A DNA stretch of 64,000 bases, from the IMG/VR virus record IMGVR_UViG_3300045961_000282, positions 1 through 64,000 of that record. One strand, written 5' to 3'. Of the stretch, positions 1-64,000 are shown piece after piece. A model generated the notes under the pieces. That model was not told where the DNA came from and made no database searches. It was given only the letters and a program-made list of their open reading frames with translations. Made by a program: the position numbers and the translations under genes. How positions within the stretch are numbered: the first letter of the stretch is position 1; every line of letters starts with the position of its first letter.

Positions 1-373
1 ATGGTGAATGTTCTCCCCCCTCACCCCGCATATCTCACACGAATTCCCGCTGCGCTCCCTGACCAGCGCTTTTATTTCCTCCCCGATCATGCTATATTGA
101 TCTTTTGTAGCACGCCAGCACTCCAATATCCCTTGACACCGGTACCCATGCCCCGAATGCTCCCATGCCTCTTCGTCCTCGGTCCCATGGTTTCCCCTCG
201 TGTCGTGCTCGTTCCTATCGTTCCCGTCGTTCCCATGGGTTCTGTGGGTTCCGTGGGTCCCGCTCCCCTGTTCCCCTCTCTGGTCTGGTACACGTCTGCG
301 CGATGGAGGAGTACGCCCTCCCTGTGCGCGCCGCGCCTTCGCGAGAGCGTGGGGGAATGCGCACGCACGTTGA

Positions 374-390
374 GTAGCGCCGCGCGAAAG
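374..390. repeat. 17-bp direct repeat GTAGCGCCGCGCGAAAG, copy 1 (downstream of MTase gene)
   Basis: Identical to 1772-1788. Confidence 0.9.
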
Positions 391-432
391 TGGGCGTGCC
401 GCGCCGAATTCCTCACCAGCGAGGCGGATTCC

Positions 433-1749
433 TCACAACAGGTCGAACAGGCTCGGCTCGTCATCCTCGGTCTTGGTCAACTTGTGGTGCGTCACCGGGT
501 CACGCCTCTTGGATATCCGTGCCACCGTCAGGTCGAGGTACTTCTCCTCGCGCTCGATAGCGATGCAGCGCATCCCCTCCAGCACGCACGCCTCAGCCGT
601 GGTGCCGCTGCCCGCAAACGGCTCGAGGACTGCCCCCCCCTGCGGGGTCACCAGCCGCACCAACCACCTCATGAGGTCCAGCGGCTTCACCGTCACGTGG
701 GCGACCCCATCCACCACGGGCCTCTCATCAGCCCCCGCCTTGGCGGTGTAGAAGAATCGCGACGCGCCGCCGAAATCGCCGTGGTCACGGATTCCCACGT
801 TCTCCGCACCGGCTCTCTGCATTCCGTGGTCCTGCGCCCACGACCCCCCGCCGCTCTTCTTTCCTGCCGATACCTTTGCCACCCCCGTGTTCGTCCCTGA
901 CTTTCCGCTCTGCTCATCAAGGAGCGCCGCGGCTTCCGTATCCAGCGTGACATTCGCAGGCCATCTCCCGGGAGCGTCGTAATTCGTTCGCTCCACCATT
1001 GAGAAATCGCCGTACACCGCATTGCCGCCGGGTTCGGTGCCGAAGTCGGCGTGCCGGTTCTTGTCCTTGCTCTCCCGCTCATCAGCCTCGTTGGCGAACC
1101 CGATCCGGCATCCATCGATGTTCAGCGCCCCCGTGCCGTGCTCCAGTACGTTCGCGGCCACCGTTCCCGCCAGCGGCTTGCGCGCCAGCACGATGGGCTC
1201 GAACGCCGGTTTCAAGGCGGTGGCCCACCCCTGCCACTGAACGGCCCCTGAGGTGGCAGGGACAGTGTCAGCGATCTCGATGTCCGCGTACCCCTCACCG
1301 GGGTTGCCGTAGTTGCCCCCGCGCATATCGCCCGCGCGCTTGACCCGCGTCCCCACGACCTCGCGCGTCGCACCCGCCGCCTTGTCGATGGCCTTGCTCA
1401 CGTCCATTGCCTTCGGGAATCCCGAACCATACATCCATACCAGTGAGTCGCGGATCTCGAATCCTGCATCCTCGATCGCGCATGCCATCCGGTGGTAGGT
1501 CCGTGTGCCGCCGAACGAGATCAGATGTCCGCCGGGCTTGAGAACGCGCAGGCACTCGCCCCACATCGCGACGTTGTAGGCGATCCCCGTGGCGTCCCAG
1601 CCCTTGCCCATGAATCCCAACTCGTAGGGCGGGTCGGTCACCACGGAGTCCACCGAGTTGTCGGAGAGTTCCCTGAGCACCTCAAGACAGTCGCCGTGGT
1701 ACAGGGTGACGCCGTGGTTGTCATAGTGGGGGGTCAGCACAGGGGTCAT
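433..1749 (-). CDS. DNA N6-adenine/N4-cytosine methyltransferase (beta class)
   Basis: HGDCL, VTDPPY catalytic motif, RVLKPGG, H-TVKP, EPFAGSGTT SAM motif; start set at MTPVL (1749), after the upstream hairpin. Confidence 0.95.
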   Translation of the reverse strand: MTPVLTPHYDNHGVTLYHGDCLEVLRELSDNSVDSVVTDPPYELGFMGKGWDATGIAYNVAMWGECLRVLKPGGHLISFGGTRTYHRMACAIEDAGFEIRDSLVWMYGSGFPKAMDVSKAIDKAAGATREVVGTRVKRAGDMRGGNYGNPGEGYADIEIADTVPATSGAVQWQGWATALKPAFEPIVLARKPLAGTVAANVLEHGTGALNIDGCRIGFANEADERESKDKNRHADFGTEPGGNAVYGDFSMVERTNYDAPGRWPANVTLDTEAAALLDEQSGKSGTNTGVAKVSAGKKSGGGSWAQDHGMQRAGAENVGIRDHGDFGGASRFFYTAKAGADERPVVDGVAHVTVKPLDLMRWLVRLVTPQGGAVLEPFAGSGTTAEACVLEGMRCIAIEREEKYLDLTVARISKRRDPVTHHKLTKTEDDEPSLFDLL

Positions 1750-1771
1750 GCTAATACGTACGCACACGTCC

Positions 1772-1788
1772 GTAGCGCCGCGCGAAAG
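1772..1788. repeat. 17-bp direct repeat, copy 2 (upstream of MTase start)
   Basis: Identical to 374-390. Confidence 0.9.
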
Positions 1789-1789
1789 G

Positions 1790-1829
1790 AGAAGAGCCCC
1801 GGCGCCGTTCGTGGCACCGGGGCTCTTCT
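1790..1829 (-). terminator. Hairpin terminator after GHKL ATPase gene
   Basis: AGAAGAGCCCCGG...CCGGGGCTCTTCT inverted repeat just past stop at 1841. Confidence 0.8.
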
Positions 1830-1840
1830 GTTGGGGTTGG

Positions 1841-4084
1841 TCACGCGGCCCGCTTGGCACGCACCGCCTTCTTCAGCGAACCGAGGAACCCGGCAGCGAT
1901 CTGCTTCTGCGGGTAGTACCCACGCAGCGAGTTGGAGAAGTTGAACGGCTTGACCGCCTCGTCCATCATCTCGACAGTCACGCCGTCGGTGGGGTCCCAC
2001 ACTCGCGCGACGGGGTCCCACTTGCCCTGCGCCAACAGGTGGGCAGCGACGGCCTGTGCGCAGGCCATGTAGGAGCCCTTGACCGCCTTCTCGACGGCCC
2101 ACGCCTGCGCCGGGCCGTACTCAGCCTGCTTGTCCTGCACCGCCGCATAGATCACGGGGCTCTCCCCATCGACCCACTCGTCGGGCTTGGTGTACGGCGC
2201 GCCGTCGTGGAACTTGCGATCCGCCGGGGCGACTTCGGGGTCATGGCCCTTGAGCCACACCACTCCCGAAGTGCCGCTGCCCGCCATGCCCGGCAGACGG
2301 AACAGGGCCACGGCCCCGCGTGCCTCATCAGATGCCCACTCGGGGTGGTCACCGGGAACCCAGTGCACCTCGGGCAGCGCCGCTGTCACGACGGCCTTGG
2401 TCGCCCGCTTCCCGGTTGCCGTGATCTCGCCACCCTTGCGGTCACCCTCTGCGTCGGGCGTGGCGGGCGGGTTCGGATTCGGCTCGCCCCGCTTGCCACC
2501 CGTGCGCGGGTTGCGCCGCCGGAAGCCGGTCGTCCCGGTGGTGCGGACCTTCGGCTTCTTCCCGCCGATGATGGCGATCTCGCGAGTCAGTGCGCCCTTG
2601 AGCGCCTCCGCGATCCGCGAGGTCGTCTTGGCGTCCAGCGCCGAGGCGCCCGACGTGCCCGAGGCCCAAGCGGCGTCGAGCAGCGCACGGATCGCGGGGG
2701 GGAACTTCGCGTCGGACTGGAAGTCCCTGCCCCACTCGCGCATCAGGGTCTCGATCGGCTCCGAGTGACGGAACGTCGAAGTGGCCACAAGGTGCGAGCG
2801 CGACGGGTCCATGCCCACGCCGGGTACCAGCGGCTCGCCGGTGTCCCGGTTCGCCGGGCGGTAGACCTGCGGGGTGATGGTCATCCAGACCTGCTCCTGA
2901 ACGCTGCCCGCGTCGATGCCGAACTGGCGGAACCGGGGGTTCGCGTCGGCCTCGCTGACAAAGTCCATCACGTCATACAGGCCCAACTTGGACGCCGCCG
3001 ACACGGCCATGATCGTCCCGACGCCGCCGGGGTTGATCTCCGTGGAGGAGCCACCCTTGCGGACAGAGCCCGAGGCAAGTGTCGAGGCGAACTTCGTGAT
3101 GACCCAGTCCACCGTCGCGGGGATGCCGTCGGCAGAGGTGACCGCCACCGATCCTTTGTCCACGAGGAACGTCGGGTTGTAGAGGTGCGACTTCAAGCCC
3201 TTGATGAACCGCCACTGGGTACGCTTGTGGCCTCCCGAACCATACTTCTTCGGGATCAGGGTCTCGTCATCTTCGGACTTGGGCCACTCGGACTTCTCGG
3301 TCCAGATGCGGAACTCCAGCGCCCGCACGGTGATCGTGTCGGGCACGTCCCAGATGCGCGACTCGAGATACTTGGCTAGTCCGTACTTGCTGGACTCGGC
3401 CTCGCGCTCGGGGTCACCGAGGATGGTGTCGTTGGTGCCGTCGCCCATGAACACCACGGCAGTTCCGGTATCGGGATCCCCCAAGTTGTCGAACGCCTCA
3501 TCCATGACCTCCTGCCAGTCGGTTCCCTCGTCGAACGGGAGAGTGCCCGCCTCGTCGAAGAACAGGACCTGCGGGCGGTGAATGGAGCGACGCACGACCT
3601 CGTCGTCGTCGTTGAGGCCCCATAGGCGCAGCAGCCCGTACTCACCGACGGAGTCGTCGCGAACATAGATCGCGATGGCGTCGCCGTCCTCGACGGTGCG
3701 GGTCAGGTACACCACGCCCGCCGGGTTGAAGTAGGCCGAGGCAACCTTGGCGCCCTGCCCGAGGTTGTCCGCGCTGCCGCCGCCACGCGTCGAACGCCCG
3801 CCTCCGATCTTGTTGATGCAGTCGCTCAACTCGCTGCGGGTCATCCCGCTTCCGTTGTCGGCGATCATCCGGCGGTAGATGTTGCGGTTGCGGGCGGTGA
3901 CGAAGTCGGCGGTGAACGACACGAGCGTCGCGCCAGCCTCGATGGAGTTGAAGCCGAACTCACGCGCCCACTGGTACGCGCGGCCCATGGAGTAGGCCAT
4001 CTCGATCATGATTGCGTTCTGCCCGAACGTGGTGTGCTCCACGTCCGAGTAGGTGTGTGGCTTTGCCACAGTCGTTACTGTCAT
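1841..4084 (-). CDS. GHKL (HSP90/MORC/rIIA-like) ATPase-domain protein
   Basis: REFGFNSIEA (N box), IADNGSGM (G1 box), NLGQGAK (G2 box); long unrecognised C-terminus. Confidence 0.8.
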   Translation of the reverse strand: MTVTTVAKPHTYSDVEHTTFGQNAIMIEMAYSMGRAYQWAREFGFNSIEAGATLVSFTADFVTARNRNIYRRMIADNGSGMTRSELSDCINKIGGGRSTRGGGSADNLGQGAKVASAYFNPAGVVYLTRTVEDGDAIAIYVRDDSVGEYGLLRLWGLNDDDEVVRRSIHRPQVLFFDEAGTLPFDEGTDWQEVMDEAFDNLGDPDTGTAVVFMGDGTNDTILGDPEREAESSKYGLAKYLESRIWDVPDTITVRALEFRIWTEKSEWPKSEDDETLIPKKYGSGGHKRTQWRFIKGLKSHLYNPTFLVDKGSVAVTSADGIPATVDWVITKFASTLASGSVRKGGSSTEINPGGVGTIMAVSAASKLGLYDVMDFVSEADANPRFRQFGIDAGSVQEQVWMTITPQVYRPANRDTGEPLVPGVGMDPSRSHLVATSTFRHSEPIETLMREWGRDFQSDAKFPPAIRALLDAAWASGTSGASALDAKTTSRIAEALKGALTREIAIIGGKKPKVRTTGTTGFRRRNPRTGGKRGEPNPNPPATPDAEGDRKGGEITATGKRATKAVVTAALPEVHWVPGDHPEWASDEARGAVALFRLPGMAGSGTSGVVWLKGHDPEVAPADRKFHDGAPYTKPDEWVDGESPVIYAAVQDKQAEYGPAQAWAVEKAVKGSYMACAQAVAAHLLAQGKWDPVARVWDPTDGVTVEMMDEAVKPFNFSNSLRGYYPQKQIAAGFLGSLKKAVRAKRAA

Positions 4085-4256
4085 TTGTTCTGTTATCCGT
4101 TTCCCGTGGTTCCGGGCCACACGGTGTGGTCCGGCGAGTGGGTCACGGCGCAGTGCGTCGCGTCCCGGGGTGCCACTAGCAGCCGAATATGCGTGGCTAG
4201 CCCAGCGTATCACGCCGGAGTCGAATCAGAAATGCGTCAGCAATCGGTGGCGGGGG

Positions 4257-4673
4257 TCACCGGCAGGTGTGCGGCGAACCATAGTCACACCCGCAATCCT
4301 CCTCATCCCACCAGTCCAACTCACGCGCTTCCTCCGCCGTGAGCCGCCGCGCCGAGCCGGGGATCTCCTCCCCGAATTCGTGCATCCGGCAGAACACCTC
4401 GTAGAGCACCGTGCGCACCGTGCGGGGGTAGTAGTCCTCGCCCTGTTCCTCAGCGTCGGCTTGGGCCTGTTCGTCATCCCAGAACGGCCAGCGCCGGTCC
4501 AGCCAGTCCGGGGTGCAGCACCCGCACAGCCGCGTGCGAGCCATCGCCTCACCGACGACCTCCTTGAGCGCGCCGCGCCAACCGAGGGCCTCGGTCCATT
4601 CCCGCACGGCCTTGACCTCGCGCATCTCCCCGCGCACGGTGCGGTGGAGCCGAGGGGGGATGGTGATGTTCAT
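4257..4673 (-). CDS. hypothetical protein
   Basis: Last gene of coupled minus-strand operon; natural protein composition. Confidence 0.7.
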   Translation of the reverse strand: MNITIPPRLHRTVRGEMREVKAVREWTEALGWRGALKEVVGEAMARTRLCGCCTPDWLDRRWPFWDDEQAQADAEEQGEDYYPRTVRTVLYEVFCRMHEFGEEIPGSARRLTAEEARELDWWDEEDCGCDYGSPHTCR

Positions 4674-4682
4674 GTCCCCATT

Positions 4683-5069
4683 CTACCGACGCGATTTCCT
4701 CGGCGGTCCCTGCGGGAACTTGATGAAGTCGCGATTCTCGGCGAAGAACAGCAGCATGTCCACCCGCGTCTTGGCCTCGGCGCAGACCTTGTGGAACTCG
4801 CGGTCGTCTTGGTCGAACGCCCGGCTGGCCATCTCGTCGGTGAACACCCGCAGCGTGCGCACGTTGCACAGGAAGCCGCCCTCGGCCTCCTGTGCCGGGG
4901 GGATGATCAGCGCCTTGTCCAGCGCCCTGTCCAGCGCCACCGTGAGGTCGCGCAGTGCGGCGAGCACGTCGCGCAGCCTGTTCACGCTCCCGGCCCTGCG
5001 CGCCTGCTGCGCGAAGTCGACGTGCTGGCCGATCAGGTTCAGGTGCCCTTCGATCTGCTCGTTCATCAT
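4683..5069 (-). CDS. hypothetical protein
   Basis: ATGA overlap with upstream gene. Confidence 0.7.
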   Translation of the reverse strand: MMNEQIEGHLNLIGQHVDFAQQARRAGSVNRLRDVLAALRDLTVALDRALDKALIIPPAQEAEGGFLCNVRTLRVFTDEMASRAFDQDDREFHKVCAEAKTRVDMLLFFAENRDFIKFPQGPPRKSRR

Positions 5070-5452
5070 GCCGATCGCCGAGCGGGGAACTCGATGAGGT
5101 CGGTGACCGCCGTGCGCGTGCGCAAGGACCGGACCCGATCCAGCGCATCGGCATGCAGCGCCGTGAAAAGGGCCCGCTCGCAATTAGGTTTCCGGACGTT
5201 CCCGAACAGAATTTCGAGTTCGTTATTGAGCGACCCCGCGCTCTGCACGAAACTGAATTCATGGATCGGCCCGATCCCGACGACCACCGATTCGCCGAGC
5301 AGCCGCTGGAATCCTGCCATCATCGTCACGGCCCCGCGGATGCTGAACCGGACCCCGTCCATGTCGTCGTCCTCCCAGTAGTCGCTGGCCGCCTGCAGGT
5401 CGGCCTCGATGTTGCCCAGCAGGATCTGCGCGGTCTCGGTCCCGCTGTTCAT
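5066..5452 (-). CDS. hypothetical protein
   Basis: ATGA overlap. Confidence 0.7.
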   Translation of the reverse strand: MNSGTETAQILLGNIEADLQAASDYWEDDDMDGVRFSIRGAVTMMAGFQRLLGESVVVGIGPIHEFSFVQSAGSLNNELEILFGNVRKPNCERALFTALHADALDRVRSLRTRTAVTDLIEFPARRSA

Positions 5453-5802
5453 CGCGGCTCCATGGGGAACGCATGGAACTCGATGCCCTCGGCCGACTCC
5501 AGCGTGAGCGCGAGGGATCGCTGCGCTTGGCCGCAGCGCTTCGCGAACTCCTTCTGCCCCGGGGTGGCGCGCAGCAGCCCGAGCATCGCGTCCAGATACA
5601 GCAGGGCCTCGGCGAACTTCTCCACCGCGTCCAGTTGACCGATGGCCAGATGCCGGTTCACCTCGCCCATGGCGTCGCGGACGTGTGCGAGGGCCACCTC
5701 GGCGTGGTCGCGTGCGATGGACAGCCCGCCGCCCACGTTGGCCACCGCGGCGTCGTCGAGCAGCCCCGCGATGGGCGCCAGCGCCGCGCGCGGGCCCGTC
5801 AT
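5449..5802 (-). CDS. hypothetical protein
   Basis: ATGA overlap. Confidence 0.7.
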   Translation of the reverse strand: MTGPRAALAPIAGLLDDAAVANVGGGLSIARDHAEVALAHVRDAMGEVNRHLAIGQLDAVEKFAEALLYLDAMLGLLRATPGQKEFAKRCGQAQRSLALTLESAEGIEFHAFPMEPR

Positions 5803-6338
5803 CCCGCCGCGGCGAACAGGTCAGTCAGCCGGTCGGGAACCGCCTCGGTGACCTGCGGGGACATCTGGGTCAGCCACGCCAGCATCTGGGTCGCCGGGAA
5901 CGGGGCATCCTCGTCGCTGGTGCCCATATCCACGAAGCCCCCCGCGCCCGAGCGCCAGACCGTCCACCCGCCCGCTGGGTCCACGGCCACGTCGAGGCTC
6001 TCCCCGTTGACCAGCCACGTCACGAACAGCGTGCCGTCGTCGTCCACGGAGGGCTGCGGCGTCGGCGAGGTGATCCGCAGCACCGGGGCCAGCAGGTCGC
6101 GGGCGGCCTGCAGCGCCAACACGGTGCCGGTGGAAACCATACGAACCGTCTCGCCGGTCTCGGCATCAACGACCTGCCAGCCCACCGGGTTCACCACGCA
6201 CAGCCGAACGGCATCGGCCAGCGCCGCGTGCAGGTCGGCGTACTCCGCGCCGCGCGGAACCCCGGCGTTGTCGCACGAGATGCCCTCGTACCCGCGCTGC
6301 GTATACGTGCGCGTCGCCTTGATCAGGTGCAGCCTCAT
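5799..6338 (-). CDS. hypothetical protein
   Basis: Start MRLHL with GGAGG RBS and ATGA overlap. Confidence 0.7.
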   Translation of the reverse strand: MRLHLIKATRTYTQRGYEGISCDNAGVPRGAEYADLHAALADAVRLCVVNPVGWQVVDAETGETVRMVSTGTVLALQAARDLLAPVLRITSPTPQPSVDDDGTLFVTWLVNGESLDVAVDPAGGWTVWRSGAGGFVDMGTSDEDAPFPATQMLAWLTQMSPQVTEAVPDRLTDLFAAAG

Positions 6339-6619
6339 GCTTCCTCCCACGAATCGTCCCAGTGCTCCCCCTCGGCGAACAGCAGCCGTACGCGCGTGCC
6401 CCAGCCCGCCGCGCGGAACAGGCTCTCGGGCGTGCAGTCGAACACGTATACATCCCCGTCCGGGCGCATCACCAGCAGTGCCCACGGGTTGTGCCACGAC
6501 ACCGCCTCGCGAATCCGCTGGTGCCATGCCGTCATGCTCGCCGGGTCGGTGCGCCACGTGTCGGACGGGAACTCCAGCACCGGCCCATCGGCATGCAGGG
6601 TCAGGTCCATGTCAGCCAT
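6335..6619 (-). CDS. hypothetical protein
   Basis: Coupled ORF MADMDL. Confidence 0.65.
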   Translation of the reverse strand: MADMDLTLHADGPVLEFPSDTWRTDPASMTAWHQRIREAVSWHNPWALLVMRPDGDVYVFDCTPESLFRAAGWGTRVRLLFAEGEHWDDSWEEA

Positions 6620-6980
6620 CCTCATCCCCCGAGGCCGAGAGCGGGTAGATCCCCAGCGGAATCCGCTTGCCCTTGTAGCGCTCGTTCGCCTGCGATCTGC
6701 GCTGTATCTGGAAGTCAATCCGCAGGCCCGATGCTCGGACATAGTGATCGGTGATGCTCACCTCGATGAAGTCGGCCAGCGGGTGCCGCGCCCGGCTCGG
6801 GAACAGCCGGTCGTACTCCTCATCGGCGAGCATCACCCGGATGTCCACGTCGCGGAAGTCGGCACGCTCAAGGGCGGACCCCACGAGGTAGGGGGTATCC
6901 AGCGCCTCCCTGACCACGAACGAGGCGAGGTCGATTTTGGCCAGTTCAGGGGCGTCGATGAAGCACCACTTGTCAGCCAT
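6612..6980 (-). CDS. minimal nucleotidyltransferase (Pol beta superfamily)
   Basis: YLVGS...RDVDIR motif plus distal IDFQ. Confidence 0.75.
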   Translation of the reverse strand: MADKWCFIDAPELAKIDLASFVVREALDTPYLVGSALERADFRDVDIRVMLADEEYDRLFPSRARHPLADFIEVSITDHYVRASGLRIDFQIQRRSQANERYKGKRIPLGIYPLSASGDEDG

Positions 6981-7332
6981 CGATGCCCCCGATCCGGCGA
7001 ATCTCGGCCTCGATGTCATTGAGCATGTCGTGCTCACGGGCATCCATGCACCAGTGGGCCACATCGCCGGACCCCGCGGGGTCGTAGATCTTGTGCCAAC
7101 TGGCGACGTATGTCGCGATCTCCTCCGTGAGGGCGCGGCGGATGTCCGGCTCGGTGTCGGCGCAGCAGAACTCCAACGCCCTCGCCTGCTCCTCGGCGCG
7201 GATCACCGGCTCGATGGCATCGATCACCGCCTCGGCGAAATCCCAGTCGCTGTCGGCGTGGCCAACAATCCCCTTGCTCCGGTTGGCGACGATGCCCCGG
7301 ACTGCGATCTCCACCAGTTCCTGCCGGTTCAC
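6973..7332 (-). CDS. modular array protein (B-like and C modules)
   Basis: RQELVEIA ... EPVIRAEEQ. Confidence 0.7.
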   Translation of the reverse strand: MNRQELVEIAVRGIVANRSKGIVGHADSDWDFAEAVIDAIEPVIRAEEQARALEFCCADTEPDIRRALTEEIATYVASWHKIYDPAGSGDVAHWCMDAREHDMLNDIEAEIRRIGGIDG

Positions 7333-7679
7333 TCCACTCCCCCGATCTGTCGCACGTCCCAATCCACCACTCGCAGCGCGGCTGCATAGCCTTCGCGGTA
7401 CCGCTCGTCGGCGCCGAGCCGCGTCGATTCCACGTGCCTCTTCTCGATGGCCTGCACCATCTCCTCGGTCAGGTGCCGACGCTCCCTTGCAATGAACGAC
7501 GGGTCGCGCCACCCCAGTTCGATCATCTGCAACTGCACGGCAGGCTCGACCAGCGCGACGATCCGTTGGGCGATCGCGTCCGACGCGGCCCGGATTCCCT
7601 CCTTGTCGGTGATGTCCGAGAACAGGATCACCGACGCAGCCTCGCGCGACGCAGCCTCGATCAGTTCCTCGCGCGTCAC
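7329..7679 (-). CDS. modular array protein (B-like module)
   Basis: TREELIEAA; GTGA overlap. Confidence 0.7.
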   Translation of the reverse strand: MTREELIEAASREAASVILFSDITDKEGIRAASDAIAQRIVALVEPAVQLQMIELGWRDPSFIARERRHLTEEMVQAIEKRHVESTRLGADERYREGYAAALRVVDWDVRQIGGVE

Positions 7680-8068
7680 GGTGCGCCCCCTGCCCTGTGA
7701 ACGATGTCGGCATAGGTGCTGCACCGACAGGTGTAATCGTAATGCAGCAACTTGAATGGGCACTCGTCAACTACGGCCTTGCCGATTCGCTCTGTGACGG
7801 CGCTGCGCTCCTCGCTCAACAGGGTCGCAGCGATGTCGTTGGGGCTCCACAGGCATGAGCAGAGGTAGTTCAGCCCAGTGTCGTCCATCTCCCCGACGCC
7901 GCACGGCCCGCCGGGATTGGTGCCGTGCGGATCTATCCCATGCGAGCACGAAGGACACGTCACCACCGGCAGCGAGAATGGCTGGGGCGGGGCGGCAGAG
8001 CGCTCCCGTGCGCACCATGAACAGGGGCAGTCGGGATCGTGCGGGCCATCCATCGACGCGCGCCTCAT
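7676..8068 (-). CDS. Cys/His-rich small protein
   Basis: HDPDCPC, CPSCSH, CSC motifs; ATGA overlap. Confidence 0.65.
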   Translation of the reverse strand: MRRASMDGPHDPDCPCSWCARERSAAPPQPFSLPVVTCPSCSHGIDPHGTNPGGPCGVGEMDDTGLNYLCSCLWSPNDIAATLLSEERSAVTERIGKAVVDECPFKLLHYDYTCRCSTYADIVHRAGGAP

Positions 8069-8232
8069 TGCGCCACGCTCTGTCCGCGCTCCCACACCAC
8101 CGGATACTGCTGCCACGGCAGGTCCAGCAGCACCTTGATCACGAAGTCGGCGTCGACCGCGATGGCCGCGGTGAGGTTCGTGTAGATGCCGCACGGCGGC
8201 TCGCGGTCGTAGCAGGCGGCGTACAGGGCCAT
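8065..8232 (-). CDS. hypothetical protein
   Basis: MALYAAC; coupled. Confidence 0.55.
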   Translation of the reverse strand: MALYAACYDREPPCGIYTNLTAAIAVDADFVIKVLLDLPWQQYPVVWERGQSVAQ

Positions 8233-8405
8233 CAGTTCTCCCGTTCGGATGAGTTGGACAGGGCAGCGAAGAACCAGTCGGAATCTGGCGGCGCCGGGCG
8301 CTTGGCGCGCCTGCGGTCGGCGAACGCGAACAATACGCCCGAGACGAAGTCCCACACGATCACCAGCAGCGCCAGCGCCGCGACCAGCATGAGCAACTCG
8401 ATCAC
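8232..8405 (-). CDS. small membrane protein (57 aa, below ORF-track cutoff)
   Basis: MIELLMLVAALALLVIVWDFVSGVLFAF hydrophobic stretch; overlaps neighbours at both ends. Confidence 0.6.
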   Translation of the reverse strand: MIELLMLVAALALLVIVWDFVSGVLFAFADRRRAKRPAPPDSDWFFAALSNSSEREN

Positions 8406-8695
8406 AGCACCACCGCTTCCTCATCGTCATCGGCACTCAGCAGGTCCAGCACCTGACCCCGGACCCAGCGGGCCTCCGGGGTGTCGGCGGTCAGGGAACG
8501 CACCTTCGCGCGCAGCCCGATCAGGTCAGCGGTGAGCCGCCGGTTCGTCTGCTCCCAGAAGGAGATGGCCAGATCGGCCCGGTGCTTCTCGGCCTCGCGG
8601 GCGGCGTCGAGGTAGGAGCAGATGCACAGCACCGCCTCGTCGCCGGTCCCCACCTTGGCCATGTGGTCAAGGCACGCGGATTGATGTTCACTCAT
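8402..8695 (-). CDS. modular array protein (A+D+E)
   Basis: HQSAC..CIC; GLRAKVRSL; VLDLL..DEEA. Confidence 0.75.
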   Translation of the reverse strand: MSEHQSACLDHMAKVGTGDEAVLCICSYLDAAREAEKHRADLAISFWEQTNRRLTADLIGLRAKVRSLTADTPEARWVRGQVLDLLSADDDEEAVVL

Positions 8696-8883
8696 CGCTT
8701 GGGTTCCTCTGTCGTTGGCGGGGCAACCAGTAGGGTCGCGCGGTAGGTCGGTTCCGACGGGCAGCCGTTGGCCGCGCACCACTTGGCCAGCCGTCGCGCG
8801 GCGATGTCCGGCGGGAAACCGCGGCCATCCGGGGCGACCTGCACAACTCGACCACACAGGCGGCATGTCTGCGTGGCCATCAC
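8692..8883 (-). CDS. small Cys-motif protein
   Basis: CRLCG...CAANGC; coupled. Confidence 0.6.
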   Translation of the reverse strand: MMATQTCRLCGRVVQVAPDGRGFPPDIAARRLAKWCAANGCPSEPTYRATLLVAPPTTEEPKR

Positions 8884-9146
8884 AGGGCCTCATCGAACAC
8901 GGCAAGGACGCGCTGGTATCCGATGACTCCCAACCCACGGGGCAACGCCTCCACCTTCGCCCGCAGGTCTGCGCGGGTGGCCTCCACGATCCGCACTCGT
9001 TCCTCCAGCGTGAGCCCCGGCCCCTCGCGGACAGCGCGCCCCCGTTCGTCGGCGCGGATGCGGGCCACCCGTTCGCAGTCGCAGAACCGCGTCAGGTCGT
9101 CGGGCAGGAACTCCTGCGAGATGCACATCAGGTCGTGGTCACTCAT
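8880..9146 (-). CDS. modular array protein (A+C+D+E)
   Basis: HDLMC..CDC; IRADER; DLRAKVEAL; VLAVFDEA. Confidence 0.85.
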   Translation of the reverse strand: MSDHDLMCISQEFLPDDLTRFCDCERVARIRADERGRAVREGPGLTLEERVRIVEATRADLRAKVEALPRGLGVIGYQRVLAVFDEAL

Positions 9147-9472
9147 CGCCCTGATCTCCTCAGTTCATCCAGCACGGAATCGTGCGCCGACTTCCACACG
9201 TCCCGGATCAGCGCGTCGGCGGGCCGGGCGCGGTCGTCCGGGTCCGGCCCCTCGTGCATCCATGCGAGCAGGTGGAACGAGTCCATCCCGAGGAACGGCG
9301 GCGTGAGGTCTCGGGCGGCTGCCGCAGCGTCCTCCGCCCGTTGCCGCTCGCGCTCCACCACGCGAGCGATCAGGGCGCAGACGCATCCGAACTCGTGTGC
9401 ATAGCACAGCGGGTCATGGGCGAGTGTCTGCGACAGGTACTCGTCCCGCACCCACTTCTTGTCGGCGCTCAC
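9143..9472 (-). CDS. modular array protein (A)
   Basis: HDPLC..CVCALIARVVERER. Confidence 0.8.
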   Translation of the reverse strand: MSADKKWVRDEYLSQTLAHDPLCYAHEFGCVCALIARVVERERQRAEDAAAAARDLTPPFLGMDSFHLLAWMHEGPDPDDRARPADALIRDVWKSAHDSVLDELRRSGR

Positions 9473-9792
9473 GGCTGGGCCTCCTCATCGAGCAGGGCGA
9501 GAACGGCATCAACACGCACCGTATCGATCACCTTGCCTGACGGCACCCACCCGGTGCCGTTCAGCCACTCGTACTCCATGCGCACCGCGTGGGCGGGCAG
9601 CATCACCACCTTTGCCCGCAGGTCGGCGAGGCGTTCTCGTGCAGCATCTAACTCTGAGTTGAGGCGGTGAACTTCACGCGAGCAGTGCTCGCGCTGCTCC
9701 CGCTCGCGCTCCACCACGCGGGCGATCAGGGCGCAGGTGCACTGCAAGGTCAGCGCGGACGCAGCCGGACACGGGGCGTCATGTGCGTTCAC
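9469..9792 (-). CDS. modular array protein (A+D+E)
   Basis: HDAPC..CTCALIARVVERER; DLRAKV; VLALLDEEA. Confidence 0.85.
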   Translation of the reverse strand: MNAHDAPCPAASALTLQCTCALIARVVEREREQREHCSREVHRLNSELDAARERLADLRAKVVMLPAHAVRMEYEWLNGTGWVPSGKVIDTVRVDAVLALLDEEAQP

Positions 9793-10037
9793 TGGGCACC
9801 ACCCATGAACGAACGAGCGATCTGCTCAGCGACATCCAGCCCGTCGAGGTACCACTGGTCAGCCGTTGTCGGGCGCTCGCCGAACTCGGCCTTGTCGGAC
9901 TGGTACCGGGCGTCGATGGCCGCCGCGATCTCCTCGGCGACAGCGGCGCGGATAGCAGCGACGCGCTCGCAGTCGCAGAACGCCGGGTTGGTCCACGACG
10001 GGTCAGCGCAGCGGCACATGGGGTCGTGGTCACTCAC
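9789..10037 (-). CDS. modular array protein (A)
   Basis: MSDHDPMC..FCDCERVA. Confidence 0.8.
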   Translation of the reverse strand: MSDHDPMCRCADPSWTNPAFCDCERVAAIRAAVAEEIAAAIDARYQSDKAEFGERPTTADQWYLDGLDVAEQIARSFMGGAQ

Positions 10038-10234
10038 CGCTGGGCCTCATCGAGCAGGGCGAGGACGTCGGAGCGGAGCAGCAACTCGCTCCCGAGAACC
10101 TCCCACGACGGCAGTGCCTCCACCTTCGCCCGCAGGTCGGCGTAAACGCGGGCGATCAGGGCGCACTGGCAGTCGGGGTCGAAGGGATGGTCACGATTGG
10201 GCTTCCACGGACACAACGGATGGTGGGTGGTCAC
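10034..10234 (-). CDS. modular array protein (A+D+E)
   Basis: HHPLC..CQCALIARV; DLRAKVEAL; VLALLDEA. Confidence 0.85.
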   Translation of the reverse strand: MTTHHPLCPWKPNRDHPFDPDCQCALIARVYADLRAKVEALPSWEVLGSELLLRSDVLALLDEAQR

Positions 10235-10707
10235 GGCCGGGCCTCCTCGTCGCGTGGCGCGATGGCGGAGCATGCGTACCCGTTCCCGGCGAGGCTGTGA
10301 TCGATCGTGTGATCCGACCACCAGTGGCCGTACTCCTCGTCGTCGTGCGGGTCCAGCCGTTCACACTGGTACCCCCCGGACTCCCGGTACTCACAGACGA
10401 ACCGGACGGACCGGTCGGCCACCGGGCACCGGTACGGGCGCTCTCCAGCCTCCTCATCGAACAAGGCGAGGACCCATCTCAGTGCTGCGTTGGAGTGCTC
10501 GTGGGTCGTCGGCAGCAGTGCCTCCACCTTCGCCCGCAGGTCGAGCAGGATCTCCTCCCGAAGGCACGCGCGGGTCACCTCGACCATCTCGCCTTGGATG
10601 ATCGGCTGGACGGTGTCGTAGACGGCAGCGATGATCTCCCGATCCGGGTGGTCGAATTTCCCCACGGCCTGCATCGCGGCGTCGATAGCACGCTCGCGGG
10701 CCGTCAT
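10231..10707 (-). CDS. modular array protein (B+D+internal E, fused Cys/His tail)
   Basis: ARERAIDA; DLRAKVEAL; internal VLALFDEEA; second DEEA at end. Confidence 0.85.
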   Translation of the reverse strand: MTARERAIDAAMQAVGKFDHPDREIIAAVYDTVQPIIQGEMVEVTRACLREEILLDLRAKVEALLPTTHEHSNAALRWVLALFDEEAGERPYRCPVADRSVRFVCEYRESGGYQCERLDPHDDEEYGHWWSDHTIDHSLAGNGYACSAIAPRDEEARP

Positions 10708-11150
10708 GGCTTGGCCTCCTCATCGAACAGGGCGAAGACCTCATTGCGTTCGATCAGGGCGAATGTCGTCAACTCTCCGTCGATCATGCGCGCTCCAGTG
10801 CCGCGCGTCCGCAGCCCCTCCACCTTCGCCCGCAGGTCGGAGAGGCGGTCCTCCGCTCTGGCCGCGTCTGCCTGAGCAAGCCCCAGCGCCTCTACCGCTT
10901 CATCGCCGCGCCGCTGTTCGTCGGCGCGGATGATCGGCTCGGTTGCCGCGAGGACAGCCGCCGCGCGGCCCCGCGCCCAGTGGACCGCTGAGCACTCCCT
11001 CTCGGATTGATTGGCGAACGGCGCCCACTCGTCAACGAACAGGGTCGATTTGTGCGCCACGCAGACGTCTCCGAACCGCTTGCACGGGTTGTCGGTTCCT
11101 AGCAGGGCGTTCGCTCCAGCCTCAATGGCCCGCTCTCGGGCGCCGCTCAT
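10704..11150 (-). CDS. modular array protein (B+C+D+E)
   Basis: ARERAIEAG; EPIIRADEQ; DLRAKVEGL; VFALFDEEA. Confidence 0.85.
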   Translation of the reverse strand: MSGARERAIEAGANALLGTDNPCKRFGDVCVAHKSTLFVDEWAPFANQSERECSAVHWARGRAAAVLAATEPIIRADEQRRGDEAVEALGLAQADAARAEDRLSDLRAKVEGLRTRGTGARMIDGELTTFALIERNEVFALFDEEAKP

Positions 11151-11686
11151 CGTCCAACCTCGCAGTCGTACCGTTCCTCGTCCTTGATCCACACGCAGTT
11201 CTCATGCGTGTGCACGTAGTCCGGATTGTCGGCCTTCCCATCCAGCAGGGCGTCGATGGCCTCTGCCTCACGGCTGTCCCGCGGGTAGTCGCCAGCCTCC
11301 CCGCCCAACTCATCGAGCAGTTCAAGGGCCTTGGACTTCCAGCAGTCGCACGCTCGGCGCCGCCGACGGAGATCGCGCGGGCTGGCCCACGAGGCACACT
11401 CGTCCTCGCACAGTTCGCTCTGGATCTTCGTCCGCAGGTCGGTGAGGAATCCCTCGATCACCCGCGAGCACATGTGCGTCGCATCCGCCCTCCCCCGTTC
11501 ATCGGCTCGGATGATCGGCTCAGCGCCATCGAGAACCATACGCGCGATGCAGTCCGGGCAGTCCGCGACGCTTTGCGGATCCCATGTTCCCGCGCCGTGC
11601 TCGGGGATCATGCACTTCTCCCTGCGCCATCGCGCGGCGAGGTTGCTCGCCCCGGCCTCGACGGCGCAAACGCGGGCGTCGCTCAT
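11147..11686 (-). CDS. modular array protein (B+C+D+E)
   Basis: DARVCAVEAG; EPIIRADER; DLRTKIQ; ALELLDE. Confidence 0.85.
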   Translation of the reverse strand: MSDARVCAVEAGASNLAARWRREKCMIPEHGAGTWDPQSVADCPDCIARMVLDGAEPIIRADERGRADATHMCSRVIEGFLTDLRTKIQSELCEDECASWASPRDLRRRRRACDCWKSKALELLDELGGEAGDYPRDSREAEAIDALLDGKADNPDYVHTHENCVWIKDEERYDCEVGR

Positions 11687-11770
11687 TTCCGACCCTTCCC
11701 TGCTAGGAACTTCTGGTACGGGTGCCACGGCCCTGCCGAGTACCGGCGCGATGCCATCAGCGCCAACCGG

Positions 11771-12250
11771 TCATGTCGCGTCATCGATGGCTCCGTCATC
11801 AAGCAGGGAAAGGAGGTCATCGACAGCCGCGCGATAACCGACATTCCAAGGGCCAATCCCCTCTGACGCGGTCACCTTCGGCAGCGCCTCCACCTTTGCC
11901 CGCAGATCGGCAACGACGGTGCGACGGACTCCGACTTGGTAGTCGGCGTACACCTGTTCATCGACTGCGCGCCAAGCGCGAAATGCATCGTCAAGGATGA
12001 TCCGCTCGACCGCGTCAAGGACGGTGACGGCGATGGCCCGACGATCCCAGCCACCCTTGAACGTCGCCATCGCCTCCGACCCGGCCTCGATGGCCCGCTC
12101 GCGTGCATCGCCCATCGTCGATCTCTCCGCTCGACCGTCCTGCTCAGGCACGGGCCCCGGCCACGGCACCTCACCGAGCACCGGGCACCGGCCATCGCCG
12201 ACCAGACAGCCGTCCGGCATGCAGTCCATGTGGAGCCGAAGGTCACTCAT
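11771..12250 (-). CDS. modular array protein (Cys N-extension + B+D+E)
   Basis: Internal MGDARERAIEAG at 12115; DLRAKVEAL; LLSLLDD. Confidence 0.8.
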   Translation of the reverse strand: MSDLRLHMDCMPDGCLVGDGRCPVLGEVPWPGPVPEQDGRAERSTMGDARERAIEAGSEAMATFKGGWDRRAIAVTVLDAVERIILDDAFRAWRAVDEQVYADYQVGVRRTVVADLRAKVEALPKVTASEGIGPWNVGYRAAVDDLLSLLDDGAIDDAT

Positions 12251-12599
12251 CGCCAGTCTCCTTGTCCAGCAGGGCGAGGACTTCGCGCAGGGCCACAGCC
12301 GCACCCACGTCGAACGTGTCGTGCGACACCACATACTCGGCGTCGCGTTCTTCAAGCAGTGCCTGCACCTTCGTCCGCAGGTCGGCGTAGATGTGGGCCC
12401 GAGATTCGATCTCGATCGTGGCTGCCAACTCCTCTGCCCACATGCTGCGGCGCTGACGGGAGAGCACGGCCTCCCGCTCGTCGGCGCGGATCACCGGCTC
12501 GGCGGCTTCGACGGCGGCTTCGACTCCGCCACGGATGTCGCTTGCCTTCAACCACGCTTGCCATCCAGCCTCGATGGCGTCGTCGCGGGCGTCGCTCAT
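12243..12599 (-). CDS. modular array protein (B+C+D+E)
   Basis: DARDDAIEAG; EPVIRADER; DLRTKVQAL; VLALLDKE. Confidence 0.85.
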   Translation of the reverse strand: MSDARDDAIEAGWQAWLKASDIRGGVEAAVEAAEPVIRADEREAVLSRQRRSMWAEELAATIEIESRAHIYADLRTKVQALLEERDAEYVVSHDTFDVGAAVALREVLALLDKETGDE

Positions 12600-12811
12600 G
12601 TCAGGGCATCCTCTCGGGCACGACGGTTCTGCACGACGGTGAGCCGGAATGCCACGTTCAGTGGCAGGTCGGACGTGAACTGGCCCAGTGAGATGACCCC
12701 CACCAGACCGGAGAAAATCTCCGCCGATCCGACCAGTACGCCCCACTGGGCGCGACGCAGGAACGGCCTGCTGTGTGCGTGCCGCCACGTGGGCGTGAGC
12801 AGGCCCTTCAC
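12596..12811 (-). CDS. small putative membrane protein
   Basis: Coupled at both ends; hydrophobic core. Confidence 0.6.
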   Translation of the reverse strand: MKGLLTPTWRHAHSRPFLRRAQWGVLVGSAEIFSGLVGVISLGQFTSDLPLNVAFRLTVVQNRRAREDALT

Positions 12812-13203
12812 GACTCCTCGCCCTTTTCCGGTACCACGCCAGACCCCTCATCGAGCATCGCGAGGACGCTGGCTAGGGAGCAGCAGCACGACAGCGCATA
12901 CGGCGCGTACGACAGGTAGCACGCCTCCGGGTGCTCTAGCCCGTCCACCTTCGCCCGTAGGTCGGCGAGGAGGGTCTCGCGGGCCTCGCGCTCCAGTTCG
13001 GGGAGCGAGCGCCGCCAGACCTCGCCGTCGATCTTGACCTGCGCGATCTGCTCGTCGGCGCGGATGATCGGCTCGACGGCGGCGAGAATCGTCTCCGCTG
13101 TCTCATACGCCTCCGCGATCGTCTGGCTGACGTAGTTGTCGCGGCGTCCGGAAAGCCACGCCCTCGCTCCGGCCTCGATGGCCTGCTCGCGTGCGTCACT
13201 CAT
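12808..13203 (-). CDS. modular array protein (B+C+D+A-like+E)
   Basis: DAREQAIEAG; EPIIRADEQ; DLRAKVDGL; HPEAC..CCC; VLAMLDE. Confidence 0.85.
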   Translation of the reverse strand: MSDAREQAIEAGARAWLSGRRDNYVSQTIAEAYETAETILAAVEPIIRADEQIAQVKIDGEVWRRSLPELEREARETLLADLRAKVDGLEHPEACYLSYAPYALSCCCSLASVLAMLDEGSGVVPEKGEES

Positions 13204-13507
13204 GATCGACCACCTCCCACTCTCCAACCAACCGTCGCTCGATGCGCAGGTTTGGTTTGCCCCCGGAGTGCCGAGCACCCATGCGAACGATCTTCAGTCC
13301 GCGCAGGGCCTCCTCGAATGTCCTGAGCCTGCCTGCCACTCGACGCTCGTGGCCACCGTCCATCTTTGGGTCGCCGTCATAGACGATCTCGTACTCCCAC
13401 GCCTGCGTGGCGTCGGCCTTGGCCCGCTCGTCGTCGAGAGCGATTGGGGCGCACTCGCACCACTGCTCTGGTACATGACACTGGCACATCGGGTCGGGAT
13501 CACTCAT
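13196..13507 (-). CDS. modular array protein (A + DGDP-MDG/LRIERR module)
   Basis: MSDPDPMCQC..CEC; C-terminal module shared with 15576-16172. Confidence 0.8.
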   Translation of the reverse strand: MSDPDPMCQCHVPEQWCECAPIALDDERAKADATQAWEYEIVYDGDPKMDGGHERRVAGRLRTFEEALRGLKIVRMGARHSGGKPNLRIERRLVGEWEVVDHE

Positions 13508-13871
13508 CTCCGACCTCCTGCTCGAAGAGGGCGAGAACGGCGTCAAAACCGTCCGTGCGCCCGTTGTGCCACGTCGGAATGATGGCGTCCATGTGCCCAC
13601 CGCTGGCCTGCCTGCGGCTGGCGACGGACTCCTCGCGCAGCACTTCCACCTTCGCCCGTAGATCGGCGAGGACGTCACGCTGAGCGCTGTTCCGAGCATC
13701 GTGGACGACTTGCGTCCACTCGGGCAGCGTCATCCGTTCCCGCTCGTCGGCGCGGATGATCGGTTCTGCTGCGTCGATGACGGCAGCGAGGACTGCTGGA
13801 AGATCGAACGGGCTCAGGCCCGACACTGCCCTCGCCCCGGCCTCGATGGCCTGCTCGCGTGCGTCACTCAT
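13500..13871 (-). CDS. modular array protein (B+C+D+E)
   Basis: DAREQAIEAG; EPIIRADER; DLRAKVEVL; VLALFEQE. Confidence 0.85.
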   Translation of the reverse strand: MSDAREQAIEAGARAVSGLSPFDLPAVLAAVIDAAEPIIRADERERMTLPEWTQVVHDARNSAQRDVLADLRAKVEVLREESVASRRQASGGHMDAIIPTWHNGRTDGFDAVLALFEQEVGDE

Positions 13872-14106
13872 TTCCAACCTCCAGAGGCTCGTTGCCCTTC
13901 GGGTCCCATGGCCGGTGCCAGCGGACGCCCATCCAGAGGAATCCCTTGCACTGCTTCGGGTTCTTCCGGGTGCCTTTGCCGCCGAACTGGCAGCCGCGCT
14001 CCGGATAGACCCCGTGACATCCGTTCTCGTCGTGGCGGAACGCCATGTGCCCGCAGTCGTCGCAGAGCGCGCCGGGGCCGTACGGCTGCTCGGGTGCGTC
14101 ACTCAT
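13864..14106 (-). CDS. Cys/His small protein (CxxCGH zinc-binding-like)
   Basis: CDDCGH..H..GC..C..C. Confidence 0.7.
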   Translation of the reverse strand: MSDAPEQPYGPGALCDDCGHMAFRHDENGCHGVYPERGCQFGGKGTRKNPKQCKGFLWMGVRWHRPWDPKGNEPLEVGNE

Positions 14107-14401
14107 TGCCAGCCTCCTCATCGAACGCGGCGAGAACTTCGGCGCGGTTCACCGCTGGCTCAGAGCCCATGTTCCATGTCAGCAGCCCCTCCACCTTCGC
14201 TCGCAGATCAGCGAGTAGGGCAGCACGCTCCCGTGGGTACAGGTCTACCCATTCCGCCATTTGCTCCCGCTCGTCGGCGCGGATGATCGGATCGATGGCT
14301 TCGTTGAGCATCTCGGCCAGCGCGCCGTCACCGATGGTCTTGTCGAACCGGGCAACTTCCAGCACGCGGCGCAGGGCGGTCAGTGGATCGCGGTCGGTCA
14401 T
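14099..14401 (-). CDS. modular array protein (C+D+E)
   Basis: DPIIRADER; DLRAKVEGL; VLAAFDEEA. Confidence 0.85.
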   Translation of the reverse strand: MTDRDPLTALRRVLEVARFDKTIGDGALAEMLNEAIDPIIRADEREQMAEWVDLYPRERAALLADLRAKVEGLLTWNMGSEPAVNRAEVLAAFDEEAGNE

Positions 14402-14661
14402 GGTTTTCCCTCGGCAATCATTGCGGCCCACTCCGTGTCGTTGGCGAAATCGGAGGGAGTCTCCGCGTCGAGACGCAGGGGACGCCTGCGGTCCGGGTCG
14501 GCTGCGACGGCCCGGATCTCTGCGGCGATCTGCGCGCGCAGAGCCTTCTCCACCACGTCGACCACGGCCAGCCATGGGGTGTCACGATCCATGACGCGGC
14601 TCTTGGGGAAGTCGAGGTAGGCCCGGCGCGCCGCCGCCGCGACCTGCTCTCGTGTCGTCAT
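14398..14661 (-). CDS. modular array protein (B-like)
   Basis: TREQVAAAA; LRAQIAAEI. Confidence 0.7.
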   Translation of the reverse strand: MTTREQVAAAARRAYLDFPKSRVMDRDTPWLAVVDVVEKALRAQIAAEIRAVAADPDRRRPLRLDAETPSDFANDTEWAAMIAEGKP

Positions 14662-14999
14662 TTGACATCTCCGATCAGGTGTTCGGACAACGCGCGGGCC
14701 AAGGGTTCGATGTCGGCCGCCAGCGATTGGGGGATCCCATTCACGAACCAGTCGGCGTATACATCGGGCACGAATGTGCAGTTCTTCGGGTCGTCGCATT
14801 CATGGGCATCGAAGGCGTCCGCGCCCTCCTGTGCGAGGTCGCGCATGATCGCCGTGAGCCGCTCGGGGGACACGATCTCGCGGAGCGCCGCGTTCACGAC
14901 CTCCACCGACACGTCGATGGCGGGCCACCGCCGCCAGTCACCCGAGTGCCGATCCAGCGCCCGCGCCCCCGCAGCGTATCCGTCCTGTCGGGCTGTCAT
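14658..14999 (-). CDS. hypothetical protein
   Basis: MTARQDGY; coupled. Confidence 0.65.
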   Translation of the reverse strand: MTARQDGYAAGARALDRHSGDWRRWPAIDVSVEVVNAALREIVSPERLTAIMRDLAQEGADAFDAHECDDPKNCTFVPDVYADWFVNGIPQSLAADIEPLARALSEHLIGDVK

Positions 15000-15166
15000 G
15001 CCTGTCCCCCTCTGGTGCGATAACGCAAACGGTTCATGTGGGCACGTTGCACGGCGCGGCGCCTGACGGTCCAGACCCAGAACACCGTCTTGGGCCGGGC
15101 ATCGTCCGGCTCGCGCCACGGAATGACGATCGCGACGCTGCCCCGTCGCTGGTAACGGAAGGTCAC
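14996..15166 (-). CDS. small basic protein (56 aa, below cutoff)
   Basis: GTGA/ATGA overlaps at both ends fill the gap exactly. Confidence 0.55.
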   Translation of the reverse strand: MTFRYQRRGSVAIVIPWREPDDARPKTVFWVWTVRRRAVQRAHMNRLRYRTRGGQA

Positions 15167-15579
15167 GGCTGGGCCTCCCCGAGCATGTCGCTGACCATTT
15201 CGAGCGCGGCCACGTAGCCCGCCGCGAACTGCGCCGCGGGCTCGGGGGCGTCGCCGTGCGAATGTGGGCGCAGCGCCTCCACCTTCGCCAACAGGTCGCC
15301 AATGAGTTCGCGGCGGACGTGTGTGGGCAGGTGGTCGATGTGGTTCTCAAGTTCCTCGATGGTCCCTCGGGCACGCGCCCGCTCCTCGTCGCGAGCAATC
15401 GCCCAGACGGCATCGACGACGGCACCCGCCAACGCATCGCGCGCGATGGGGAGCAGGGACAGGGCGCCCAACACCCCACCCGCAGCCTCGATGGCGCGCT
15501 CACGGGCCGGGGCCGCGATGGGTTGTGGGGTGCAGTCGCTGCACGGGCAGTAGGTGCCATGGCCGACGCTGTACGTCAC
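15163..15579 (-). CDS. modular array protein (Cys motif + B+C-like+D)
   Basis: HGTYCPC; ARERAIEAAG; IARDEER; DLLAKVEAL. Confidence 0.8.
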   Translation of the reverse strand: MTYSVGHGTYCPCSDCTPQPIAAPARERAIEAAGGVLGALSLLPIARDALAGAVVDAVWAIARDEERARARGTIEELENHIDHLPTHVRRELIGDLLAKVEALRPHSHGDAPEPAAQFAAGYVAALEMVSDMLGEAQP

Positions 15580-16172
15580 GACTGCACCTCCCACGGCCCG
15601 ACGACGCGGCGCTCGATGCGCAGGTTGACCTTGGGGTCGTGCGTGCTGCGCAGAACCACGCTGTCATACGCGGCGCGCGCATTCGACAGTGTGGTGAACG
15701 GACCGCCGATCTGGCGGCGGGCGTAACTGCCGTCCATCCGTGGGTCGCCGTCGCAGACGATGACCCACTCCTGCTGCACGGTGGCCGAAGGGCTGGCCGC
15801 ATCGAGGGGGCCGAACAGGACTTCGGCGATGCCGACGACGTAGCCCGCGGCGTGCATCCGCTGGCCGTAACCATACGGATCCTCGCGCATGTCCTCGACC
15901 GGCTTCAGTGCGTCCCGCTTGCCCTTGGCCTCGGTCAGCATCTCGTCGACCTTCCCCTGAAGGTTGGCCAGCAGGGTGGTCTGAATGGCCGAGCGCATCC
16001 GCGGCCACGTCGACTCGGCGGCGCGCCGCCCCTCTTCGTAGAAGGTCGGCTCCACGATGTCGATCACCGCGTCGGCCATGTCGCCAAAGGTCGCCGCATC
16101 CCCCTTCGCGTCGATCACGCGCATCAGCGCCTTGATGCTGCGGGCGCGCGCGTTTCTGCGGGCGGTGCTCAT
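15576..16172 (-). CDS. modular array protein (divergent B/C/D + DGDP-MDG/LRIERR module)
   Basis: ARARSIKA; NLQGKVDEM; C-terminus similar to 13196-13507. Confidence 0.75.
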   Translation of the reverse strand: MSTARRNARARSIKALMRVIDAKGDAATFGDMADAVIDIVEPTFYEEGRRAAESTWPRMRSAIQTTLLANLQGKVDEMLTEAKGKRDALKPVEDMREDPYGYGQRMHAAGYVVGIAEVLFGPLDAASPSATVQQEWVIVCDGDPRMDGSYARRQIGGPFTTLSNARAAYDSVVLRSTHDPKVNLRIERRVVGPWEVQS

Positions 16173-16474
16173 GCGTCCCCTCCGGTGTACTTCTTGAGTC
16201 GTTCGTTCTGGCTGCGGCCAAGGTTCGGGCACCCATCCCGTCGGTGCTTGGCCACCCCGCTGTTGGACACGAACCGCGCCCCGCATGTCTGGCAGGCGCA
16301 CGGGTGCCCCCCCAGATGGCGGGCCTGCCACAGCATCGGCCGCTCCACGCCGTCGTAGCCGGTGGCGCCACAGGTCAGGCAGGACACTCGCGCGCTCTGG
16401 CCGAGGTACGCGAACTGGTCGCGCCATCCCTCGGGCGGGTTGAGCATGATGCGCCGGGCATCGACGTCCCTCAT
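16169..16474 (-). CDS. zinc-finger protein (C2H2-like)
   Basis: CLTCG; HPCACQTCGARF....VAKH. Confidence 0.65.
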   Translation of the reverse strand: MRDVDARRIMLNPPEGWRDQFAYLGQSARVSCLTCGATGYDGVERPMLWQARHLGGHPCACQTCGARFVSNSGVAKHRRDGCPNLGRSQNERLKKYTGGDA

Positions 16475-16884
16475 CGCTCCCCCTCCCGACCGGGGATGTT
16501 GGCCAGCAGCCACCTGACGACGGCCCGGTCGTGGATCCACCAGTCGTAGAGACTGTTGCTCGACAGGTCGAGGGCAACCACGGCCTCAACAGGGGAGTCG
16601 AACCACCGGATCTGGTTACGCAGGTCGTAGCACAGCGACACCATCTCCGACCAGTCGGCAGAGTCGTCGTCCGGGAACGGAGTCGCGGCCTCGAAGGCGT
16701 CGCAGCCCGAGCACGACCCGTACCCGATGACGCTGATGCCGAACCGATCTCCGTCGGACAGGATGTAGACCTCGTCGCCCTGCCACGAACCGAACCGCTC
16801 CGAAGCGGTGATCTCATAGCCCCACGACGCGACAAGACCCCCCAGCGAGGGGTCCACCTCGTACCAGTCAGGCTTCGAAATCAC
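16471..16884 (-). CDS. conserved-type phage hypothetical protein
   Basis: GSWQGD and GYGSCSGCD motifs. Confidence 0.7.
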   Translation of the reverse strand: MISKPDWYEVDPSLGGLVASWGYEITASERFGSWQGDEVYILSDGDRFGISVIGYGSCSGCDAFEAATPFPDDDSADWSEMVSLCYDLRNQIRWFDSPVEAVVALDLSSNSLYDWWIHDRAVVRWLLANIPGREGER

Positions 16885-16889
16885 CCATG

Positions 16890-16901
16890 AAGCATAGCAC
16901 G
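16890..16901 (-). promoter_or_regulatory. extended -10 promoter CGTGCTATGCTT
   Basis: TGnTANNNT; identical 12-mer at 22257-22268; lies in a short intergenic gap. Confidence 0.65.
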
Positions 16902-16902
16902 G

Positions 16903-17157
16903 TCATGTGTCAGGACAGACACACGGCAGGTCGCAGACGTGCCTGTCCCGCTCGTCGGTGCGGATCTTGGCCTCAAGGCGCTGCAGCCACCCGTCGCAGA
17001 TGTGCTCGCCCCACGACGCAAGGTCATGGTTGATCGTTCCGATCGTCGCCGACAGCCCCGCCACCGCGTCGTGGGCCTCGCACATCGGGATCGCCCACTC
17101 CAAGTCCTCCGCCGGGTTGCGGCAGCCCGGGACGGCGCAGGGGACTTCTTCAGGCAT
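16903..17157 (-). CDS. Cys-rich small protein with C-like module
   Basis: CAVPGC..CEAH; IRTDER. Confidence 0.65.
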   Translation of the reverse strand: MPEEVPCAVPGCRNPAEDLEWAIPMCEAHDAVAGLSATIGTINHDLASWGEHICDGWLQRLEAKIRTDERDRHVCDLPCVCPDT

Positions 17158-17341
17158 CCTCGACCAGCCGCCGGATCGCCACCAGCACGTCACCTAAGGC
17201 GTCGACTGCACCGTTGCAATACTCCGCTGGCTGACGGTCGTTGAGGCGCCGGTTGCGCCACACATCGCGCAGCAACTCGACCTGCACCTGTACCTCGGTG
17301 AACGCGTCGTCGCGGGCGACGATTGCCTTGTCAATCTCCAC
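17150..17341 (-). CDS. hypothetical protein
   Basis: Coupled ORF. Confidence 0.6.
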   Translation of the reverse strand: MEIDKAIVARDDAFTEVQVQVELLRDVWRNRRLNDRQPAEYCNGAVDALGDVLVAIRRLVEDA

Positions 17342-17780
17342 TAGTGCTCAACCTCTCTCGCATCTGGTCCCACAACCGAACGTCGCCGAACTCATGGGTC
17401 ATCACCTCGCGCCCCAGCAGCGCCTCCGCGCGACGATGGAACTCCTCGGTCGGCAGCGCAAGCGAACCCGTCAGCACCGAGGCGCGGAACGCATCGGCCA
17501 GCGCCTTCTCGGCCTCGGCGCGAACCATAGGCATCACGGCATCGATGACGGTGCTCGCCACGAGGAACCAGTCCGGCCGCCCGTTGCGCAGCGTCGGCGG
17601 CCCGTCGAACATCCGCTCACGCAACTGCGCGACGGCAGCGGTGATCTCCGGGGTCCACTCATCAAGGGACACGTCGCAGGAGATGCACACCTGATGCGCG
17701 CCGCCGATGGTGCAGTGGAAGTTGCCGCACTCGATCCGCTCGGTGGGGCCGTTGCAGCCGGGGCACTCAGGCATCGTCAT
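17331..17780 (-). CDS. zinc-ribbon + C-like module protein
   Basis: CPGC..C..HC..CISC; VIDAVMPMVRAEAE. Confidence 0.7.
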   Translation of the reverse strand: MTMPECPGCNGPTERIECGNFHCTIGGAHQVCISCDVSLDEWTPEITAAVAQLRERMFDGPPTLRNGRPDWFLVASTVIDAVMPMVRAEAEKALADAFRASVLTGSLALPTEEFHRRAEALLGREVMTHEFGDVRLWDQMRERLSTSGD

Positions 17781-18090
17781 CCCATCGGTGACCCTCGGGC
17801 AGGGGGCCGGTGTAGTCGTCGCGCAGCATGCACCGCACGTGTGGCTGCACATGGCTCTTGCACGCGGGACAACAGGTCCGGACGTAGCCGCCTTGGACCT
17901 CCATCTTGTGGTGCGCCATGCGCTCGCGCACCTTGGCGACCGCCACCATCGCCTCGTTCTGCTCGGGGGCAACCCAGCCGTCGGCGACCAGTCGCTTGCG
18001 CTCCCGCTCGGCGACCATGAGGATGAAGTCGCACCGGCAGGGCTCGTAGACCCCAGTGGTGACGCACGGGCAGAACTCATCATGCGACAA
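17767..18090 (-). CDS. modular array protein (A)
   Basis: TTG start after AAGGAG; HDEFCPC..CRCDFI..ERER. Confidence 0.7.
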   Translation of the reverse strand: MSHDEFCPCVTTGVYEPCRCDFILMVAERERKRLVADGWVAPEQNEAMVAVAKVRERMAHHKMEVQGGYVRTCCPACKSHVQPHVRCMLRDDYTGPLPEGHRWDDDA

Positions 18091-18289
18091 GGTGGTGCTC
18101 CTTCTCGTCGATGATGATGAACCGCAGCGGCAGGTAGATGCGGCTCTCGTAGAACCGTACCGCGCCCTTGGCGCTCCGCCGCAGGTAGAACCGCTGGGGA
18201 TCCTCGTTGAAGGTGTCAGCGAGGCGCTGGTTGAACTCCCAGTTCTCCCCCTGCAGCGGCACGGCATGCAGCCGCCAGCGCTTCGTCAC
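18080..18289 (-). CDS. hypothetical protein
   Basis: Coupled ORF. Confidence 0.6.
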   Translation of the reverse strand: MTKRWRLHAVPLQGENWEFNQRLADTFNEDPQRFYLRRSAKGAVRFYESRIYLPLRFIIIDEKEHHLVA

Positions 18290-18516
18290 GGCTGCTCGAT
18301 CCGCGCCGCCGCCCAGCGCAGCGCCGCTGCGTGGGTCTCGATCTGCACCTTGGGGTGGCGCCCGCGCACGGCGAAGTTAGCCACCACGGCCTGCTCCCGC
18401 AGGTCGGTGGCGATCTGTCGGCGCAGGTGCGCCTCGGCATCCCGCAGCAGGTCGCACTGGCAATCGTCGTGCCCGCTGTGGGGCTCCTGCGGGCACATCG
18501 GGTGGTGATCAAACAT
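18286..18516 (-). CDS. modular array protein (A + D-like)
   Basis: HHPMC..DCQCDLL; DLREQ. Confidence 0.75.
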   Translation of the reverse strand: MFDHHPMCPQEPHSGHDDCQCDLLRDAEAHLRRQIATDLREQAVVANFAVRGRHPKVQIETHAAALRWAAARIEQP

Positions 18517-18772
18517 CGTCGGTCTCGGTCATCCTGAGGAACTCGGTCAGCGAATCGCGGATCTCGCGGGCCTGCTCCCGGGTCAGGTGGGCAACGGCGC
18601 GGGTCCGATCGCTGTCGATGACCCTCAACCATACGAAGGGGCCCTCGATGATCTCGCGGGGCCCGACGACCGCGACCGCGCTCGATTCCTGCACCTCGAT
18701 GGTCTCGCCGCCGGTTCCGCGCACGCGAGCGAACCCGACCAGCCCGCGGGGTCCGGTGAACGTGTCAGACAT
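18509..18772 (-). CDS. hypothetical phage protein
   Basis: VQESSA..VWL..AHLTREQA motif. Confidence 0.7.
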   Translation of the reverse strand: MSDTFTGPRGLVGFARVRGTGGETIEVQESSAVAVVGPREIIEGPFVWLRVIDSDRTRAVAHLTREQAREIRDSLTEFLRMTETDDV

Positions 18773-18962
18773 CGCTGCTCCTCGTGCGCCCCAGATGCAG
18801 GTAGGCCATGACCTCGTCGCGACGGAAGCGCCGATGCCCACCGGGCGTGACGATCACCGACAGCCTGCCGGTGTTCGCCCAGCGGGTCACCGTCTTGGGG
18901 TCGACTCCGAACATCCGAGCGACCTCGACGGGCCGCAGCAGTTCACGATCCTTGGGAATCAT
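18765..18962 (-). CDS. BldC-like MerR/Xis-type winged-HTH DNA-binding protein
   Basis: LLRPVEVARMFGVDPKTVTRWA..G.L....TPGGHRRF closely matches the actinobacterial BldC signature. Confidence 0.85.
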   Translation of the reverse strand: MIPKDRELLRPVEVARMFGVDPKTVTRWANTGRLSVIVTPGGHRRFRRDEVMAYLHLGRTRSSDV

Positions 18963-19177
18963 TTCCGGTCCTTCCGTTCAGCCTGAGCGGCTTCGAGCAG
19001 AACGCCTGCGGCAGCGTACAAGCGGTTCGCAGCCCCGGGGTGCAGGGAGCCGACGGAGTCCGCCAGCGCCTCGGCCTGCTCGGCGTAGGTGCCCAACAGC
19101 GACGCCCGCAGGCCCACATGGGCAGCGCACCAGCGCTTGTGGGCCCCCTCGCCGCGACAGCCGCCGCAGTCGCTCAC
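18959..19177 (-). CDS. hypothetical protein
   Basis: CGGC..HKRWC; coupled. Confidence 0.6.
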   Translation of the reverse strand: MSDCGGCRGEGAHKRWCAAHVGLRASLLGTYAEQAEALADSVGSLHPGAANRLYAAAGVLLEAAQAERKDRK

Positions 19178-19515
19178 AGCCACACCTCCATGCGGTTCGG
19201 CCCTCCACCGATGGGCGGGTTGAGCAGTTCCAGTACGTCCTTGATCGGGCACTCGCAGTGCCCGTAATCGCTGAGCGCCGCCGGGCAGCAGTCGGCGTGG
19301 GGCAGGTCCTCAACCTTGGCGCGCAGTTGGTCCAGCCACGCCTGCTCGGCGGACGTGGCCCGCTTCTCGGTCGGGGTCACCGCCTCCTCCTTTCCTGTCG
19401 GACTGCTCAGGGCGAAGATGCCCAGCGCGCCGATTGCCACGATGGAGCCGAATGCCACGAAGAACAGCATCGTCGCCGAGATCAGTGCGGCAATCGCCAC
19501 CGCGACCTCAGCCAC
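19174..19515 (-). CDS. TM helix fused to modular array segment (D + A-like + E-like)
   Basis: N-terminal hydrophobic helix; QLRAKVEDL; HADCC..CEC; DVLELL. Confidence 0.7.
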   Translation of the reverse strand: MAEVAVAIAALISATMLFFVAFGSIVAIGALGIFALSSPTGKEEAVTPTEKRATSAEQAWLDQLRAKVEDLPHADCCPAALSDYGHCECPIKDVLELLNPPIGGGPNRMEVWL

Positions 19516-19969
19516 GCTCAGGGTCCTCGGGCATGGGCAACAGACCCCCCTCGCGCAGGGCGACCTCGGCGGCCTTGCCGCGCATCCAGTCGGCGGCGCT
19601 GCTGGGGCCGTAGTTGCGCAGGTCGGGGATGAAGGTCGTCTTGACCGCCGCAGCGATGTCGCGGGCCGTCTCAGTGCGGACCACCTGCGCGGGCCACTTG
19701 TCGCCGGGGAACGCGCCGGTCAGCGGCCCGGCCACGCGCACCCGGTAGCACCCGGCGGCGCAGGAGTGGTGGCACGCGCCGCCGTCCGGGCAGCGGCGGG
19801 CCCTCGGGTCGCTCTCGCCCAGCACCTGCACCAGCACCGCAGGGTCGGTCAGCGTCGCCGCGACGATGGCCACGCCCAGCGGGCCGTATTCGTCACCCAG
19901 TCGCTCCAGTGCCTCAACCAGATTCGGGGACGCATTCACGTAGGTCGCATCCACCCATGAATCACTCAT
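19508..19969 (-). CDS. hypothetical protein
   Basis: MSDSWVD; CPDGGACHHSC motif. Confidence 0.7.
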   Translation of the reverse strand: MSDSWVDATYVNASPNLVEALERLGDEYGPLGVAIVAATLTDPAVLVQVLGESDPRARRCPDGGACHHSCAAGCYRVRVAGPLTGAFPGDKWPAQVVRTETARDIAAAVKTTFIPDLRNYGPSSAADWMRGKAAEVALREGGLLPMPEDPERG

Positions 19970-20123
19970 AGCCCGCCTCCGTGAAGATCTTCCACTCGCC
20001 CGCCGCGTAGCCGAGGATCGCGACCCCGCCCTTGATGAACAGCAGCGCCCCGTCGACGATGGCTGCCGAGTCGGCGCCGACATCCTCCATCTCGCCGTTG
20101 GCAACCGTGACGATCCACCTCAC
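19962..20123 (-). CDS. small beta-rich hypothetical protein
   Basis: GTGA overlap; YAAGEW motif. Confidence 0.6.
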   Translation of the reverse strand: MRWIVTVANGEMEDVGADSAAIVDGALLFIKGGVAILGYAAGEWKIFTEAGYE

Positions 20124-20350
20124 AGATCCTCCAGCAGTTCGAGCACGTCGGACTTCCACACCAGCGGCGACGGGTCATGGTCGGTCAGCGCGAAGGCGGC
20201 GGCGGGCAGCCCCGCGACCTGCTCGCGCAGGCGCGCCGCGAACCGACGGGTCAGTTCCTTGTCGATGCTGCGGATCGTGGTGCACTCGCACCACGAATCC
20301 CCGAGCCGATGGCTGGCCACTGGGCACAGGGGATGGTGCCCCTCAGCCAT
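20120..20350 (-). CDS. modular array protein (A+D-like+E-like)
   Basis: HHPLC..WCEC; RLREQVAGL; SDVLELLE. Confidence 0.75.
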   Translation of the reverse strand: MAEGHHPLCPVASHRLGDSWCECTTIRSIDKELTRRFAARLREQVAGLPAAAFALTDHDPSPLVWKSDVLELLEDL

Positions 20351-20702
20351 CAGTGCCCCCCATCAGTGCCGCAGCCGCCTCCACATGCCTGCCGACGCGG
20401 GCGCTCAGCACCTCGGTCAGTAGCGCCGCCGCATCGGCCCGCGCCAGCCGGGCGATCAGGATGTCGCGGTTGGTCAGCGACGCCGCGGCAAGGGCCACGT
20501 TCTGTGAACCATACGTCTGCCCGAGCATCTGCAGCGCCGACAGCAACTCCGGTTCCGCGGCTCTGGTTCCGGTGTCCAGCGGCTCCAGTGTCGTCAACAG
20601 GGCGGCGGCAAGGTGCCGGGCGACCGAGCGCGATTCCGACGGCAGCACCATCGGCCATGCGTCGGATTCGATGCGCTCCAGTTCTGCGCGGATGTCGGTC
20701 AT
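20343..20702 (-). CDS. hypothetical protein
   Basis: ALQMLGQTYG..NVALAAA.LT resembles ALERLGDEYG..GVAIVAATLT in 19508-19969. Confidence 0.65.
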   Translation of the reverse strand: MTDIRAELERIESDAWPMVLPSESRSVARHLAAALLTTLEPLDTGTRAAEPELLSALQMLGQTYGSQNVALAAASLTNRDILIARLARADAAALLTEVLSARVGRHVEAAAALMGGTDG

Positions 20703-21001
20703 CTCGGCTGCACCTCACTGATCCGTACACATACGGTCGTCCCACCACCGATGCTGGTCCATGAACCACCCGCAGCAAGACAGGCCATCTCCTGTTCGTG
20801 GTCGCGGACCATGGAGCGCTCGACGACGAACGTGATCGACCCAAGAGCGATGGCCACGATAAAGCAGACCACCACTCCGATCGTGATGTTCCTGACGCGC
20901 TCGGTGATCTGCTCGCGACGGGCCTGCTCCTCGGCGTTCTTCTCGCGCATCAAGCGAAACTCATGGTCCCGCTCGGCGGAGATCCAGTCGCTGTCATTCA
21001 C
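20699..21001 (-). CDS. single-pass membrane protein
   Basis: TM helix; CLAAGGSW..C motif. Confidence 0.7.
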   Translation of the reverse strand: MNDSDWISAERDHEFRLMREKNAEEQARREQITERVRNITIGVVVCFIVAIALGSITFVVERSMVRDHEQEMACLAAGGSWTSIGGGTTVCVRISEVQPR

Positions 21002-21411
21002 AGTCGGAATCCTCCGTTGGCGGGGACGCCGAACACGGCCGACATCAGCGTGGTCAGGCTGCCGGTCCAGCGCAGCATCACGTCGGTGTACTTCCCGCAC
21101 GCGCACGACGCAGGGTAGACGTTCAGGCCGACCTCATCCTCGTTGCCCGTGAAGGTGTCAGCGAACTGCGAGTAGGTGACTTCGTGAACCTCGGCGCCGG
21201 GCGCGATGATCCAGCGGCACGGCTCGACATCCTTGTCGTAGGGGCGCATGTGCTCCGATGCGTCCCAGTCCTGCCACCCGTAGACGGACACCGCCGCCCA
21301 GCGCCACGGCTCACCGTCGACCCATCCGGTGACCTTGACCTTCTTGGCCGACCGGGCAAGGAACTCCCGAATCCGGATCGCCTGATCCTCGGGCAACGTC
21401 AACTCACTCAT
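20998..21411 (-). CDS. hypothetical protein
   Basis: Coupled ORF; SCACG. Confidence 0.7.
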   Translation of the reverse strand: MSELTLPEDQAIRIREFLARSAKKVKVTGWVDGEPWRWAAVSVYGWQDWDASEHMRPYDKDVEPCRWIIAPGAEVHEVTYSQFADTFTGNEDEVGLNVYPASCACGKYTDVMLRWTGSLTTLMSAVFGVPANGGFRL

Positions 21412-21725
21412 GATCCATCTCCGATGACGTCGAGCACTTCCTTCATCCCCTGTGCACGAATGTGCCCGATGGTCCGCATCACGTACTGGCCCTCGCGGCC
21501 CTCGCGATCGGCCTCGGCGCTGGTGGTGTCCATCAACGCCGTGACCCGCCTCCGCAGGGCCTCGCGCTCACCCGAGACCGCGCGGTCGATCAGGGCGCAC
21601 TGGCACTTGACCCCGCAGCGGCAGTCCCCGGCCTTGCCGCGGTCGTGCCACTTGCTCGTGCCGCCCACGGTGATGCACTTCTCGTCGGCCATGACGGGGC
21701 ACAGCGCGCGGTGCTTGTCAGCCAT
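21408..21725 (-). CDS. modular array protein (A+D-like+E-like)
   Basis: HRALC..CQCALIDR..ERE; ALRRRVTAL; EVLDVI. Confidence 0.75.
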   Translation of the reverse strand: MADKHRALCPVMADEKCITVGGTSKWHDRGKAGDCRCGVKCQCALIDRAVSGEREALRRRVTALMDTTSAEADREGREGQYVMRTIGHIRAQGMKEVLDVIGDGS

Positions 21726-21990
21726 TGGCAGTCCTCCAGACCATGAACACGGCGAACCCGAGGACGGCCCAGAATCCGATGGAGATCAGAAATCCGAAGG
21801 CCATTCCCCGGTGCAACAGGTTCCTCATGTGTGCGGGGCAGATCGCCTCGCCGTTCACCACGCGCCACCCGGCCACCCGTTCGAGGTAGCGCAGCGCCTT
21901 GACGTGGCCAGACTCCGCGTCCTTGACCCGGAAACTCTGGACCGCATGGCACACCGAGCACTGGACCTCGATGACTGCAGATTCAGCCAC
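21718..21990 (-). CDS. zinc-motif membrane protein
   Basis: CSVC..GW..CPAH plus C-terminal TM. Confidence 0.65.
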   Translation of the reverse strand: MAESAVIEVQCSVCHAVQSFRVKDAESGHVKALRYLERVAGWRVVNGEAICPAHMRNLLHRGMAFGFLISIGFWAVLGFAVFMVWRTANG

Positions 21991-22219
21991 GGTTCACTCC
22001 AATCTCGGACTCCATCAGGACGGGGCGGTTCTTTGCGTCGGACAGCGCCATCTCGAGGGCGACGACGACCCCGTCCGGGCCGTCGTCAGAGGCGAAGTCG
22101 GTGGGGTCGGCGGTCATCGCTACGGGACGACCGGCGTCGTCGTAGTAGACCTCATGCAGCGCCCACATCGGACCATCCTTGGTCTCGGTGCGGACGATCC
22201 GGTAGTTCCATGTGCTCAC
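21983..22219 (-). CDS. conserved-type phage protein
   Basis: TWNYRIV..LHEVYYD..G.P motif. Confidence 0.7.
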   Translation of the reverse strand: MSTWNYRIVRTETKDGPMWALHEVYYDDAGRPVAMTADPTDFASDDGPDGVVVALEMALSDAKNRPVLMESEIGVNRG

Positions 22220-22256
22220 GCTTGCCCCGCCCTTCCCCCCATGCTTGTGGTGTTGC

Positions 22257-22268
22257 AAGCATAGCACG
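22257..22268 (-). promoter_or_regulatory. extended -10 promoter CGTGCTATGCTT
   Basis: Same 12-mer as 16890-16901, intergenic. Confidence 0.65.
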
Positions 22269-22271
22269 CGG

Positions 22272-22610
22272 CTAGCGGTTGTCCCCTGATCCCTTGATCA
22301 CGCCACGCGCGGCGCGCCACGCCAGTTTCTCGATGTTGTCGGCCGCGATGTCATCCAACGACAGGTTCAACTCCCGCGCCAGCATGGCGACGTACCACAG
22401 CACATCCCCAAGTTCACCCGCGACGGCCTCGCGGACCTCGGGGGTGACGATCCCGTCGTCGTCGCGCAGGACCTTCTTCAGTTTGCCCTGAACCTCGCCA
22501 GTTTCGCCCAGCCCCAGCCCGAGGTAGGACAGGGCCCGCAGCGAGCCCGTCCCCGCGTCAGGGTAGATCGCTGTCGTCGCAGCGCGATCCTGATATTCAT
22601 TCATGTCCAT
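22272..22610 (-). CDS. MazG-like nucleoside triphosphate pyrophosphohydrolase
   Basis: EYQ..A..TAIY, GETGEV, ELGDVLWY, NIEKL..R..RG...GSGDNR. Confidence 0.9.
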   Translation of the reverse strand: MDMNEYQDRAATTAIYPDAGTGSLRALSYLGLGLGETGEVQGKLKKVLRDDDGIVTPEVREAVAGELGDVLWYVAMLARELNLSLDDIAADNIEKLAWRAARGVIKGSGDNR

Positions 22611-22613
22611 GTG

Positions 22614-22829
22614 TCATCGCTTCTTTCTGATTTCGAGTTCTGAGCGTTCCATTTCGCCCGTGAACACTTTTGCGTTCAAATGACCGAGATGCCAATAGTC
22701 GCCGCAGGCGTACGCCGCGAGGTGGGCGCCGCGATGCACGGTCCTTGCCGCCGCCTTCGCTTCGCGCTTGGACAGGTACCGCCGCTTCCCGCACTCAGGG
22801 CAGCGGCCGACATGGCTCAGGGAACCCAC
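22614..22829 (-). CDS. small zinc-binding protein
   Basis: CGKRRY.SKREAK..YAC..WHL; start uncertain. Confidence 0.6.
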   Translation of the reverse strand: MGSLSHVGRCPECGKRRYLSKREAKAAARTVHRGAHLAAYACGDYWHLGHLNAKVFTGEMERSELEIRKKR

Positions 22830-23188
22830 TTGTCCACCGCTTGGATGCAATCGGCCACTGCCAGTTCCCACAGCATCCCCGGCGGCTTGGGCAGGTTGGC
22901 CGTCTGGCCCCGCCCGGCGTACTTGTACCAGCGCAGCACGAAGCCCGCGGCCCCGTAGACGAACTGTGGCGGGCAGCCCTCCGGGTGCACGTCGCCCTCG
23001 CACCAGCAGTAGGGGCGCATCTGGAACGTCCCACAGACGAACTCGTCCCCGCCGCTGTTCTGCACCAGCGCGTTGGCGTCGCCGCGCTTCGCCGCGATGG
23101 CGTCCGCGATGACGTACAGCCCCTCGGTGGCCCAGTTCGCCTCGTACTGCATCACTTCGTCGCCCCGTGCCATCTGACCAAGTTCCAT
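22817..23188 (-). CDS. hypothetical phage protein
   Basis: F.MRPYCWC..WYKY.GRG motif. Confidence 0.7.
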   Translation of the reverse strand: MELGQMARGDEVMQYEANWATEGLYVIADAIAAKRGDANALVQNSGGDEFVCGTFQMRPYCWCEGDVHPEGCPPQFVYGAAGFVLRWYKYAGRGQTANLPKPPGMLWELAVADCIQAVDKWVP

Positions 23189-23219
23189 CGTCGCTCGCTC
23201 TCGTGTCGTTGTGCCGTGC

Positions 23220-23399
23220 TCAGTTGCCTATGTAGACCTCGGCGCAGCCGTTGCAGGTGTACCGGGAGCCCTTGCGGGTGAACACGTTAGCCCCGCAGCG
23301 GCACCGGAACGACTTGCCGTTGATCCGCGGCATCACCTGCTCGCGGGGGCGCTTCGCGTGGCGCGCGGCCGTGCGGCGGACCCGCTCAAGGGCGGTCAT
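23220..23399 (-). CDS. small zinc-ribbon protein (59 aa, below cutoff)
   Basis: FRCRCGANVF..YTCNGC. Confidence 0.6.
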   Translation of the reverse strand: MTALERVRRTAARHAKRPREQVMPRINGKSFRCRCGANVFTRKGSRYTCNGCAEVYIGN

Positions 23400-23562
23400 G
23401 ATCCACCCGCTCCATGCGGCGCGACGGGCAGTATTCGTTCGGACAGCGCTCGACCTCCCAGCGCTCGTTGCCCCACCAGCGCCCGCCGGGCTTCCACGGC
23501 TGCCACGGCACGAACTCCCCGCAGCACAGCATCTGGAACAGGCCCTGCTTCGGGTCAGCCAT
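23386..23562 (-). CDS. small Cys protein
   Basis: CCG..CPNEYC. Confidence 0.55.
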   Translation of the reverse strand: MADPKQGLFQMLCCGEFVPWQPWKPGGRWWGNERWEVERCPNEYCPSRRMERVDHDRP

Positions 23563-24151
23563 CCCCATCTTGGTCCCCCAGCATCTGCATGATCAGCGGA
23601 GCCTCCCCGTCACCGACCGCCGTGGCCGCCTCGTCGGCGCCCATGAAGAACGCGTCGCCCTGATTGAACCGCACCGCGCCCTCCCAGACCGAATCGGCAA
23701 GGATCGCGTGCGGCTCGTGCCAGTCCTGATCAAGGCGCTCGACGACCATCTGACGCAGGAACGCAAGGCTCTCGTCGGTCACGCCGAGCCACTGGTAGTC
23801 CTCGGGCTTGACCTCGACCTCGTCGCTCTGACGCTCCGAGAATCCGTAGACCCCGCAGCCCACCATCATGTCGGCGCCGGGGTTCCACTCGTAGCCGCTC
23901 CACACCATGACGTACACGCCGTTCTGCGGGCCGCGCTGGGCGAGGATGCACACGTCGCGGTAGTTCACCTCGCCGTGCTGGATCTCCATGATCACGGGCT
24001 CGGTGTACCGGCCCTCGCGCCACGCCTCCGGGTCACGCACGTAGAGCCAGTTCTTGTAGATCTCGACCGTGACCCCCAGCGGACTGGTGAACGCCCCGTT
24101 GCAGGGCCCCTCTGCGGTCAGGGCAAGCGTGTCCCAGTTGGACAGAGCCAT
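23555..24151 (-). CDS. hypothetical protein
   Basis: MALSNWDTL, RBS upstream, promoter-like TGATAGGGT at ~24180. Confidence 0.75.
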   Translation of the reverse strand: MALSNWDTLALTAEGPCNGAFTSPLGVTVEIYKNWLYVRDPEAWREGRYTEPVIMEIQHGEVNYRDVCILAQRGPQNGVYVMVWSGYEWNPGADMMVGCGVYGFSERQSDEVEVKPEDYQWLGVTDESLAFLRQMVVERLDQDWHEPHAILADSVWEGAVRFNQGDAFFMGADEAATAVGDGEAPLIMQMLGDQDGDG

Positions 24152-24236
24152 GGCGATTTCCCTTCGTTGTGATATGCGAACCCTATCATGACGAAGTTCC
24201 CTGCCCAGCCGTGCGAGATGTGGCATGCTAACCCGC

Positions 24237-24578
24237 ATGGCTGCCCCCACCGGACTGACCTCGATCCGCCTGCGACTGTTCCCCAGCCGGGTCCACATGC
24301 CCGATGGCACGGTCCACGACACCGTCCTGACGCTGGTCGGGCTGGATCGGGTGTGGTTCTACACCGAAACCGGGCACCTGATCGGTGAGCACATGCTCGA
24401 CGACCTGTGGGGCAACCAGCAGCAGGGCTACGGGCTTCTGGTCAACGGGCAGGAAATACAGGTCAAGCGCGGCGGCGGATGCGGCTGTGGTTCGCGGTTC
24501 CGAAGCACCTCGACCAATCCGTTCCCCGTCCGCATGACCATGTCGCCGATCCCCAAGACTCGCCGGGTCGGTGTCTGA
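24237..24578 (+). CDS. hypothetical protein
   Basis: GCGCGS motif; divergent from 24151. Confidence 0.65.
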   Translation: MAAPTGLTSIRLRLFPSRVHMPDGTVHDTVLTLVGLDRVWFYTETGHLIGEHMLDDLWGNQQQGYGLLVNGQEIQVKRGGGCGCGSRFRSTSTNPFPVRMTMSPIPKTRRVGV

Positions 24579-24596
24579 TGTCGCCCAAAGGGGAAC

Positions 24597-24941
24597 CTGT
24601 CGCGCACTGAGCGCGCGTGGCTGGCGCTGGCGATGAAGGTCGCCGGGCGCTCGGAGGCGGTGCAGCGGCACGGCTGCGTACTGGTCCGCGGTGGACGGGT
24701 GATCGGCATCGGGATCAACCGCTACGTCAACCAGCCCTATCTGGTGTCGCCTGAGCACGCCAAGGCCCACTGCTCCGTACACGCCGAAGTCGCCGCCCTG
24801 CGTGCCGCCGGAACTGCCGCGCGCGCGACGGCCTACGTCGCACGGGTCAACCCTCGCGGCGAGCCGATGCTGTCCGCCCCCTGTCCGGCGTGCGCCGCGT
24901 CGCTTGCGGCGGCGGGGGTTCGACGGGTTGTGCACACCTGA
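24597..24941 (+). CDS. zinc-dependent cytidine/dCMP deaminase-family protein
   Basis: HGCVL, G.N, HAE, PCPAC motifs; true start unclear (first ATG 24633). Confidence 0.85.
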   Translation: MSRTERAWLALAMKVAGRSEAVQRHGCVLVRGGRVIGIGINRYVNQPYLVSPEHAKAHCSVHAEVAALRAAGTAARATAYVARVNPRGEPMLSAPCPACAASLAAAGVRRVVHT

Positions 24942-24960
24942 GCCCTGCTATCGTCGTGTG

Positions 24961-26415
24961 ATGCCTCACACATCCCGGCTTCTGCGCCGCATCGGCATGA
25001 CCGTAGCAATCGTGCTCACAGCAGGGCTGGCCGCCGGGCCGCCTGCGCTGGCTGACACTTCGCCCACGGTGGTGTCGATCACCTTCGACGACGGTTACGC
25101 CAATACCGCCCAAGGGCTCGACGCGATGACTGCGCGCGGACTCAAGGGGACCATCTACGTCAACAGCCAGCGGGTCGGGTACAACTCCCTGTTCCTGACC
25201 CGCAACCAGTTGAGGACCTACCAGCAGAACGGGTTCGAGATCGGCGGGCACTCGCTGAACCATGAGGACCTGAGCGCCCTGTCGCTCGATGCGGCCACGG
25301 CCAACGTGTGCGCCGACCGCAGCAACCTGATGGATCTGGGGCTTCGGGTGACTTCCTTCGCCTACCCGTTCGGTGCGAATACTGCCGAGACCCAGCAGGC
25401 GGTCAAGGCGTGCGGATACAACTCGGCGCGGTTGATCTCCGACCTCAGGTCGCCGACCAGTTGCTTGCGCTGCTCTCCCGCCGAAGCGATCCCCCCGGTG
25501 AAACCGTATGCGATCCGCACCCCTGCCTCGATTCGTGCCGCGTTCACCCTCGATGACGTCAAGGGTATGGTTACGCAGGCCGAGACCGGCGGCGGTGGCT
25601 GGGTCCCGCTGGTGTTCCACCAGATCTGCGACGGATGCAGCACCAACGCCATCACCCCCACGGACTTTGTCGCGTTCCTCGACTGGCTCAAGGAGCGCCC
25701 CGAGAGCACCGTGGTCAAGACGGTCGATCAGGTGATCGGTGGATCCCTGCAGCCCGAGCCCATCGACCCCGAGCCGGTGCCCGAGGAGGACGCGGTCATC
25801 ATCGGCTCGCAGAGCCGGACCATCGACGGGATCAACTCGGCACGCACCACCAACGCCCTGATCCTGTACACCCGCGTGCGGGGCACCACCACCGGGACGA
25901 ACTCCTATGGCACTGAGGTTGCCGTGGTGAACAACGTGGTGACCAAGGTTGAGAACAACATCGGCAACATGGCAATCCCGACCGGCGGCGTAGTGCTGTC
26001 CGGGCACGGCACGTCGGCCACGTGGTTGAAGAACTACGCCAAGGTCGGGGTCACTGTGCAGTTGACGGACTCCACCACCCTGCCGCCCCCGCCGCCTCCC
26101 GTTGTGACACCGACGACGCAGGTCACCATCGGGGCCGCGACTCGCGCGATCGATGGGGTAGACGTTGCCCGCAAGGCCAACTTCCTCGTGATCTACACCA
26201 GCAAAACCGGATCGAGCACTGGCACCAATCAGTATGGTTTCGAGGCGGCCGTGGTCGATGGCGTCATCACCAAGATCGATGGCGTCATCACCAAGATCGA
26301 GAACGGCGTCGGCAACATGGACATCCCGGCGAACGGATACGTCCTGTCCGGGCACGGAACGGCACGCACGTGGCTGTTGGCCAATGCCACCGTGGGCGCC
26401 ACGGTCACCGGCTGA
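24961..26415 (+). CDS. secreted polysaccharide deacetylase (CE4/NodB) with two C-terminal beta repeats
   Basis: Signal peptide; TFDDG, HSLNH, FAYPFG, LVFH; repeated GTN.YG.E..V..GNM.IP..G.VLSGHG. Confidence 0.9.
   Translation: MPHTSRLLRRIGMTVAIVLTAGLAAGPPALADTSPTVVSITFDDGYANTAQGLDAMTARGLKGTIYVNSQRVGYNSLFLTRNQLRTYQQNGFEIGGHSLNHEDLSALSLDAATANVCADRSNLMDLGLRVTSFAYPFGANTAETQQAVKACGYNSARLISDLRSPTSCLRCSPAEAIPPVKPYAIRTPASIRAAFTLDDVKGMVTQAETGGGGWVPLVFHQICDGCSTNAITPTDFVAFLDWLKERPESTVVKTVDQVIGGSLQPEPIDPEPVPEEDAVIIGSQSRTIDGINSARTTNALILYTRVRGTTTGTNSYGTEVAVVNNVVTKVENNIGNMAIPTGGVVLSGHGTSATWLKNYAKVGVTVQLTDSTTLPPPPPPVVTPTTQVTIGAATRAIDGVDVARKANFLVIYTSKTGSSTGTNQYGFEAAVVDGVITKIDGVITKIENGVGNMDIPANGYVLSGHGTARTWLLANATVGATVTG
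26257..26298 (+). repeat. 21-bp in-frame tandem duplication
   Basis: GATGGCGTCATCACCAAGATC x2 (DGVITKI x2). Confidence 0.9.
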
Positions 26416-26423
26416 CTCAACAG

Positions 26424-26466
26424 ACAACAAACCCCCCGTCCTGCCATCGGACGGGGGGTTTGTTGT
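26424..26466. terminator. bidirectional intrinsic terminator
   Basis: 18-bp perfect inverted repeat between convergent genes. Confidence 0.9.
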
Positions 26467-26475
26467 TGCGGTGGA

Positions 26476-26934
26476 TCAGAAAGGCGGTGCGTCCTGCGCC
26501 GGGGCGCCCCATGCGCCCTGCTGCGCCGGGGCCTGCTGGGGGGCCGGGGGCTGGTTTGGCGCGGTGGGCCACTGGGCGTTCGGCGCGGCCGGGGCGGGGC
26601 GGGAGGCCACCCGGAAGGCGTTGTACTGCCGTCCCGCGCCCGAGGACTTCTTGCCGTCGTAGACCACGGCGAACTCGTCGCCGGGCCGCGGGCGCTGCTC
26701 CTCGACCTCGTTCTTGAGCACGGTGGCCATGCAGTGCACCGCGATGTCGGTTCCGTCGGCCTGCTTGATGGTCACGATCGGGTAGCCGTCGGGGTGGTTG
26801 TCGTTCTTGCGGCGATCGACGGACACCACGATGCCCTCGACGCCATCGCCCGGCTGCTCCCACCGCCACGACGGGGCGTACTCGACACCACTGTCTTCGG
26901 CAGGCTTGCTGCGCAGATCATCCAACAGACCCAT
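26476..26934 (-). CDS. single-stranded DNA-binding-like (OB-fold) protein
   Basis: PGD.VEG.V..., Y.GKK..Y..F; P/Q/A-rich tail ending DAPPF. Confidence 0.6.
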   Translation of the reverse strand: MGLLDDLRSKPAEDSGVEYAPSWRWEQPGDGVEGIVVSVDRRKNDNHPDGYPIVTIKQADGTDIAVHCMATVLKNEVEEQRPRPGDEFAVVYDGKKSSGAGRQYNAFRVASRPAPAAPNAQWPTAPNQPPAPQQAPAQQGAWGAPAQDAPPF

Positions 26935-26989
26935 GTCGCTGTGTCCTTTCCTCCCGCCTTAGGTCCTTAGCGCCTAGGGCATGCCGGGG

Positions 26990-27018
26990 AGCCTAATGGG
27001 GCCGTCAAGCCCTGTCAA
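26990..27018 (-). promoter_or_regulatory. SigA-type promoter TTGACA-17-TAGGCT with tandem TTGAC
   Basis: Consensus spacing, upstream of SSB-like gene. Confidence 0.75.
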
Positions 27019-27211
27019 CACCCCCGCATCGGTGGTTCGGGAACACTGATCCACAGGACCGGCAGTGGGACATGTCGTGCTGGCTGCCCTTGATGAAGCG
27101 GTGGTAGCGCATGTACTCCGAGGCTGCCCTGCGGCATTCGGGGCAGGGGGGTTCGCCGCTGCGCTGGTGGGCGTTCCATCCTGCATAAGTCCCACATTGC
27201 TCGCGCTTCAT
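27005..27211 (-). CDS. small Cys/His protein (motif often found with phage WhiB-like proteins)
   Basis: CGTYAGW.AH.R.GE.PC..CR.A. Confidence 0.65.
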   Translation of the reverse strand: MKREQCGTYAGWNAHQRSGEPPCPECRRAASEYMRYHRFIKGSQHDMSHCRSCGSVFPNHRCGGVDRA

Positions 27212-27221
27212 GGTAATCACG

Positions 27222-27701
27222 CTACGCCTCTGTCCTGAATGCTTCGTCGAGCACCACTCCGGTGACCTTGAGGCCGTCCAACTTGGTGATCCGGGCCCGC
27301 CGCGGCGCGACCACGATCCGGCCGGAGGCGGGCTTGAGCGTCAACCGGGACCTCGGCTGGGCTTCGGGCAGCGGAACCATATCCACATGCCGGGCTGTCG
27401 CCTCGGCGAGCCGCAGCGACTTGTTCACGCTTCGCCACTGCGCGTCCCTGACCCGAGTGGTGGTTGCGCGCATGGCGCGCAGTTCCTTCTCGGCGGCGTC
27501 GAGGTGGGCCATCATCTGCTCGGCCGACCCCGCAGAACCGATGACGTGGTGGCTCTGCAGCATGGTGCGGGCGCGGCCGATGCTGTGGATCGCTCGGACG
27601 GTGTCGGGATCCAACTGCCGCGCGTTGGAGCGCGACGCCCCCTCTGCGGAACGGCGCGCCAGCAGGACCTCATTGACGAACTCGATCGCCGCTTTGTTCA
27701 T
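27222..27701 (-). CDS. hypothetical protein
   Basis: Coupled ORF. Confidence 0.6.
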   Translation of the reverse strand: MNKAAIEFVNEVLLARRSAEGASRSNARQLDPDTVRAIHSIGRARTMLQSHHVIGSAGSAEQMMAHLDAAEKELRAMRATTTRVRDAQWRSVNKSLRLAEATARHVDMVPLPEAQPRSRLTLKPASGRIVVAPRRARITKLDGLKVTGVVLDEAFRTEA

Positions 27702-28042
27702 TTCGGGGCCTTTGGGAGGTCGAATGTGTCGGAGGTGCCCAGCAGTTCAATCGCGTGAGCGAGGGACACCTGCGCCTGCTTGACCGGGCGCAGGTCCTTG
27801 CGATCCAACAGGTAGACGGTCAGACTGCGCTGTGCGTTGACCAAGAACATCAGCACCGCGCTCGACACGGGGACCCGCGAGGAACCCGTCGGCCCGATGA
27901 GCACGGAGGTGTCCATGGCTTGGATGGCGCGCCCGACGTGGGTCAGGGCGTTGTTGGCGAACAGGCCCCGTTCGTCCTTGGTGCGCTCGGCCACGTCGAT
28001 CAGCAGCAGCAGGGCGGCATTGGCCTCGGTGGCGACGCTCAT
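27698..28042 (-). CDS. hypothetical protein
   Basis: Coupled ORF. Confidence 0.65.
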   Translation of the reverse strand: MSVATEANAALLLLIDVAERTKDERGLFANNALTHVGRAIQAMDTSVLIGPTGSSRVPVSSAVLMFLVNAQRSLTVYLLDRKDLRPVKQAQVSLAHAIELLGTSDTFDLPKAPK

Positions 28043-28392
28043 CACGGCGCCTGCGGGAACGGCACCACCCACGTGGCGTCAAGGCTGGCCCGCGACCGCG
28101 CGGCCCGCCCGGCGAGGGTGGCCAGCGCAGAGTTCATGGTCTGCTTGCCATGCATGCCGCCATCCTCGTACCCCTTGAGGTACACCCCGTAGTCCCACAG
28201 CATCATGGCTGCCGCCTTTTCTAGGTCCAGCCACGATGGGCCGATGACCAGCAGGTCCTCAAGAGTTTCGCGGTACCGACTGATGGTGTGGAACAGCCTG
28301 CCGGGCCTGCCGCTCTTCGCGGTGTGTTCGATTTCCAAGTCGATCTCCCGCAGCCATTTGCGCAGGGGTTCGTTGGGGTCGGTGGTAGTCAT
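28042..28392 (-). CDS. hypothetical protein
   Basis: Start just after TGATAGGCT at 28401-28412. Confidence 0.65.
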   Translation of the reverse strand: MTTTDPNEPLRKWLREIDLEIEHTAKSGRPGRLFHTISRYRETLEDLLVIGPSWLDLEKAAAMMLWDYGVYLKGYEDGGMHGKQTMNSALATLAGRAARSRASLDATWVVPFPQAP

Positions 28393-28407
28393 GGTCCCCA
28401 AAGCCTA

Positions 28408-28785
28408 TCACGCCGCTGTGTCGGCGGCTCTCGCGGTGCGCAGCGGCAGTGGGTGGATGTCGGATTTCCCGATGGCCTCGGACACCCACCCGTGTCGGGC
28501 CATGTAGGCCGCGCGCAGCGACAGGGCCCGCGACGTCGGGATGGTGGTGGAGATCGTGCTCAGCACCTCCCGCAGCATCCACAGCCGGACCTCCATCGGG
28601 TAGTGGCCGACCACCACCACGTCCGTGGTCAGGTACAGGTGCAGCACCTTGGCATGCCGGTACGCCGAAGCCAGCCACAGGTGCGCCGTCTCATCGTCAC
28701 CCGCCGCGGCAGCCTCGAACCCCGCCTCGGCGGCCCTCATGATGTGATCGACCCGCCCGAGCGCGTCGCGTTTGGCGTCGTTCAC
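28408..28785 (-). CDS. hypothetical protein
   Basis: GTGA overlap. Confidence 0.65.
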   Translation of the reverse strand: MNDAKRDALGRVDHIMRAAEAGFEAAAAGDDETAHLWLASAYRHAKVLHLYLTTDVVVVGHYPMEVRLWMLREVLSTISTTIPTSRALSLRAAYMARHGWVSEAIGKSDIHPLPLRTARAADTAA

Positions 28786-29183
28786 GCCTCTTGCCTGTGC
28801 AGGTACTCCAGCCACGCCAGCGCGACGGCGGCGACCTGCACCAGTTCCTCGGCCAGCATCTCGGTGGGGTCGCCGTCGAGAACCGATCGGGCCACCTCGC
28901 CGACCTCCTCGGTGAGCACGACAACCTTGTGCTCGGCCGGAATCGGGTGGGCGCAGGTGCGGTTTGGGTGCAGAGCCTCCTGTCGGACCCGCTCAGCCAC
29001 GATTCGATCGAGCAGTACCTCGCGCGCCTCCCGCGCTTCCGGGACGGGACTCAGGTGCACCAGCAGGGCGTCGCGCAGCACCTCGGACTTGCTCTTGCGC
29101 TGCCGCGTGGCGGCCTCGGAGAGCGCGGCGCGCTGCACCGGGTCGATGCGCACGCAGACCGGGGTTGCATCAAACGACGGCAC
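28782..29183 (-). CDS. ribbon-helix-helix + MazG-like NTP pyrophosphatase fusion
   Basis: VCVRID..L..AA....SKSEVLRDAL (RHH); RQE..., LTEEVGEVA, EELVQVAAVA (MazG-like). Confidence 0.75.
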   Translation of the reverse strand: MPSFDATPVCVRIDPVQRAALSEAATRQRKSKSEVLRDALLVHLSPVPEAREAREVLLDRIVAERVRQEALHPNRTCAHPIPAEHKVVVLTEEVGEVARSVLDGDPTEMLAEELVQVAAVALAWLEYLHRQEA

Positions 29184-29520
29184 GGAGTTTCTCCTCTGCA
29201 ACGGCAAGCCAGCCCTCGACGTTCTCGCCGCGGGAACTCAGGTAGACCCAGAAGCCAACGATCGAACCATACGAGAACCGCTCGCCGAACTCCTCGACGG
29301 TGCCGCGCCACGCCTTGACCTTCTGTCCGGTGGGGAACGTGCACGGGGCGCCCGCCTCCAGAATGGTCACCACGTCACCATCGCGGCCCACGACGTAGAC
29401 CCAGTACGCCAGCATCTCGTGGAACCGATCGCCGGGCTGCGGGTCCCAGAACGCCTCGGCAGTGGCCCGCTTGGCCTCCTTGAGGCCGGGAGCCTCGGCG
29501 AAGGGGTCCGTGTGCGTCAT
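29170..29520 (-). CDS. hypothetical protein
   Basis: Start just after TGATAGGCT. Confidence 0.65.
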   Translation of the reverse strand: MTHTDPFAEAPGLKEAKRATAEAFWDPQPGDRFHEMLAYWVYVVGRDGDVVTILEAGAPCTFPTGQKVKAWRGTVEEFGERFSYGSIVGFWVYLSSRGENVEGWLAVAEEKLRAVV

Positions 29521-29544
29521 ACGTCGAAGCCTATCAACCGCCGA

Positions 29545-29943
29545 TCACCAGCACGGCTTGCTGCGGGAGTACCAGTGCGAGCGTCCGCGCCCGTGGTCCC
29601 ACACGGTCCAGAAGAACCGATCCTGATCTGCGCGCGACCAGCGATTGACAGGCGTTCCAGCCAGCCACGGCTTGCCCATCTTCTTCGCTCCATAGCGGCG
29701 CAGGGGACCCATGACCTGATAGGCCCCAGCGGCGCCGGAGTAGCGATTGACGACCCCGTAGTGCCCCCGAGACTCGCGGTGCACGATGCACTTGCGCACG
29801 GCTTCGTAGCGGGGGCTGTAGAACTTCCCGGTGTACGCCGACGACCGCACGTCGCGCGGGGAGCCCGTGTGCGCCGTGGCGGGCGCGGCAGTCAGCAGCA
29901 GGGCAAGGGACAGCGGAACGGCCACGAGGGCGCGGCGAAGCAT
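29545..29943 (-). CDS. secreted Rpf/SceD-like lytic transglycosylase
   Basis: Signal peptide; CIVHRES.G.Y..VN..SGAAGAYQ; QD; HW. Confidence 0.8.
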   Translation of the reverse strand: MLRRALVAVPLSLALLLTAAPATAHTGSPRDVRSSAYTGKFYSPRYEAVRKCIVHRESRGHYGVVNRYSGAAGAYQVMGPLRRYGAKKMGKPWLAGTPVNRWSRADQDRFFWTVWDHGRGRSHWYSRSKPCW

Positions 29944-29981
29944 CAGGTACCTCCGGTGAGTCGGCGATTCTGGTGGTGGTG

Positions 29982-30188
29982 CTAGTTGGACCAGTTGCGC
30001 ACCGCGGCGCAGATCTGGGCCCGATCGGGGTCGAACCCGATGTCGGCGTACAGGTCGTCGGCGATCTGGTCGAGCAGGTAGGGCAGGGCGGCGGCGATCA
30101 CGCTGTCGGCCACCTCCCGTGGGTTGTCGTATCCATGGAAGGCAGCCGCCTGCGCCCCCGCTTCCAGCCACTTCGCAGTCGCGCTCAT
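29982..30188 (-). CDS. hypothetical protein
   Basis: AAAGGAAAG RBS; WLEAGA..VIAAALP weakly resembles module B/C. Confidence 0.6.
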   Translation of the reverse strand: MSATAKWLEAGAQAAAFHGYDNPREVADSVIAAALPYLLDQIADDLYADIGFDPDRAQICAAVRNWSN

Positions 30189-30227
30189 TCGGTCTTTCCT
30201 TTCGGTCGGCCTACAGAGTGCGGATCA

Positions 30228-30256
30228 CAATGTCCGATCAGTCAAGCAGTGTCAAG
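30228..30256 (-). promoter_or_regulatory. promoter TTGACA-17-CATTGT with tandem TTGAC
   Basis: Same architecture as 26990-27018. Confidence 0.6.
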
Positions 30257-30271
30257 CACATCACGGCTGAA

Positions 30272-30484
30272 TCAGTCGATGACCTCCATCGGCGCGAACC
30301 GGGCGGCGGCGTCACGCATCATGCAGTCGACGCTGCAGTAGACGCTGTACGCCCCATCGGCACTGCCGTCCGGGTTCGGCCAGTAGATGACCACGAACCC
30401 GTGCTCGCGAGGAGTTCGGCTCCATGTGTCACAGCCGGGCCCCTCGCAGTGGGCGGCGTTGAACCAGAACGGCTGCTCACCCAT
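30272..30484 (-). CDS. small zinc-binding protein
   Basis: CEGPGC..YCS.DC. Confidence 0.6.
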   Translation of the reverse strand: MGEQPFWFNAAHCEGPGCDTWSRTPREHGFVVIYWPNPDGSADGAYSVYCSVDCMMRDAAARFAPMEVID

Positions 30485-30725
30485 GGGACACCCGCTTGGC
30501 AATGACCCGGCGGCCATGCTCGGTCAGGATCTCGTAGCGCCCCGCTGCAGCCAGCGTCCGCAACCCGTCGGCGTAGGCGCTCAGGGCCATGGAGTCGACC
30601 GTTCCGTCGTCGTCGATGGCACAGCCCTGCCGGGTCAGATCCTCGACCAGATCGAGCAGTTCGTCGACGTCGTTGCGCAGTGCGGCCACCTCGATTTGAA
30701 GGCCCCTCATGCGGTCGTCGCTCAT
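30477..30725 (-). CDS. hypothetical protein
   Basis: Coupled; LTRQGC..DSMALSAYA. Confidence 0.7.
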   Translation of the reverse strand: MSDDRMRGLQIEVAALRNDVDELLDLVEDLTRQGCAIDDDGTVDSMALSAYADGLRTLAAAGRYEILTEHGRRVIAKRVSHG

Positions 30726-30985
30726 TTCCTGTCCACCTCAAATGCGTGCCAGACAAACGGGCCCTGCTGAACCGTGGCGATGTAGGTCCCCGGGTCGTCC
30801 GGAACGGGGTTGCCGGTGCCGTAGATCGCGATGGTGCGCGGCTCAAGGTCGTTGGTCTGGTTCACGGTTCCCCACAGGGTCAGGTGACCGCCCTGATTCT
30901 GTGCCGTCAGGAACTTGGTCCCCACCGGCACGTCGATCACCTGCAGGTCGGTGACGAGCAGGTTCCACTTCCAGATGCTTTTCAT
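30722..30985 (-). CDS. conserved-type phage protein
   Basis: IWKW.L..., GTG.P..YIATVQ..FVWH. Confidence 0.75.
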   Translation of the reverse strand: MKSIWKWNLLVTDLQVIDVPVGTKFLTAQNQGGHLTLWGTVNQTNDLEPRTIAIYGTGNPVPDDPGTYIATVQQGPFVWHAFEVDRK

Positions 30986-31857
30986 GGCTGCTCCGTCTGG
31001 TTGAGGATGTTGCCGCCGGGCTGACGCGGGTTGAGGCCCTTCTCGGTCATCAACTTCTCGATGTAGCCGTCCTCGCCGAGCAGGTCGACCCACGGCTTGG
31101 CCTTCTCAGCCTCGGCCTTCTCCACGGCCACCTGCGCCTCCGCAGCGGCGACGCGGGCATCGGCCTCGGCCTTCGCGGCGTCGGCGCGAGCCACGGCGGC
31201 CTGCTGCTCGACCAGCGCCTCCTTGATGCTGGCGGGCGGCTCGGGCTTCTGCAGCGTGATGGAGAAGTTCTGGAAGAACTGCTCGTCGCCGTCGGTCTGG
31301 CGATCCACCAGCCCCGGCAGGAGTTCGAGCACCTCGTTCTCCCACTGCGTCTTGGTCGCAGTGTCGTTGTACAGCGCCGTGTACTTGTACTTCTGTCCGG
31401 CGCGGTCGACGGCGGTGTTCAGCGGCTGCCCGACGTAGAGAGCCAGCGTCTTGTTCCACCCCTCGGGCGTGTTCTGGTCAGTGAAGTAGGCCGCGTTGCG
31501 GTTGCCGATCTTCTCGTGGAACTGACGCAGCGTGTCGCACTCGGTGTTGAGGTTGAAGTTCACCACGCCCGTCACGGACATCTCGATGCCGTCGGCGGTC
31601 ACGAAGGTGATCGGGCCCGTGTCCGCGTTCGCGGTGTCGAACGACCAGTACCGCTGGGATGCGGGGTACTGGTAGTAGGAGTCCGAGATGCCGCCCCAGT
31701 CGCGCGTCGAGGGCTCGATGCAGTCGATGAACGACTGCGACTGCGTGGCACCGCCGGAGTACGCGACCGCCACCATGTCGGGGGGCGTGCTCACGGTCGC
31801 GCACCCCGCGAGGGCGAGCGCCGCCAGTGCGACGGCGGGAATGGTGATCTTCTTCAT
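30982..31857 (-). CDS. SPFH/band-7-like lipoprotein
   Basis: Lipobox LAGC; T.DG..M.V; C-terminal AE/AK coiled coil. Confidence 0.8.
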   Translation of the reverse strand: MKKITIPAVALAALALAGCATVSTPPDMVAVAYSGGATQSQSFIDCIEPSTRDWGGISDSYYQYPASQRYWSFDTANADTGPITFVTADGIEMSVTGVVNFNLNTECDTLRQFHEKIGNRNAAYFTDQNTPEGWNKTLALYVGQPLNTAVDRAGQKYKYTALYNDTATKTQWENEVLELLPGLVDRQTDGDEQFFQNFSITLQKPEPPASIKEALVEQQAAVARADAAKAEADARVAAAEAQVAVEKAEAEKAKPWVDLLGEDGYIEKLMTEKGLNPRQPGGNILNQTEQP

Positions 31858-32102
31858 GAGAGTTCCCTTTGCTTGAACTTGGTGATTTGGATGTCGATGA
31901 GGGCAGCGCTGGGGTCCACGTCGAGCGCGTTGCGCGCAATGTCGTGGATCTCATTGACCAGCGTCTGGTACTGCCCGATCCGGTATCGCTGTGAGGACAG
32001 CAGTTCTTCGCGCCTCGCCCGGCGCATTTGTGCCATGACCACGACGAAGGTCAGGACCACCGCCAGTCCGATCACGATGACCAGTGCCAGTCTTGGATTC
32101 AT
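31854..32102 (-). CDS. small membrane protein
   Basis: N-terminal TM; coupled to SPFH gene. Confidence 0.7.
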   Translation of the reverse strand: MNPRLALVIVIGLAVVLTFVVVMAQMRRARREELLSSQRYRIGQYQTLVNEIHDIARNALDVDPSAALIDIQITKFKQRELS

Positions 32103-32151
32103 AGGCTGAGCCTAGCACGTTGCGGACATGACCCAGTTCCACGTGAAACCG

Positions 32152-32499
32152 TCAGCGCAACCTGCTCCCGCAGCAGCCGTCGCAGGAGTGCGCCGCGAGC
32201 ACCTTCGCCTCTATGGCGCCCCGGCTCTCCATCAGGTACTCCCACTGGTCTGGGTCGAAGTGCCCGACCCCGTGCTCGCAGATGCGCTCGATGAGGCCCG
32301 TGTCGTTGCGCCAGACCTGCGTCATCGCCCGCATGGAGTGCACGGTGCGATGGTGCAGCGGGCAGGCGCCCTGCCCCGCGCACTTCTCGGGTGGGTGTGC
32401 CATCACCTCGACGTCGGAGTGCTCCAACTTGGCAGCGACGAAATCGGACGGAACTATGCCGGTCGGCCAGACGAAGGGGCTCTCAGGCTTCTTGGGCAC
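32152..32499 (-). CDS. His/Cys-rich phage protein
   Basis: H..C.G...C.LH..H.M..ERICEHGVGH.DPD..H.CDGCC. Confidence 0.7.
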   Translation of the reverse strand: MPKKPESPFVWPTGIVPSDFVAAKLEHSDVEVMAHPPEKCAGQGACPLHHRTVHSMRAMTQVWRNDTGLIERICEHGVGHFDPDQWEYLMESRGAIEAKVLAAHSCDGCCGSRLR

Positions 32500-32830
32500 T
32501 GAGCCACTCCTCGAGTCGTGGGTTGATGACGTACTTCTCGCCCCGTTCGATGCGGGAGATCGTGGAGAACGACATGCCCACCTCGCGCGCCAGCGCACGC
32601 TGGCTGAGCCCGGCATCCATCCGCGCCGCGCGCAGCCGCTCGGCCATCGGTGGCTGGTGGATCGGGTGCAGGGCGCAGTCGGGAAGCACGGAGCGCAGGG
32701 AGTCCACGTCGGCGAACCTGCTCACTGTCTCGCCCGCGTACCAGCAGATCACCACCGAACCGTTGAAGAACTCCACGCCCTCCCCGAGCGGGCCCTCATC
32801 TCCGTCGCGCACCAGCAGGAACGGCCTCAT
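32483..32830 (-). CDS. XRE-family HTH protein with N-terminal phage domain
   Basis: RLRAAR..GLSQRALA..VGMS.STISRIERG. Confidence 0.85.
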   Translation of the reverse strand: MRPFLLVRDGDEGPLGEGVEFFNGSVVICWYAGETVSRFADVDSLRSVLPDCALHPIHQPPMAERLRAARMDAGLSQRALAREVGMSFSTISRIERGEKYVINPRLEEWLSAQEA

Positions 32831-33135
32831 GAAGTCACTTCCTTGATCAGGTCGATGGCGTACTGCTGCTCGAACCGGCAGCCCTCACAGGCGATGCAGT
32901 CCTCGGTCGGGTGCCCCTCGGGAATCGTCAGGCTCAGCCACGCAGCAATCTCGAACGGCGGCGCGCCGGATGCGATCTGCTCCAGCACCAACCGATGCCA
33001 GTCGGCGCAGACCAGACAGGCGAAGGAGTTGGGTCCGTGGTCGGACTGTGGATCCACGTCGAACATCGCGTCGATGACGCCGATCGCATAGTCGGCGTCG
33101 ATGTCGAAATCGGGCATGAAGTGATCTTCGGTCAT
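32827..33135 (-). CDS. hypothetical protein
   Basis: Two H..CxxC motifs. Confidence 0.65.
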   Translation of the reverse strand: MTEDHFMPDFDIDADYAIGVIDAMFDVDPQSDHGPNSFACLVCADWHRLVLEQIASGAPPFEIAAWLSLTIPEGHPTEDCIACEGCRFEQQYAIDLIKEVTS

Positions 33136-33341
33136 CTCAGGTACCCCTTCTGCCACAACTGGTCGCGCACCACGGACTTGCGGCCCCCGGCCAGTTGGTG
33201 GTCCAGCATCGACACGGTGTTGCGCGGCCAGCGGCGGAACCTGCGGGGGACGCAGTACCGCCGATGCCACCGCAGCGCGGCCACTGGGTTGTTGGTCATG
33301 ACCCGGCTGCCGCAGTCGGTGCAGTAGGCCTTGTGCTTCAC
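33132..33341 (-). CDS. small zinc-finger-like protein
   Basis: CTDCG..WH..C. Confidence 0.6.
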   Translation of the reverse strand: MKHKAYCTDCGSRVMTNNPVAALRWHRRYCVPRRFRRWPRNTVSMLDHQLAGGRKSVVRDQLWQKGYLR

Positions 33342-33619
33342 GGGGTCATCCTCACGAACATGTCCCGCAGCGACGCGAGGTAGCCCGCACGCCAGTCCTC
33401 GCTGCGCGCGGCGAAACCGGCGGGCGGGGTCGCCTCGAACTTGTCGGCCAACGCATCGCAGAGCCGAGCGAAGGCGCGGGCGGAGTCGGCGCGAACCATA
33501 TGCACGATGTCCAGCAGCAGCGCGTCGGTGACCTGCCCGTCCCTGACCTCATCGAGCCGATGGCTGATCACCATTGCGATCCGCTCCAGAAGGACCTCGT
33601 CCTCGTCCATCAGGGTCAA
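33338..33619 (-). CDS. hypothetical protein
   Basis: Coupled ORF. Confidence 0.65.
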   Translation of the reverse strand: MTLMDEDEVLLERIAMVISHRLDEVRDGQVTDALLLDIVHMVRADSARAFARLCDALADKFEATPPAGFAARSEDWRAGYLASLRDMFVRMTP

Positions 33620-33747
33620 CTGTGGTCGCCCTCCTCCAGAATCCAGAGCAGGCGGGCACGCTCGGCGCCCAGCCGCGAGAGTTCGGCCTCGTGGCCCTCG
33701 ATGAGGGCATCCACCTCGGCGAGGCGGCGCACGGCGTCAGATGGCAT
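33616..33747 (-). CDS. small coiled-coil protein (43 aa)
   Basis: GGGAGG RBS; coupled to next gene. Confidence 0.55.
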   Translation of the reverse strand: MPSDAVRRLAEVDALIEGHEAELSRLGAERARLLWILEEGDHS

Positions 33748-33809
33748 GGCTCGACCTCCCTGTTGCGTGGGTGTGGCCGAAGGCTAGCAGGGAGCGGCGA
33801 ACCGTGCTG

Positions 33810-35612
33810 CTAGTTGTTCGTCCAGCCCGCCTCCGAGAACGTTCCCCACCCCGATGACGGGGCCGCGGGGGGCGGCGCCGAAGATGGAGCAGAGTCTGGT
33901 GGATAGGTCTCGGTCCTCTCGATGGCGGCTCTGACCGCTTCGATCGGATGGTTGTTCGCATCTCGCGGCTCGCATGGCAGCCACGGCCAGTTGTCGGGGT
34001 CATTGCTGCGCCGCAGCGCCACGGGCCACTCCCGCTCGTCGCGCGCCCCGCGCCACGCGAGGAAGTCGGCGTAGTTGAGGTCGGGCATGCCCGGCTGGAT
34101 CGGGGCATCACCGGGCTGCGGGACATGCTCAGGTCCGGGATCCCGGAACGACAGCCCATACCCGAACTCGGGCCAACGAAGCAACAGGCTGGAACCGGTC
34201 GGACGCACCGGACGCACGCCACCCATCTTGTTGGACTTGAATCCGTCACTGTGTGGTGAATGCGCCTCCATCAACGTGGTGAACCCATACCGGGCCCGCG
34301 CCTGATCGATGGTTGACACGACCTTGCGGGTCAGGTCCTCCTCGTTGGGATTGCCGACGAACAGCCGGTACCACGGCCCGATGATGACCAGATCTGGCTT
34401 GAGAATTGCGAGCCGTTCAAAGAACCACGCAACATCATCCGGCTTGGTCAGATCGATTCCCTCGGTCCGATGTGCGAATCGGAACGCCCCCGTCGCGACA
34501 GGCCTGCCCATTTCGATGGCGATTCTTCCCAGATTCCCAAAGGCTCTTCGGTTCTGACGGATCGAGTTCTCTGCATCGAACCATGCCACCCGCTTCGGCT
34601 CGATGCTGGTCATGTAGAAGGGATGGATACCGGCAGCAACACATGTGGCGAACTGGCGAAGGACGCTGCTTTTACCGCCACCCTCAATTCCAGTTATGAT
34701 AATCCTGTCGCCTTTTTCGAGGAGACCCGGAATGAGCCATTCATACTGCTCCTCCGGGCCACTGATCAAGTCGACAAAATCAATCAGCCCCAAGTCGGGC
34801 GTCTCGATCTGATCGGTGATCTGCAGGTCGGCCAGCGTGTGCCCGGCGTTGATGTGGTCGGTGAAGTCCTTGAGATCGTCGGCCGCCTCGGCCACGAAAT
34901 CCACGACCCCGCCGACCTCCTCGATCAGTGACTTGACCAGCCGCGCGTGCTTGCGCCCGGCCTCATCGGCGTCGGCGATGATCGCGACGTGGGCCCCCGC
35001 CTTGAACACGTCGGCGAACTCGGGCAGGAACTTCCCGGCACCGCCGGAGTTGCAGGTGGCCACCAGCCCTAACGACTCGGCGGTGTGGACGTCCTTCTCG
35101 CCCTCAAGGATGTACGTGACCTCCCCCGCTGCCACCGCCGCCAGCACCTTGGGCAGCCGGTAGAGCACCGGGCGCACGCCGTCGAGGTTCCACGACCACC
35201 CGCTGGCCTTGGTCCCGTCGGGGCGGCGCTGGCGAAAGGTCTTCTTGCCGTCAGGGGTGTTGACCCGCACGACCTCGTAGAGCAGCGTGCCCTTCTCGTC
35301 CTCGTAGCGGTAGACCGCCGTCGCGGGCAGGTTGTTGCCGAACTGGTCCTTGACCGGGGTCCACTCTCCCGTGGTTTCCTCCTTGGGTTTCTCGCCCATG
35401 ATGTCGCGGAACGACAGCCCCCACGCATCGAGGATGTTCGGGGTGTCGCACCCTCCGTGGCAGTGGAGCAAAGCCATTCCCGTGTCGCTGACCTTGATCG
35501 CCAGCGACGCCGTGCCATCGTCGTGGGACGGGCACTTCGTCAGCCACTGGTCCCCGGCGCGCGTGATGCGTCCGGCCTTTGCTTCCAGTGCGGGGGGCAA
35601 CGCTCGTGGCAC
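33810..35612 (-). CDS. DNA primase/helicase (Zn finger + TOPRIM + RecA-like helicase)
   Basis: CPSHDD..CHGGC; EGEKD; DAD..G; Walker A GIEGGGKS. Confidence 0.92.
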   Translation of the reverse strand: MPRALPPALEAKAGRITRAGDQWLTKCPSHDDGTASLAIKVSDTGMALLHCHGGCDTPNILDAWGLSFRDIMGEKPKEETTGEWTPVKDQFGNNLPATAVYRYEDEKGTLLYEVVRVNTPDGKKTFRQRRPDGTKASGWSWNLDGVRPVLYRLPKVLAAVAAGEVTYILEGEKDVHTAESLGLVATCNSGGAGKFLPEFADVFKAGAHVAIIADADEAGRKHARLVKSLIEEVGGVVDFVAEAADDLKDFTDHINAGHTLADLQITDQIETPDLGLIDFVDLISGPEEQYEWLIPGLLEKGDRIIITGIEGGGKSSVLRQFATCVAAGIHPFYMTSIEPKRVAWFDAENSIRQNRRAFGNLGRIAIEMGRPVATGAFRFAHRTEGIDLTKPDDVAWFFERLAILKPDLVIIGPWYRLFVGNPNEEDLTRKVVSTIDQARARYGFTTLMEAHSPHSDGFKSNKMGGVRPVRPTGSSLLLRWPEFGYGLSFRDPGPEHVPQPGDAPIQPGMPDLNYADFLAWRGARDEREWPVALRRSNDPDNWPWLPCEPRDANNHPIEAVRAAIERTETYPPDSAPSSAPPPAAPSSGWGTFSEAGWTNN

Positions 35613-35673
35613 GGAACCTCCTTGGTGGTGTTGATGCCCGAAACCCTAGCAGGCAATCGGTAGGGTGGTCAGC

Positions 35674-36477
35674 ATGCCATGTGCGACCTGCGGAGGCCCC
35701 CTGACCGGACGGGCCAAACGCTACTGCTCCGACTTCTGCGCGAAGGCCAAACCGTGTCGCACCTGCGGGACGCTCAAGGTCGGTCAGAGCCCCTACTGCC
35801 CCGACTGCCGCCGCGACCGCACCCCCAGCGTCGAACTGTGCCTCGACCCCGAGTGGCTGGCCCGGCAGGCCACCCGCGACGAACGACCCAAGCGCAAGCC
35901 GCAGGGAGGCCCCACCGACCTGTGGTGGTGCGCCGGATGCCGCGACTGGCTGAGCCCGCGATGGTTCCTGTCGTGGAAGCAGATCAAGGCGCAGGCCAAG
36001 GTGCCCGACCGCTGCCGCCCCTGTCGGTCGGCCCGCGGCCATGCCGCGAAGATCAAGGCCGAGTACGGCATGACCCCCGAAGATTACGACGCCCTGCTGG
36101 CCCTACAGGGCGGCGGGTGCGCCATCTGTGACGGCAAGCCCAAGACTGAAAGGTTGTCGGTAGACCATGATCATGAGACGGGCGCGGTTCGAGGCTTGCT
36201 CTGCAGCAAGGACAACAGCGAGTTGCTGTCCGGTGTCCGGCACTCGCATCGGCTGGCCTCACGTGCCGCGCTGTACCTGATCAGCCCTCCCGCGCAGACC
36301 GGCGTCGCCGTGCCCTACGCCACGTCCATCGCGACCGAGGAACTGCGCCTGCTGGTGCAGGGCGCAGCGTGCGCGCTGCTGGGGGACGCGGCGCTGGAGG
36401 TGTGCTGCGACGACGTGCCACGACTGCGGGATCTGGTCGACCGGCTGTGGGTGGAGTTGGACCCTACGGCCGGTTGA
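35674..36477 (+). CDS. endonuclease VII family protein with N-terminal zinc ribbons
   Basis: YG.T.EDY..L...QGG.CAIC..VDHDH.TG.VRGLLC..N. Confidence 0.9.
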   Translation: MPCATCGGPLTGRAKRYCSDFCAKAKPCRTCGTLKVGQSPYCPDCRRDRTPSVELCLDPEWLARQATRDERPKRKPQGGPTDLWWCAGCRDWLSPRWFLSWKQIKAQAKVPDRCRPCRSARGHAAKIKAEYGMTPEDYDALLALQGGGCAICDGKPKTERLSVDHDHETGAVRGLLCSKDNSELLSGVRHSHRLASRAALYLISPPAQTGVAVPYATSIATEELRLLVQGAACALLGDAALEVCCDDVPRLRDLVDRLWVELDPTAG

Positions 36478-37189
36478 TGATCGTCACACCCATGCCCTTG
36501 AACAGGTGCGTCGCCTGCTTGGGGCCCACGCTCGACTTGCCCTTCGGGTCGCTGCCGAACCCGTGCGCCTTCTGGCACGCCCGCACCGCGGCGTCGGTCA
36601 TGTCCCCGTAGTTGCCGGTGACCGGCAGTTTGTCCTGCCCGGGGATGCTGTGGGCGTTGAGGGCCTTCTGCAGCAACCGCACGCTGGCGGAGTCCTTGGT
36701 CCCCGCCTTGAGTTGTTCCAGTCGCACGGTGGGCTTGGGCGGCGCTGGCGGCGGCTTGGGCGCGGCGGGGGCGGGCGACCACTTCAGCGACGGCGCCGGG
36801 TCCACGCAGTTGCCGCAGGACCACGTCCCGGCCTTGCGGTGCCGCTCGAAGTGCAGGTGCGGCCCGGTCACGTTGCCTTCTGCGCCGATCTCGCCGATCT
36901 TGTCCCCGGCCTTCACCTTCGTGCCCGCGGCAACCCGCATCCGCATATGGGCGTAGAAGTCACCCGTGCCGTCGGCGGCCACGATCAGCACCTGCTTGGA
37001 GCCGAATGCCCGCCCGAAGTTGACGTGGCGCACCGTGCCCGGCCGGGCGGCCACGACCTTCGTGCCCAACGGGGCCGCGATGTCGATGCCGGTGTGCTTG
37101 CCAAGACCGTTGCGCCGGTCACATGACCAGTATTTGCTGCGCTTTCCGTATGCCGTCGAAACAGAACGGCCCGGGACGGGATTTCCGAT
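36464..37189 (-). CDS. endolysin: M23 peptidase + peptidoglycan-binding domain (non-canonical ATC start inferred)
   Basis: HTGID, YAH, GPHLHFE zinc motifs; LQKALN..G.YG..T..AV..Q PG-binding; frame is open to 37210. Confidence 0.85.
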   Translation of the reverse strand: MGNPVPGRSVSTAYGKRSKYWSCDRRNGLGKHTGIDIAAPLGTKVVAARPGTVRHVNFGRAFGSKQVLIVAADGTGDFYAHMRMRVAAGTKVKAGDKIGEIGAEGNVTGPHLHFERHRKAGTWSCGNCVDPAPSLKWSPAPAAPKPPPAPPKPTVRLEQLKAGTKDSASVRLLQKALNAHSIPGQDKLPVTGNYGDMTDAAVRACQKAHGFGSDPKGKSSVGPKQATHLFKGMGVTIINRP

Positions 37190-37210
37190 GTCTACTGCCC
37201 TCGCTTCCGA

Positions 37211-38488
37211 TCAGATGATTCCGGCAGGAATCATTGATTCCTTGGTCGACACGGCCCCACCATTGGTGGGCAGCACGAAGACCCTGCCCCGCCTGCCTGC
37301 GATCTGACTGTCGCTGACCGACTCGACGCGCGGCATCCACGTGATCCGCGTGTCGCGCCACGCGATGGGCCTGCGGTCGGATGCGTAGACCCCGGCCTTC
37401 TTCATCGCGGCAGTGAGTGCTGTCTGTGGGTCTGCCCACTTGGGTCGCGACCGGGGATCGACGTAGACCCCGAGCCCGTACCGCCCCCCGGTCAGCCTGC
37501 AGGCATCGATGCGCACCCCCGAGGCGCCCGACACCTTCACTGCGTCCTGCCCCGCCTTGACGGTGAGGTTCTTCATCCGCAAGGCGTGGGACAGTTCGAA
37601 GAACACCCCGTTGCCTGTCGCGTCGATGCTGCCACCGGAGATGTCCACGTCAGTTGTGGACTGGTCGAACCAGAGCCCGTGACCGACCGCTTCGCGAACG
37701 GTGGGATTGATCAGCGTCACCCCCCGACAGCGGCTGGTCTTGAGTGCCCCCGACTGCGGGCTGGCGGTGAACATGCGCTGCGAGTTCACCTTCGTCCAAC
37801 TCACATTCTCGAGCCGCAGCGTGGTGCACAGCACTGCCGCGATGCCCATCCACCCGCACCGGGACAGCGCAGTGTCCTTGATCACCACCTTGGACCCGGT
37901 CGCTCGCACGGATGCGAACGAACAGGAGTCGATGGTGCATGACTCGATCCGCCCGCCGTCCTTGACCAGAATCGCTGCCCCGTCCCCGGGCGTCGGGCTG
38001 TAGCGCGCCACTGCGACGCCCTTGAGCGTCCCGGACAGGTTCTTGATCGCCACCCGATGCCGCGAGGCGATGATGCCCAGCGCCTCGTCGTCCTTGTGGA
38101 CCCACAGGCGCCCGCCCGCGACAGCGAACGTGCCCCGCTTCACCGCACCCGTGGTGGCGACCCGCCGCAGCCTGCCGTCGCCCGCCCCGCGGCGCGTCCA
38201 CACCTGATCGGCATGCTTGCCCATCGGGTCGGCGAGGTTCTGGCCCTTGGAGAACGCGATGCCGTGTCCATCGACGACAGGCAACTGGCTGTAAGGGGCT
38301 GAGCGCAGTTCGCCCTCGGGGCGCCATCCGGAGATGACCTGCGACCCTTCAAGGGTGGCCTTGCCCTTGCCGTCGAGCGTCGCCCCCTTGGGGATCACCA
38401 GATTCGAGAATCGGTGCGTGCCCGGCTCGAGCACGACCACCCCGCCCTTGTTGAGCGCGGCCTGCACCTGCGTCTGAGTCTGTGCCAT
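37211..38488 (-). CDS. right-handed parallel beta-helix protein (pectin-lyase-like)
   Basis: L.PGTH, beta-helix repeats, GHGLWFD, GVFFELS. Confidence 0.75.
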   Translation of the reverse strand: MAQTQTQVQAALNKGGVVVLEPGTHRFSNLVIPKGATLDGKGKATLEGSQVISGWRPEGELRSAPYSQLPVVDGHGIAFSKGQNLADPMGKHADQVWTRRGAGDGRLRRVATTGAVKRGTFAVAGGRLWVHKDDEALGIIASRHRVAIKNLSGTLKGVAVARYSPTPGDGAAILVKDGGRIESCTIDSCSFASVRATGSKVVIKDTALSRCGWMGIAAVLCTTLRLENVSWTKVNSQRMFTASPQSGALKTSRCRGVTLINPTVREAVGHGLWFDQSTTDVDISGGSIDATGNGVFFELSHALRMKNLTVKAGQDAVKVSGASGVRIDACRLTGGRYGLGVYVDPRSRPKWADPQTALTAAMKKAGVYASDRRPIAWRDTRITWMPRVESVSDSQIAGRRGRVFVLPTNGGAVSTKESMIPAGII

Positions 38489-38904
38489 CAACCCAGCCTC
38501 GTGGACTTGCACACGAATCGCATCTGATGGGTCCCCGACGACAACTTGATGCGGAACGCCACCGGCCCGCCGCCGTAGATGGGGTGCTCGATCGGGGTCC
38601 GCCACCGATGCCACTCCGCGCCCCACTTGCGCGCAGGCATCACGGCGTTGTGGCCGGTGGAGTCCTCCTTGGACAGCCCCGACCAGCCGACCCGCACCAG
38701 TTGGACCTCAGCCTCAACCTTGGGGTCGGCGGGCATCCGCACTTGGAAGGAGTGCAGGAACTTCCCGCCCTTCGGGGTGTTGATGACGGCCGCCGTGAAC
38801 CATACGCCACCCTTGACCGACACCGGCTTGTCCGCCGGGGTCTTGTGCATCACCGATTGCCCTTTTGCCCACTTTGTCAGTGGAAGTCCGAGTGCAGCCA
38901 CCAT
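38488..38904 (-). CDS. hypothetical protein
   Basis: AAGGAG RBS; TGATG overlap. Confidence 0.65.
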   Translation of the reverse strand: MVAALGLPLTKWAKGQSVMHKTPADKPVSVKGGVWFTAAVINTPKGGKFLHSFQVRMPADPKVEAEVQLVRVGWSGLSKEDSTGHNAVMPARKWGAEWHRWRTPIEHPIYGGGPVAFRIKLSSGTHQMRFVCKSTRLG

Positions 38905-38911
38905 GTGCTCC

Positions 38912-40015
38912 TTATAGTCGTTGGGCAGTAAGTGCGAGCGTAACGTTTTGCGTTGATGCAGAGTTATGGACCACGTATGGGACGATCTCGATCTGGCTGG
39001 TGTTGGACGCCCTGAATATCCATGACAACTCACCACCGGACATTCCGGTGCTACCGTTGATAGAGGAGAATTGAACTCTATCCGCAAGACCCATGGCGAG
39101 TCGAATGCCGATATTCATGTTGCCACCAAAAATTGCATGATAGACAACTAGAAAAACATCACCTGCTGAATGCCCATTGATTCGCAGGCTCGTTGAGGTC
39201 CATGTTGCCCAAATCGGTTGGGTTCCAGAAGGAGTCATCGCCGATGACAGGCCCCGCCACCCGGTTCCTGACGCAGTGCTGTTGTTTACCCACGCGTAAG
39301 CATGCTCAGAATCGGCTCGTCGATCAACGTAGCCTTTCGTGGCGATGCCCAGCGCAGCCGTTGGGTTGCCTGACACCGTCGCTAGCCCTGTTGCGCGATC
39401 GAAGAGCATGGCCGAGCCGAGCGGTGACCCATCGTCGGCGTACCGATTGACCGTCAAACTGCTCCCTGCGTTACCGCCACTCTCGACGTCAGGGTTTTTT
39501 GCGATCAGCCACCGAGTTTTTCCTGCCCTACTTCCAACCAGCATCCCGGCGTGGCCATCCGAGTAGGTGCGCAAATATGCCGTTGTGTCCTTGGAGAGGA
39601 TGAGATCACCGCTCATTGTGTCGCCAGTCTTGGCGACTTTTTGATCGGCATACTGCTTGGTAGCGGCAGCGTTTTGGTCCTGCGGATGATCGACGATCAA
39701 TTGCTCCAATTTTCCATCAAGTTTGTTTATCAATCGAACCTGTCCGGTCACCTCGGTCAGCCGGGCACTCTCCCATTCCGGACCAAGCCAATCTGTAAAT
39801 CCGATGTTCCCAGACATCATGTCGCCGGACTTCTGGACGAACGACGACACATCAGGAGCAGGCCCTTCCGGGCCCGACGGCCCTTCAGGCCCTTGGGCTC
39901 CGTCGGCTCCCGCAGGGCCTTGGGGGCCGGGGGGCCCTTGCGGTCCGCGGGGTCCCGCGATGTTCAGGGACTTCCACTCACCGGTATTTGGGTCGCGGTA
40001 CTTGATCGCGCCCAT
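38912..40015 (-). CDS. collagen-like fibre protein with YRD tag
   Basis: MGAIKYRDP; GXY repeats; GD.MSG and AATK.Y repeats. Confidence 0.85.
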   Translation of the reverse strand: MGAIKYRDPNTGEWKSLNIAGPRGPQGPPGPQGPAGADGAQGPEGPSGPEGPAPDVSSFVQKSGDMMSGNIGFTDWLGPEWESARLTEVTGQVRLINKLDGKLEQLIVDHPQDQNAAATKQYADQKVAKTGDTMSGDLILSKDTTAYLRTYSDGHAGMLVGSRAGKTRWLIAKNPDVESGGNAGSSLTVNRYADDGSPLGSAMLFDRATGLATVSGNPTAALGIATKGYVDRRADSEHAYAWVNNSTASGTGWRGLSSAMTPSGTQPIWATWTSTSLRINGHSAGDVFLVVYHAIFGGNMNIGIRLAMGLADRVQFSSINGSTGMSGGELSWIFRASNTSQIEIVPYVVHNSASTQNVTLALTAQRL

Positions 40016-40067
40016 CAGGCAGCCCTTTCCGAAATGAAATGCAGGTCATGAGAAATCATGCTATTTC

Positions 40068-40868
40068 TCAAATCTTTTTCATGATGTAGGTCAGGGCGTA
40101 ATAAGGTGGGCGGTTTTCGTGCGCCTGCCCGCCTCCCTCGGCTGTGATGCTGTGGCTGTGAACGTTGCTCTGACTCATCCAGCCCGTGGAGAAGTCGTGC
40201 TGGTGATCGGTGTTGACCACGCCTGCGTTCAGGTCATTCCAGTAGCCGCCCGGCGGCGCATCGGTATGTCGCTTGAGGACGTTGCCATCCCACCCACCCG
40301 CCTCTGGCGGCCCGCCCGTCCCGGTCCGCAGGCCAGTGCCGTGTCCGTGGGCGGCGTTGTAGCCGTCTGCCTGATGTCCCGTGCGCCCCGAGTGCGTATG
40401 GTTCACATCGACCTGTGACGTGCTGCCCGTGTGGTTGTGCCACGGCACGTGCTCGATCCCAAGGGTCACCGCCGCCGCGCCACCCGTCGCGCCGTTGGCG
40501 TAGCCCGCACCGGCCCCGACGACGAACCTGTCCCGCAGGTCCGGGGTCGTTGCGGACCCGATGATGGCCTGCAGTTCGGTCGACCCGTGGGCGCTGCCGT
40601 CGCACAGGTGCCACCCCTCCGGAGCGACCGACCCGCCGTAGGCGATCACCGCGCCGATCGGCATGGCGGCATTGAGTTCGGCCCTCTGCACGAACGTCGA
40701 CGTGTCCGGTGCGGGACCCTCGGGCCCCTGCGGACCATCGGCCCCTGCGGGCCCTGCGGGCCCTTCGGGGCCCTGTGGGCCGGGGGGCCCCTGAGGGCCA
40801 CGGGGGCCTGCCGTGTTCAGGGACCGCCACTCACCCGTGTCCGCGTCGCGGTACTTGATGACAGCCAT
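40068..40868 (-). CDS. collagen-like fibre protein with tail-collar domain and YRD tag
   Basis: MAVIKYRD; P.G.VI.Y..P.GWHLCDG..PDLRDRF; H.H repeats; PPYYAL.YIMK. Confidence 0.9.
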   Translation of the reverse strand: MAVIKYRDADTGEWRSLNTAGPRGPQGPPGPQGPEGPAGPAGADGPQGPEGPAPDTSTFVQRAELNAAMPIGAVIAYGGSVAPEGWHLCDGSAHGSTELQAIIGSATTPDLRDRFVVGAGAGYANGATGGAAAVTLGIEHVPWHNHTGSTSQVDVNHTHSGRTGHQADGYNAAHGHGTGLRTGTGGPPEAGGWDGNVLKRHTDAPPGGYWNDLNAGVVNTDHQHDFSTGWMSQSNVHSHSITAEGGGQAHENRPPYYALTYIMKKI

Positions 40869-41335
40869 CAGACCGCCTTCTTCTTCTTGGGCTCCGGCTC
40901 TGGTTCACGCTCAACCTCAGGCTCAAGTTCCGGCTGAGCCTCGCCCTCGATCTCAATCTCGGGTTCGTACCCGAACTCGACCTCAGGCTCCGGTTCGTAC
41001 CCCACCTCGGATTCAGGGGCGGCCTCGTATCCAGTCTCGGGTTCGACCTCGGGCTCGTATTCAAAGTCCGGCTCAGGCTCAACCTCGGGCCGATATCCGA
41101 CCTGATCGTCGATGCCGAAGTAGGAGCCCAGCCCCGCCGACACCAGTCCGATGACGCCCGTGCCCAGCACCAGCAGCAGCCCCGTCTCGGCATCGCCGAG
41201 GTTACGGGTCGAGTTCAGTGCGCCCCACAGCACGGCAAAGGTGAGCAGCAGGAACAGGATGCACACCGCAGAGGTGAGCATGATCACGACGCGGGTCACT
41301 CCGGGGTGCGGTTCGCGCTCCATGTCAACGCCCAT
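40868..41335 (-). CDS. 2-TM membrane protein with Glu/Pro repeat tail (holin candidate)
   Basis: Two TM helices, YEPE repeats, basic C-terminus. Confidence 0.6.
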   Translation of the reverse strand: MGVDMEREPHPGVTRVVIMLTSAVCILFLLLTFAVLWGALNSTRNLGDAETGLLLVLGTGVIGLVSAGLGSYFGIDDQVGYRPEVEPEPDFEYEPEVEPETGYEAAPESEVGYEPEPEVEFGYEPEIEIEGEAQPELEPEVEREPEPEPKKKKAV

Positions 41336-41627
41336 TTATCGACCTGCGGCCGAAGTATCGACCGATGATCGTCGACAGCAGCGACAGCACGCCGCCGGTC
41401 AGGGTCAGGATCAGGTTCTGGGCGTTGCTGGACAGATCAAGTCCGGGCTCACCGGAGGAAGAATCGATCACGATGCCGATGCCCACCATCATGAAGAACA
41501 CCAGAACCGCTCCGGCGGCGATCTGAAGGGCGATCAGGAACCCCGCGTCGAGGTCGCCGCTCCACGCCTTGCCTATCCCACCCTGCTCTTTCTGGGGAGA
41601 GTTGGAGGGGCTAGTCACATCGCTCAT
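41325..41627 (-). CDS. 2-TM membrane protein (holin candidate)
   Basis: Two TM helices ending GRYFG, like the neighbour's GSYFG. Confidence 0.6.
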   Translation of the reverse strand: MSDVTSPSNSPQKEQGGIGKAWSGDLDAGFLIALQIAAGAVLVFFMMVGIGIVIDSSSGEPGLDLSSNAQNLILTLTGGVLSLLSTIIGRYFGRRSINGR

Positions 41628-41869
41628 GGCGCTCCTTCCGCGCTTCTCATCTCAGCGATCAGATGTTCCAGAGATTCGATTCTGGTCAGGATGTCGGTCA
41701 TGGTTGCGTCATCCCGCGAAGGCAAGCGCGTCGAGGTGTTGACCCATAACTTGACGTCAGGATCGGTGGGCTCAGTGGGAGAGACCTCGATCTCATCGAG
41801 GGGGTCCCGGGGAACGACCAGTGGAACCCACTTGCCGCCAGCGAGATCGCGGTAGTACAGGATGGCCAC
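41624..41869 (-). CDS. small YRD-tag adaptor protein
   Basis: MAILYYRD..KW.PL; EVSPTEPTDP..LWV. Confidence 0.75.
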   Translation of the reverse strand: MAILYYRDLAGGKWVPLVVPRDPLDEIEVSPTEPTDPDVKLWVNTSTRLPSRDDATMTDILTRIESLEHLIAEMRSAEGAP

Positions 41870-41871
41870 AG

Positions 41872-42636
41872 TCAGGCCCCCTTGTAGATTATGTGGTTCA
41901 GCGCGAAGTAGGGCGGCATGATCGAGAAGGGCGCGCTTCCGCCGTCAGAAGGAATGGGGTGCGCATGCGGGCCACTGCCGACCTGCCGCAGCATGCTCGG
42001 ATCCCCCTCCAGCAGGGCGGGGTCGATCTGCCACCTGTCCGCGTCGCCCGTGGCCCCCTCGCCCGCGGGCCCCGTCGCGCCACCGTGGTTGTGGCGGGGC
42101 ATGTTGCTCACGGTCAGCGCGACCCGCTCGGCCCCGCCCTTGCTTCCGTGGGGGTATCCGTTGCCTGAGACCAAGATGAACCCGCTGCGCAGGTCGGGGG
42201 TGCGGTCGCTGCCCAGCACCTCTTCGAGAGCCGGAGAGCCGTGCACCGTCCCGTCACACAGGTGCCACCGCGGCGGCGCCAGTCGGCCCCCGAATGGGAC
42301 GATCACTCCGATCGGAACCGAGCCCTGTGAGTCGACGCGCTCGTCGACGTACTCCTTGGTCGCCGCATGGAACGGCTCGTGTGGCGGGCCCACCAGCGAC
42401 AATGGACCCAGCATCCGGTCACCGTCGGCATTGACGAACCGCTTGTCCAAGAAGGTCCAGCCGTCGACCTCGTCTGCGGTGCGAACGACATCATCGGACG
42501 TGTCGATCCAGATCTCGTAGCCGCCCTCCTTGATCGGCGGCTGCGCACCGCCGATCTGCACCTCTTCGGCCAAATCCGTCGTGGCAAACGGACGCCACTC
42601 ATCATCCGCGGGGTCGCGGTAGTACAAAGTGGGCAC
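41872..42636 (-). CDS. tail-collar fibre protein with YRD tag
   Basis: PTLYYRDP..EW; AATKEYVD; WHLCDG..PDLR; PPYFAL.HI. Confidence 0.85.
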   Translation of the reverse strand: MPTLYYRDPADDEWRPFATTDLAEEVQIGGAQPPIKEGGYEIWIDTSDDVVRTADEVDGWTFLDKRFVNADGDRMLGPLSLVGPPHEPFHAATKEYVDERVDSQGSVPIGVIVPFGGRLAPPRWHLCDGTVHGSPALEEVLGSDRTPDLRSGFILVSGNGYPHGSKGGAERVALTVSNMPRHNHGGATGPAGEGATGDADRWQIDPALLEGDPSMLRQVGSGPHAHPIPSDGGSAPFSIMPPYFALNHIIYKGA

Positions 42637-42715
42637 GGTCGGCCTCCAGCGGGGTGCGGCGCAGCACGAATGTACCAACGGGGCCCCGTGCGGGCGGGGC
42701 GTTTCTGCAACGGTC

Positions 42716-42730
42716 GTCAAGCAATGTCAG
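42716..42730. promoter_or_regulatory. GTCAAGC-nn-TGTCAR motif in divergent promoter region
   Basis: Matches 27004-27018 and 30241-30255. Confidence 0.55.
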
Positions 42731-42831
42731 ACCCCCCGCCTAGGGTCGCAGTGTGGGTTCGGAACCGGGCCCGGCACCGCGATCCTGATAGGGTTACGGC
42801 AGCATCACCAACGACACAAGGAAGGTCTCCC

Positions 42832-43551
42832 ATGGCATCCACCCCCTACGACGACGACTACCAGTCCGTCGCCGAGCGCATCGCGATCTTCCGCACCAAG
42901 CACCCGGATGGGAGCCTGTGCGCCCTTGACCCGGCCAAGCCGTTCGAGATCGTCCACGTCGGCGACAAGGTTTTCATCGCCGTCACCGCGGCGGCCTATC
43001 GCAGTCCCGAGGATCCGGCCCCCGGCGTCGGGCTGGCGTGGCAGGTGTTCCCCGGCACCGACGAGTACACCCGCGACAACGAGTTGATGATCGCCCAGAC
43101 CTCGGCGTGGGGCCGGGCCATCGTCGCCGCGCTGGCCGCCGATGCCAAGAAGATCGCCACCAAGGACGAGGTCCGCGCGGCGCAGTCCAACCGAGCCCCT
43201 GCCAACCCGGCCCCGAGCGCCGCGAGCGCCAACGGCACGGCGGTCAAGCAGGAGGAGCCCCCGCAGTCCACCGACCCCACGGCGGAGTTGTACAACTCGG
43301 CTGTGGTCGATGAGGCGATGCGCCTGATGAAGGCGCCCACCACCACCTATGACGAACTGCGCGACGTCTGGCAGATGCTCTCGCAGGCGCGACTGGGCGC
43401 CCGGCGCATCGACCCGCCGCCCGGCATGGATGCCGATGGCGATGGCAAGGTCCCGATCCTCTCGGCGGTCGCCTTCGTGGGCAAGCAGCGCAAGGAGAAC
43501 GCCCCCGCCGCGCAGACCGAACTGGCGGTCAACGAGAAGGGTGCGAAGTGA
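42832..43551 (+). CDS. putative single-strand annealing protein (Rad52/Sak-like)
   Basis: YQSVAERI..FR.KHP.G, A.TSAWGRA motifs; coupled to exonuclease. Confidence 0.65.
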   Translation: MASTPYDDDYQSVAERIAIFRTKHPDGSLCALDPAKPFEIVHVGDKVFIAVTAAAYRSPEDPAPGVGLAWQVFPGTDEYTRDNELMIAQTSAWGRAIVAALAADAKKIATKDEVRAAQSNRAPANPAPSAASANGTAVKQEEPPQSTDPTAELYNSAVVDEAMRLMKAPTTTYDELRDVWQMLSQARLGARRIDPPPGMDADGDGKVPILSAVAFVGKQRKENAPAAQTELAVNEKGAK

Positions 43552-45608
43552 CCGACGACCTGACCACTGACGCCGCGACCGACATCGTCCTGCCCGACGT
43601 CCACGAGGCAGCCACGGGCGAGATCCCGCACACCGTCGTGCACTTCAATGCCATGGTCGGCGCGGCGTTCCGGGCGGCCAACGACAAGCGGGCGCGCAGC
43701 CAGCAGCGAGCGCTGGGCATGAGCGAGTTGGGCGGCTGCCGCCGACAGGCCGGGTTCAAGGTCACCAACACCCCGCAGTCCAACCCACAGGGGGACCGCA
43801 CTGACATCTTCGCCGACTCTCGCGAAGCCATGATCGGTTCAATGATCCACGACACGATCCTGCCGCAGATCGCCGAGATGAGCATGACCGCCGAGATCGA
43901 GAAGCCGGTGGTGCTCAAGTTCGAGGGACTGCCCGAAGTCCCCGGATCAGTCGATATGGTTGATGGGGATATCGTGCTGGATCTCAAGTGCCTGTCCCCA
44001 GAAACCCCGATCCTGATGGCGGATGGGCGCGCGAAAAGGGCCGATGAAATCAAGGTCGACGACCTTGTGGTGGTCTACGACCAGATCCACGACAAGTTGG
44101 TCCACGGCACCATCGCGGCAGTCGAGGAGAACGGCGACCAGCCGACCGTCGAGGTGATCACCGAGAGCGGGCGGCGGCTCAAGGTCACCGACGAGCACCC
44201 GGTCTGGGTCAAGGACGATCCCGAGTCGCTGGGCCGCTGGGTGGATGCCTTCGACCTCGAGGCCGGAATGCTGGCCACGCTGGCCCTGTCCGCGCCCGTG
44301 GAGACCCCGCAGCCGTTGCCGGAGATCGGCCCCGATGACCCATGGCTGCTGGGGCTGCTGGCGGCGGTTCAGTTCACCCCCGATGACCTCATGGTCAAGG
44401 TCTCCGACGAGACGGTGCGGGCCGTGGCAATGACGTCCATCGCGCTGATGGAGCCCGGCTACGCCAACGAACTGTGGCGGCGCAACTCGTGGATCGGGCT
44501 GGGCGACCCGCAGATCCCCGACGACGTGATCCTGTCCGGCCCGCGGGCGTGGCAGGAGTGGCTGTCGGGCTTCTCGGCCATGGCCCTGTCGTTCGAGGAG
44601 CGCACGTCGTGGAAGACCCCCAACCGGGCCTTCGCCGAACAGATGGCCGCGATGCTGTGCGGGCTGGGCATCAAGGCCCACATCGGCATGGACGACTACG
44701 GCAAGCCCGTGGTGTCGGTGCGCGACGACTACGGGGTCAAGCGGCTGTCCAGCGCCCTGTGGCTGCGCGGCAACAAGAGCGAGCGGCTGCGGGCCATCGC
44801 CGAGCGGCTCGACGGCACCCGCCCGGAGCACTACGAACTGGACAGGATCACCGCCGTCATCCGCGACAGCGAGCCGACCCGCACGTTGGCCATCGAGGTT
44901 GCCGAGTTCCACACGTTCGTCACCGGGGGTCTGGTCACCCACAACACCGTCGGGTCCAACTCAGCGACCTACTACCAGACCCACGGAGCCAGCCGTCGGC
45001 ACCTGTTCCAGACGCACGGGTACGCCCAAGCCCTGATCAACGCAGGGCACGACATCCGCCACGTCGCGCTGGCCTACATCGACCGGTCCAACGGGCAGGT
45101 CGTGCACATGCACTACCAGCCCTTCGACCCCGGCATCGTGATGGACATCGAGCAGTGGTGGCTGGAGGTCAACTCGGCCACCGACCCGATGGACCTTCCG
45201 CGCGACGAGAAGGGGCCCGGGATCTCGCGGCAGTGCGACTGGTGCCCGTGGCTCAACCTGTGCTGGGGCCCCGATGCCAAGCCCGGCGAGATCGGCCCAC
45301 AGAAGGTCATCGTCCACGAGGCCAGTGACGAGAACGCCGAGGTTGAGCGCTGGCTGCGCGAGTACCACGCCGCGTCGAAGGCTGAGAAGGAGGCGACCGA
45401 GAACAAGAAAATGGCCCGCGCCGTTCTGGCCGACGCCCCTGCGGGTCAGTATGGTTCGTTCGTCCTCGGCTGGAGCCCGGACGGGTCCTACGAAACCCTC
45501 GATGCCGATGCTGCCGAGAAGGCCCTGACCGCCGCCGGGCTGCCGGTGCCCAAGGTCACCCGGACCCGGCAGGGCGCGATTCGGGTGAAGCCCAGCAAGA
45601 AGGTCTGA
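43548..45608 (+). CDS. Cas4/RecB-like PD-(D/E)xK exonuclease containing an intein
   Basis: MSELGGCRR, G..IH, GSVD, DLK, Q.HGY, CDWCPW..C (4-Cys). Confidence 0.85.
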   Translation: MTDDLTTDAATDIVLPDVHEAATGEIPHTVVHFNAMVGAAFRAANDKRARSQQRALGMSELGGCRRQAGFKVTNTPQSNPQGDRTDIFADSREAMIGSMIHDTILPQIAEMSMTAEIEKPVVLKFEGLPEVPGSVDMVDGDIVLDLKCLSPETPILMADGRAKRADEIKVDDLVVVYDQIHDKLVHGTIAAVEENGDQPTVEVITESGRRLKVTDEHPVWVKDDPESLGRWVDAFDLEAGMLATLALSAPVETPQPLPEIGPDDPWLLGLLAAVQFTPDDLMVKVSDETVRAVAMTSIALMEPGYANELWRRNSWIGLGDPQIPDDVILSGPRAWQEWLSGFSAMALSFEERTSWKTPNRAFAEQMAAMLCGLGIKAHIGMDDYGKPVVSVRDDYGVKRLSSALWLRGNKSERLRAIAERLDGTRPEHYELDRITAVIRDSEPTRTLAIEVAEFHTFVTGGLVTHNTVGSNSATYYQTHGASRRHLFQTHGYAQALINAGHDIRHVALAYIDRSNGQVVHMHYQPFDPGIVMDIEQWWLEVNSATDPMDLPRDEKGPGISRQCDWCPWLNLCWGPDAKPGEIGPQKVIVHEASDENAEVERWLREYHAASKAEKEATENKKMARAVLADAPAGQYGSFVLGWSPDGSYETLDADAAEKALTAAGLPVPKVTRTRQGAIRVKPSKKV
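43989..44945 (+). mobile_element. intein (319 aa) with degenerate LAGLIDADG-type core
   Basis: Starts CLSPETPILMADG, block B TDEHP, ends VTHN followed by Thr; inserted right after DLK. Confidence 0.9.
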
Positions 45609-45619
45609 CCCACATCCCA

Positions 45620-45655
45620 GAGGGCCCCGAAAGCATCGACGCTTCCGGGGCCCTC
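45620..45655 (+). terminator. hairpin terminator
   Basis: GAGGGCCCCG...CGGGGCCCTC after stop. Confidence 0.7.
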
Positions 45656-45743
45656 GGCGTTCGTGGGCACCTTCGGCGGTGCTAGGTTTGAAAGGTCCCG
45701 TTGGGGACACGGACGCCCCCATGGGGGCACTAGGGAGAAGAAG

Positions 45744-46889
45744 ATGAAGCGCACAATCGCAGCCGCTGCAGCGGCTGCGTTGGCGGTCATCGGACTCGCC
45801 TCCCCGGCCACGGCCGCCGAGACAAAGTTCGATCTGATCGCCAACGGTGGCACTACCGCCACATCGCAGGACATCGGTGATGTGTTCGTCACCGATGACG
45901 GGGCCACGCTCGCAGTCCGCGTTGTCCTCAACGGAGAACTCGACGCCAGCAACAACGTGCCCACCCTTGTCTACGGCATCAGCGCCGAAGCGAACTGCAC
46001 CATTGCTGAGTTCCCGCTGTCCAAGGGCAACCCGGTCCCCGGGCAGTTCGACTACCAGCAGGCGTACCCCGATGGGGCGGCCGGACCGTTCGAGTTCACC
46101 CTGACCCGTCCGGCCTGCGATGACCCGCTGGTGGCCGTGCATGCCGACGTCAAGGAACTCGGAAACATTGCGGGGTTCAACTCAGTGTTCCCCGCCTCAG
46201 TGTCGTTCCGCCTCGTGCAGGACACCGGCGCTGACCCAGATGCGTCCTACTTCGACACCACGTTCACGGCGACGTCGGGCCTGCTCGCGGGCGAGACGTT
46301 CAACGGGTGGTGCGTCGACGTTGGGCACAGCGTCTCGATGAACACGACATACCCGGCCACGGCGTACTCGATCCTCGAACTGCCCACCGGGCCGATCGGC
46401 AACATCGACAAGCCGCAGAACCTGCCCGGCGTGATGTGGCTGCTCAACAACTACCGCCCCGGTGATGTGGTGACCGCTGACATCACGCCGAACGACGGGA
46501 TCGCCAACCCGGTGACCCGAACGCTCACCTCGGGCGACATCCAGCGGGCCATCTGGTACATCGTGGACAACACCCAGTCCACATCCGGCCTCGGGGCATA
46601 CAGCGATCCGTGGGCCAAGTACCTAGCGGACCTCGGACTGGCGAACGTCGCCTACGCGCCCGCGAGCCTGTGCGGTCTGGTCGTTCCGATCATCCTCGTG
46701 ACGAACAACAACGGCGTGCAGACGACAATCGCGCAGACCACGCTGGTCGAACTGGGCGTCCCCTGTGCGGACATCACTGCCACGGCGATGGCGATGAACA
46801 CCGCTGTGACGGTCACCGAGAAGGGATCGGTCCGCTACGGCGAACAGTTCCCGGGATCCAATTGGTTCTCCTACGTGATCGCCCTGTAG
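45744..46889 (+). CDS. secreted protein with thioester-domain (TED)-like motifs
   Basis: Signal peptide; GWCVD and IQRAIW motifs; distal VQ. Confidence 0.6.
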   Translation: MKRTIAAAAAAALAVIGLASPATAAETKFDLIANGGTTATSQDIGDVFVTDDGATLAVRVVLNGELDASNNVPTLVYGISAEANCTIAEFPLSKGNPVPGQFDYQQAYPDGAAGPFEFTLTRPACDDPLVAVHADVKELGNIAGFNSVFPASVSFRLVQDTGADPDASYFDTTFTATSGLLAGETFNGWCVDVGHSVSMNTTYPATAYSILELPTGPIGNIDKPQNLPGVMWLLNNYRPGDVVTADITPNDGIANPVTRTLTSGDIQRAIWYIVDNTQSTSGLGAYSDPWAKYLADLGLANVAYAPASLCGLVVPIILVTNNNGVQTTIAQTTLVELGVPCADITATAMAMNTAVTVTEKGSVRYGEQFPGSNWFSYVIAL

Positions 46890-46900
46890 TACCCCAACGC

Positions 46901-46930
46901 CAAAGGGCCCCGGCTCTCCGGGGCCCTTTG
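46901..46930. terminator. bidirectional terminator
   Basis: CAAAGGGCCCCGG..CCGGGGCCCTTTG between convergent genes. Confidence 0.85.
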
Positions 46931-46941
46931 CTTGCGCCTAC

Positions 46942-47466
46942 CTAGTCGACGTCCTCTTCCTCGACCACCGTGGCATCCACAACGTTGTCGATGGCCGTTG
47001 CCCGGCCCAGCCGCTCCAACCGTTCGGCCAGCACCGCCGCCGGGTTGGTTTGCCGGACGTTGATATCGATCTCCTGCTTCTGCGGCGGCGGCGTCACGCC
47101 GATGCGGTCCAGCGTCACCTCCACGGCGCGCATCCGCACGTTCTGCCGGGTGTCGGGGCCCAACAGGTCGGCCAGTGCGTCCAGCGCGGTGTCGGCCATG
47201 CCCATCAGCCGCAGGCGCGCAGCCTCCACCACCGCGTCGGCGTAGACGCCCACGCTCGGGAACGACTCATACCCGGCGTGGGCGGCACACTCACTCAAGC
47301 CGCGGATGCTCCAGCGGCCACAGCGCTCCATCGTGTCGGGGTTCACCACCGCCACGCAGCGCATCGTCGGCAGCGGCGCGTCGAGAGTGGGCTCCCAGCC
47401 CTCTTCGATGACCAGCGGAACACCCTCGGGGTCCGGGTCGGTGAAGCGAACGGGTTCGGCAGTCAT
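46942..47466 (-). CDS. terminase small subunit-like protein
   Basis: RC.A..RC....G...C..H.G zinc motif; AL..L..L..VR.RA....LDR.G helical motif. Confidence 0.55.
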   Translation of the reverse strand: MTAEPVRFTDPDPEGVPLVIEEGWEPTLDAPLPTMRCVAVVNPDTMERCGRWSIRGLSECAAHAGYESFPSVGVYADAVVEAARLRLMGMADTALDALADLLGPDTRQNVRMRAVEVTLDRIGVTPPPQKQEIDINVRQTNPAAVLAERLERLGRATAIDNVVDATVVEEEDVD

Positions 47467-47518
47467 GGGGTCAGTATGACTCTTTCGAACGGATGCGACC
47501 AAAGAATCTGCTAAGTCG

Positions 47519-49198
47519 TCATTCCCAGATCGTGTACTTGATCTCCAGCCATGGCTTGTTGCTCGAACTGTGATTGTCGGCGTAACCGTAGTAACTGTTC
47601 GACGTCGAGGGCCCCGGGCCCAGAGCGATGCCCTTGGCGCCGCTGAGGAACTTGCTGCGTATGGTTGCGTTCAGGGTCATGTCGACCCAGCCCGGCTTCG
47701 GGGCACTTCCGTTCTGCTGCAGGTCGGTGCTCGCCGATCCGAACTTGGTCGGCTTGCTGCCGTTGGTATGCGTCCCGATGGGGATGTTGCCGCCCGAGTT
47801 GTTGTAGTGGTGCCGGTTGTAGAACTTCAGGCGCACCGAGGTGACCGACACGGCGCTGGACAGGTTGGGAACGGAGAAACCGATCAGCGAGCGCTGGTTG
47901 CCATGGATCGATGAGTAGTAGCCGTAGTACAGGTAGGACCCGGCGTCAGTGCGCTGCGTGCTGTCGCCGTCATAGGACTGCGACCACGATGCATTGCCAC
48001 TCCACGTCTTGGTGACCAACTGCCGGACGGTCACCCCGACTCCGTTCGACGTCGACCCGAGATAGGCTCCGTTGGCCACGTACTCCGCGTAGTAGGTGGT
48101 GCTTCCGCCGGGGGCGACGCCCACCGACGCGGCGCCGCCCGCAACACCCGCCGTGGCAACGACGCCTCCCGACGGAGACCCTGCGCGGAAGTACACCGTG
48201 CCGCTGGGGGCTCCACCGACATAGGCGGTCAGCGTCAGGGATTGCCCGTTGTTGATCGTCCCCGTGGAGGCTGCCAGCGAGATGCTGGTGGGGTAGTAGA
48301 CCGAGATGGTCACGTAGTTCGAGGTCGACGCGAGGTAGTAGCCGTTGGCGACGTACTGCGCCTGATAGGACGTCGACACCCCCGGCGCCACCGCGATCGA
48401 GGCTGCGCCGCCGGAGACCCCGGCAGACCCGATGATTGCGCCGTTGGACCAGAAGTACACCGTGCCGCTGGCGGCGCCGCTGACATAGGCCGTCAGAGTG
48501 GCTGCCTGCCCGTTGTTGATCGTTCCCGTGGATGCCGCCAGCGAGATGCTGGTGGGGTAGTAGACCGCCACAGCGACCCCGCCCGAAGTCGAACCGAGGT
48601 AGTTTCCGTTGGCGACGTACTGGGCGTAGTAGGTGGTCGCCGCACCGGGGGACACGGTGGCAACAGCCCTGCCCCCGGAAACGCTGGCCGTGGCCGCGAT
48701 GGCGCCCGATGCAGACCCCGAACGGAAGTACACGGTTCCCGATGTCGCCCCGGTCACCGTGGCCGTCAGGGTGACAGCCTCTCCATTGTTGATGCTTGCC
48801 GCCGAGGCCGCCAGCGAGATGCTGGTGGGGTAGTTGACCGTCACGGCGACGCCGCCGGAGGTGGAACTCTTCCACGGCGGGTTCTCGACGAATTCTGCGT
48901 AGTAGGTGGTGCTGGCGCCGGGGTTGACGGTGACCTGCCACGGGCTGCTGGTGCTGGTGGCCACGATGGTCCCGGAGGGTGAGCCGGAACGGAACCGAAC
49001 GGTCGAGTTCAGCGGAACGCCCGCCGTCGGCGTCGCCGTGAGGGTGATCCCCGACCCGTAGTTGATCGTTGTCGCCGATGCCGACAGCGAGATGGTCGTG
49101 GCCTTCTGGTACTCCCAGACCAGTACCGCCCCCTTGTAGACGCGCCAGACCTGTGCGCCCCCCCACTTGACGTTCTTCGCTGTGTTCAGAAGCGGCAT
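47519..49198 (-). CDS. virion adhesin with four tandem Ig-like repeats
   Basis: N-terminal VWRVYKG..VW; 4x TSISLAAS..INNG..TLTA; siphovirus minor-tail-like C-terminal domain. Confidence 0.8.
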   Translation of the reverse strand: MPLLNTAKNVKWGGAQVWRVYKGAVLVWEYQKATTISLSASATTINYGSGITLTATPTAGVPLNSTVRFRSGSPSGTIVATSTSSPWQVTVNPGASTTYYAEFVENPPWKSSTSGGVAVTVNYPTSISLAASAASINNGEAVTLTATVTGATSGTVYFRSGSASGAIAATASVSGGRAVATVSPGAATTYYAQYVANGNYLGSTSGGVAVAVYYPTSISLAASTGTINNGQAATLTAYVSGAASGTVYFWSNGAIIGSAGVSGGAASIAVAPGVSTSYQAQYVANGYYLASTSNYVTISVYYPTSISLAASTGTINNGQSLTLTAYVGGAPSGTVYFRAGSPSGGVVATAGVAGGAASVGVAPGGSTTYYAEYVANGAYLGSTSNGVGVTVRQLVTKTWSGNASWSQSYDGDSTQRTDAGSYLYYGYYSSIHGNQRSLIGFSVPNLSSAVSVTSVRLKFYNRHHYNNSGGNIPIGTHTNGSKPTKFGSASTDLQQNGSAPKPGWVDMTLNATIRSKFLSGAKGIALGPGPSTSNSYYGYADNHSSSNKPWLEIKYTIWE

Positions 49199-49207
49199 GG
49201 CCGTCCC

Positions 49208-49576
49208 TCAGACGATCACGTACAGAATCGCGGGATCCTTGGGGGAGGTCGCGTCGTACTGCGCCTGCGTCATGGTTCGGACCTGCCCGTACCGAGCGTC
49301 CAGATCGATCTGGTTGGCGACCACCTTGCCGCCGGTGATCGTCATGCCCCAACCCGTGATCACCTTGATGACGCGACCCACGTTCGGCTGTTGCTCATCG
49401 ACCAGACCTGCACCCGCGGTGAACTCAGCCGCGTTGGTCACCCACGTGTTGTTCGTCGTGTAGGTGACGACCTTGTTGGTCGTGGTGTCGAAGTACATGT
49501 CGCCGGGCTGAGCCCCCGGCGGCGGGGCGCTGAACATCGGGATACCCAGAGGGATGTAGAACTTGTGCCGCATCAT
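49208..49576 (-). CDS. fibre adaptor protein
   Basis: PGDMYFDT; C-terminal MTQAQYDA...KDP.ILYV motif. Confidence 0.75.
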   Translation of the reverse strand: MMRHKFYIPLGIPMFSAPPPGAQPGDMYFDTTTNKVVTYTTNNTWVTNAAEFTAGAGLVDEQQPNVGRVIKVITGWGMTITGGKVVANQIDLDARYGQVRTMTQAQYDATSPKDPAILYVIV

Positions 49577-49680
49577 CCCCTCCCTCCTGATCGCCGCGTC
49601 ATGGCAGCGCGCGCGCCGCGGCGCTACTCATGGCGCATGGTAGTCGGCATATGGTTCTGCTGTCTGGCTCTTGCTCACGA

Positions 49681-49929
49681 TCACGGATTGCTTGAATCAA
49701 CCGACGGTTCCGGGCCGCTGATGATCTCGATGGTCACGTCATCCAGCCCGAAGATGTAGGTCATTCCGCCCGTCGCGCCATCCCAGAAATGCACCATCTG
49801 GTTGCCCCACGTGATGGCCAGATCGTCACTTGACTCGAACGTGTTGTCGGTCAGATCGCCGATCAGGATCGAGTTGTCCCCGGCCCAATGGACCTGAACG
49901 CGCTGACCCGCCTTGAAGGGTCCCTGCAT
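49681..49929 (-). CDS. hypothetical protein
   Basis: AGGGAG RBS. Confidence 0.6.
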   Translation of the reverse strand: MQGPFKAGQRVQVHWAGDNSILIGDLTDNTFESSDDLAITWGNQMVHFWDGATGGMTYIFGLDDVTIEIISGPEPSVDSSNP

Positions 49930-49938
49930 GGTTGCTCC

Positions 49939-50451
49939 CTACCTCTCTGCCACGGCGAAGTAGTCCACTCGGGTCGCCGTGGTGTTGGTCCGATAGATGT
50001 ACAGCGTGAATCCGCCCGTGCTCGGACTATCTGTTGAAACGTTGACGACCGTTGTCCCGATGACCGAGGAGCGGGCCGAAACGACGAGCGTCGGGGTCAC
50101 CCGGAACCCGCCCTCTGCGTATCCGAATGCCGCCGACGTGTTGGTGTTCGCGACCGGGGTGATGACGACGCTGCCCGCCTTGATCATCCAGTAGTGGTCC
50201 TTGCCCGCGGGGCCCTGAGGTCCCTGTGGGCCTCCGCCACCCTGCGGCCCCTTGGCCCCACCCCATCCCGCAGGGCCCTTGGCTCCAGTGAGACCCTGCG
50301 GCCCCTTGGCCCCTGTGGCGCCAACCGCCCCCTTGGCCCCTGTGGGCCCGATCGCGCCCTTGGCTCCGGTGGGTCCCTGCGGCCCGCGATCGCCGCGCAG
50401 ACCGACGATCTCCCACTCCCCCTGCGAGTTGCGAATCTTGAGGACGGCCAT
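49939..50451 (-). CDS. collagen-like fibre with lectin-like C-terminal domain
   Basis: MAVLKIR..GEW tag; GXY repeats; F..TP.LVV..VDYFAV. Confidence 0.85.
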   Translation of the reverse strand: MAVLKIRNSQGEWEIVGLRGDRGPQGPTGAKGAIGPTGAKGAVGATGAKGPQGLTGAKGPAGWGGAKGPQGGGGPQGPQGPAGKDHYWMIKAGSVVITPVANTNTSAAFGYAEGGFRVTPTLVVSARSSVIGTTVVNVSTDSPSTGGFTLYIYRTNTTATRVDYFAVAER

Positions 50452-50480
50452 TTCTACCACGCCCATTGTATGGTTTGGGG

Positions 50481-51023
50481 ATGATCTGCATTCATTGCGA
50501 CAGGCCCGTCCGCTGTCGAGCACTGTGCTCCATGCACTACCAGAGAGACCGCAAAGGACTTCCGATGACCGCTCCGGGCAGAGTGGTTATGAGAGGAGCC
50601 ACCGCCGAGGAGCGCCTGCTTGCTGGCTTGCCCGATAGGCCCGCGGACGGCTGCTGGATGTGGAGAAGATCCACGGCGCGCTTGGGCTACGGCAAGTTGT
50701 ACTGCGACGGTCGTCTTGTGTCCGCTCACCGGCTCGCATACGAGGTGTGGGTCGGACCTATCCCCGAAGGGGCGCATCTGCTCCACGGGTGCGACACGCC
50801 CGCCTGCTGCAACCCAGCGCACCTGCGTCCGGGGACGCATCAAGAGAACATGCAAGACATGGCTACGAAAGAGCGGAGTGGAAGCACCCGACTCTCCGCG
50901 GATCAGGTGCGCGCAATCCGCGCCGATGGGCGCACTTACGGAGACATCGCCGATACGTACAGCATCAGCCGCTCGATGGTCTACAAGATCAAAGCGCGCA
51001 TCTCGTGGCGACAGGTGAGTTGA
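50481..51023 (+). CDS. HNH homing endonuclease
   Basis: CW.W, GYG, AHRLAY, H.CD.P.C.NP.HL..GT..EN; C-terminal HTH; opposite strand to neighbours. Confidence 0.92.
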   Translation: MICIHCDRPVRCRALCSMHYQRDRKGLPMTAPGRVVMRGATAEERLLAGLPDRPADGCWMWRRSTARLGYGKLYCDGRLVSAHRLAYEVWVGPIPEGAHLLHGCDTPACCNPAHLRPGTHQENMQDMATKERSGSTRLSADQVRAIRADGRTYGDIADTYSISRSMVYKIKARISWRQVS

Positions 51024-51026
51024 CAT

Positions 51027-51566
51027 CTAGTACGTCCCCCAAGCGATCCACGCAACACGGCAGTCGTCGGCCGAACCGCTTCGGTTATGCACGACTCCCA
51101 CCAATCCGTTTGCATTCACCTCGGTGATGCCCGCGCCATCCATGCTGTTTCCCCAGTTGTTCTTGACCCCGGTGCAAATAGCGCTGACCGATTGGTAGGA
51201 GAACCCGAAACCAGCACTCCACGTTGTGTACGAATTCGCGGGACAGGTGACGTAGGTCGCACCCCAGATGATCCGCCAGCGGGGTGTGCCGTACCCGCCC
51301 GAGGTCGGGTTCCCGTCATACCCGACTGGCCCCTGCCCCCCCGTGGGGCCGCGGTCACCCTGCGGCCCCTTGGGTCCCTGATCTCCCGTCTGGCCCTTGG
51401 GCCCCATGTCGCCTTGGGGCCCCTTGGCGCCCGCGTCCCCCGTGGCGCCCTTGGCCCCCATGTCACCCGTCGGCCCCTTGGCCCCTTGGGGCCCCGTTGG
51501 CCCAGCAGGCAGGGACAGCAGGGTCCATGCGCCATCGCTGGACCGGCGGTACCGCAAGACGCTCAT
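51027..51566 (-). CDS. collagen-like fibre protein
   Basis: MSVLRYR tag; GXY repeats; VAWIAWG end. Confidence 0.85.
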
Positions 51567-52090
51567 GACGGTGACCCCACGCCCACGGCGATCCACTGCA
51601 CGTAGGTGCCAGTGGTGTTGCTGCGAACCACATTGACCTGTGACGACGTCATGCCGGGGCCGGTCATGGTGCCACAGGCGCGCACCGTTCCGGGGACCGA
51701 GGTGCGCGCCGAACAGATGACCGTCGGAAGTTGGGTGAACCCGTCGTAGTAGATGGTCACAGCCGTCGACGTGTTGGACACCGGGGTGATGTAGGCCTCG
51801 CCGCGACGGAAGGTGATCCCCGATGGAACGCCCGGAGCCCCTTGGGGGCCCTGCCCACCTTGGTAGCCCTGTGGGCCCTGATCCCCGGTTGGACCAGTCG
51901 GGCCCTGATCACCCGTAGGCCCAGTGGGCCCTTGATCACCCGTGAGTCCGGTCGGGCCCCGGTCCCCGACGGGCCCCACAGGTCCCTGATCTCCAGTGGG
52001 GCCAACGGGTCCCTGTGGTCCAGTGGGGCCCTTGAGGGGCAGGAGGGCCATCGCCCCCGTCCCCGAGTGACGGTACCTCAGGACGCTCAT
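51563..52090 (-). CDS. collagen-like fibre protein
   Basis: MSVLRYR tag; GXY repeats; VQWIAVG end. Confidence 0.85.
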
Positions 52091-52233
52091 GGGTAGTTCG
52101 AAGCCTCATCGATCCAGATCAGGATCGCCGGATCAGCGGGCTCCTGCGTTCCGACAGCAACCTGCTTCGGCTCCGGTGTCGCGAACGGCTTGAACTGCTG
52201 GTCGACCGGGTCGCGGTACCACAGGGTTGCCAT
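52087..52233 (-). CDS. 48-aa minimal YRD-tag adaptor (below cutoff)
   Basis: [32 protein letters not shown]; GGAGG RBS; ATGA overlap. Confidence 0.75.
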
Positions 52234-52363
52234 CGGGCGGGCTCCCTCCAGTGTTGGCTACTGTGGCAGCGTAGTTGCAGGAGCCCCCTCGGCGACCCTA
52301 GAAACACACATCGCCCGATCGGCTCGAGCGCGACATCCCCGCCGAGGATTGAATCAGACAAAT

Positions 52364-53911
52364 CTACCCGAAGTTGATATAGCCACCTTCGTAAACAAAA
52401 GCACGATATCCATCAACGTAGTGAATAGTTAAAGTTGGCCGCAAAAGGGTATTGCACCCGATACCCCAAACCGGATTTGGGGTATCTCCATATCCCACCA
52501 TCCTCCATCCAAATGGAGTGAAGTCCTGCAGGATATTGTTTGCGTAACACCAGTCACCTCCAGACTGATGCATAGCAACAGGCCCTCTCAGGCCACCGCC
52601 AGACTGAGCCCTATTTCCCTTGTTCCACCACTGCGTGTATGGATTGCTTGGAATCCCAGTGCAATACCAACCCTCTGAGTCCGGAACATGGAAAGTGATC
52701 GAAGTGGCGAGGTCCATAGTTGCCTTGGGGATGTTGTACTCCACCCGAGCGCCTGCAGCAAACAGGTTCTCCATGAACAGAGACGTCTGTGTTTGCTCAG
52801 CGGTTCGCAACGAAACCGATTCGCTGCGACTACGATAGGAGAACGAAACCGAAATCTCCGGTGAATACACCGTATCCGCACCCGCTGATCGAACTCGGAA
52901 GCGCGCGGAAGCCCCAAACCAGCCAATCTCATAATTCCCAGCCGGAATAGCAGAGTTAATCGGAATCGGAGAACCCGACGACATGGTCGCAACGTCAACC
53001 CAGCCCTGATTCGGCAATTGGCGCTGCAGCATCAATGGACCGATGAGATGGGCATTAGCCGTGACGACTGGCGTAAACGTGATCTGCGTGAAGTAGACCT
53101 CGGCACTGGTCGTGCTGGCATCAAGGCGAAGCACCGGGACAGGCTTGGTCAGGGTCTTGGCTGACGTAGAGGCCTTGGCTCCCTCGCCCCCTTCGGAAAT
53201 CCCCGCGAGCCAGTAATAGTATGTGGTGTTCGAAGCCAACCCGGAGTCGCCGCGCGTCGTTTCTCCTGCGGGGATGGTGGCGATCTTTGTGGCATTGGCA
53301 ACGTCCCATGAAGTGCCGCGATACAGCGAGTAGCCGTGGGTCGCGGTGGACTGGGCGTCCCACGACAGCGCGACGCTGGTCTCGCTCGGCACCGCCCTGA
53401 ATCCGGCTGGGGCACCGGGCGGGCGCTCCGTCCATGGCCACACCGTCTCTGTTCCTGTGGTGAAATGCATCACTACCTCAGAAACCGACAAAGTTCGATA
53501 CGTAGGCACCTGAATGCCGTTGAGCCAATACCGCAGTCCGAGGACCAGAACGTCGCAGCCCTCATCCCCGAGTTCGATGCCGCACCATTGTCCGACCGCA
53601 GTGAACTCATGAGCGATGGTCTGATATCCATCCGTCCACGGTCCCGACGACGTGTATGCGTGCGAAATTCTGGCCCTGCCCGCCAGCACGCGAACATCGG
53701 CCTCCATGCGAACTACGTCACCGGAGACGTACCACGGGTTGGTGGCGACCAGCCCCACGCCTCCGGGCGGCGACATCAGGCGCAGGCCATGGTTCGTCCG
53801 TGACACATGCACCTTCTGGTAACCAAGCCCGAAGTTGTCTTTCCACTCGGTCGGCGTGTTCAGTGGGTCGGGAGTGCAATACAGCGCATCACCATCGGCG
53901 AGAAGAGGCAT
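52364..53911 (-). CDS. virion adhesin with fibronectin type III domain
   Basis: MPLL start; PGAP.GF..V.LSW..YSLYR..L.SNTTY.Y FN3 pattern; AT-richer C-terminus. Confidence 0.75.
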   Translation of the reverse strand: MPLLADGDALYCTPDPLNTPTEWKDNFGLGYQKVHVSRTNHGLRLMSPPGGVGLVATNPWYVSGDVVRMEADVRVLAGRARISHAYTSSGPWTDGYQTIAHEFTAVGQWCGIELGDEGCDVLVLGLRYWLNGIQVPTYRTLSVSEVVMHFTTGTETVWPWTERPPGAPAGFRAVPSETSVALSWDAQSTATHGYSLYRGTSWDVANATKIATIPAGETTRGDSGLASNTTYYYWLAGISEGGEGAKASTSAKTLTKPVPVLRLDASTTSAEVYFTQITFTPVVTANAHLIGPLMLQRQLPNQGWVDVATMSSGSPIPINSAIPAGNYEIGWFGASARFRVRSAGADTVYSPEISVSFSYRSRSESVSLRTAEQTQTSLFMENLFAAGARVEYNIPKATMDLATSITFHVPDSEGWYCTGIPSNPYTQWWNKGNRAQSGGGLRGPVAMHQSGGDWCYANNILQDFTPFGWRMVGYGDTPNPVWGIGCNTLLRPTLTIHYVDGYRAFVYEGGYINFG

Positions 53912-53915
53912 TTGA

Positions 53916-55439
53916 TCATCCCGTCAGCACATAGAGGACGCCAGCAGCCTTAGTTGGCAAAGCGTTGTACTGCTCTCGCGTACCGAACCACATGCGGTTG
54001 TCCACATAGGCTTTTGTCGCCGCTCCCAACGGCTTCTCGGGATCTCCCGAAAGCGTGAGCGGGCCAATCATCGTGTCGCCCTTGCGCTGGACCGTCGACT
54101 TCTCGCCGTTGGCCAGCAGTTCGAAGCCTTCTGGGCCACGGTAGAACATGTCAACCACATCGATGGCTGACTGCTCAACGGAGAAATCCTTGAAGTCAAT
54201 CGTGAAGATACGGTCGCTCGAAAGAGTCGGTAGTCCCGGATTGCTCATAGCCCCCCATGCACCGACTGAAACAGAAATCGAGATAGATGGGTTGTCTTTT
54301 ACGACAGCCATGACATCAAAAGATAGACTCGTCGCAAGTTTCGGGCCAATCTCCGTAAACTTCCCGGAATAGACTGCACTCAAAATTCGACTTGCGGAAG
54401 TATAGGCATGCTTCTCAGTCCACCCATCACCGATAGGACCGTCCGGAGGGAGCAATGGATCGGATACAGCCAGACCTGCACCAAAAGTTACGTAAACGGT
54501 CACACTCATCGGTTGATCGATCATTGCCGCCGGAACGCTATCGAACAATCGATCGATGTTCAGTTCAATGCGACCCCGAAGACGAACCTCGGAGTTATAG
54601 GTAACTTCCGTCAATGGAATATTGAGAGCGCCAATCGATGTACCGAACTGCCATCCAGAAGGGGTGGCTCCAGCAGAGAACATCGTCTCGATGCGCCCTA
54701 GGTCACCGGGGATCGAACCGCTTTCAGGCTGCGTGAGGACTCCAGCAGGAGTGGCGAGGGCTACGGTTGTGCCGGTGGTGTAGTTCACCGGAGCCGACAA
54801 TTGCCGCGCGGAGACAGTGCGCTCGTTGACCCACAACTTGGCGGTTTCCATGGGCTCGCCGATGGAAACCTCTGGAGGAGTCGCAGAGTCGTCTACGTAA
54901 CCCTTCGTCGCCACGTGGTGAGATTCGGTTGGACTCGGCACCGACAGTGGCCCGATCATCGTGTCGCCAGTCACGTTGATGTAGCGCGCATCTGCTTCAT
55001 CCCACGACGAACCCTCGCCGCCCCCGGCGATGCCGCCCGTGTCGTCGTCGAGGTCAACCCAGATCTCGATGTCCGGCTCCTCAACGGGAGGCTCCTCGTG
55101 GATCCAGACCTCCTTGGCCCCACCACCCCCCGTGCCAGCCTCCGGCTCGGCGTTGGGGTCGATCCAGATCTCGACCTCGGGGTCGACGGGCTCTACGCCG
55201 ATCCAGACCTCATCGACCTCCATCGGCGGGTTGACCCACGCCGCGTCATGGTCGGAGTCGCTGGCCTTGATGAGCATCTGCCCCTCGGTGCCCCCCGCGG
55301 GCACCCCGGGGCCAGCGGGGCCCTGTGCACCGGGTTCGCCGGGCGCGCCGGGCTCGCCCTGCGGACCTGCCGGACCACGTGCGCCCACGATCGGCACGTA
55401 TTGCTGGGATACTTCGTCCCAGACCTTGAGAACGCCCAT
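53916..55439 (-). CDS. fibre protein (tag, collagen, W-D linkers, QY-LY C-terminal motif)
   Basis: MGVLKVWD; GXY; EVWI..IWID x2; GTREQYNAL..K..VLYV. Confidence 0.8.
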   Translation of the reverse strand: MGVLKVWDEVSQQYVPIVGARGPAGPQGEPGAPGEPGAQGPAGPGVPAGGTEGQMLIKASDSDHDAAWVNPPMEVDEVWIGVEPVDPEVEIWIDPNAEPEAGTGGGGAKEVWIHEEPPVEEPDIEIWVDLDDDTGGIAGGGEGSSWDEADARYINVTGDTMIGPLSVPSPTESHHVATKGYVDDSATPPEVSIGEPMETAKLWVNERTVSARQLSAPVNYTTGTTVALATPAGVLTQPESGSIPGDLGRIETMFSAGATPSGWQFGTSIGALNIPLTEVTYNSEVRLRGRIELNIDRLFDSVPAAMIDQPMSVTVYVTFGAGLAVSDPLLPPDGPIGDGWTEKHAYTSASRILSAVYSGKFTEIGPKLATSLSFDVMAVVKDNPSISISVSVGAWGAMSNPGLPTLSSDRIFTIDFKDFSVEQSAIDVVDMFYRGPEGFELLANGEKSTVQRKGDTMIGPLTLSGDPEKPLGAATKAYVDNRMWFGTREQYNALPTKAAGVLYVLTG

Positions 55440-55532
55440 CAGCCCTCCTGCGAACCGCTCACGTCAGGGTCACGGTATTAGACCAGCGCTTCCGAGAGGA
55501 GAAGATTCCGCACTCTCGTCGGCCCGTTGCCG

Positions 55533-55799
55533 TCAGGGGTTGTTGCGCAGGTGCTGAACCGCAGCGAGGATCATCTCGTCGGTGATCACCGCGGGATCCT
55601 CGCCGGGCTTCTCATTGCCCGCCGCGAGCGCCGAGTCCCACGCCGCGCCCCAGCCGGGCTGCGAGGCCCACCGGAAGGCGTTGGTCGACGTCCAGATCTC
55701 CGGGTTCGGGTCACCCTCGGTCGCAGCGCACGCGGTCACCCGGTACCGCATCATGGTGTCCACCGAGATCTTCGCGATGGACAGGTACGAGTCAGCCAT
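55533..55799 (-). CDS. small fibre-associated protein
   Basis: SY.SIA..RV.ACAA.E..P..W..ITD..IL.AVQ. Confidence 0.7.
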   Translation of the reverse strand: MADSYLSIAKISVDTMMRYRVTACAATEGDPNPEIWTSTNAFRWASQPGWGAAWDSALAAGNEKPGEDPAVITDEMILAAVQHLRNNP

Positions 55800-55801
55800 T
55801 A

Positions 55802-56767
55802 CTACCTCCACGGGATGATGACGAGTGAGTAGCCATCAATCCACGCATCCCTCGTGGATTGGGCCCACAGGGCGAAGGCCCCTTGCCTGAAAAGTACGGC
55901 CATGCTGACGCCATAGGTATCGCCGCCGACCGCCGTGGCCATGACGTTTGCCCACTGCCAGCCATACGGCAGAGCGCTATCGGCAACCGTGTTCCGCTGC
56001 CCCGCGTAGATGCGCTGCCGGTGTGCAACAGTGACCCCGTAGACCAGAGGAACGGTTGCATTGGGACCCGCCGGTCCCTGAGCGCCCTGCGGTCCCTGAT
56101 CACCCCTCACTCCCTTGTCGCCCTGCGGGCCGGGAGACCCTGCAGCGGGCACGAAGTCCTGATACGAAACACCCGACAGGCCCGCGGTGAGGAAGGGCAC
56201 TGAGTCCCCGACGGCGGGACGCACGCGGGCCGAGCCCACCGACAGGGCCCAGTTGTAGGTCGAGAAGACCAGCGTGGCATCTCCGGGATGCTGGACTGGC
56301 TGCGCCTGATCCCACGGCGTGTAGAGGCCACCGTCGTGCTGATGTCCCAGAACCACGTTGTAGGGCTCATCGGCATGCTGAACAACTCCGATGGCCACGG
56401 ACTTCTCTGCGTTCGCCTTCGCCGCATAGCCGATCGCGACCGAGTCGTCGCGCATGTCTGGCCATTGCTCAACACGGTTGCCGAAGGTGGCGTCGATATA
56501 GGCGCCGCCCTGACCGATCAGGGTGCCGCGGCTGCGCGTATCGACCTTGAGGTAGTCGGTGATCGAAGCGCCAGTTCCATCTGCAGAGACGTGCACCTCG
56601 GCGCTGCGGTGATCTGAGTTGATCCCCTCAGTGATGGGCTCCTCGGAGCGGATCGCGAACTGCAGTTTGGAGCCCTGATTCTCAACGGTGAATGGCGGGA
56701 TGTTTGGGTCCTCAGAATCAAAAGTGATTCCGTCTTCTACCGCTTCCAAATCATGCAGATGCTTCAT
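55802..56767 (-). CDS. fibre protein with YadA-like head motifs and short collagen
   Basis: SVAIG x2; GXY. Confidence 0.75.
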   Translation of the reverse strand: MKHLHDLEAVEDGITFDSEDPNIPPFTVENQGSKLQFAIRSEEPITEGINSDHRSAEVHVSADGTGASITDYLKVDTRSRGTLIGQGGAYIDATFGNRVEQWPDMRDDSVAIGYAAKANAEKSVAIGVVQHADEPYNVVLGHQHDGGLYTPWDQAQPVQHPGDATLVFSTYNWALSVGSARVRPAVGDSVPFLTAGLSGVSYQDFVPAAGSPGPQGDKGVRGDQGPQGAQGPAGPNATVPLVYGVTVAHRQRIYAGQRNTVADSALPYGWQWANVMATAVGGDTYGVSMAVLFRQGAFALWAQSTRDAWIDGYSLVIIPWR

Positions 56768-57735
56768 AGCCAGATCACCACATAGAAGAGTCGAAAGTAT
56801 TCTCCGTAAGGACCATAGTTATGCACCTGCACCTGCAGGTCGATCCCGCTGGTGATGGCAAAAACCGCAAGACAGTTTCTGTCCACTTCGATTGGCATCG
56901 CCGAAGCGTACAAAAGATTCGCCCCATAGCCAGATGCATTTGGAATATTGATGGTGAGATACTCGTTTGACTTCACATAGAAGTTGTCGGTGCCGTTGAT
57001 TCCCGACGGGGCGACCATTCTGGCGCGGATGTTTCCGTAGTGACTGACTCCCGCAGTTCCTTGCGGGCCCTGCGGGCCCCTGTCGCCCGTGGGCCCCTTG
57101 GGTCCCGTGTCGCCCTTGACGCCGACTGTGCCGGGGTATACCGGAGGAGAGAACCACCCCAGCGAGCCATCTGGCAGGGCGCCGAAGACCTGCCCGGGTG
57201 AACCATATCCAGAGTTGCCCACGCGGAACTTGTAGGCCGTGTCTGCGCGACCGAACGTGTAGTCAGTGACGTGCGGGTACCACCAGTACCCGTACTTGAC
57301 ATGAACTGCCCCGCGGTCCTCTGCTCCCGCTCCGGCCACGAATGAGGGTGACCCGGTCGCGCGCGCCCCGTAGCCGATGGCTTGGGCACGCATGGCCAGA
57401 TCTCCCGCGCTCTCATTGTTACCTTGGGGCGGGGGCGGGACCCATGAATCTGGCACGCCGACGTAGGCGTCCTTGCCGATGGCGATGGCGTGGTAGCCGC
57501 GCAACACGTGGGCGGAGGTGTCTGCTCCGTGGCCCACCACGGTCTGCACGGGTGGCAGGCCACCTCGATCGGAGCGCGAGTTGATCAACAGCGACCCACG
57601 CCCGTCCGGAACGCGCCAGTAGATCGTCGAGCGCCCATCCGTGAACTTGGAGAACACCGACGGAGTTGCCCCGGTGAGTTTCGCAGGCTCGGTGAAGGCG
57701 AACCACGCCTGCCTGATCTTGGTGGCGATCTTCAT
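56764..57735 (-). CDS. fibre protein with YadA-like motifs and collagen
   Basis: AIAIG/AQAIG; GXY. Confidence 0.75.
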   Translation of the reverse strand: MKIATKIRQAWFAFTEPAKLTGATPSVFSKFTDGRSTIYWRVPDGRGSLLINSRSDRGGLPPVQTVVGHGADTSAHVLRGYHAIAIGKDAYVGVPDSWVPPPPQGNNESAGDLAMRAQAIGYGARATGSPSFVAGAGAEDRGAVHVKYGYWWYPHVTDYTFGRADTAYKFRVGNSGYGSPGQVFGALPDGSLGWFSPPVYPGTVGVKGDTGPKGPTGDRGPQGPQGTAGVSHYGNIRARMVAPSGINGTDNFYVKSNEYLTINIPNASGYGANLLYASAMPIEVDRNCLAVFAITSGIDLQVQVHNYGPYGEYFRLFYVVIWL

Positions 57736-57736
57736 C

Positions 57737-59227
57737 TCAACCCACCGCGATCCATTGAACGGTGTAGTTGGATGCGGCGTAGGGAGAGGAGTTGTAGACC
57801 ATGATCTCCGCCCAGTTCCCCGATTTCTGCCGGATGCTCACCGGTAGCGGTGGGCCAGACTTCGGGCTCAGCGTGAGGCCCGCGATGTCCCACGGCGCTG
57901 TGATCCCGAGGTAGGCCGCCGCGCCCTTGGCGATGGAGGGGAACGTCACCTGCCCCCCCGCGATGCGCGGGTGCAGATCTGCCCCCGCGGGCCCTTGCGG
58001 GCCCTGTATCCCGACCGCCCCCTTGTCGCCCGGGGGCCCAGTCGGCCCCTTGGGTGCGATACCCGCCACGCCGATGCCGGTGCAGACGATGCTCTCCATC
58101 CGCAGGATCGGCTCGCCTGACCCCTGACAGTCGAACAGAATCTCGAACACCGCCCACAATGGCCCCAATGCGGCGGCCTCGGCAGCAAGGGGCCCCGAGG
58201 TCGCTCCGATCCCGGGGGTCGCCGTCACGGAGGCGTACACGTCGCGACTCGAACCGCCGCGGGCGTTGATGTAGTTCTGGTCGATGACCGTGGTGGCCGC
58301 CCACGTGGTTCCCTGATCGAACGACACCCGCAGCAGGACGCGCGCCCCGTTGAGCAACTGGGCGCCCGCCTTTATCTGGATCGTCATCTGGCAGGGCACG
58401 TTTGCACGCGCCAGACCGAACTTCCATGCGCGGGCGTAGTTCCCGATCGGCCGCGGCAGGGTGCCGACAAAACCGTCGCCACCTTCGGTGTTGTAGTCGA
58501 TGACGTTGCCATCCATGCCGTTGAGGCGACAGCCCGTCGGTTCCTTGTTTGTATGTGGCGCCGGAGCGCAGATGCCAGTCGGGTCAGTGGGTCGAACAGT
58601 CCACTCGGCCCAGAACCACGACCACGTTGGGGAGAACCGCCCCGGCGACTTGGGTCCTGCCCCTCGGTCGTTGAACGCCGGGTCGTAGAACGGTGTCACA
58701 CCCTTGGTGGCCATCCAGTCGCCCTGCCCACGGGTGTACTGCCCGCCGGGAAACCGCCATTCATTGACGCTGCTGGCATTGACAGCGAGCGCCTGCCCGG
58801 GCTGCGGGAGGTAGGCCTTTGTGGGCCATTTGTAGGGCTTGGTGTTGGTGCCCAGTTGCACCACGGGCCCCGTCAGCCCTGCATCGGTGGCCTGATACCC
58901 GATGGCGATGCTGTCCTCGTTGTCAGTGCGCGCCTCTGCGCCGACGGCCACGGAGTTGCGGCCCCGGGCGCGCGAACCATACCCGATCGCAACAGCGCCG
59001 GTGGTGGCCTCGGTGCCGTTGAGCAACGTCGCCCCGGCGCCCAGTTGCTCCGGGGTCTGCGTGGTCATCGCCAGCGCCCCGCCGTCATTCAGCGCGATCT
59101 TGAGTCCGCCGATGTCGGCGACCTGCGAGATGCTGTCGTCGGAAGCGGTGGCTTCAAGGGTCAGCGCAGGGCCCGGCCCCGGAGCGATCATCCGCCCGAA
59201 GTGCTCGATCCGCTGACGCCATTTCAC
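57737..59227 (-). CDS. fibre protein with YadA-like head repeats, collagen and lectin-like tip
   Basis: AVAIG/SVAVG/SIAIG at 14-aa spacing; GXY; VQWIAVG end; GTG start 59227. Confidence 0.8.
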   Translation of the reverse strand: MKWRQRIEHFGRMIAPGPGPALTLEATASDDSISQVADIGGLKIALNDGGALAMTTQTPEQLGAGATLLNGTEATTGAVAIGYGSRARGRNSVAVGAEARTDNEDSIAIGYQATDAGLTGPVVQLGTNTKPYKWPTKAYLPQPGQALAVNASSVNEWRFPGGQYTRGQGDWMATKGVTPFYDPAFNDRGAGPKSPGRFSPTWSWFWAEWTVRPTDPTGICAPAPHTNKEPTGCRLNGMDGNVIDYNTEGGDGFVGTLPRPIGNYARAWKFGLARANVPCQMTIQIKAGAQLLNGARVLLRVSFDQGTTWAATTVIDQNYINARGGSSRDVYASVTATPGIGATSGPLAAEAAALGPLWAVFEILFDCQGSGEPILRMESIVCTGIGVAGIAPKGPTGPPGDKGAVGIQGPQGPAGADLHPRIAGGQVTFPSIAKGAAAYLGITAPWDIAGLTLSPKSGPPLPVSIRQKSGNWAEIMVYNSSPYAASNYTVQWIAVG

Positions 59228-59487
59228 TTGAAGACCACCCAGTTCACACTGATGTCGCGCGTGGCCCGAAGGGTCAGGGTGTTGGCATCCTTCACAGCCA
59301 CGTCGAGCATGACCATCTCGTTGCCCTCGTAGAAGGTTGCGCTGACGCCGGTGTCGCCGAGGTTGTGGGCGACATCCAGCGGGGTGTGGGCAACCAGCGT
59401 CGCACTGCCGATGGCCTTGGACTTGCTTGACCCCTGAACTGGGATCCACTCATTGAGCGTCGGGTCGCGGTAGTACAGAACTGCCAT
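59224..59487 (-). CDS. small YRD-tag protein with HNLG beta domain
   Basis: MAVLYYRDP..EWIP; V.HNLG..D.NTLTL. Confidence 0.8.
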   Translation of the reverse strand: MAVLYYRDPTLNEWIPVQGSSKSKAIGSATLVAHTPLDVAHNLGDTGVSATFYEGNEMVMLDVAVKDANTLTLRATRDISVNWVVFK

Positions 59488-59578
59488 CAGTTGCTCCTCG
59501 GTTCAGCGACGACGGACGCCCCTTCGGTCTGTTCGCATGGTACGGACCAACGCGCGGGGGCACACCGAAATACCCTCA

Positions 59579-60424
59579 TCAGGTCCTCCGAAGGGTGTAC
59601 TCGGCGTTGATGTTCAGCCACGCAGGATTCACGGCCTTGGCGGAGACCAGTTGGATCGAATGTCCTGCCGCATCAGGTTTTGCGTCCATGCGCATGGATG
59701 CCGCCGATCCACCCGCCCACACAATTGGCGCCATGGCTTCGATCAGGATGTTGCCCACCAGTGGTCGAGGGTGTGTGAACGTCAGGACGAGATCGAACGG
59801 CGGAGCCTGCCCGAGCGCACCACCGCTGTTGGTGAGCAGTCCGCGCAACTGCCATCGGTTCAGGTCATGGCTGACACGCCACTGACCGGAGTGGTAGTTG
59901 GCATCCCCGAAAGCAGCCCATCGAGGGGCAACGGTGCATCGAACGGCGCTCCCGGGCAGATCGGTGTGTACCGGCTGCCACGCTGAGAACTCTGGGTCGG
60001 GGCCCAGTGAAACGGGCTCCGACCCCAACCAGCACCACTGGCCAACCGGAATCGTTGCAGAGTCGATGACCGCATACAGGTAGTGGTGGATCCCCTCCGT
60101 TGGGGTTGGGGAAAGGTCAATCCTGAACATGTCATTCGACTCAGTGCCAAATGCAGCGATAGAGCGCAGAATGGTCCGAGCCGTTGGCTTCTGGAATGCC
60201 AATGATTCGTCTGCGTAGCAGTACAGAATGTCTGGTCGTCCGGTTTGATTGGCCGTTACCTTGACCAAGCCTCGATACTGGACGTACCCCCGCTCTCGGT
60301 GGTACCGCCACTGGGGCTGTGCCCAACTTGGATGGTAGCGAGTGAATGCTCCTGAGAGAACGGCGTAGGGCCGGGGGCCCGAATATCCAGATTCGTGGAC
60401 GGGGAGCCACGGTGACCACGTCAT
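59579..60424 (-). CDS. fibre-associated protein, two tandem beta domains
   Basis: V.YRGL / QLRGL, RID/RMD, W..L motifs. Confidence 0.7.
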   Translation of the reverse strand: MTWSPWLPVHESGYSGPRPYAVLSGAFTRYHPSWAQPQWRYHRERGYVQYRGLVKVTANQTGRPDILYCYADESLAFQKPTARTILRSIAAFGTESNDMFRIDLSPTPTEGIHHYLYAVIDSATIPVGQWCWLGSEPVSLGPDPEFSAWQPVHTDLPGSAVRCTVAPRWAAFGDANYHSGQWRVSHDLNRWQLRGLLTNSGGALGQAPPFDLVLTFTHPRPLVGNILIEAMAPIVWAGGSAASMRMDAKPDAAGHSIQLVSAKAVNPAWLNINAEYTLRRT

Positions 60425-61413
60425 AGGTCACCGCCAATCGGAAATATGCATTCCAAGTTGAACCACATTCCGTTCGGAATTGGATGCCCGGGCTTCACGT
60501 ACAAAGACTGAACCTGATGGTGATAGGTGGCGTGCGCACCACAGTCGTAGCGCGCCGCCATTCCGGTCCAGAGCGACGTCACATTCTCTCCGACGAGGCC
60601 GAAGGACATGGATAGTGTCGTCGGCTTCGGCAACACTCCGGGGTCCATGGACGACACGATGATCACCTCGCCGTAGTCGAGGGCCTTCAATGCCTTTGCC
60701 AACCCCCGGTACTCGACGATCTTCGCCGTAGGGGAGTACCGCCACATCACGCGGTGATGGTCGCCCCCGTCGTAGTGGGTCGCGTTGCCGTTGAACCATG
60801 CTTCGGGGCCGGTCCCGCTCGGAGAGGCCTTGACCTCCATCCATGGCGACCACGTGTCGACCTGACTCGGCACAGATTCGGGCAGCCAGCGGGAGCCGTC
60901 CCAGAACCGGGCATCCTCCCACTGGGAGCCGTCCCACCCCTTGATCTCTGGCTTCCACTGGGTGCCATCCCATGCAACCGGGACCGGCGCATCCCACAGG
61001 GTCAGGTTGCGCACCCAGATCCGTTGCCCCGCTGGGGCGACGTCGTAGAGCATGTCGACCCAGAGCAGCGGATTGCGGTCATGGACCTTCGCGGCCCCCT
61101 GTGCAACCCGCCACGTCGAGTCGCCGATGAGCATTCCATATCCGCTGTAGTTGGTATGCCCACCTGCCATTCCGCCGATGTAACCGTTCACTTCCGCGCG
61201 GTACTCGCAGGTGATCCAGTAGATCTGGTGGCTGATCGGATCGATGGCCGCCGGGGCCTGAAAGAGGCTGTCCCGGTGGCTGTGGTACGTGATCTCGGTG
61301 CACCACTGGGAATCGATCTGCTTGGCCTCAAAGGTGACGGCTCCGTCGGCCGCTATGCCCGACTTCTTCCAACCCTGAGTCAGTGCATGGTTGGCTCGGG
61401 CGATCGCCCTCAC
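60421..61413 (-). CDS. fibre-associated protein with WDG repeats
   Basis: WDG.QW x3; C-terminal VEYRGL domain like 59579-60424. Confidence 0.75.
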   Translation of the reverse strand: MRAIARANHALTQGWKKSGIAADGAVTFEAKQIDSQWCTEITYHSHRDSLFQAPAAIDPISHQIYWITCEYRAEVNGYIGGMAGGHTNYSGYGMLIGDSTWRVAQGAAKVHDRNPLLWVDMLYDVAPAGQRIWVRNLTLWDAPVPVAWDGTQWKPEIKGWDGSQWEDARFWDGSRWLPESVPSQVDTWSPWMEVKASPSGTGPEAWFNGNATHYDGGDHHRVMWRYSPTAKIVEYRGLAKALKALDYGEVIIVSSMDPGVLPKPTTLSMSFGLVGENVTSLWTGMAARYDCGAHATYHHQVQSLYVKPGHPIPNGMWFNLECIFPIGGDL

Positions 61414-61820
61414 AGCGGGACCCAGATCTGCCCGACCGGCGGGTCGGCCGGGGCACTGTGGCTGACGATCACGAAGTTCTGCAACTGCGCCTTCGTTGCG
61501 TACTGCGGGTGCGGATCGGCGGCCTGCTCATGCTCGGCGATGCGCTGCTGCGCCGAGCCGCGCGGGTCGTAGAGCGAGTCGGCCTCGGCGTGGGTGAGGT
61601 ACTTCGAGGTCTCGACGCTGGCGTCGGGATCCAGCCACAGGTCCAAGCCCTCGCGCGGCGCGGGCTCGCCCTCTTGGATCAGGATCTCCTCGGGCACGAA
61701 GATGTTGCCATCCGTGCCGATGACCGCATTGTTGCCCGGGTCGATCGACGGCTCGGGCTTGGGCTGGACCAGCGGGACGAACTCGCCAGTTGCTGGGTCC
61801 TTGTACTTCAGGGTGGGCAT
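61410..61820 (-). CDS. YKD-tag adaptor protein
   Basis: MPTLKYKDP; DPHPQY; C-terminal SAP..PPVGQIWV. Confidence 0.8.
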   Translation of the reverse strand: MPTLKYKDPATGEFVPLVQPKPEPSIDPGNNAVIGTDGNIFVPEEILIQEGEPAPREGLDLWLDPDASVETSKYLTHAEADSLYDPRGSAQQRIAEHEQAADPHPQYATKAQLQNFVIVSHSAPADPPVGQIWVPL

Positions 61821-61914
61821 CGGTGGCTCCCATCGATCGTCGCGCGCGCCCGCGGCTACCTGTGCGTCAGGGTAGTGGTCGACCCTTGCTCAGCAAGGGC
61901 GATTTCGCACCCAG

Positions 61915-63741
61915 TCACGCGGTGCGCCATGACGCGTTGAGGACGATCCATGCGTCCGTGTTGATCGTGACGCTCGGGTTGCACATCATCTGAACCGTGC
62001 CGCTGGTCTCGAACGAAACCCTTCCCATCGCCCATGCTTCGGGATCGGCCCGGTTGGTCAATACCAGCGCGATCTGGTTCGCCAACTCCGCCGGGCGGTA
62101 CCCGACAGGAACGGTACACAGGACATTGTTGACGTTCCTACCTGTCGTCAACGCCGCGCCCGTCCTACGGAACAGGGCGGAGAAGATGACGATCTGCCCA
62201 ACCCGAGTTACCTTCGCTGCCGCATAGGCGCCCCAGTCTGGGGCATACGCACACTCGACCGTGCCCTTGCCTGCCATTTCGTCGGCGTACGCCTTGGTGG
62301 CCGCATCCTCAGCCACCGAGGGGGTCGCCACTTGGAGTTGGACGAGGTTGCCAAACCCTCCATCCTTGACCTGCATCCGGTTGTTCGACCCCAGACCAAT
62401 GGTTTGGAAGGACACGCCCGGCTTGTGGAACCGAATCCTCGGGTCGGCCGCGTTCTGCACCTCGAAGCCCAGTTGGGCAGTGTTGGTCAACTGCCCAGAC
62501 ATCGTGTCGCCAGTTTCGTTGACCTTACCTGCCAGTGCGGTGGAAACCGCATTCTGACTGGGCGCCTGATCGGTGATGGAGCCCGGAGACATGGAATTGA
62601 TAACTCTGCCGTTGGCATAGGCCTTTGAGGCGTTGACACTCATTGCCCTGTCGGTCTCAGATCCTGCCGAAGTGTTCAGGATTTTTCCGTCGACATATCC
62701 CTTAGTGGCAATTCCAAGATTCGTGGTTGGACTTCCGACAATTTCAATAAGACCAGTTTGATTGCTGATTCTCAAAGCATCGGTGGCCGACGCATAGTCC
62801 TTGCGCCACAGCCGGAACCGCACGTCGCCAGCATCTGCGCCGAGCGAGACTACCTGCGCCACCCACCCCCATCCATCGCGCGCCAACGTCAGGGCCGAAT
62901 CGCCAGTGGGGGACGCGACGGCAAGGGCGTTGGCGTGGCCGCTGGCATCTGCGGTTACTTCGAGTCGAGGGGTTCTCAAAGTTCCGGTCATGCTGTCGCC
63001 ATCGACGTTGACGTACCGCAGGTCGGCCTGCTCCAAGGTCAGACCGCCGCCCGAGTCATCGTCTGTGTCGACCCAGATCTCGATGTTCGGGTCGACAGGC
63101 TGTTCTGCGTCGACCCAGACCTCTTTGACTCCGCCGCCGCTGGATGCCGTGACCGGGATCCACATGTCGTGGTCGGTGGAGTAGACGTGGGTCTTCGCGT
63201 CGCCGTGGGTGACATTGAATACCCGGATGCCGAAGACCTCGCAGGTTGCGCCGCCAAGCAACTCGATGCCGAACTCCTGCGGGGCCTTGTGCATAGAGGT
63301 CAGGGATATGGTTTGTTCCTCGTCCTGAACCTCGGCGAGTTTCCCGCTGACGACGAAACTCTGGGAGACGCGCACCTCGCCAGTCACCTTGCGTACGTCG
63401 AACTCGACGTGGATCGCGTCGCCGTCCTGCCAGCCAGAGGCGTCGTACTGCGCCCGCGCAAGGCCCTTGCTCGCAGGGCCAGTCAGGCGCACCACTCCGC
63501 CGCCCAGAGTCGTCAGAGCGACAGAGTCATAGCCGAATCCAAAGTTCAGTCTCCACTGGGTGGCGTTGGCGCCCCAGCCTGCAGTGATCAGGTTCGGCGC
63601 GATGGGTTCGATCCACACCATGCCCGCGGCGTAGAACTCCGGCGCGCTGGTGCCCACGTAGGGCTCGGCTCCGGCATCCCCCGTCGACACGAGGGGAATC
63701 CACTGGTCCGTGACGGGATCGCGGTACCACAGTTTCGCCAT
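61915..63741 (-). CDS. long fibre protein with YRD tag
   Basis: MAKLWYRDP..QWIPL; GD.MTG; ATK.YVD repeats; P.GYRP tip domain. Confidence 0.85.
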   Translation of the reverse strand: MAKLWYRDPVTDQWIPLVSTGDAGAEPYVGTSAPEFYAAGMVWIEPIAPNLITAGWGANATQWRLNFGFGYDSVALTTLGGGVVRLTGPASKGLARAQYDASGWQDGDAIHVEFDVRKVTGEVRVSQSFVVSGKLAEVQDEEQTISLTSMHKAPQEFGIELLGGATCEVFGIRVFNVTHGDAKTHVYSTDHDMWIPVTASSGGGVKEVWVDAEQPVDPNIEIWVDTDDDSGGGLTLEQADLRYVNVDGDSMTGTLRTPRLEVTADASGHANALAVASPTGDSALTLARDGWGWVAQVVSLGADAGDVRFRLWRKDYASATDALRISNQTGLIEIVGSPTTNLGIATKGYVDGKILNTSAGSETDRAMSVNASKAYANGRVINSMSPGSITDQAPSQNAVSTALAGKVNETGDTMSGQLTNTAQLGFEVQNAADPRIRFHKPGVSFQTIGLGSNNRMQVKDGGFGNLVQLQVATPSVAEDAATKAYADEMAGKGTVECAYAPDWGAYAAAKVTRVGQIVIFSALFRRTGAALTTGRNVNNVLCTVPVGYRPAELANQIALVLTNRADPEAWAMGRVSFETSGTVQMMCNPSVTINTDAWIVLNASWRTA

Positions 63742-63822
63742 CAGGTGGGCTCCGATCCTCCAGTTCTGCCGCTCACCGCAGGGTATCGACGCCCACCGCT
63801 GCGGCGGCCCTCAAAACGCGAA

Positions 63823-64000
63823 TCAGCCGTTCAGCGGCACCCACCGCGTGCCGTTCCATGCCTTGGCATCCGAGCGCCAGCGGGTGCCGTTCCACATCTG
63901 GATCGGGTCCATCGCAACCCATGCAGAGCCGTTCCATGTCTTTGCTTCAGACTTGTCCTCGGGAACCTGTTGAGGCCCGGCCCATGTCGAGCCGGTGCCG
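63823..64000 (-). CDS. 3' end of WNG-repeat fibre-associated protein (truncated by window)
   Basis: KTWNGSAW..MWNGTRW..KAWNGTRW before TGA at 63823. Confidence 0.7.
   Translation of the reverse strand, partial: GTGSTWAGPQQVPEDKSEAKTWNGSAWVAMDPIQMWNGTRWRSDAKAWNGTRWVPLNG

What the first reader, a model, noticed from the sequence alone, without database searches (positions are those of the whole stretch)
38912..63741. Twelve virion-appendage genes share an N-terminal tag: possible plug-in fibre kit
Seen starts: MGAIKYRDPNTGEWKSL (40015), MAVIKYRDADTGEWRSL (40868), MAILYYRDLAGGKWVPL (41869), MPTLYYRDPADDEWRPF (42636), MAVLKIRNSQGEWEIV (50451), [17 protein letters not shown] (51566), [17 protein letters not shown] (52090), [17 protein letters not shown] (52233), MGVLKVWDEVSQQYVPI (55439), MAVLYYRDPTLNEWIPV (59487), MPTLKYKDPATGEFVPL (61820), MAKLWYRDPVTDQWIPL (63741). 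The tag is followed by collagen, collar, lectin-like or linker domains. Nine genes in the region carry collagen repeats. Inference: a beta-hairpin docking tag lets many different fibres attach to a common socket, giving a branched or heterogeneous receptor-binding apparatus far larger than the usual 1-3 fibres.
Basis: partly seen in the sequence, partly recalled or inferred. Interest (0 to 1): 0.75.

Follow-up and report, generated by a model that had tools for sequence, protein, structure and literature searches.

The report
Shared hairpin tag on phage fibres
A 206-kb high-GC phage carries a 34-kb block of tail-fibre-like genes, 14 of which begin with the same 17-residue beta-hairpin motif; this motif is widespread in phage fibres but absent from domain catalogues, and it most likely forms the virion-proximal joint of interchangeable fibres.

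Summary
All 12 tags sit at start codons on the minus strand. Two more lie just outside the window (66928, 67578), and no strong copy occurs elsewhere in the 206,257-bp virus record.

The genes lie directly downstream of a siphovirus tail module (tape measure, Dit, Tal-like). They encode collagen stalks, collar domains and a head domain modelled as H-type-lectin-like, so this is an unusually large fibre set.

The tag is not private to this phage. A profile search of 1.84 billion proteins found about 90 other cluster representatives that start with it, mostly followed by collagen, in low-GC and high-GC phages. Other contigs carry one to three copies. Pfam and NCBIfam have no model for it.

It looks like the hairpin part of a "strand + hairpin" unit. 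In the CBA120 TSP3 crystal structure that unit forms a trimeric beta-prism II. In some phages the unit is split exactly between two adjacent genes.

Best reading: a trimeric N-terminal hairpin cap that anchors each fibre, possibly by completing a partner's strand. Docking and a single common socket are unproven. A purely foldon-like trimerisation role is the main rival. I rate it a new variant of the known "conserved N-terminal docking peptide" principle.

The parts
38912..40015 (-). Tagged fibre gene 1 (367 aa): hairpin tag, collagen run at residues 21-53, C-terminal domain
40068..40868 (-). Tagged fibre gene 2 (266 aa): tag, collagen, Phage Tail Collar domain
   Evidence: (PF07484, 28.9 bits against a cut-off of 24)
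41624..41869 (-). Tagged small protein 3 (81 aa, GTG start): tag, 'P..P..LWVNTS' strand motif, helix
41872..42636 (-). Tagged fibre gene 4 (254 aa, GTG start): tag, strand motif 'EIWIDTS', collar-like domain
   Evidence: (PF07484, 22.1 bits, below the cut-off)
49939..50451 (-). Tagged mini-fibre 5 (170 aa): tag, collagen run 17-85, beta-sandwich head
   Evidence: head resembles H-type lectins and the R-pyocin fibre foot
51027..51566 (-). Tagged mini-fibre 6 (179 aa): tag, collagen, head
51563..52090 (-). Tagged mini-fibre 7 (175 aa): tag, collagen, head. Its start overlaps the stop of the 48-aa gene (ATGA).
52087..52233 (-). Tagged 48-aa protein 8: only the hairpin plus 'VAVG..P.DP..LIWIDE' strands. 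A 62-aa homologue (P0085) has a collagen spacer inserted between the two parts.
53916..55439 (-). Tagged fibre 9 (507 aa): tag, short collagen run, two internal strand motifs, Phage_tail_C end
   Evidence: PF24243, 28 bits against a cut-off of 23.7
59224..59487 (-). Tagged small protein 10 (87 aa): tag plus a small beta domain
   Evidence: same start in the database gene call
61410..61820 (-). Tagged protein 11 (136 aa): tag, internal strand motif, C-terminus ending in the strand motif '..GQIWVPL'
61915..63741 (-). Tagged fibre 12 (608 aa): tag, two strand motifs, fibre repeats, C-terminal domain
55802..59191 (-). Three untagged fibre genes (55802-56767, 56764-57735, 57737-59191). Two carry YadA-head-like repeats (55802-56767 and 57737-59191). 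All three have a collagen run and the same type of head as the mini-fibres.
47519..49576 (-). Untagged fibre-module genes. 49208-49576 (122 aa) has a full 'strand + hairpin' N-terminus and a Phage_tail_C end. 47519-49198 (559 aa) has Big_3_5 Ig repeats and a DNRLRE domain.
52364..53911 (-). Untagged 515-aa fn3-containing protein that follows a Phage_tail_C-ended gene. The same gene order and a homologous C-terminus occur in contig L052.
59579..61413 (-). Two untagged genes of unknown family (281 and 330 aa) within the fibre block
63823..64000 (-). Low end (C-terminal part) of a 253-aa gene (63823-64584) with a jelly-roll-like body and C-terminal 'xWNGTRWVPL' hairpin repeats. It precedes tagged gene 12 and belongs to a duplicated cassette that continues outside the window.
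   Evidence: (phrog_2448)
42367..46889 (+). Plus-strand island that interrupts the fibre block and is not part of the fibre set. It holds an intein-carrying nuclease-like gene (43548-45608) and a secreted protein gene (45663-46889).

Best explanation
The window is the start of a 206-kb, 65.7% GC siphovirus-like phage genome, probably of an actinobacterium. Downstream of its tail-tip genes lies a roughly 34-kb block of about 30 fibre-module genes.

Fourteen of these genes encode trimeric fibre or adaptor subunits whose first 17 residues (consensus M-x-[VT]-L-K-Y-R-D-P-x-T-G-E-W-x-P-L) form a beta-hairpin. Three hairpins at the N-terminal end of each trimer make a small cap. That end is the virion-proximal end, because the lectin-like and collar heads are C-terminal. 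The cap is the attachment joint of the fibre.

The hairpin is the last two strands of a widespread three-stranded 'strand + hairpin' unit of phage fibres. A likely partner is therefore an exposed 'P..P..G.LW.DT' strand on another fibre-module or baseplate protein, which would complete the sheet.

What is shown: the motif, its position, its spread among phages, the fibre nature of the proteins, and the predicted hairpin.

What is inferred: trimer cap, attachment role, and identity of the partner.
For: Motif and clustering. Protein-level conservation.

Fibre nature and location next to tape measure, Dit and Tal-like genes.

Architecture: in the 170-179-aa proteins the tag is the only element N-terminal to the collagen stalk, and the head is C-terminal and lectin-like. 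If these proteins are mounted on the virion by their N-terminus, as fibres usually are (general knowledge of tail fibres and tailspikes), only the tag can do it.

Spread: 192 profile hits at E <= 1e-3 among 1.84 billion cluster representatives. About 88 foreign proteins carry the tag at residue 1, and 60 of those are followed directly by collagen. It occurs in contigs of 28-69% GC, including SU10-like podovirus contigs, with 1-3 copies each.

Hairpin structure: AlphaFold places strands at residues 5-8 and 13-16 (pLDDT about 70 in the 48-aa protein; low confidence). The tag also resembles Kelch and WD40 blade hairpins and the foldon.

'Strand + hairpin' unit: it occurs in cis in P0195, P0201, P0203 and at three N-termini in this locus (alignment A3). 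That profile picks the C-termini of CBA120 TSP3 and of 7chu (hhalign probability 77.5%). TSP3 residues 598-627 form a three-stranded sheet that builds a trimeric beta-prism II (PMC6517402).

Split units: an upstream gene ends exactly with the strand and the next gene starts with the hairpin in L032, L008 and in this phage at 52233/52090.

Precedents for N-terminal docking: short conserved peptides in K1-5, SP6 and Klebsiella phages (PMC6872550; abstract of PMC13352976), and N-terminal hairpin arms clamped by Dit in mycobacteriophage Mysterious (PMC13252515).
Against: There is no experimental or multimer-model evidence that any tagged protein is in the virion or binds a partner.

No T4gp10-like or other recognised branching domain was found.

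In the solved structures the full unit is a C-terminal trimer cap, not a dock.

The matches to TSP3 (E = 0.79) and to the foldon (probability 51% over 10 columns) are weak.

In this genome only 1 of 14 tagged genes directly follows a gene ending in the strand motif. About 7 of 34 locus genes end that way, so gene adjacency gives no enrichment here.

The tag sub-classes differ, so 'one socket' is doubtful.

The conservation of the tag across very different phages fits a self-contained folding role as well as a docking role.
Confidence: 0.45

Rival explanations
1. Foldon-like folding nucleus only. The hairpin trimerises and sets the register of the adjacent collagen or beta-structured stalk, as the T4 fibritin foldon or the TSP3 D4 prism do, and plays no part in attachment. 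Fibres would be anchored by other contacts or by partner proteins.
For: - About two thirds of foreign tagged proteins have collagen directly after the tag. The search profile included collagen columns, which inflates this figure.
- Collagen helices need a neighbouring trimerisation domain (general knowledge; collagen-foldon fusions appear).
- The tag resembles the foldon hairpin and the trimer-forming TSP3 D4 unit (PMC6517402).
- The motif is the same in phages with very different tails.
Against: - The tag also heads proteins with no stalk at all (48, 81, 87 and 136 aa).
- The C-terminal heads resemble trimeric lectins and could trimerise the stalk themselves.
- The strict position at residue 1 and the small second residue (A, G, S or P in all 14) are not needed for a folding nucleus.
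- Nothing else in the 170-aa fibres could anchor them.
Confidence: 0.27
2. Paralogy without a specific role. The shared N-terminus is what remains of tandem duplication and recombination among fibre genes, kept only because it is a convenient exchange point.
For: - Clear recent paralogue pairs or triplets exist: 40015/40868/67578, 55439/66928 and 51566/52090.
- The block contains a duplicated cassette.
Against: - Between sub-classes only the tag is alignable, while the rest of the proteins is unrelated.
- The DNA of the tags differs at synonymous sites, so it is a poor recombination substrate.
- The same peptide heads unrelated proteins in phages of 28-69% GC, which requires purifying selection on the peptide.
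Confidence: 0.08
3. Recognition tag for an assembly factor. The hairpin would be bound by a fibre chaperone or a modifying enzyme rather than by the virion.
For: - A conserved small jelly-roll protein with C-terminal hairpin repeats sits directly upstream of tagged genes, twice in this phage and once in an unrelated podovirus-like contig.
- Many fibres need dedicated chaperones (for example PMC9608196).
Against: - Most tagged genes here and elsewhere have no such neighbour.
- Fibre chaperones usually act on C-terminal domains (general knowledge).
Confidence: 0.08

Closest known systems
Branched receptor-binding-protein systems with a short conserved N-terminal docking peptide (K1-5/K1E/SP6; Klebsiella KP32, KP34, Menlow and PhiK64-1 groups; PMC6872550; abstract of PMC13352976)
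   Same: Many clustered RBP genes. Secondary RBPs share a short (7 residues and upward) conserved N-terminal peptide followed by unrelated distal domains. Plug-in logic.
   Different: In those systems the peptide is specific to each phage group and docks on a T4gp10-like branching domain. Here no such domain was found. The peptide is a 17-residue hairpin shared across very different phages. The distal parts are collagen stalks with lectin-like or collar heads, not beta-helix depolymerases. The host is probably Gram-positive and the tail is siphovirus-type.
D4 subdomain of CBA120 tailspike TSP3 (PDB 5w6f/6nw9; PMC6517402) and the C-terminus of 7chu
   Same: The sequence pattern 'P..P....Y(Y/F)DTT....W....G.W' matches the 'strand + hairpin' unit of this locus. 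In the crystal it is a three-stranded sheet that forms a trimeric beta-prism II.
   Different: There the unit is complete, C-terminal and a distal cap. Here the tag is only the hairpin part and sits at the extreme N-terminus. The statistical support is weak (E = 0.79; hhalign 77.5%).
T4 fibritin foldon (PDB 1rfo)
   Same: A roughly 12-residue beta-hairpin with a '..GEW..L' second strand that trimerises a fibre and can nucleate collagen helices.
   Different: The foldon is C-terminal, has an extra N-terminal extended segment and a two-residue turn. Only 10 columns align (probability 51%). No homology is claimed.
Baseplate accessory proteins of mycobacteriophage Mysterious (gp35/36/37, gp40; PMC13252515)
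   Same: An actinobacteriophage siphovirus in which N-terminal beta-hairpin arms or beta-beta-alpha segments of trimeric fibre-like proteins are clamped by the distal tail protein.
   Different: No sequence similarity was tested or seen. That phage has a few accessory proteins, not 14 with one motif.
Collectins, C1q and the Bacillus BclA exosporium protein (general knowledge)
   Same: A short N-terminal targeting or bundling segment, a collagen stalk and a trimeric globular sugar-binding head.
   Different: These are cellular proteins with unrelated N-terminal segments and heads. This is an analogy of design only.
Klebsiella jumbo phages PhiK64-1 and phiKp24 (PMC6872550; 10.1101/2022.03.15.484430)
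   Same: Jumbo genome with more than ten fibre or spike genes forming a heterogeneous apparatus.
   Different: Those are myoviruses of a Gram-negative host with depolymerase spikes. They have no common hairpin tag.

Membership tests
Branched RBP system with conserved N-terminal docking peptide | Several RBP or fibre genes clustered next to the tail genes | tested here: met
   About 30 fibre-module genes lie between 38912 and 72955, downstream of Dit and a Tal-like gene
Branched RBP system with conserved N-terminal docking peptide | A short conserved peptide at the N-terminus of otherwise unrelated RBPs | tested here: met
   14 tags with HMM E < 1e-5, all at residue 1
Branched RBP system with conserved N-terminal docking peptide | An anchor RBP or adaptor with a T4gp10-like branching domain | tested here: not met
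   No such hit in Pfam, PHROG or NCBIfam scans of 35 locus and tail-tip proteins. Remote homology by structure was not tested.
Branched RBP system with conserved N-terminal docking peptide | Physical docking of the peptide on the partner | not testable with these tools
   No multimer modelling or experiment was available
Collagen triple-helix repeat proteins (PF01391) | G-x-y repeats scoring above the Pfam gathering cut-off | tested here: met
   49939-50451 (39.8 bits), 51027-51566 (49.2), 51563-52090 (37.6) and 64588-65994 (34.3), against a cut-off of 27.2. The other eight genes have shorter G-x-y runs below the cut-off.
Phage Tail Collar domain (PF07484) | Score above the gathering cut-off of 24 bits | tested here: met
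   40068-40868 scores 28.9 bits. 41872-42636 scores only 22.1 bits, but its database relatives carry PF07484.
Phage_tail_C (PF24243) | C-terminal motif scoring above 23.7 bits | tested here: met
   53916-55439 scores 28.0 bits and 49208-49576 scores 33.6 bits
H-type lectin fold | Six-stranded beta-sandwich superposable on SLL-2 or Helix pomatia agglutinin | tested here: inconclusive
   Model of 49939-50451: head pLDDT 66-82. Foldseek 3wmp E = 5e-4, TM 0.62 by target. Also hits the R-pyocin fibre foot and the LKA1 gp49 C-terminus. Sugar-binding residues and the trimer were not tested.
TSP3-D4-like trimeric beta-prism II unit | Sequence match of the 'strand + hairpin' unit to the solved unit | tested here: inconclusive
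   hmmsearch E = 0.79 over 36 residues. hhalign probability 77.5% over 30 columns. The tag alone gives 10%.
T4 fibritin foldon | C-terminal 27-residue unit: extended segment plus hairpin | tested here: not met
   Only the second strand aligns (10 columns, probability 51%). The position is N-terminal, not C-terminal.
Kelch / WD40 propeller repeats | Tandem four-stranded blades | tested here: not met
   These are look-alike hairpins only. The tag is a single copy of two strands. Propeller proteins appear among the profile hits as multi-stretch matches.

The most novel reading that the evidence does not exclude
The hairpin tag and the 'P..P..G.LW.DT' strand (including Phage_tail_C-type ends) are the two halves of a split mini beta-prism. 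A trimer ending in the strand and a trimer starting with the hairpin would snap together by strand complementation. Phages of many lineages would then build chains and branches of fibres from a universal connector. This jumbo phage would have expanded the system to 14 plugs and about a dozen orphan strands. The 48-aa protein (hairpin + strand only) would be a bare extension piece.
Probability: 0.25. Interest if true: 0.8.

Novelty: new variant of a known kind. Interest (0 to 1): 0.58.

Why it matters
If the hairpin is the joint by which collagen-stalked and other fibres are mounted, it gives a simple, sequence-recognisable rule for finding virion-attached adhesins in uncultured phages. Most of these proteins are at present 'hypothetical'.

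It would also be a compact natural connector for studying how siphoviruses of Gram-positive hosts assemble heterogeneous adhesion devices.

The 14-fold expansion in one genome is a natural experiment. The same plug sits on very different distal domains, which makes the docking-versus-folding question directly testable.

Tried and rejected
- **Close relatives.** Near-DNA search of phage records found nothing relevant. A search for close relatives of the Tal-like protein in IMG/VR found none. Orthologue-based conservation could therefore not be measured.
- **DNA pattern searches.** A strict pattern for the tag found nothing outside this genome. A looser one found 43 contigs, of which about 14 carry true N-terminal tags. 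The roughly 200-kb low-GC contigs among them were chance or internal matches.
- **tblastn in cultured phage records.** Queries with a 136-aa tagged protein and with a 54-aa foreign tagged protein found no tag.
- **Solved structures.** A search with the tag profile returned only Kelch or WD40-type look-alikes.
- **Fold search.** The 48-aa model gave nothing meaningful.
- **Mtd_N (PF18454).** Considered because some collar-domain relatives carry it. No tagged protein hits it.
- **Regulatory or recombination-site reading.** Rejected, because the upstream DNA is not conserved and the codons vary.
- **Gene adjacency.** 'Strand-ended gene followed by tagged gene' was checked as evidence for trans pairing. 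It holds in L008, L032, perhaps L030, and once in this genome. Within fibre modules it is not clearly above expectation.

Full report
**Context.** The window is bases 1-64000 of a single 206,257-bp IMG/VR virus record, judged 99% complete and 65.7% G+C. No near-identical phage record exists and no close relative of its Tal-like protein is in IMG/VR. Just outside the window on the minus strand lie:
- a 2140-aa tape-measure-sized gene (80529-86951);
- a distal tail protein (78727-80532; phrog_33 and PF22768 SPP1_Dit);
- a Tal-like minor tail protein (77246-78766; phrog_1885).

The Tal-like protein is 26-29% identical to minor tail proteins of Streptomyces and Microbacterium siphoviruses. The phage is therefore most likely a jumbo siphovirus of an actinobacterium. 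That is an inference from similarity and G+C content.

**The observation.** Every one of the 12 quoted N-termini is present at a start codon on the minus strand. Two of these (41869, 42636) are GTG starts. Two more copies lie at 66928 and 67578. A profile of the tag finds these 14 and nothing else convincing in the genome.

Shuffled genomes give about 0.3 matches to a loose start-anchored pattern, against 15 observed (14 tags plus one chance match at 130214). Upstream DNA is not conserved apart from Shine-Dalgarno-like purines, and codons inside the tags differ synonymously. What is conserved is therefore the peptide.

The second residue is always A, G, S or P. The tags fall into sub-classes:
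- IKYRD..T.EWRSLN (three copies);
- LKVWDE.S.QYVPIVG (two copies);
- LRYR.S..GA (two copies);
- L(Y/W)YRD....(W/F).P (five copies);
- two singles.

**What the genes are.** PHROG profiles place the tagged proteins in tail-fibre families. Eight of the 14 have a collagen run directly after the tag.

Two tagged proteins end in a Tail Collar or collar-like domain, and one ends in a Phage_tail_C motif. The 170-aa protein 49939-50451 was modelled with its paralogues. The tag came out as a hairpin at low confidence, the collagen part was disordered in the monomer as expected, and the last 85 residues formed a beta-sandwich with pLDDT 66-82. That head superposes on H-type lectins (SLL-2, Helix pomatia agglutinin; TM 0.62 by target, E = 5e-4) and on the distal 'foot' of R-pyocin fibres and of the LKA1 and phi297 tailspikes.

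Three untagged neighbours have a collagen run and the same kind of head, and two of them also carry YadA-head-like repeats. Further untagged members have fn3, Ig-like (Big_3_5) and DNRLRE domains.

The block runs from about 38.9 kb to 72.9 kb. It is interrupted by a plus-strand island (42367-46889) and contains two membrane-protein genes. An M23 peptidase gene and a beta-helix protein gene lie just below it, at 36.5-38.6 kb.

**The tag is widespread.** A profile of the 14 N-termini was searched against 1.84 billion cluster representatives and gave 192 hits at E <= 1e-3. One class is large WD40 or Kelch-like repeat proteins with many internal matches. These are look-alike hairpins, as the PDB search also shows.

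The other class is about 95 proteins matched at residues 1-31. Seven are this phage's own, and about 88 are foreign, from both lysine-rich and arginine-rich proteomes. Sixty of the 88 continue directly into collagen, but the profile included some collagen columns, so this share is inflated.

All named members are 'hypothetical protein'. Pfam and NCBIfam have no model covering the tag.

Contexts recovered for 20-odd contigs show fibre positions in siphovirus-like and SU10-like podovirus contigs. In one case the position is between connector and tail genes. Each contig carries one to three tags. Fourteen copies in one genome is therefore exceptional among what could be examined. The sample is small and biased towards one DNA pattern.

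**What the hairpin belongs to.** In several foreign proteins (P0195, P0201, P0203/P0221) a second, internal copy of the hairpin follows directly after a 'P..P..LW.DT' strand. Three untagged proteins of this locus (68295-69941, 64588-65994, 49208-49576) start with that complete 'strand + hairpin' unit.

A profile of the unit picks, at weak E-values, the C-terminal 30-37 residues of two solved trimeric spikes: CBA120 TSP3 and 7chu (hhalign probability 77.5%). In TSP3 these residues form a three-stranded antiparallel sheet. The three subunits arrange their sheets as a beta-prism II whose core is lined by Asn, Trp and Pro (PMC6517402). The tag corresponds to the last two strands of that sheet. It also resembles the hairpin of the T4 foldon over its second strand (the foldon sequence was verified).

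Alignment of 16 N-termini shows the layout hairpin, then a G-x-y spacer of zero to about ten triplets, then 'EV.VG...P.....LWVDTD'. In many proteins, therefore, the hairpin and a strand motif sit at opposite ends of a variable rod. The 48-aa protein consists of just these two elements and is modelled as four short strands at pLDDT about 70.

**Split units.** Three cases were found:
- In contig L032 the gene upstream of the tagged gene ends '...DLWVDTSS' and the tagged gene starts at an ATGA overlap.
- In L008 the upstream gene ends '...PTNPTVLIWVHI'.
- In this phage the 48-aa gene ends '...[11 protein letters not shown]' and overlaps the start of tagged gene 51563-52090.

Read across the stop, these junctions reproduce the contiguous unit seen elsewhere. 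By the gene-fusion ('Rosetta stone') argument, this suggests that a C-terminal strand and an N-terminal hairpin can pair in trans.

Seven proteins of the locus end in such a strand, and about seven more strands are internal without a following hairpin. A cassette of a strand-ended fibre, a jelly-roll protein ending in 'xWNGTRWVPL' hairpin repeats, and then tagged gene(s) occurs twice in this genome. It occurs in the same order in a podovirus-like contig, with detectable homology of the middle protein.

Against over-reading this: only one of the 14 tagged genes here directly follows a strand-ended gene, which is not more than the composition of the locus predicts.

**Mechanism.** The heads are C-terminal and lectin-like or collar-like. 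In phage fibres the N-terminus is normally the particle-proximal end (general knowledge). In the mini-fibres the tag is the only thing N-terminal to the collagen.

I therefore favour an attachment role for a trimeric cluster of hairpins (confidence 0.45). The partner is unidentified. A strand-complementation partner is the most specific idea (probability about 0.25).

Precedents exist for short conserved N-terminal docking peptides in multi-RBP phages (PMC6872550; abstract of PMC13352976). Precedents also exist for N-terminal hairpin arms held by Dit in an actinobacteriophage (PMC13252515).

The main rival is a pure trimerisation or registration role like the foldon or TSP3 D4 (0.27). This fits the collagen association and the cross-lineage conservation, but not the stalk-less tagged proteins. 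Simple paralogy (0.08) and a chaperone-recognition tag (0.08) are less likely.

**Comparison and novelty.** The plug-in principle is known, so this is not categorically new. It differs from the known systems in four ways:
- the nature of the peptide, a 17-residue hairpin shared across unrelated phages rather than a lineage-specific peptide;
- the absence of a T4gp10-like socket;
- the collagen-plus-lectin design of many fibres;
- the scale, with 14 copies in a siphovirus-type genome.

'Beta-hairpin' and 'many fibres' hold. 'Docking' and 'common socket' remain hypotheses.

Noticed in passing
window 42367-46889 (+): A plus-strand island splits the minus-strand fibre block. It holds a 686-aa nuclease-like protein with an intein (PF14890, below the gathering cut-off; Hint-like insert at about residues 156-466) and a 408-aa secreted protein with no family.
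   Followed up: partly
window 36464-38626 and 40868-41627 (-): Lysis-like genes border and sit inside the fibre block: an M23 peptidase with a PG_binding_1 domain, a right-handed beta-helix protein, and two small membrane proteins (one with a long acidic E/P-rich tail) lying between tagged genes.
   Followed up: partly
window, 3 nt upstream of tag starts (e.g. 40015, 40868, 55439, 59487, 63741): Nine of the 14 tagged genes have CTG directly before the ATG, giving ..CTGATG with a TGA stop overlapping the start. The same context ('GGL|M', 'GPL|M' when read in frame) occurs at tagged genes of the foreign contigs L008, L053 and L057. This may reflect termination-reinitiation coupling.
   Followed up: no
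window 49208-49576; G000 64588-65994 and 68295-69941: A second recurrent N-terminus, 'MAKAH.FVVP.GL...P.SP.VG.TYFDTT...TWDG..WV', contains the complete 'strand + hairpin' unit.
   Followed up: partly
window 52364-53911 and 47519-49198; L052 7969-9639: A third recurrent junction: a gene ending in Phage_tail_C is followed by a gene starting 'MPLL...' or 'MVLVN...' with a '..VY.G..VW' hairpin-like stretch. The junction is conserved between this phage and a 68% GC metagenomic contig.
   Followed up: partly
G000 61410-69941 (partly outside the window): A duplicated three-part cassette: a strand-ended fibre, a jelly-roll protein with C-terminal 'xWNGTRWVPL' repeats (phrog_2448), then tagged gene(s). 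The same order is seen in the SU10-like podovirus contig L006.
   Followed up: partly
window 55802-56767 and 57737-59191 (-): YadA_head repeats (trimeric autotransporter adhesin head motif) in two phage fibre proteins, each combined with a collagen run and a lectin-like head. A third neighbour (56764-57735) has a similar layout but no YadA_head hit.
   Followed up: no
L055 5248-6378: In a 39% GC contig the tagged collagen protein lies between head-tail connector and tail genes, a neck- or head-fibre position. Its translation with table 11 contains internal stops, which hints at a recoded stop codon.
   Followed up: no
window 1106-1237: The only near-DNA match of the window to a cultured phage: 82.6% identity over 132 bp to a methyltransferase gene of Mycobacterium phage Parliament.
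   Followed up: no
window 33810-36477: A 600-aa AAA_25 protein with a zinc-finger-like N-terminus (primase/helicase-like), and a plus-strand endonuclease VII gene, lie just upstream of the lysis and fibre region.
   Followed up: no
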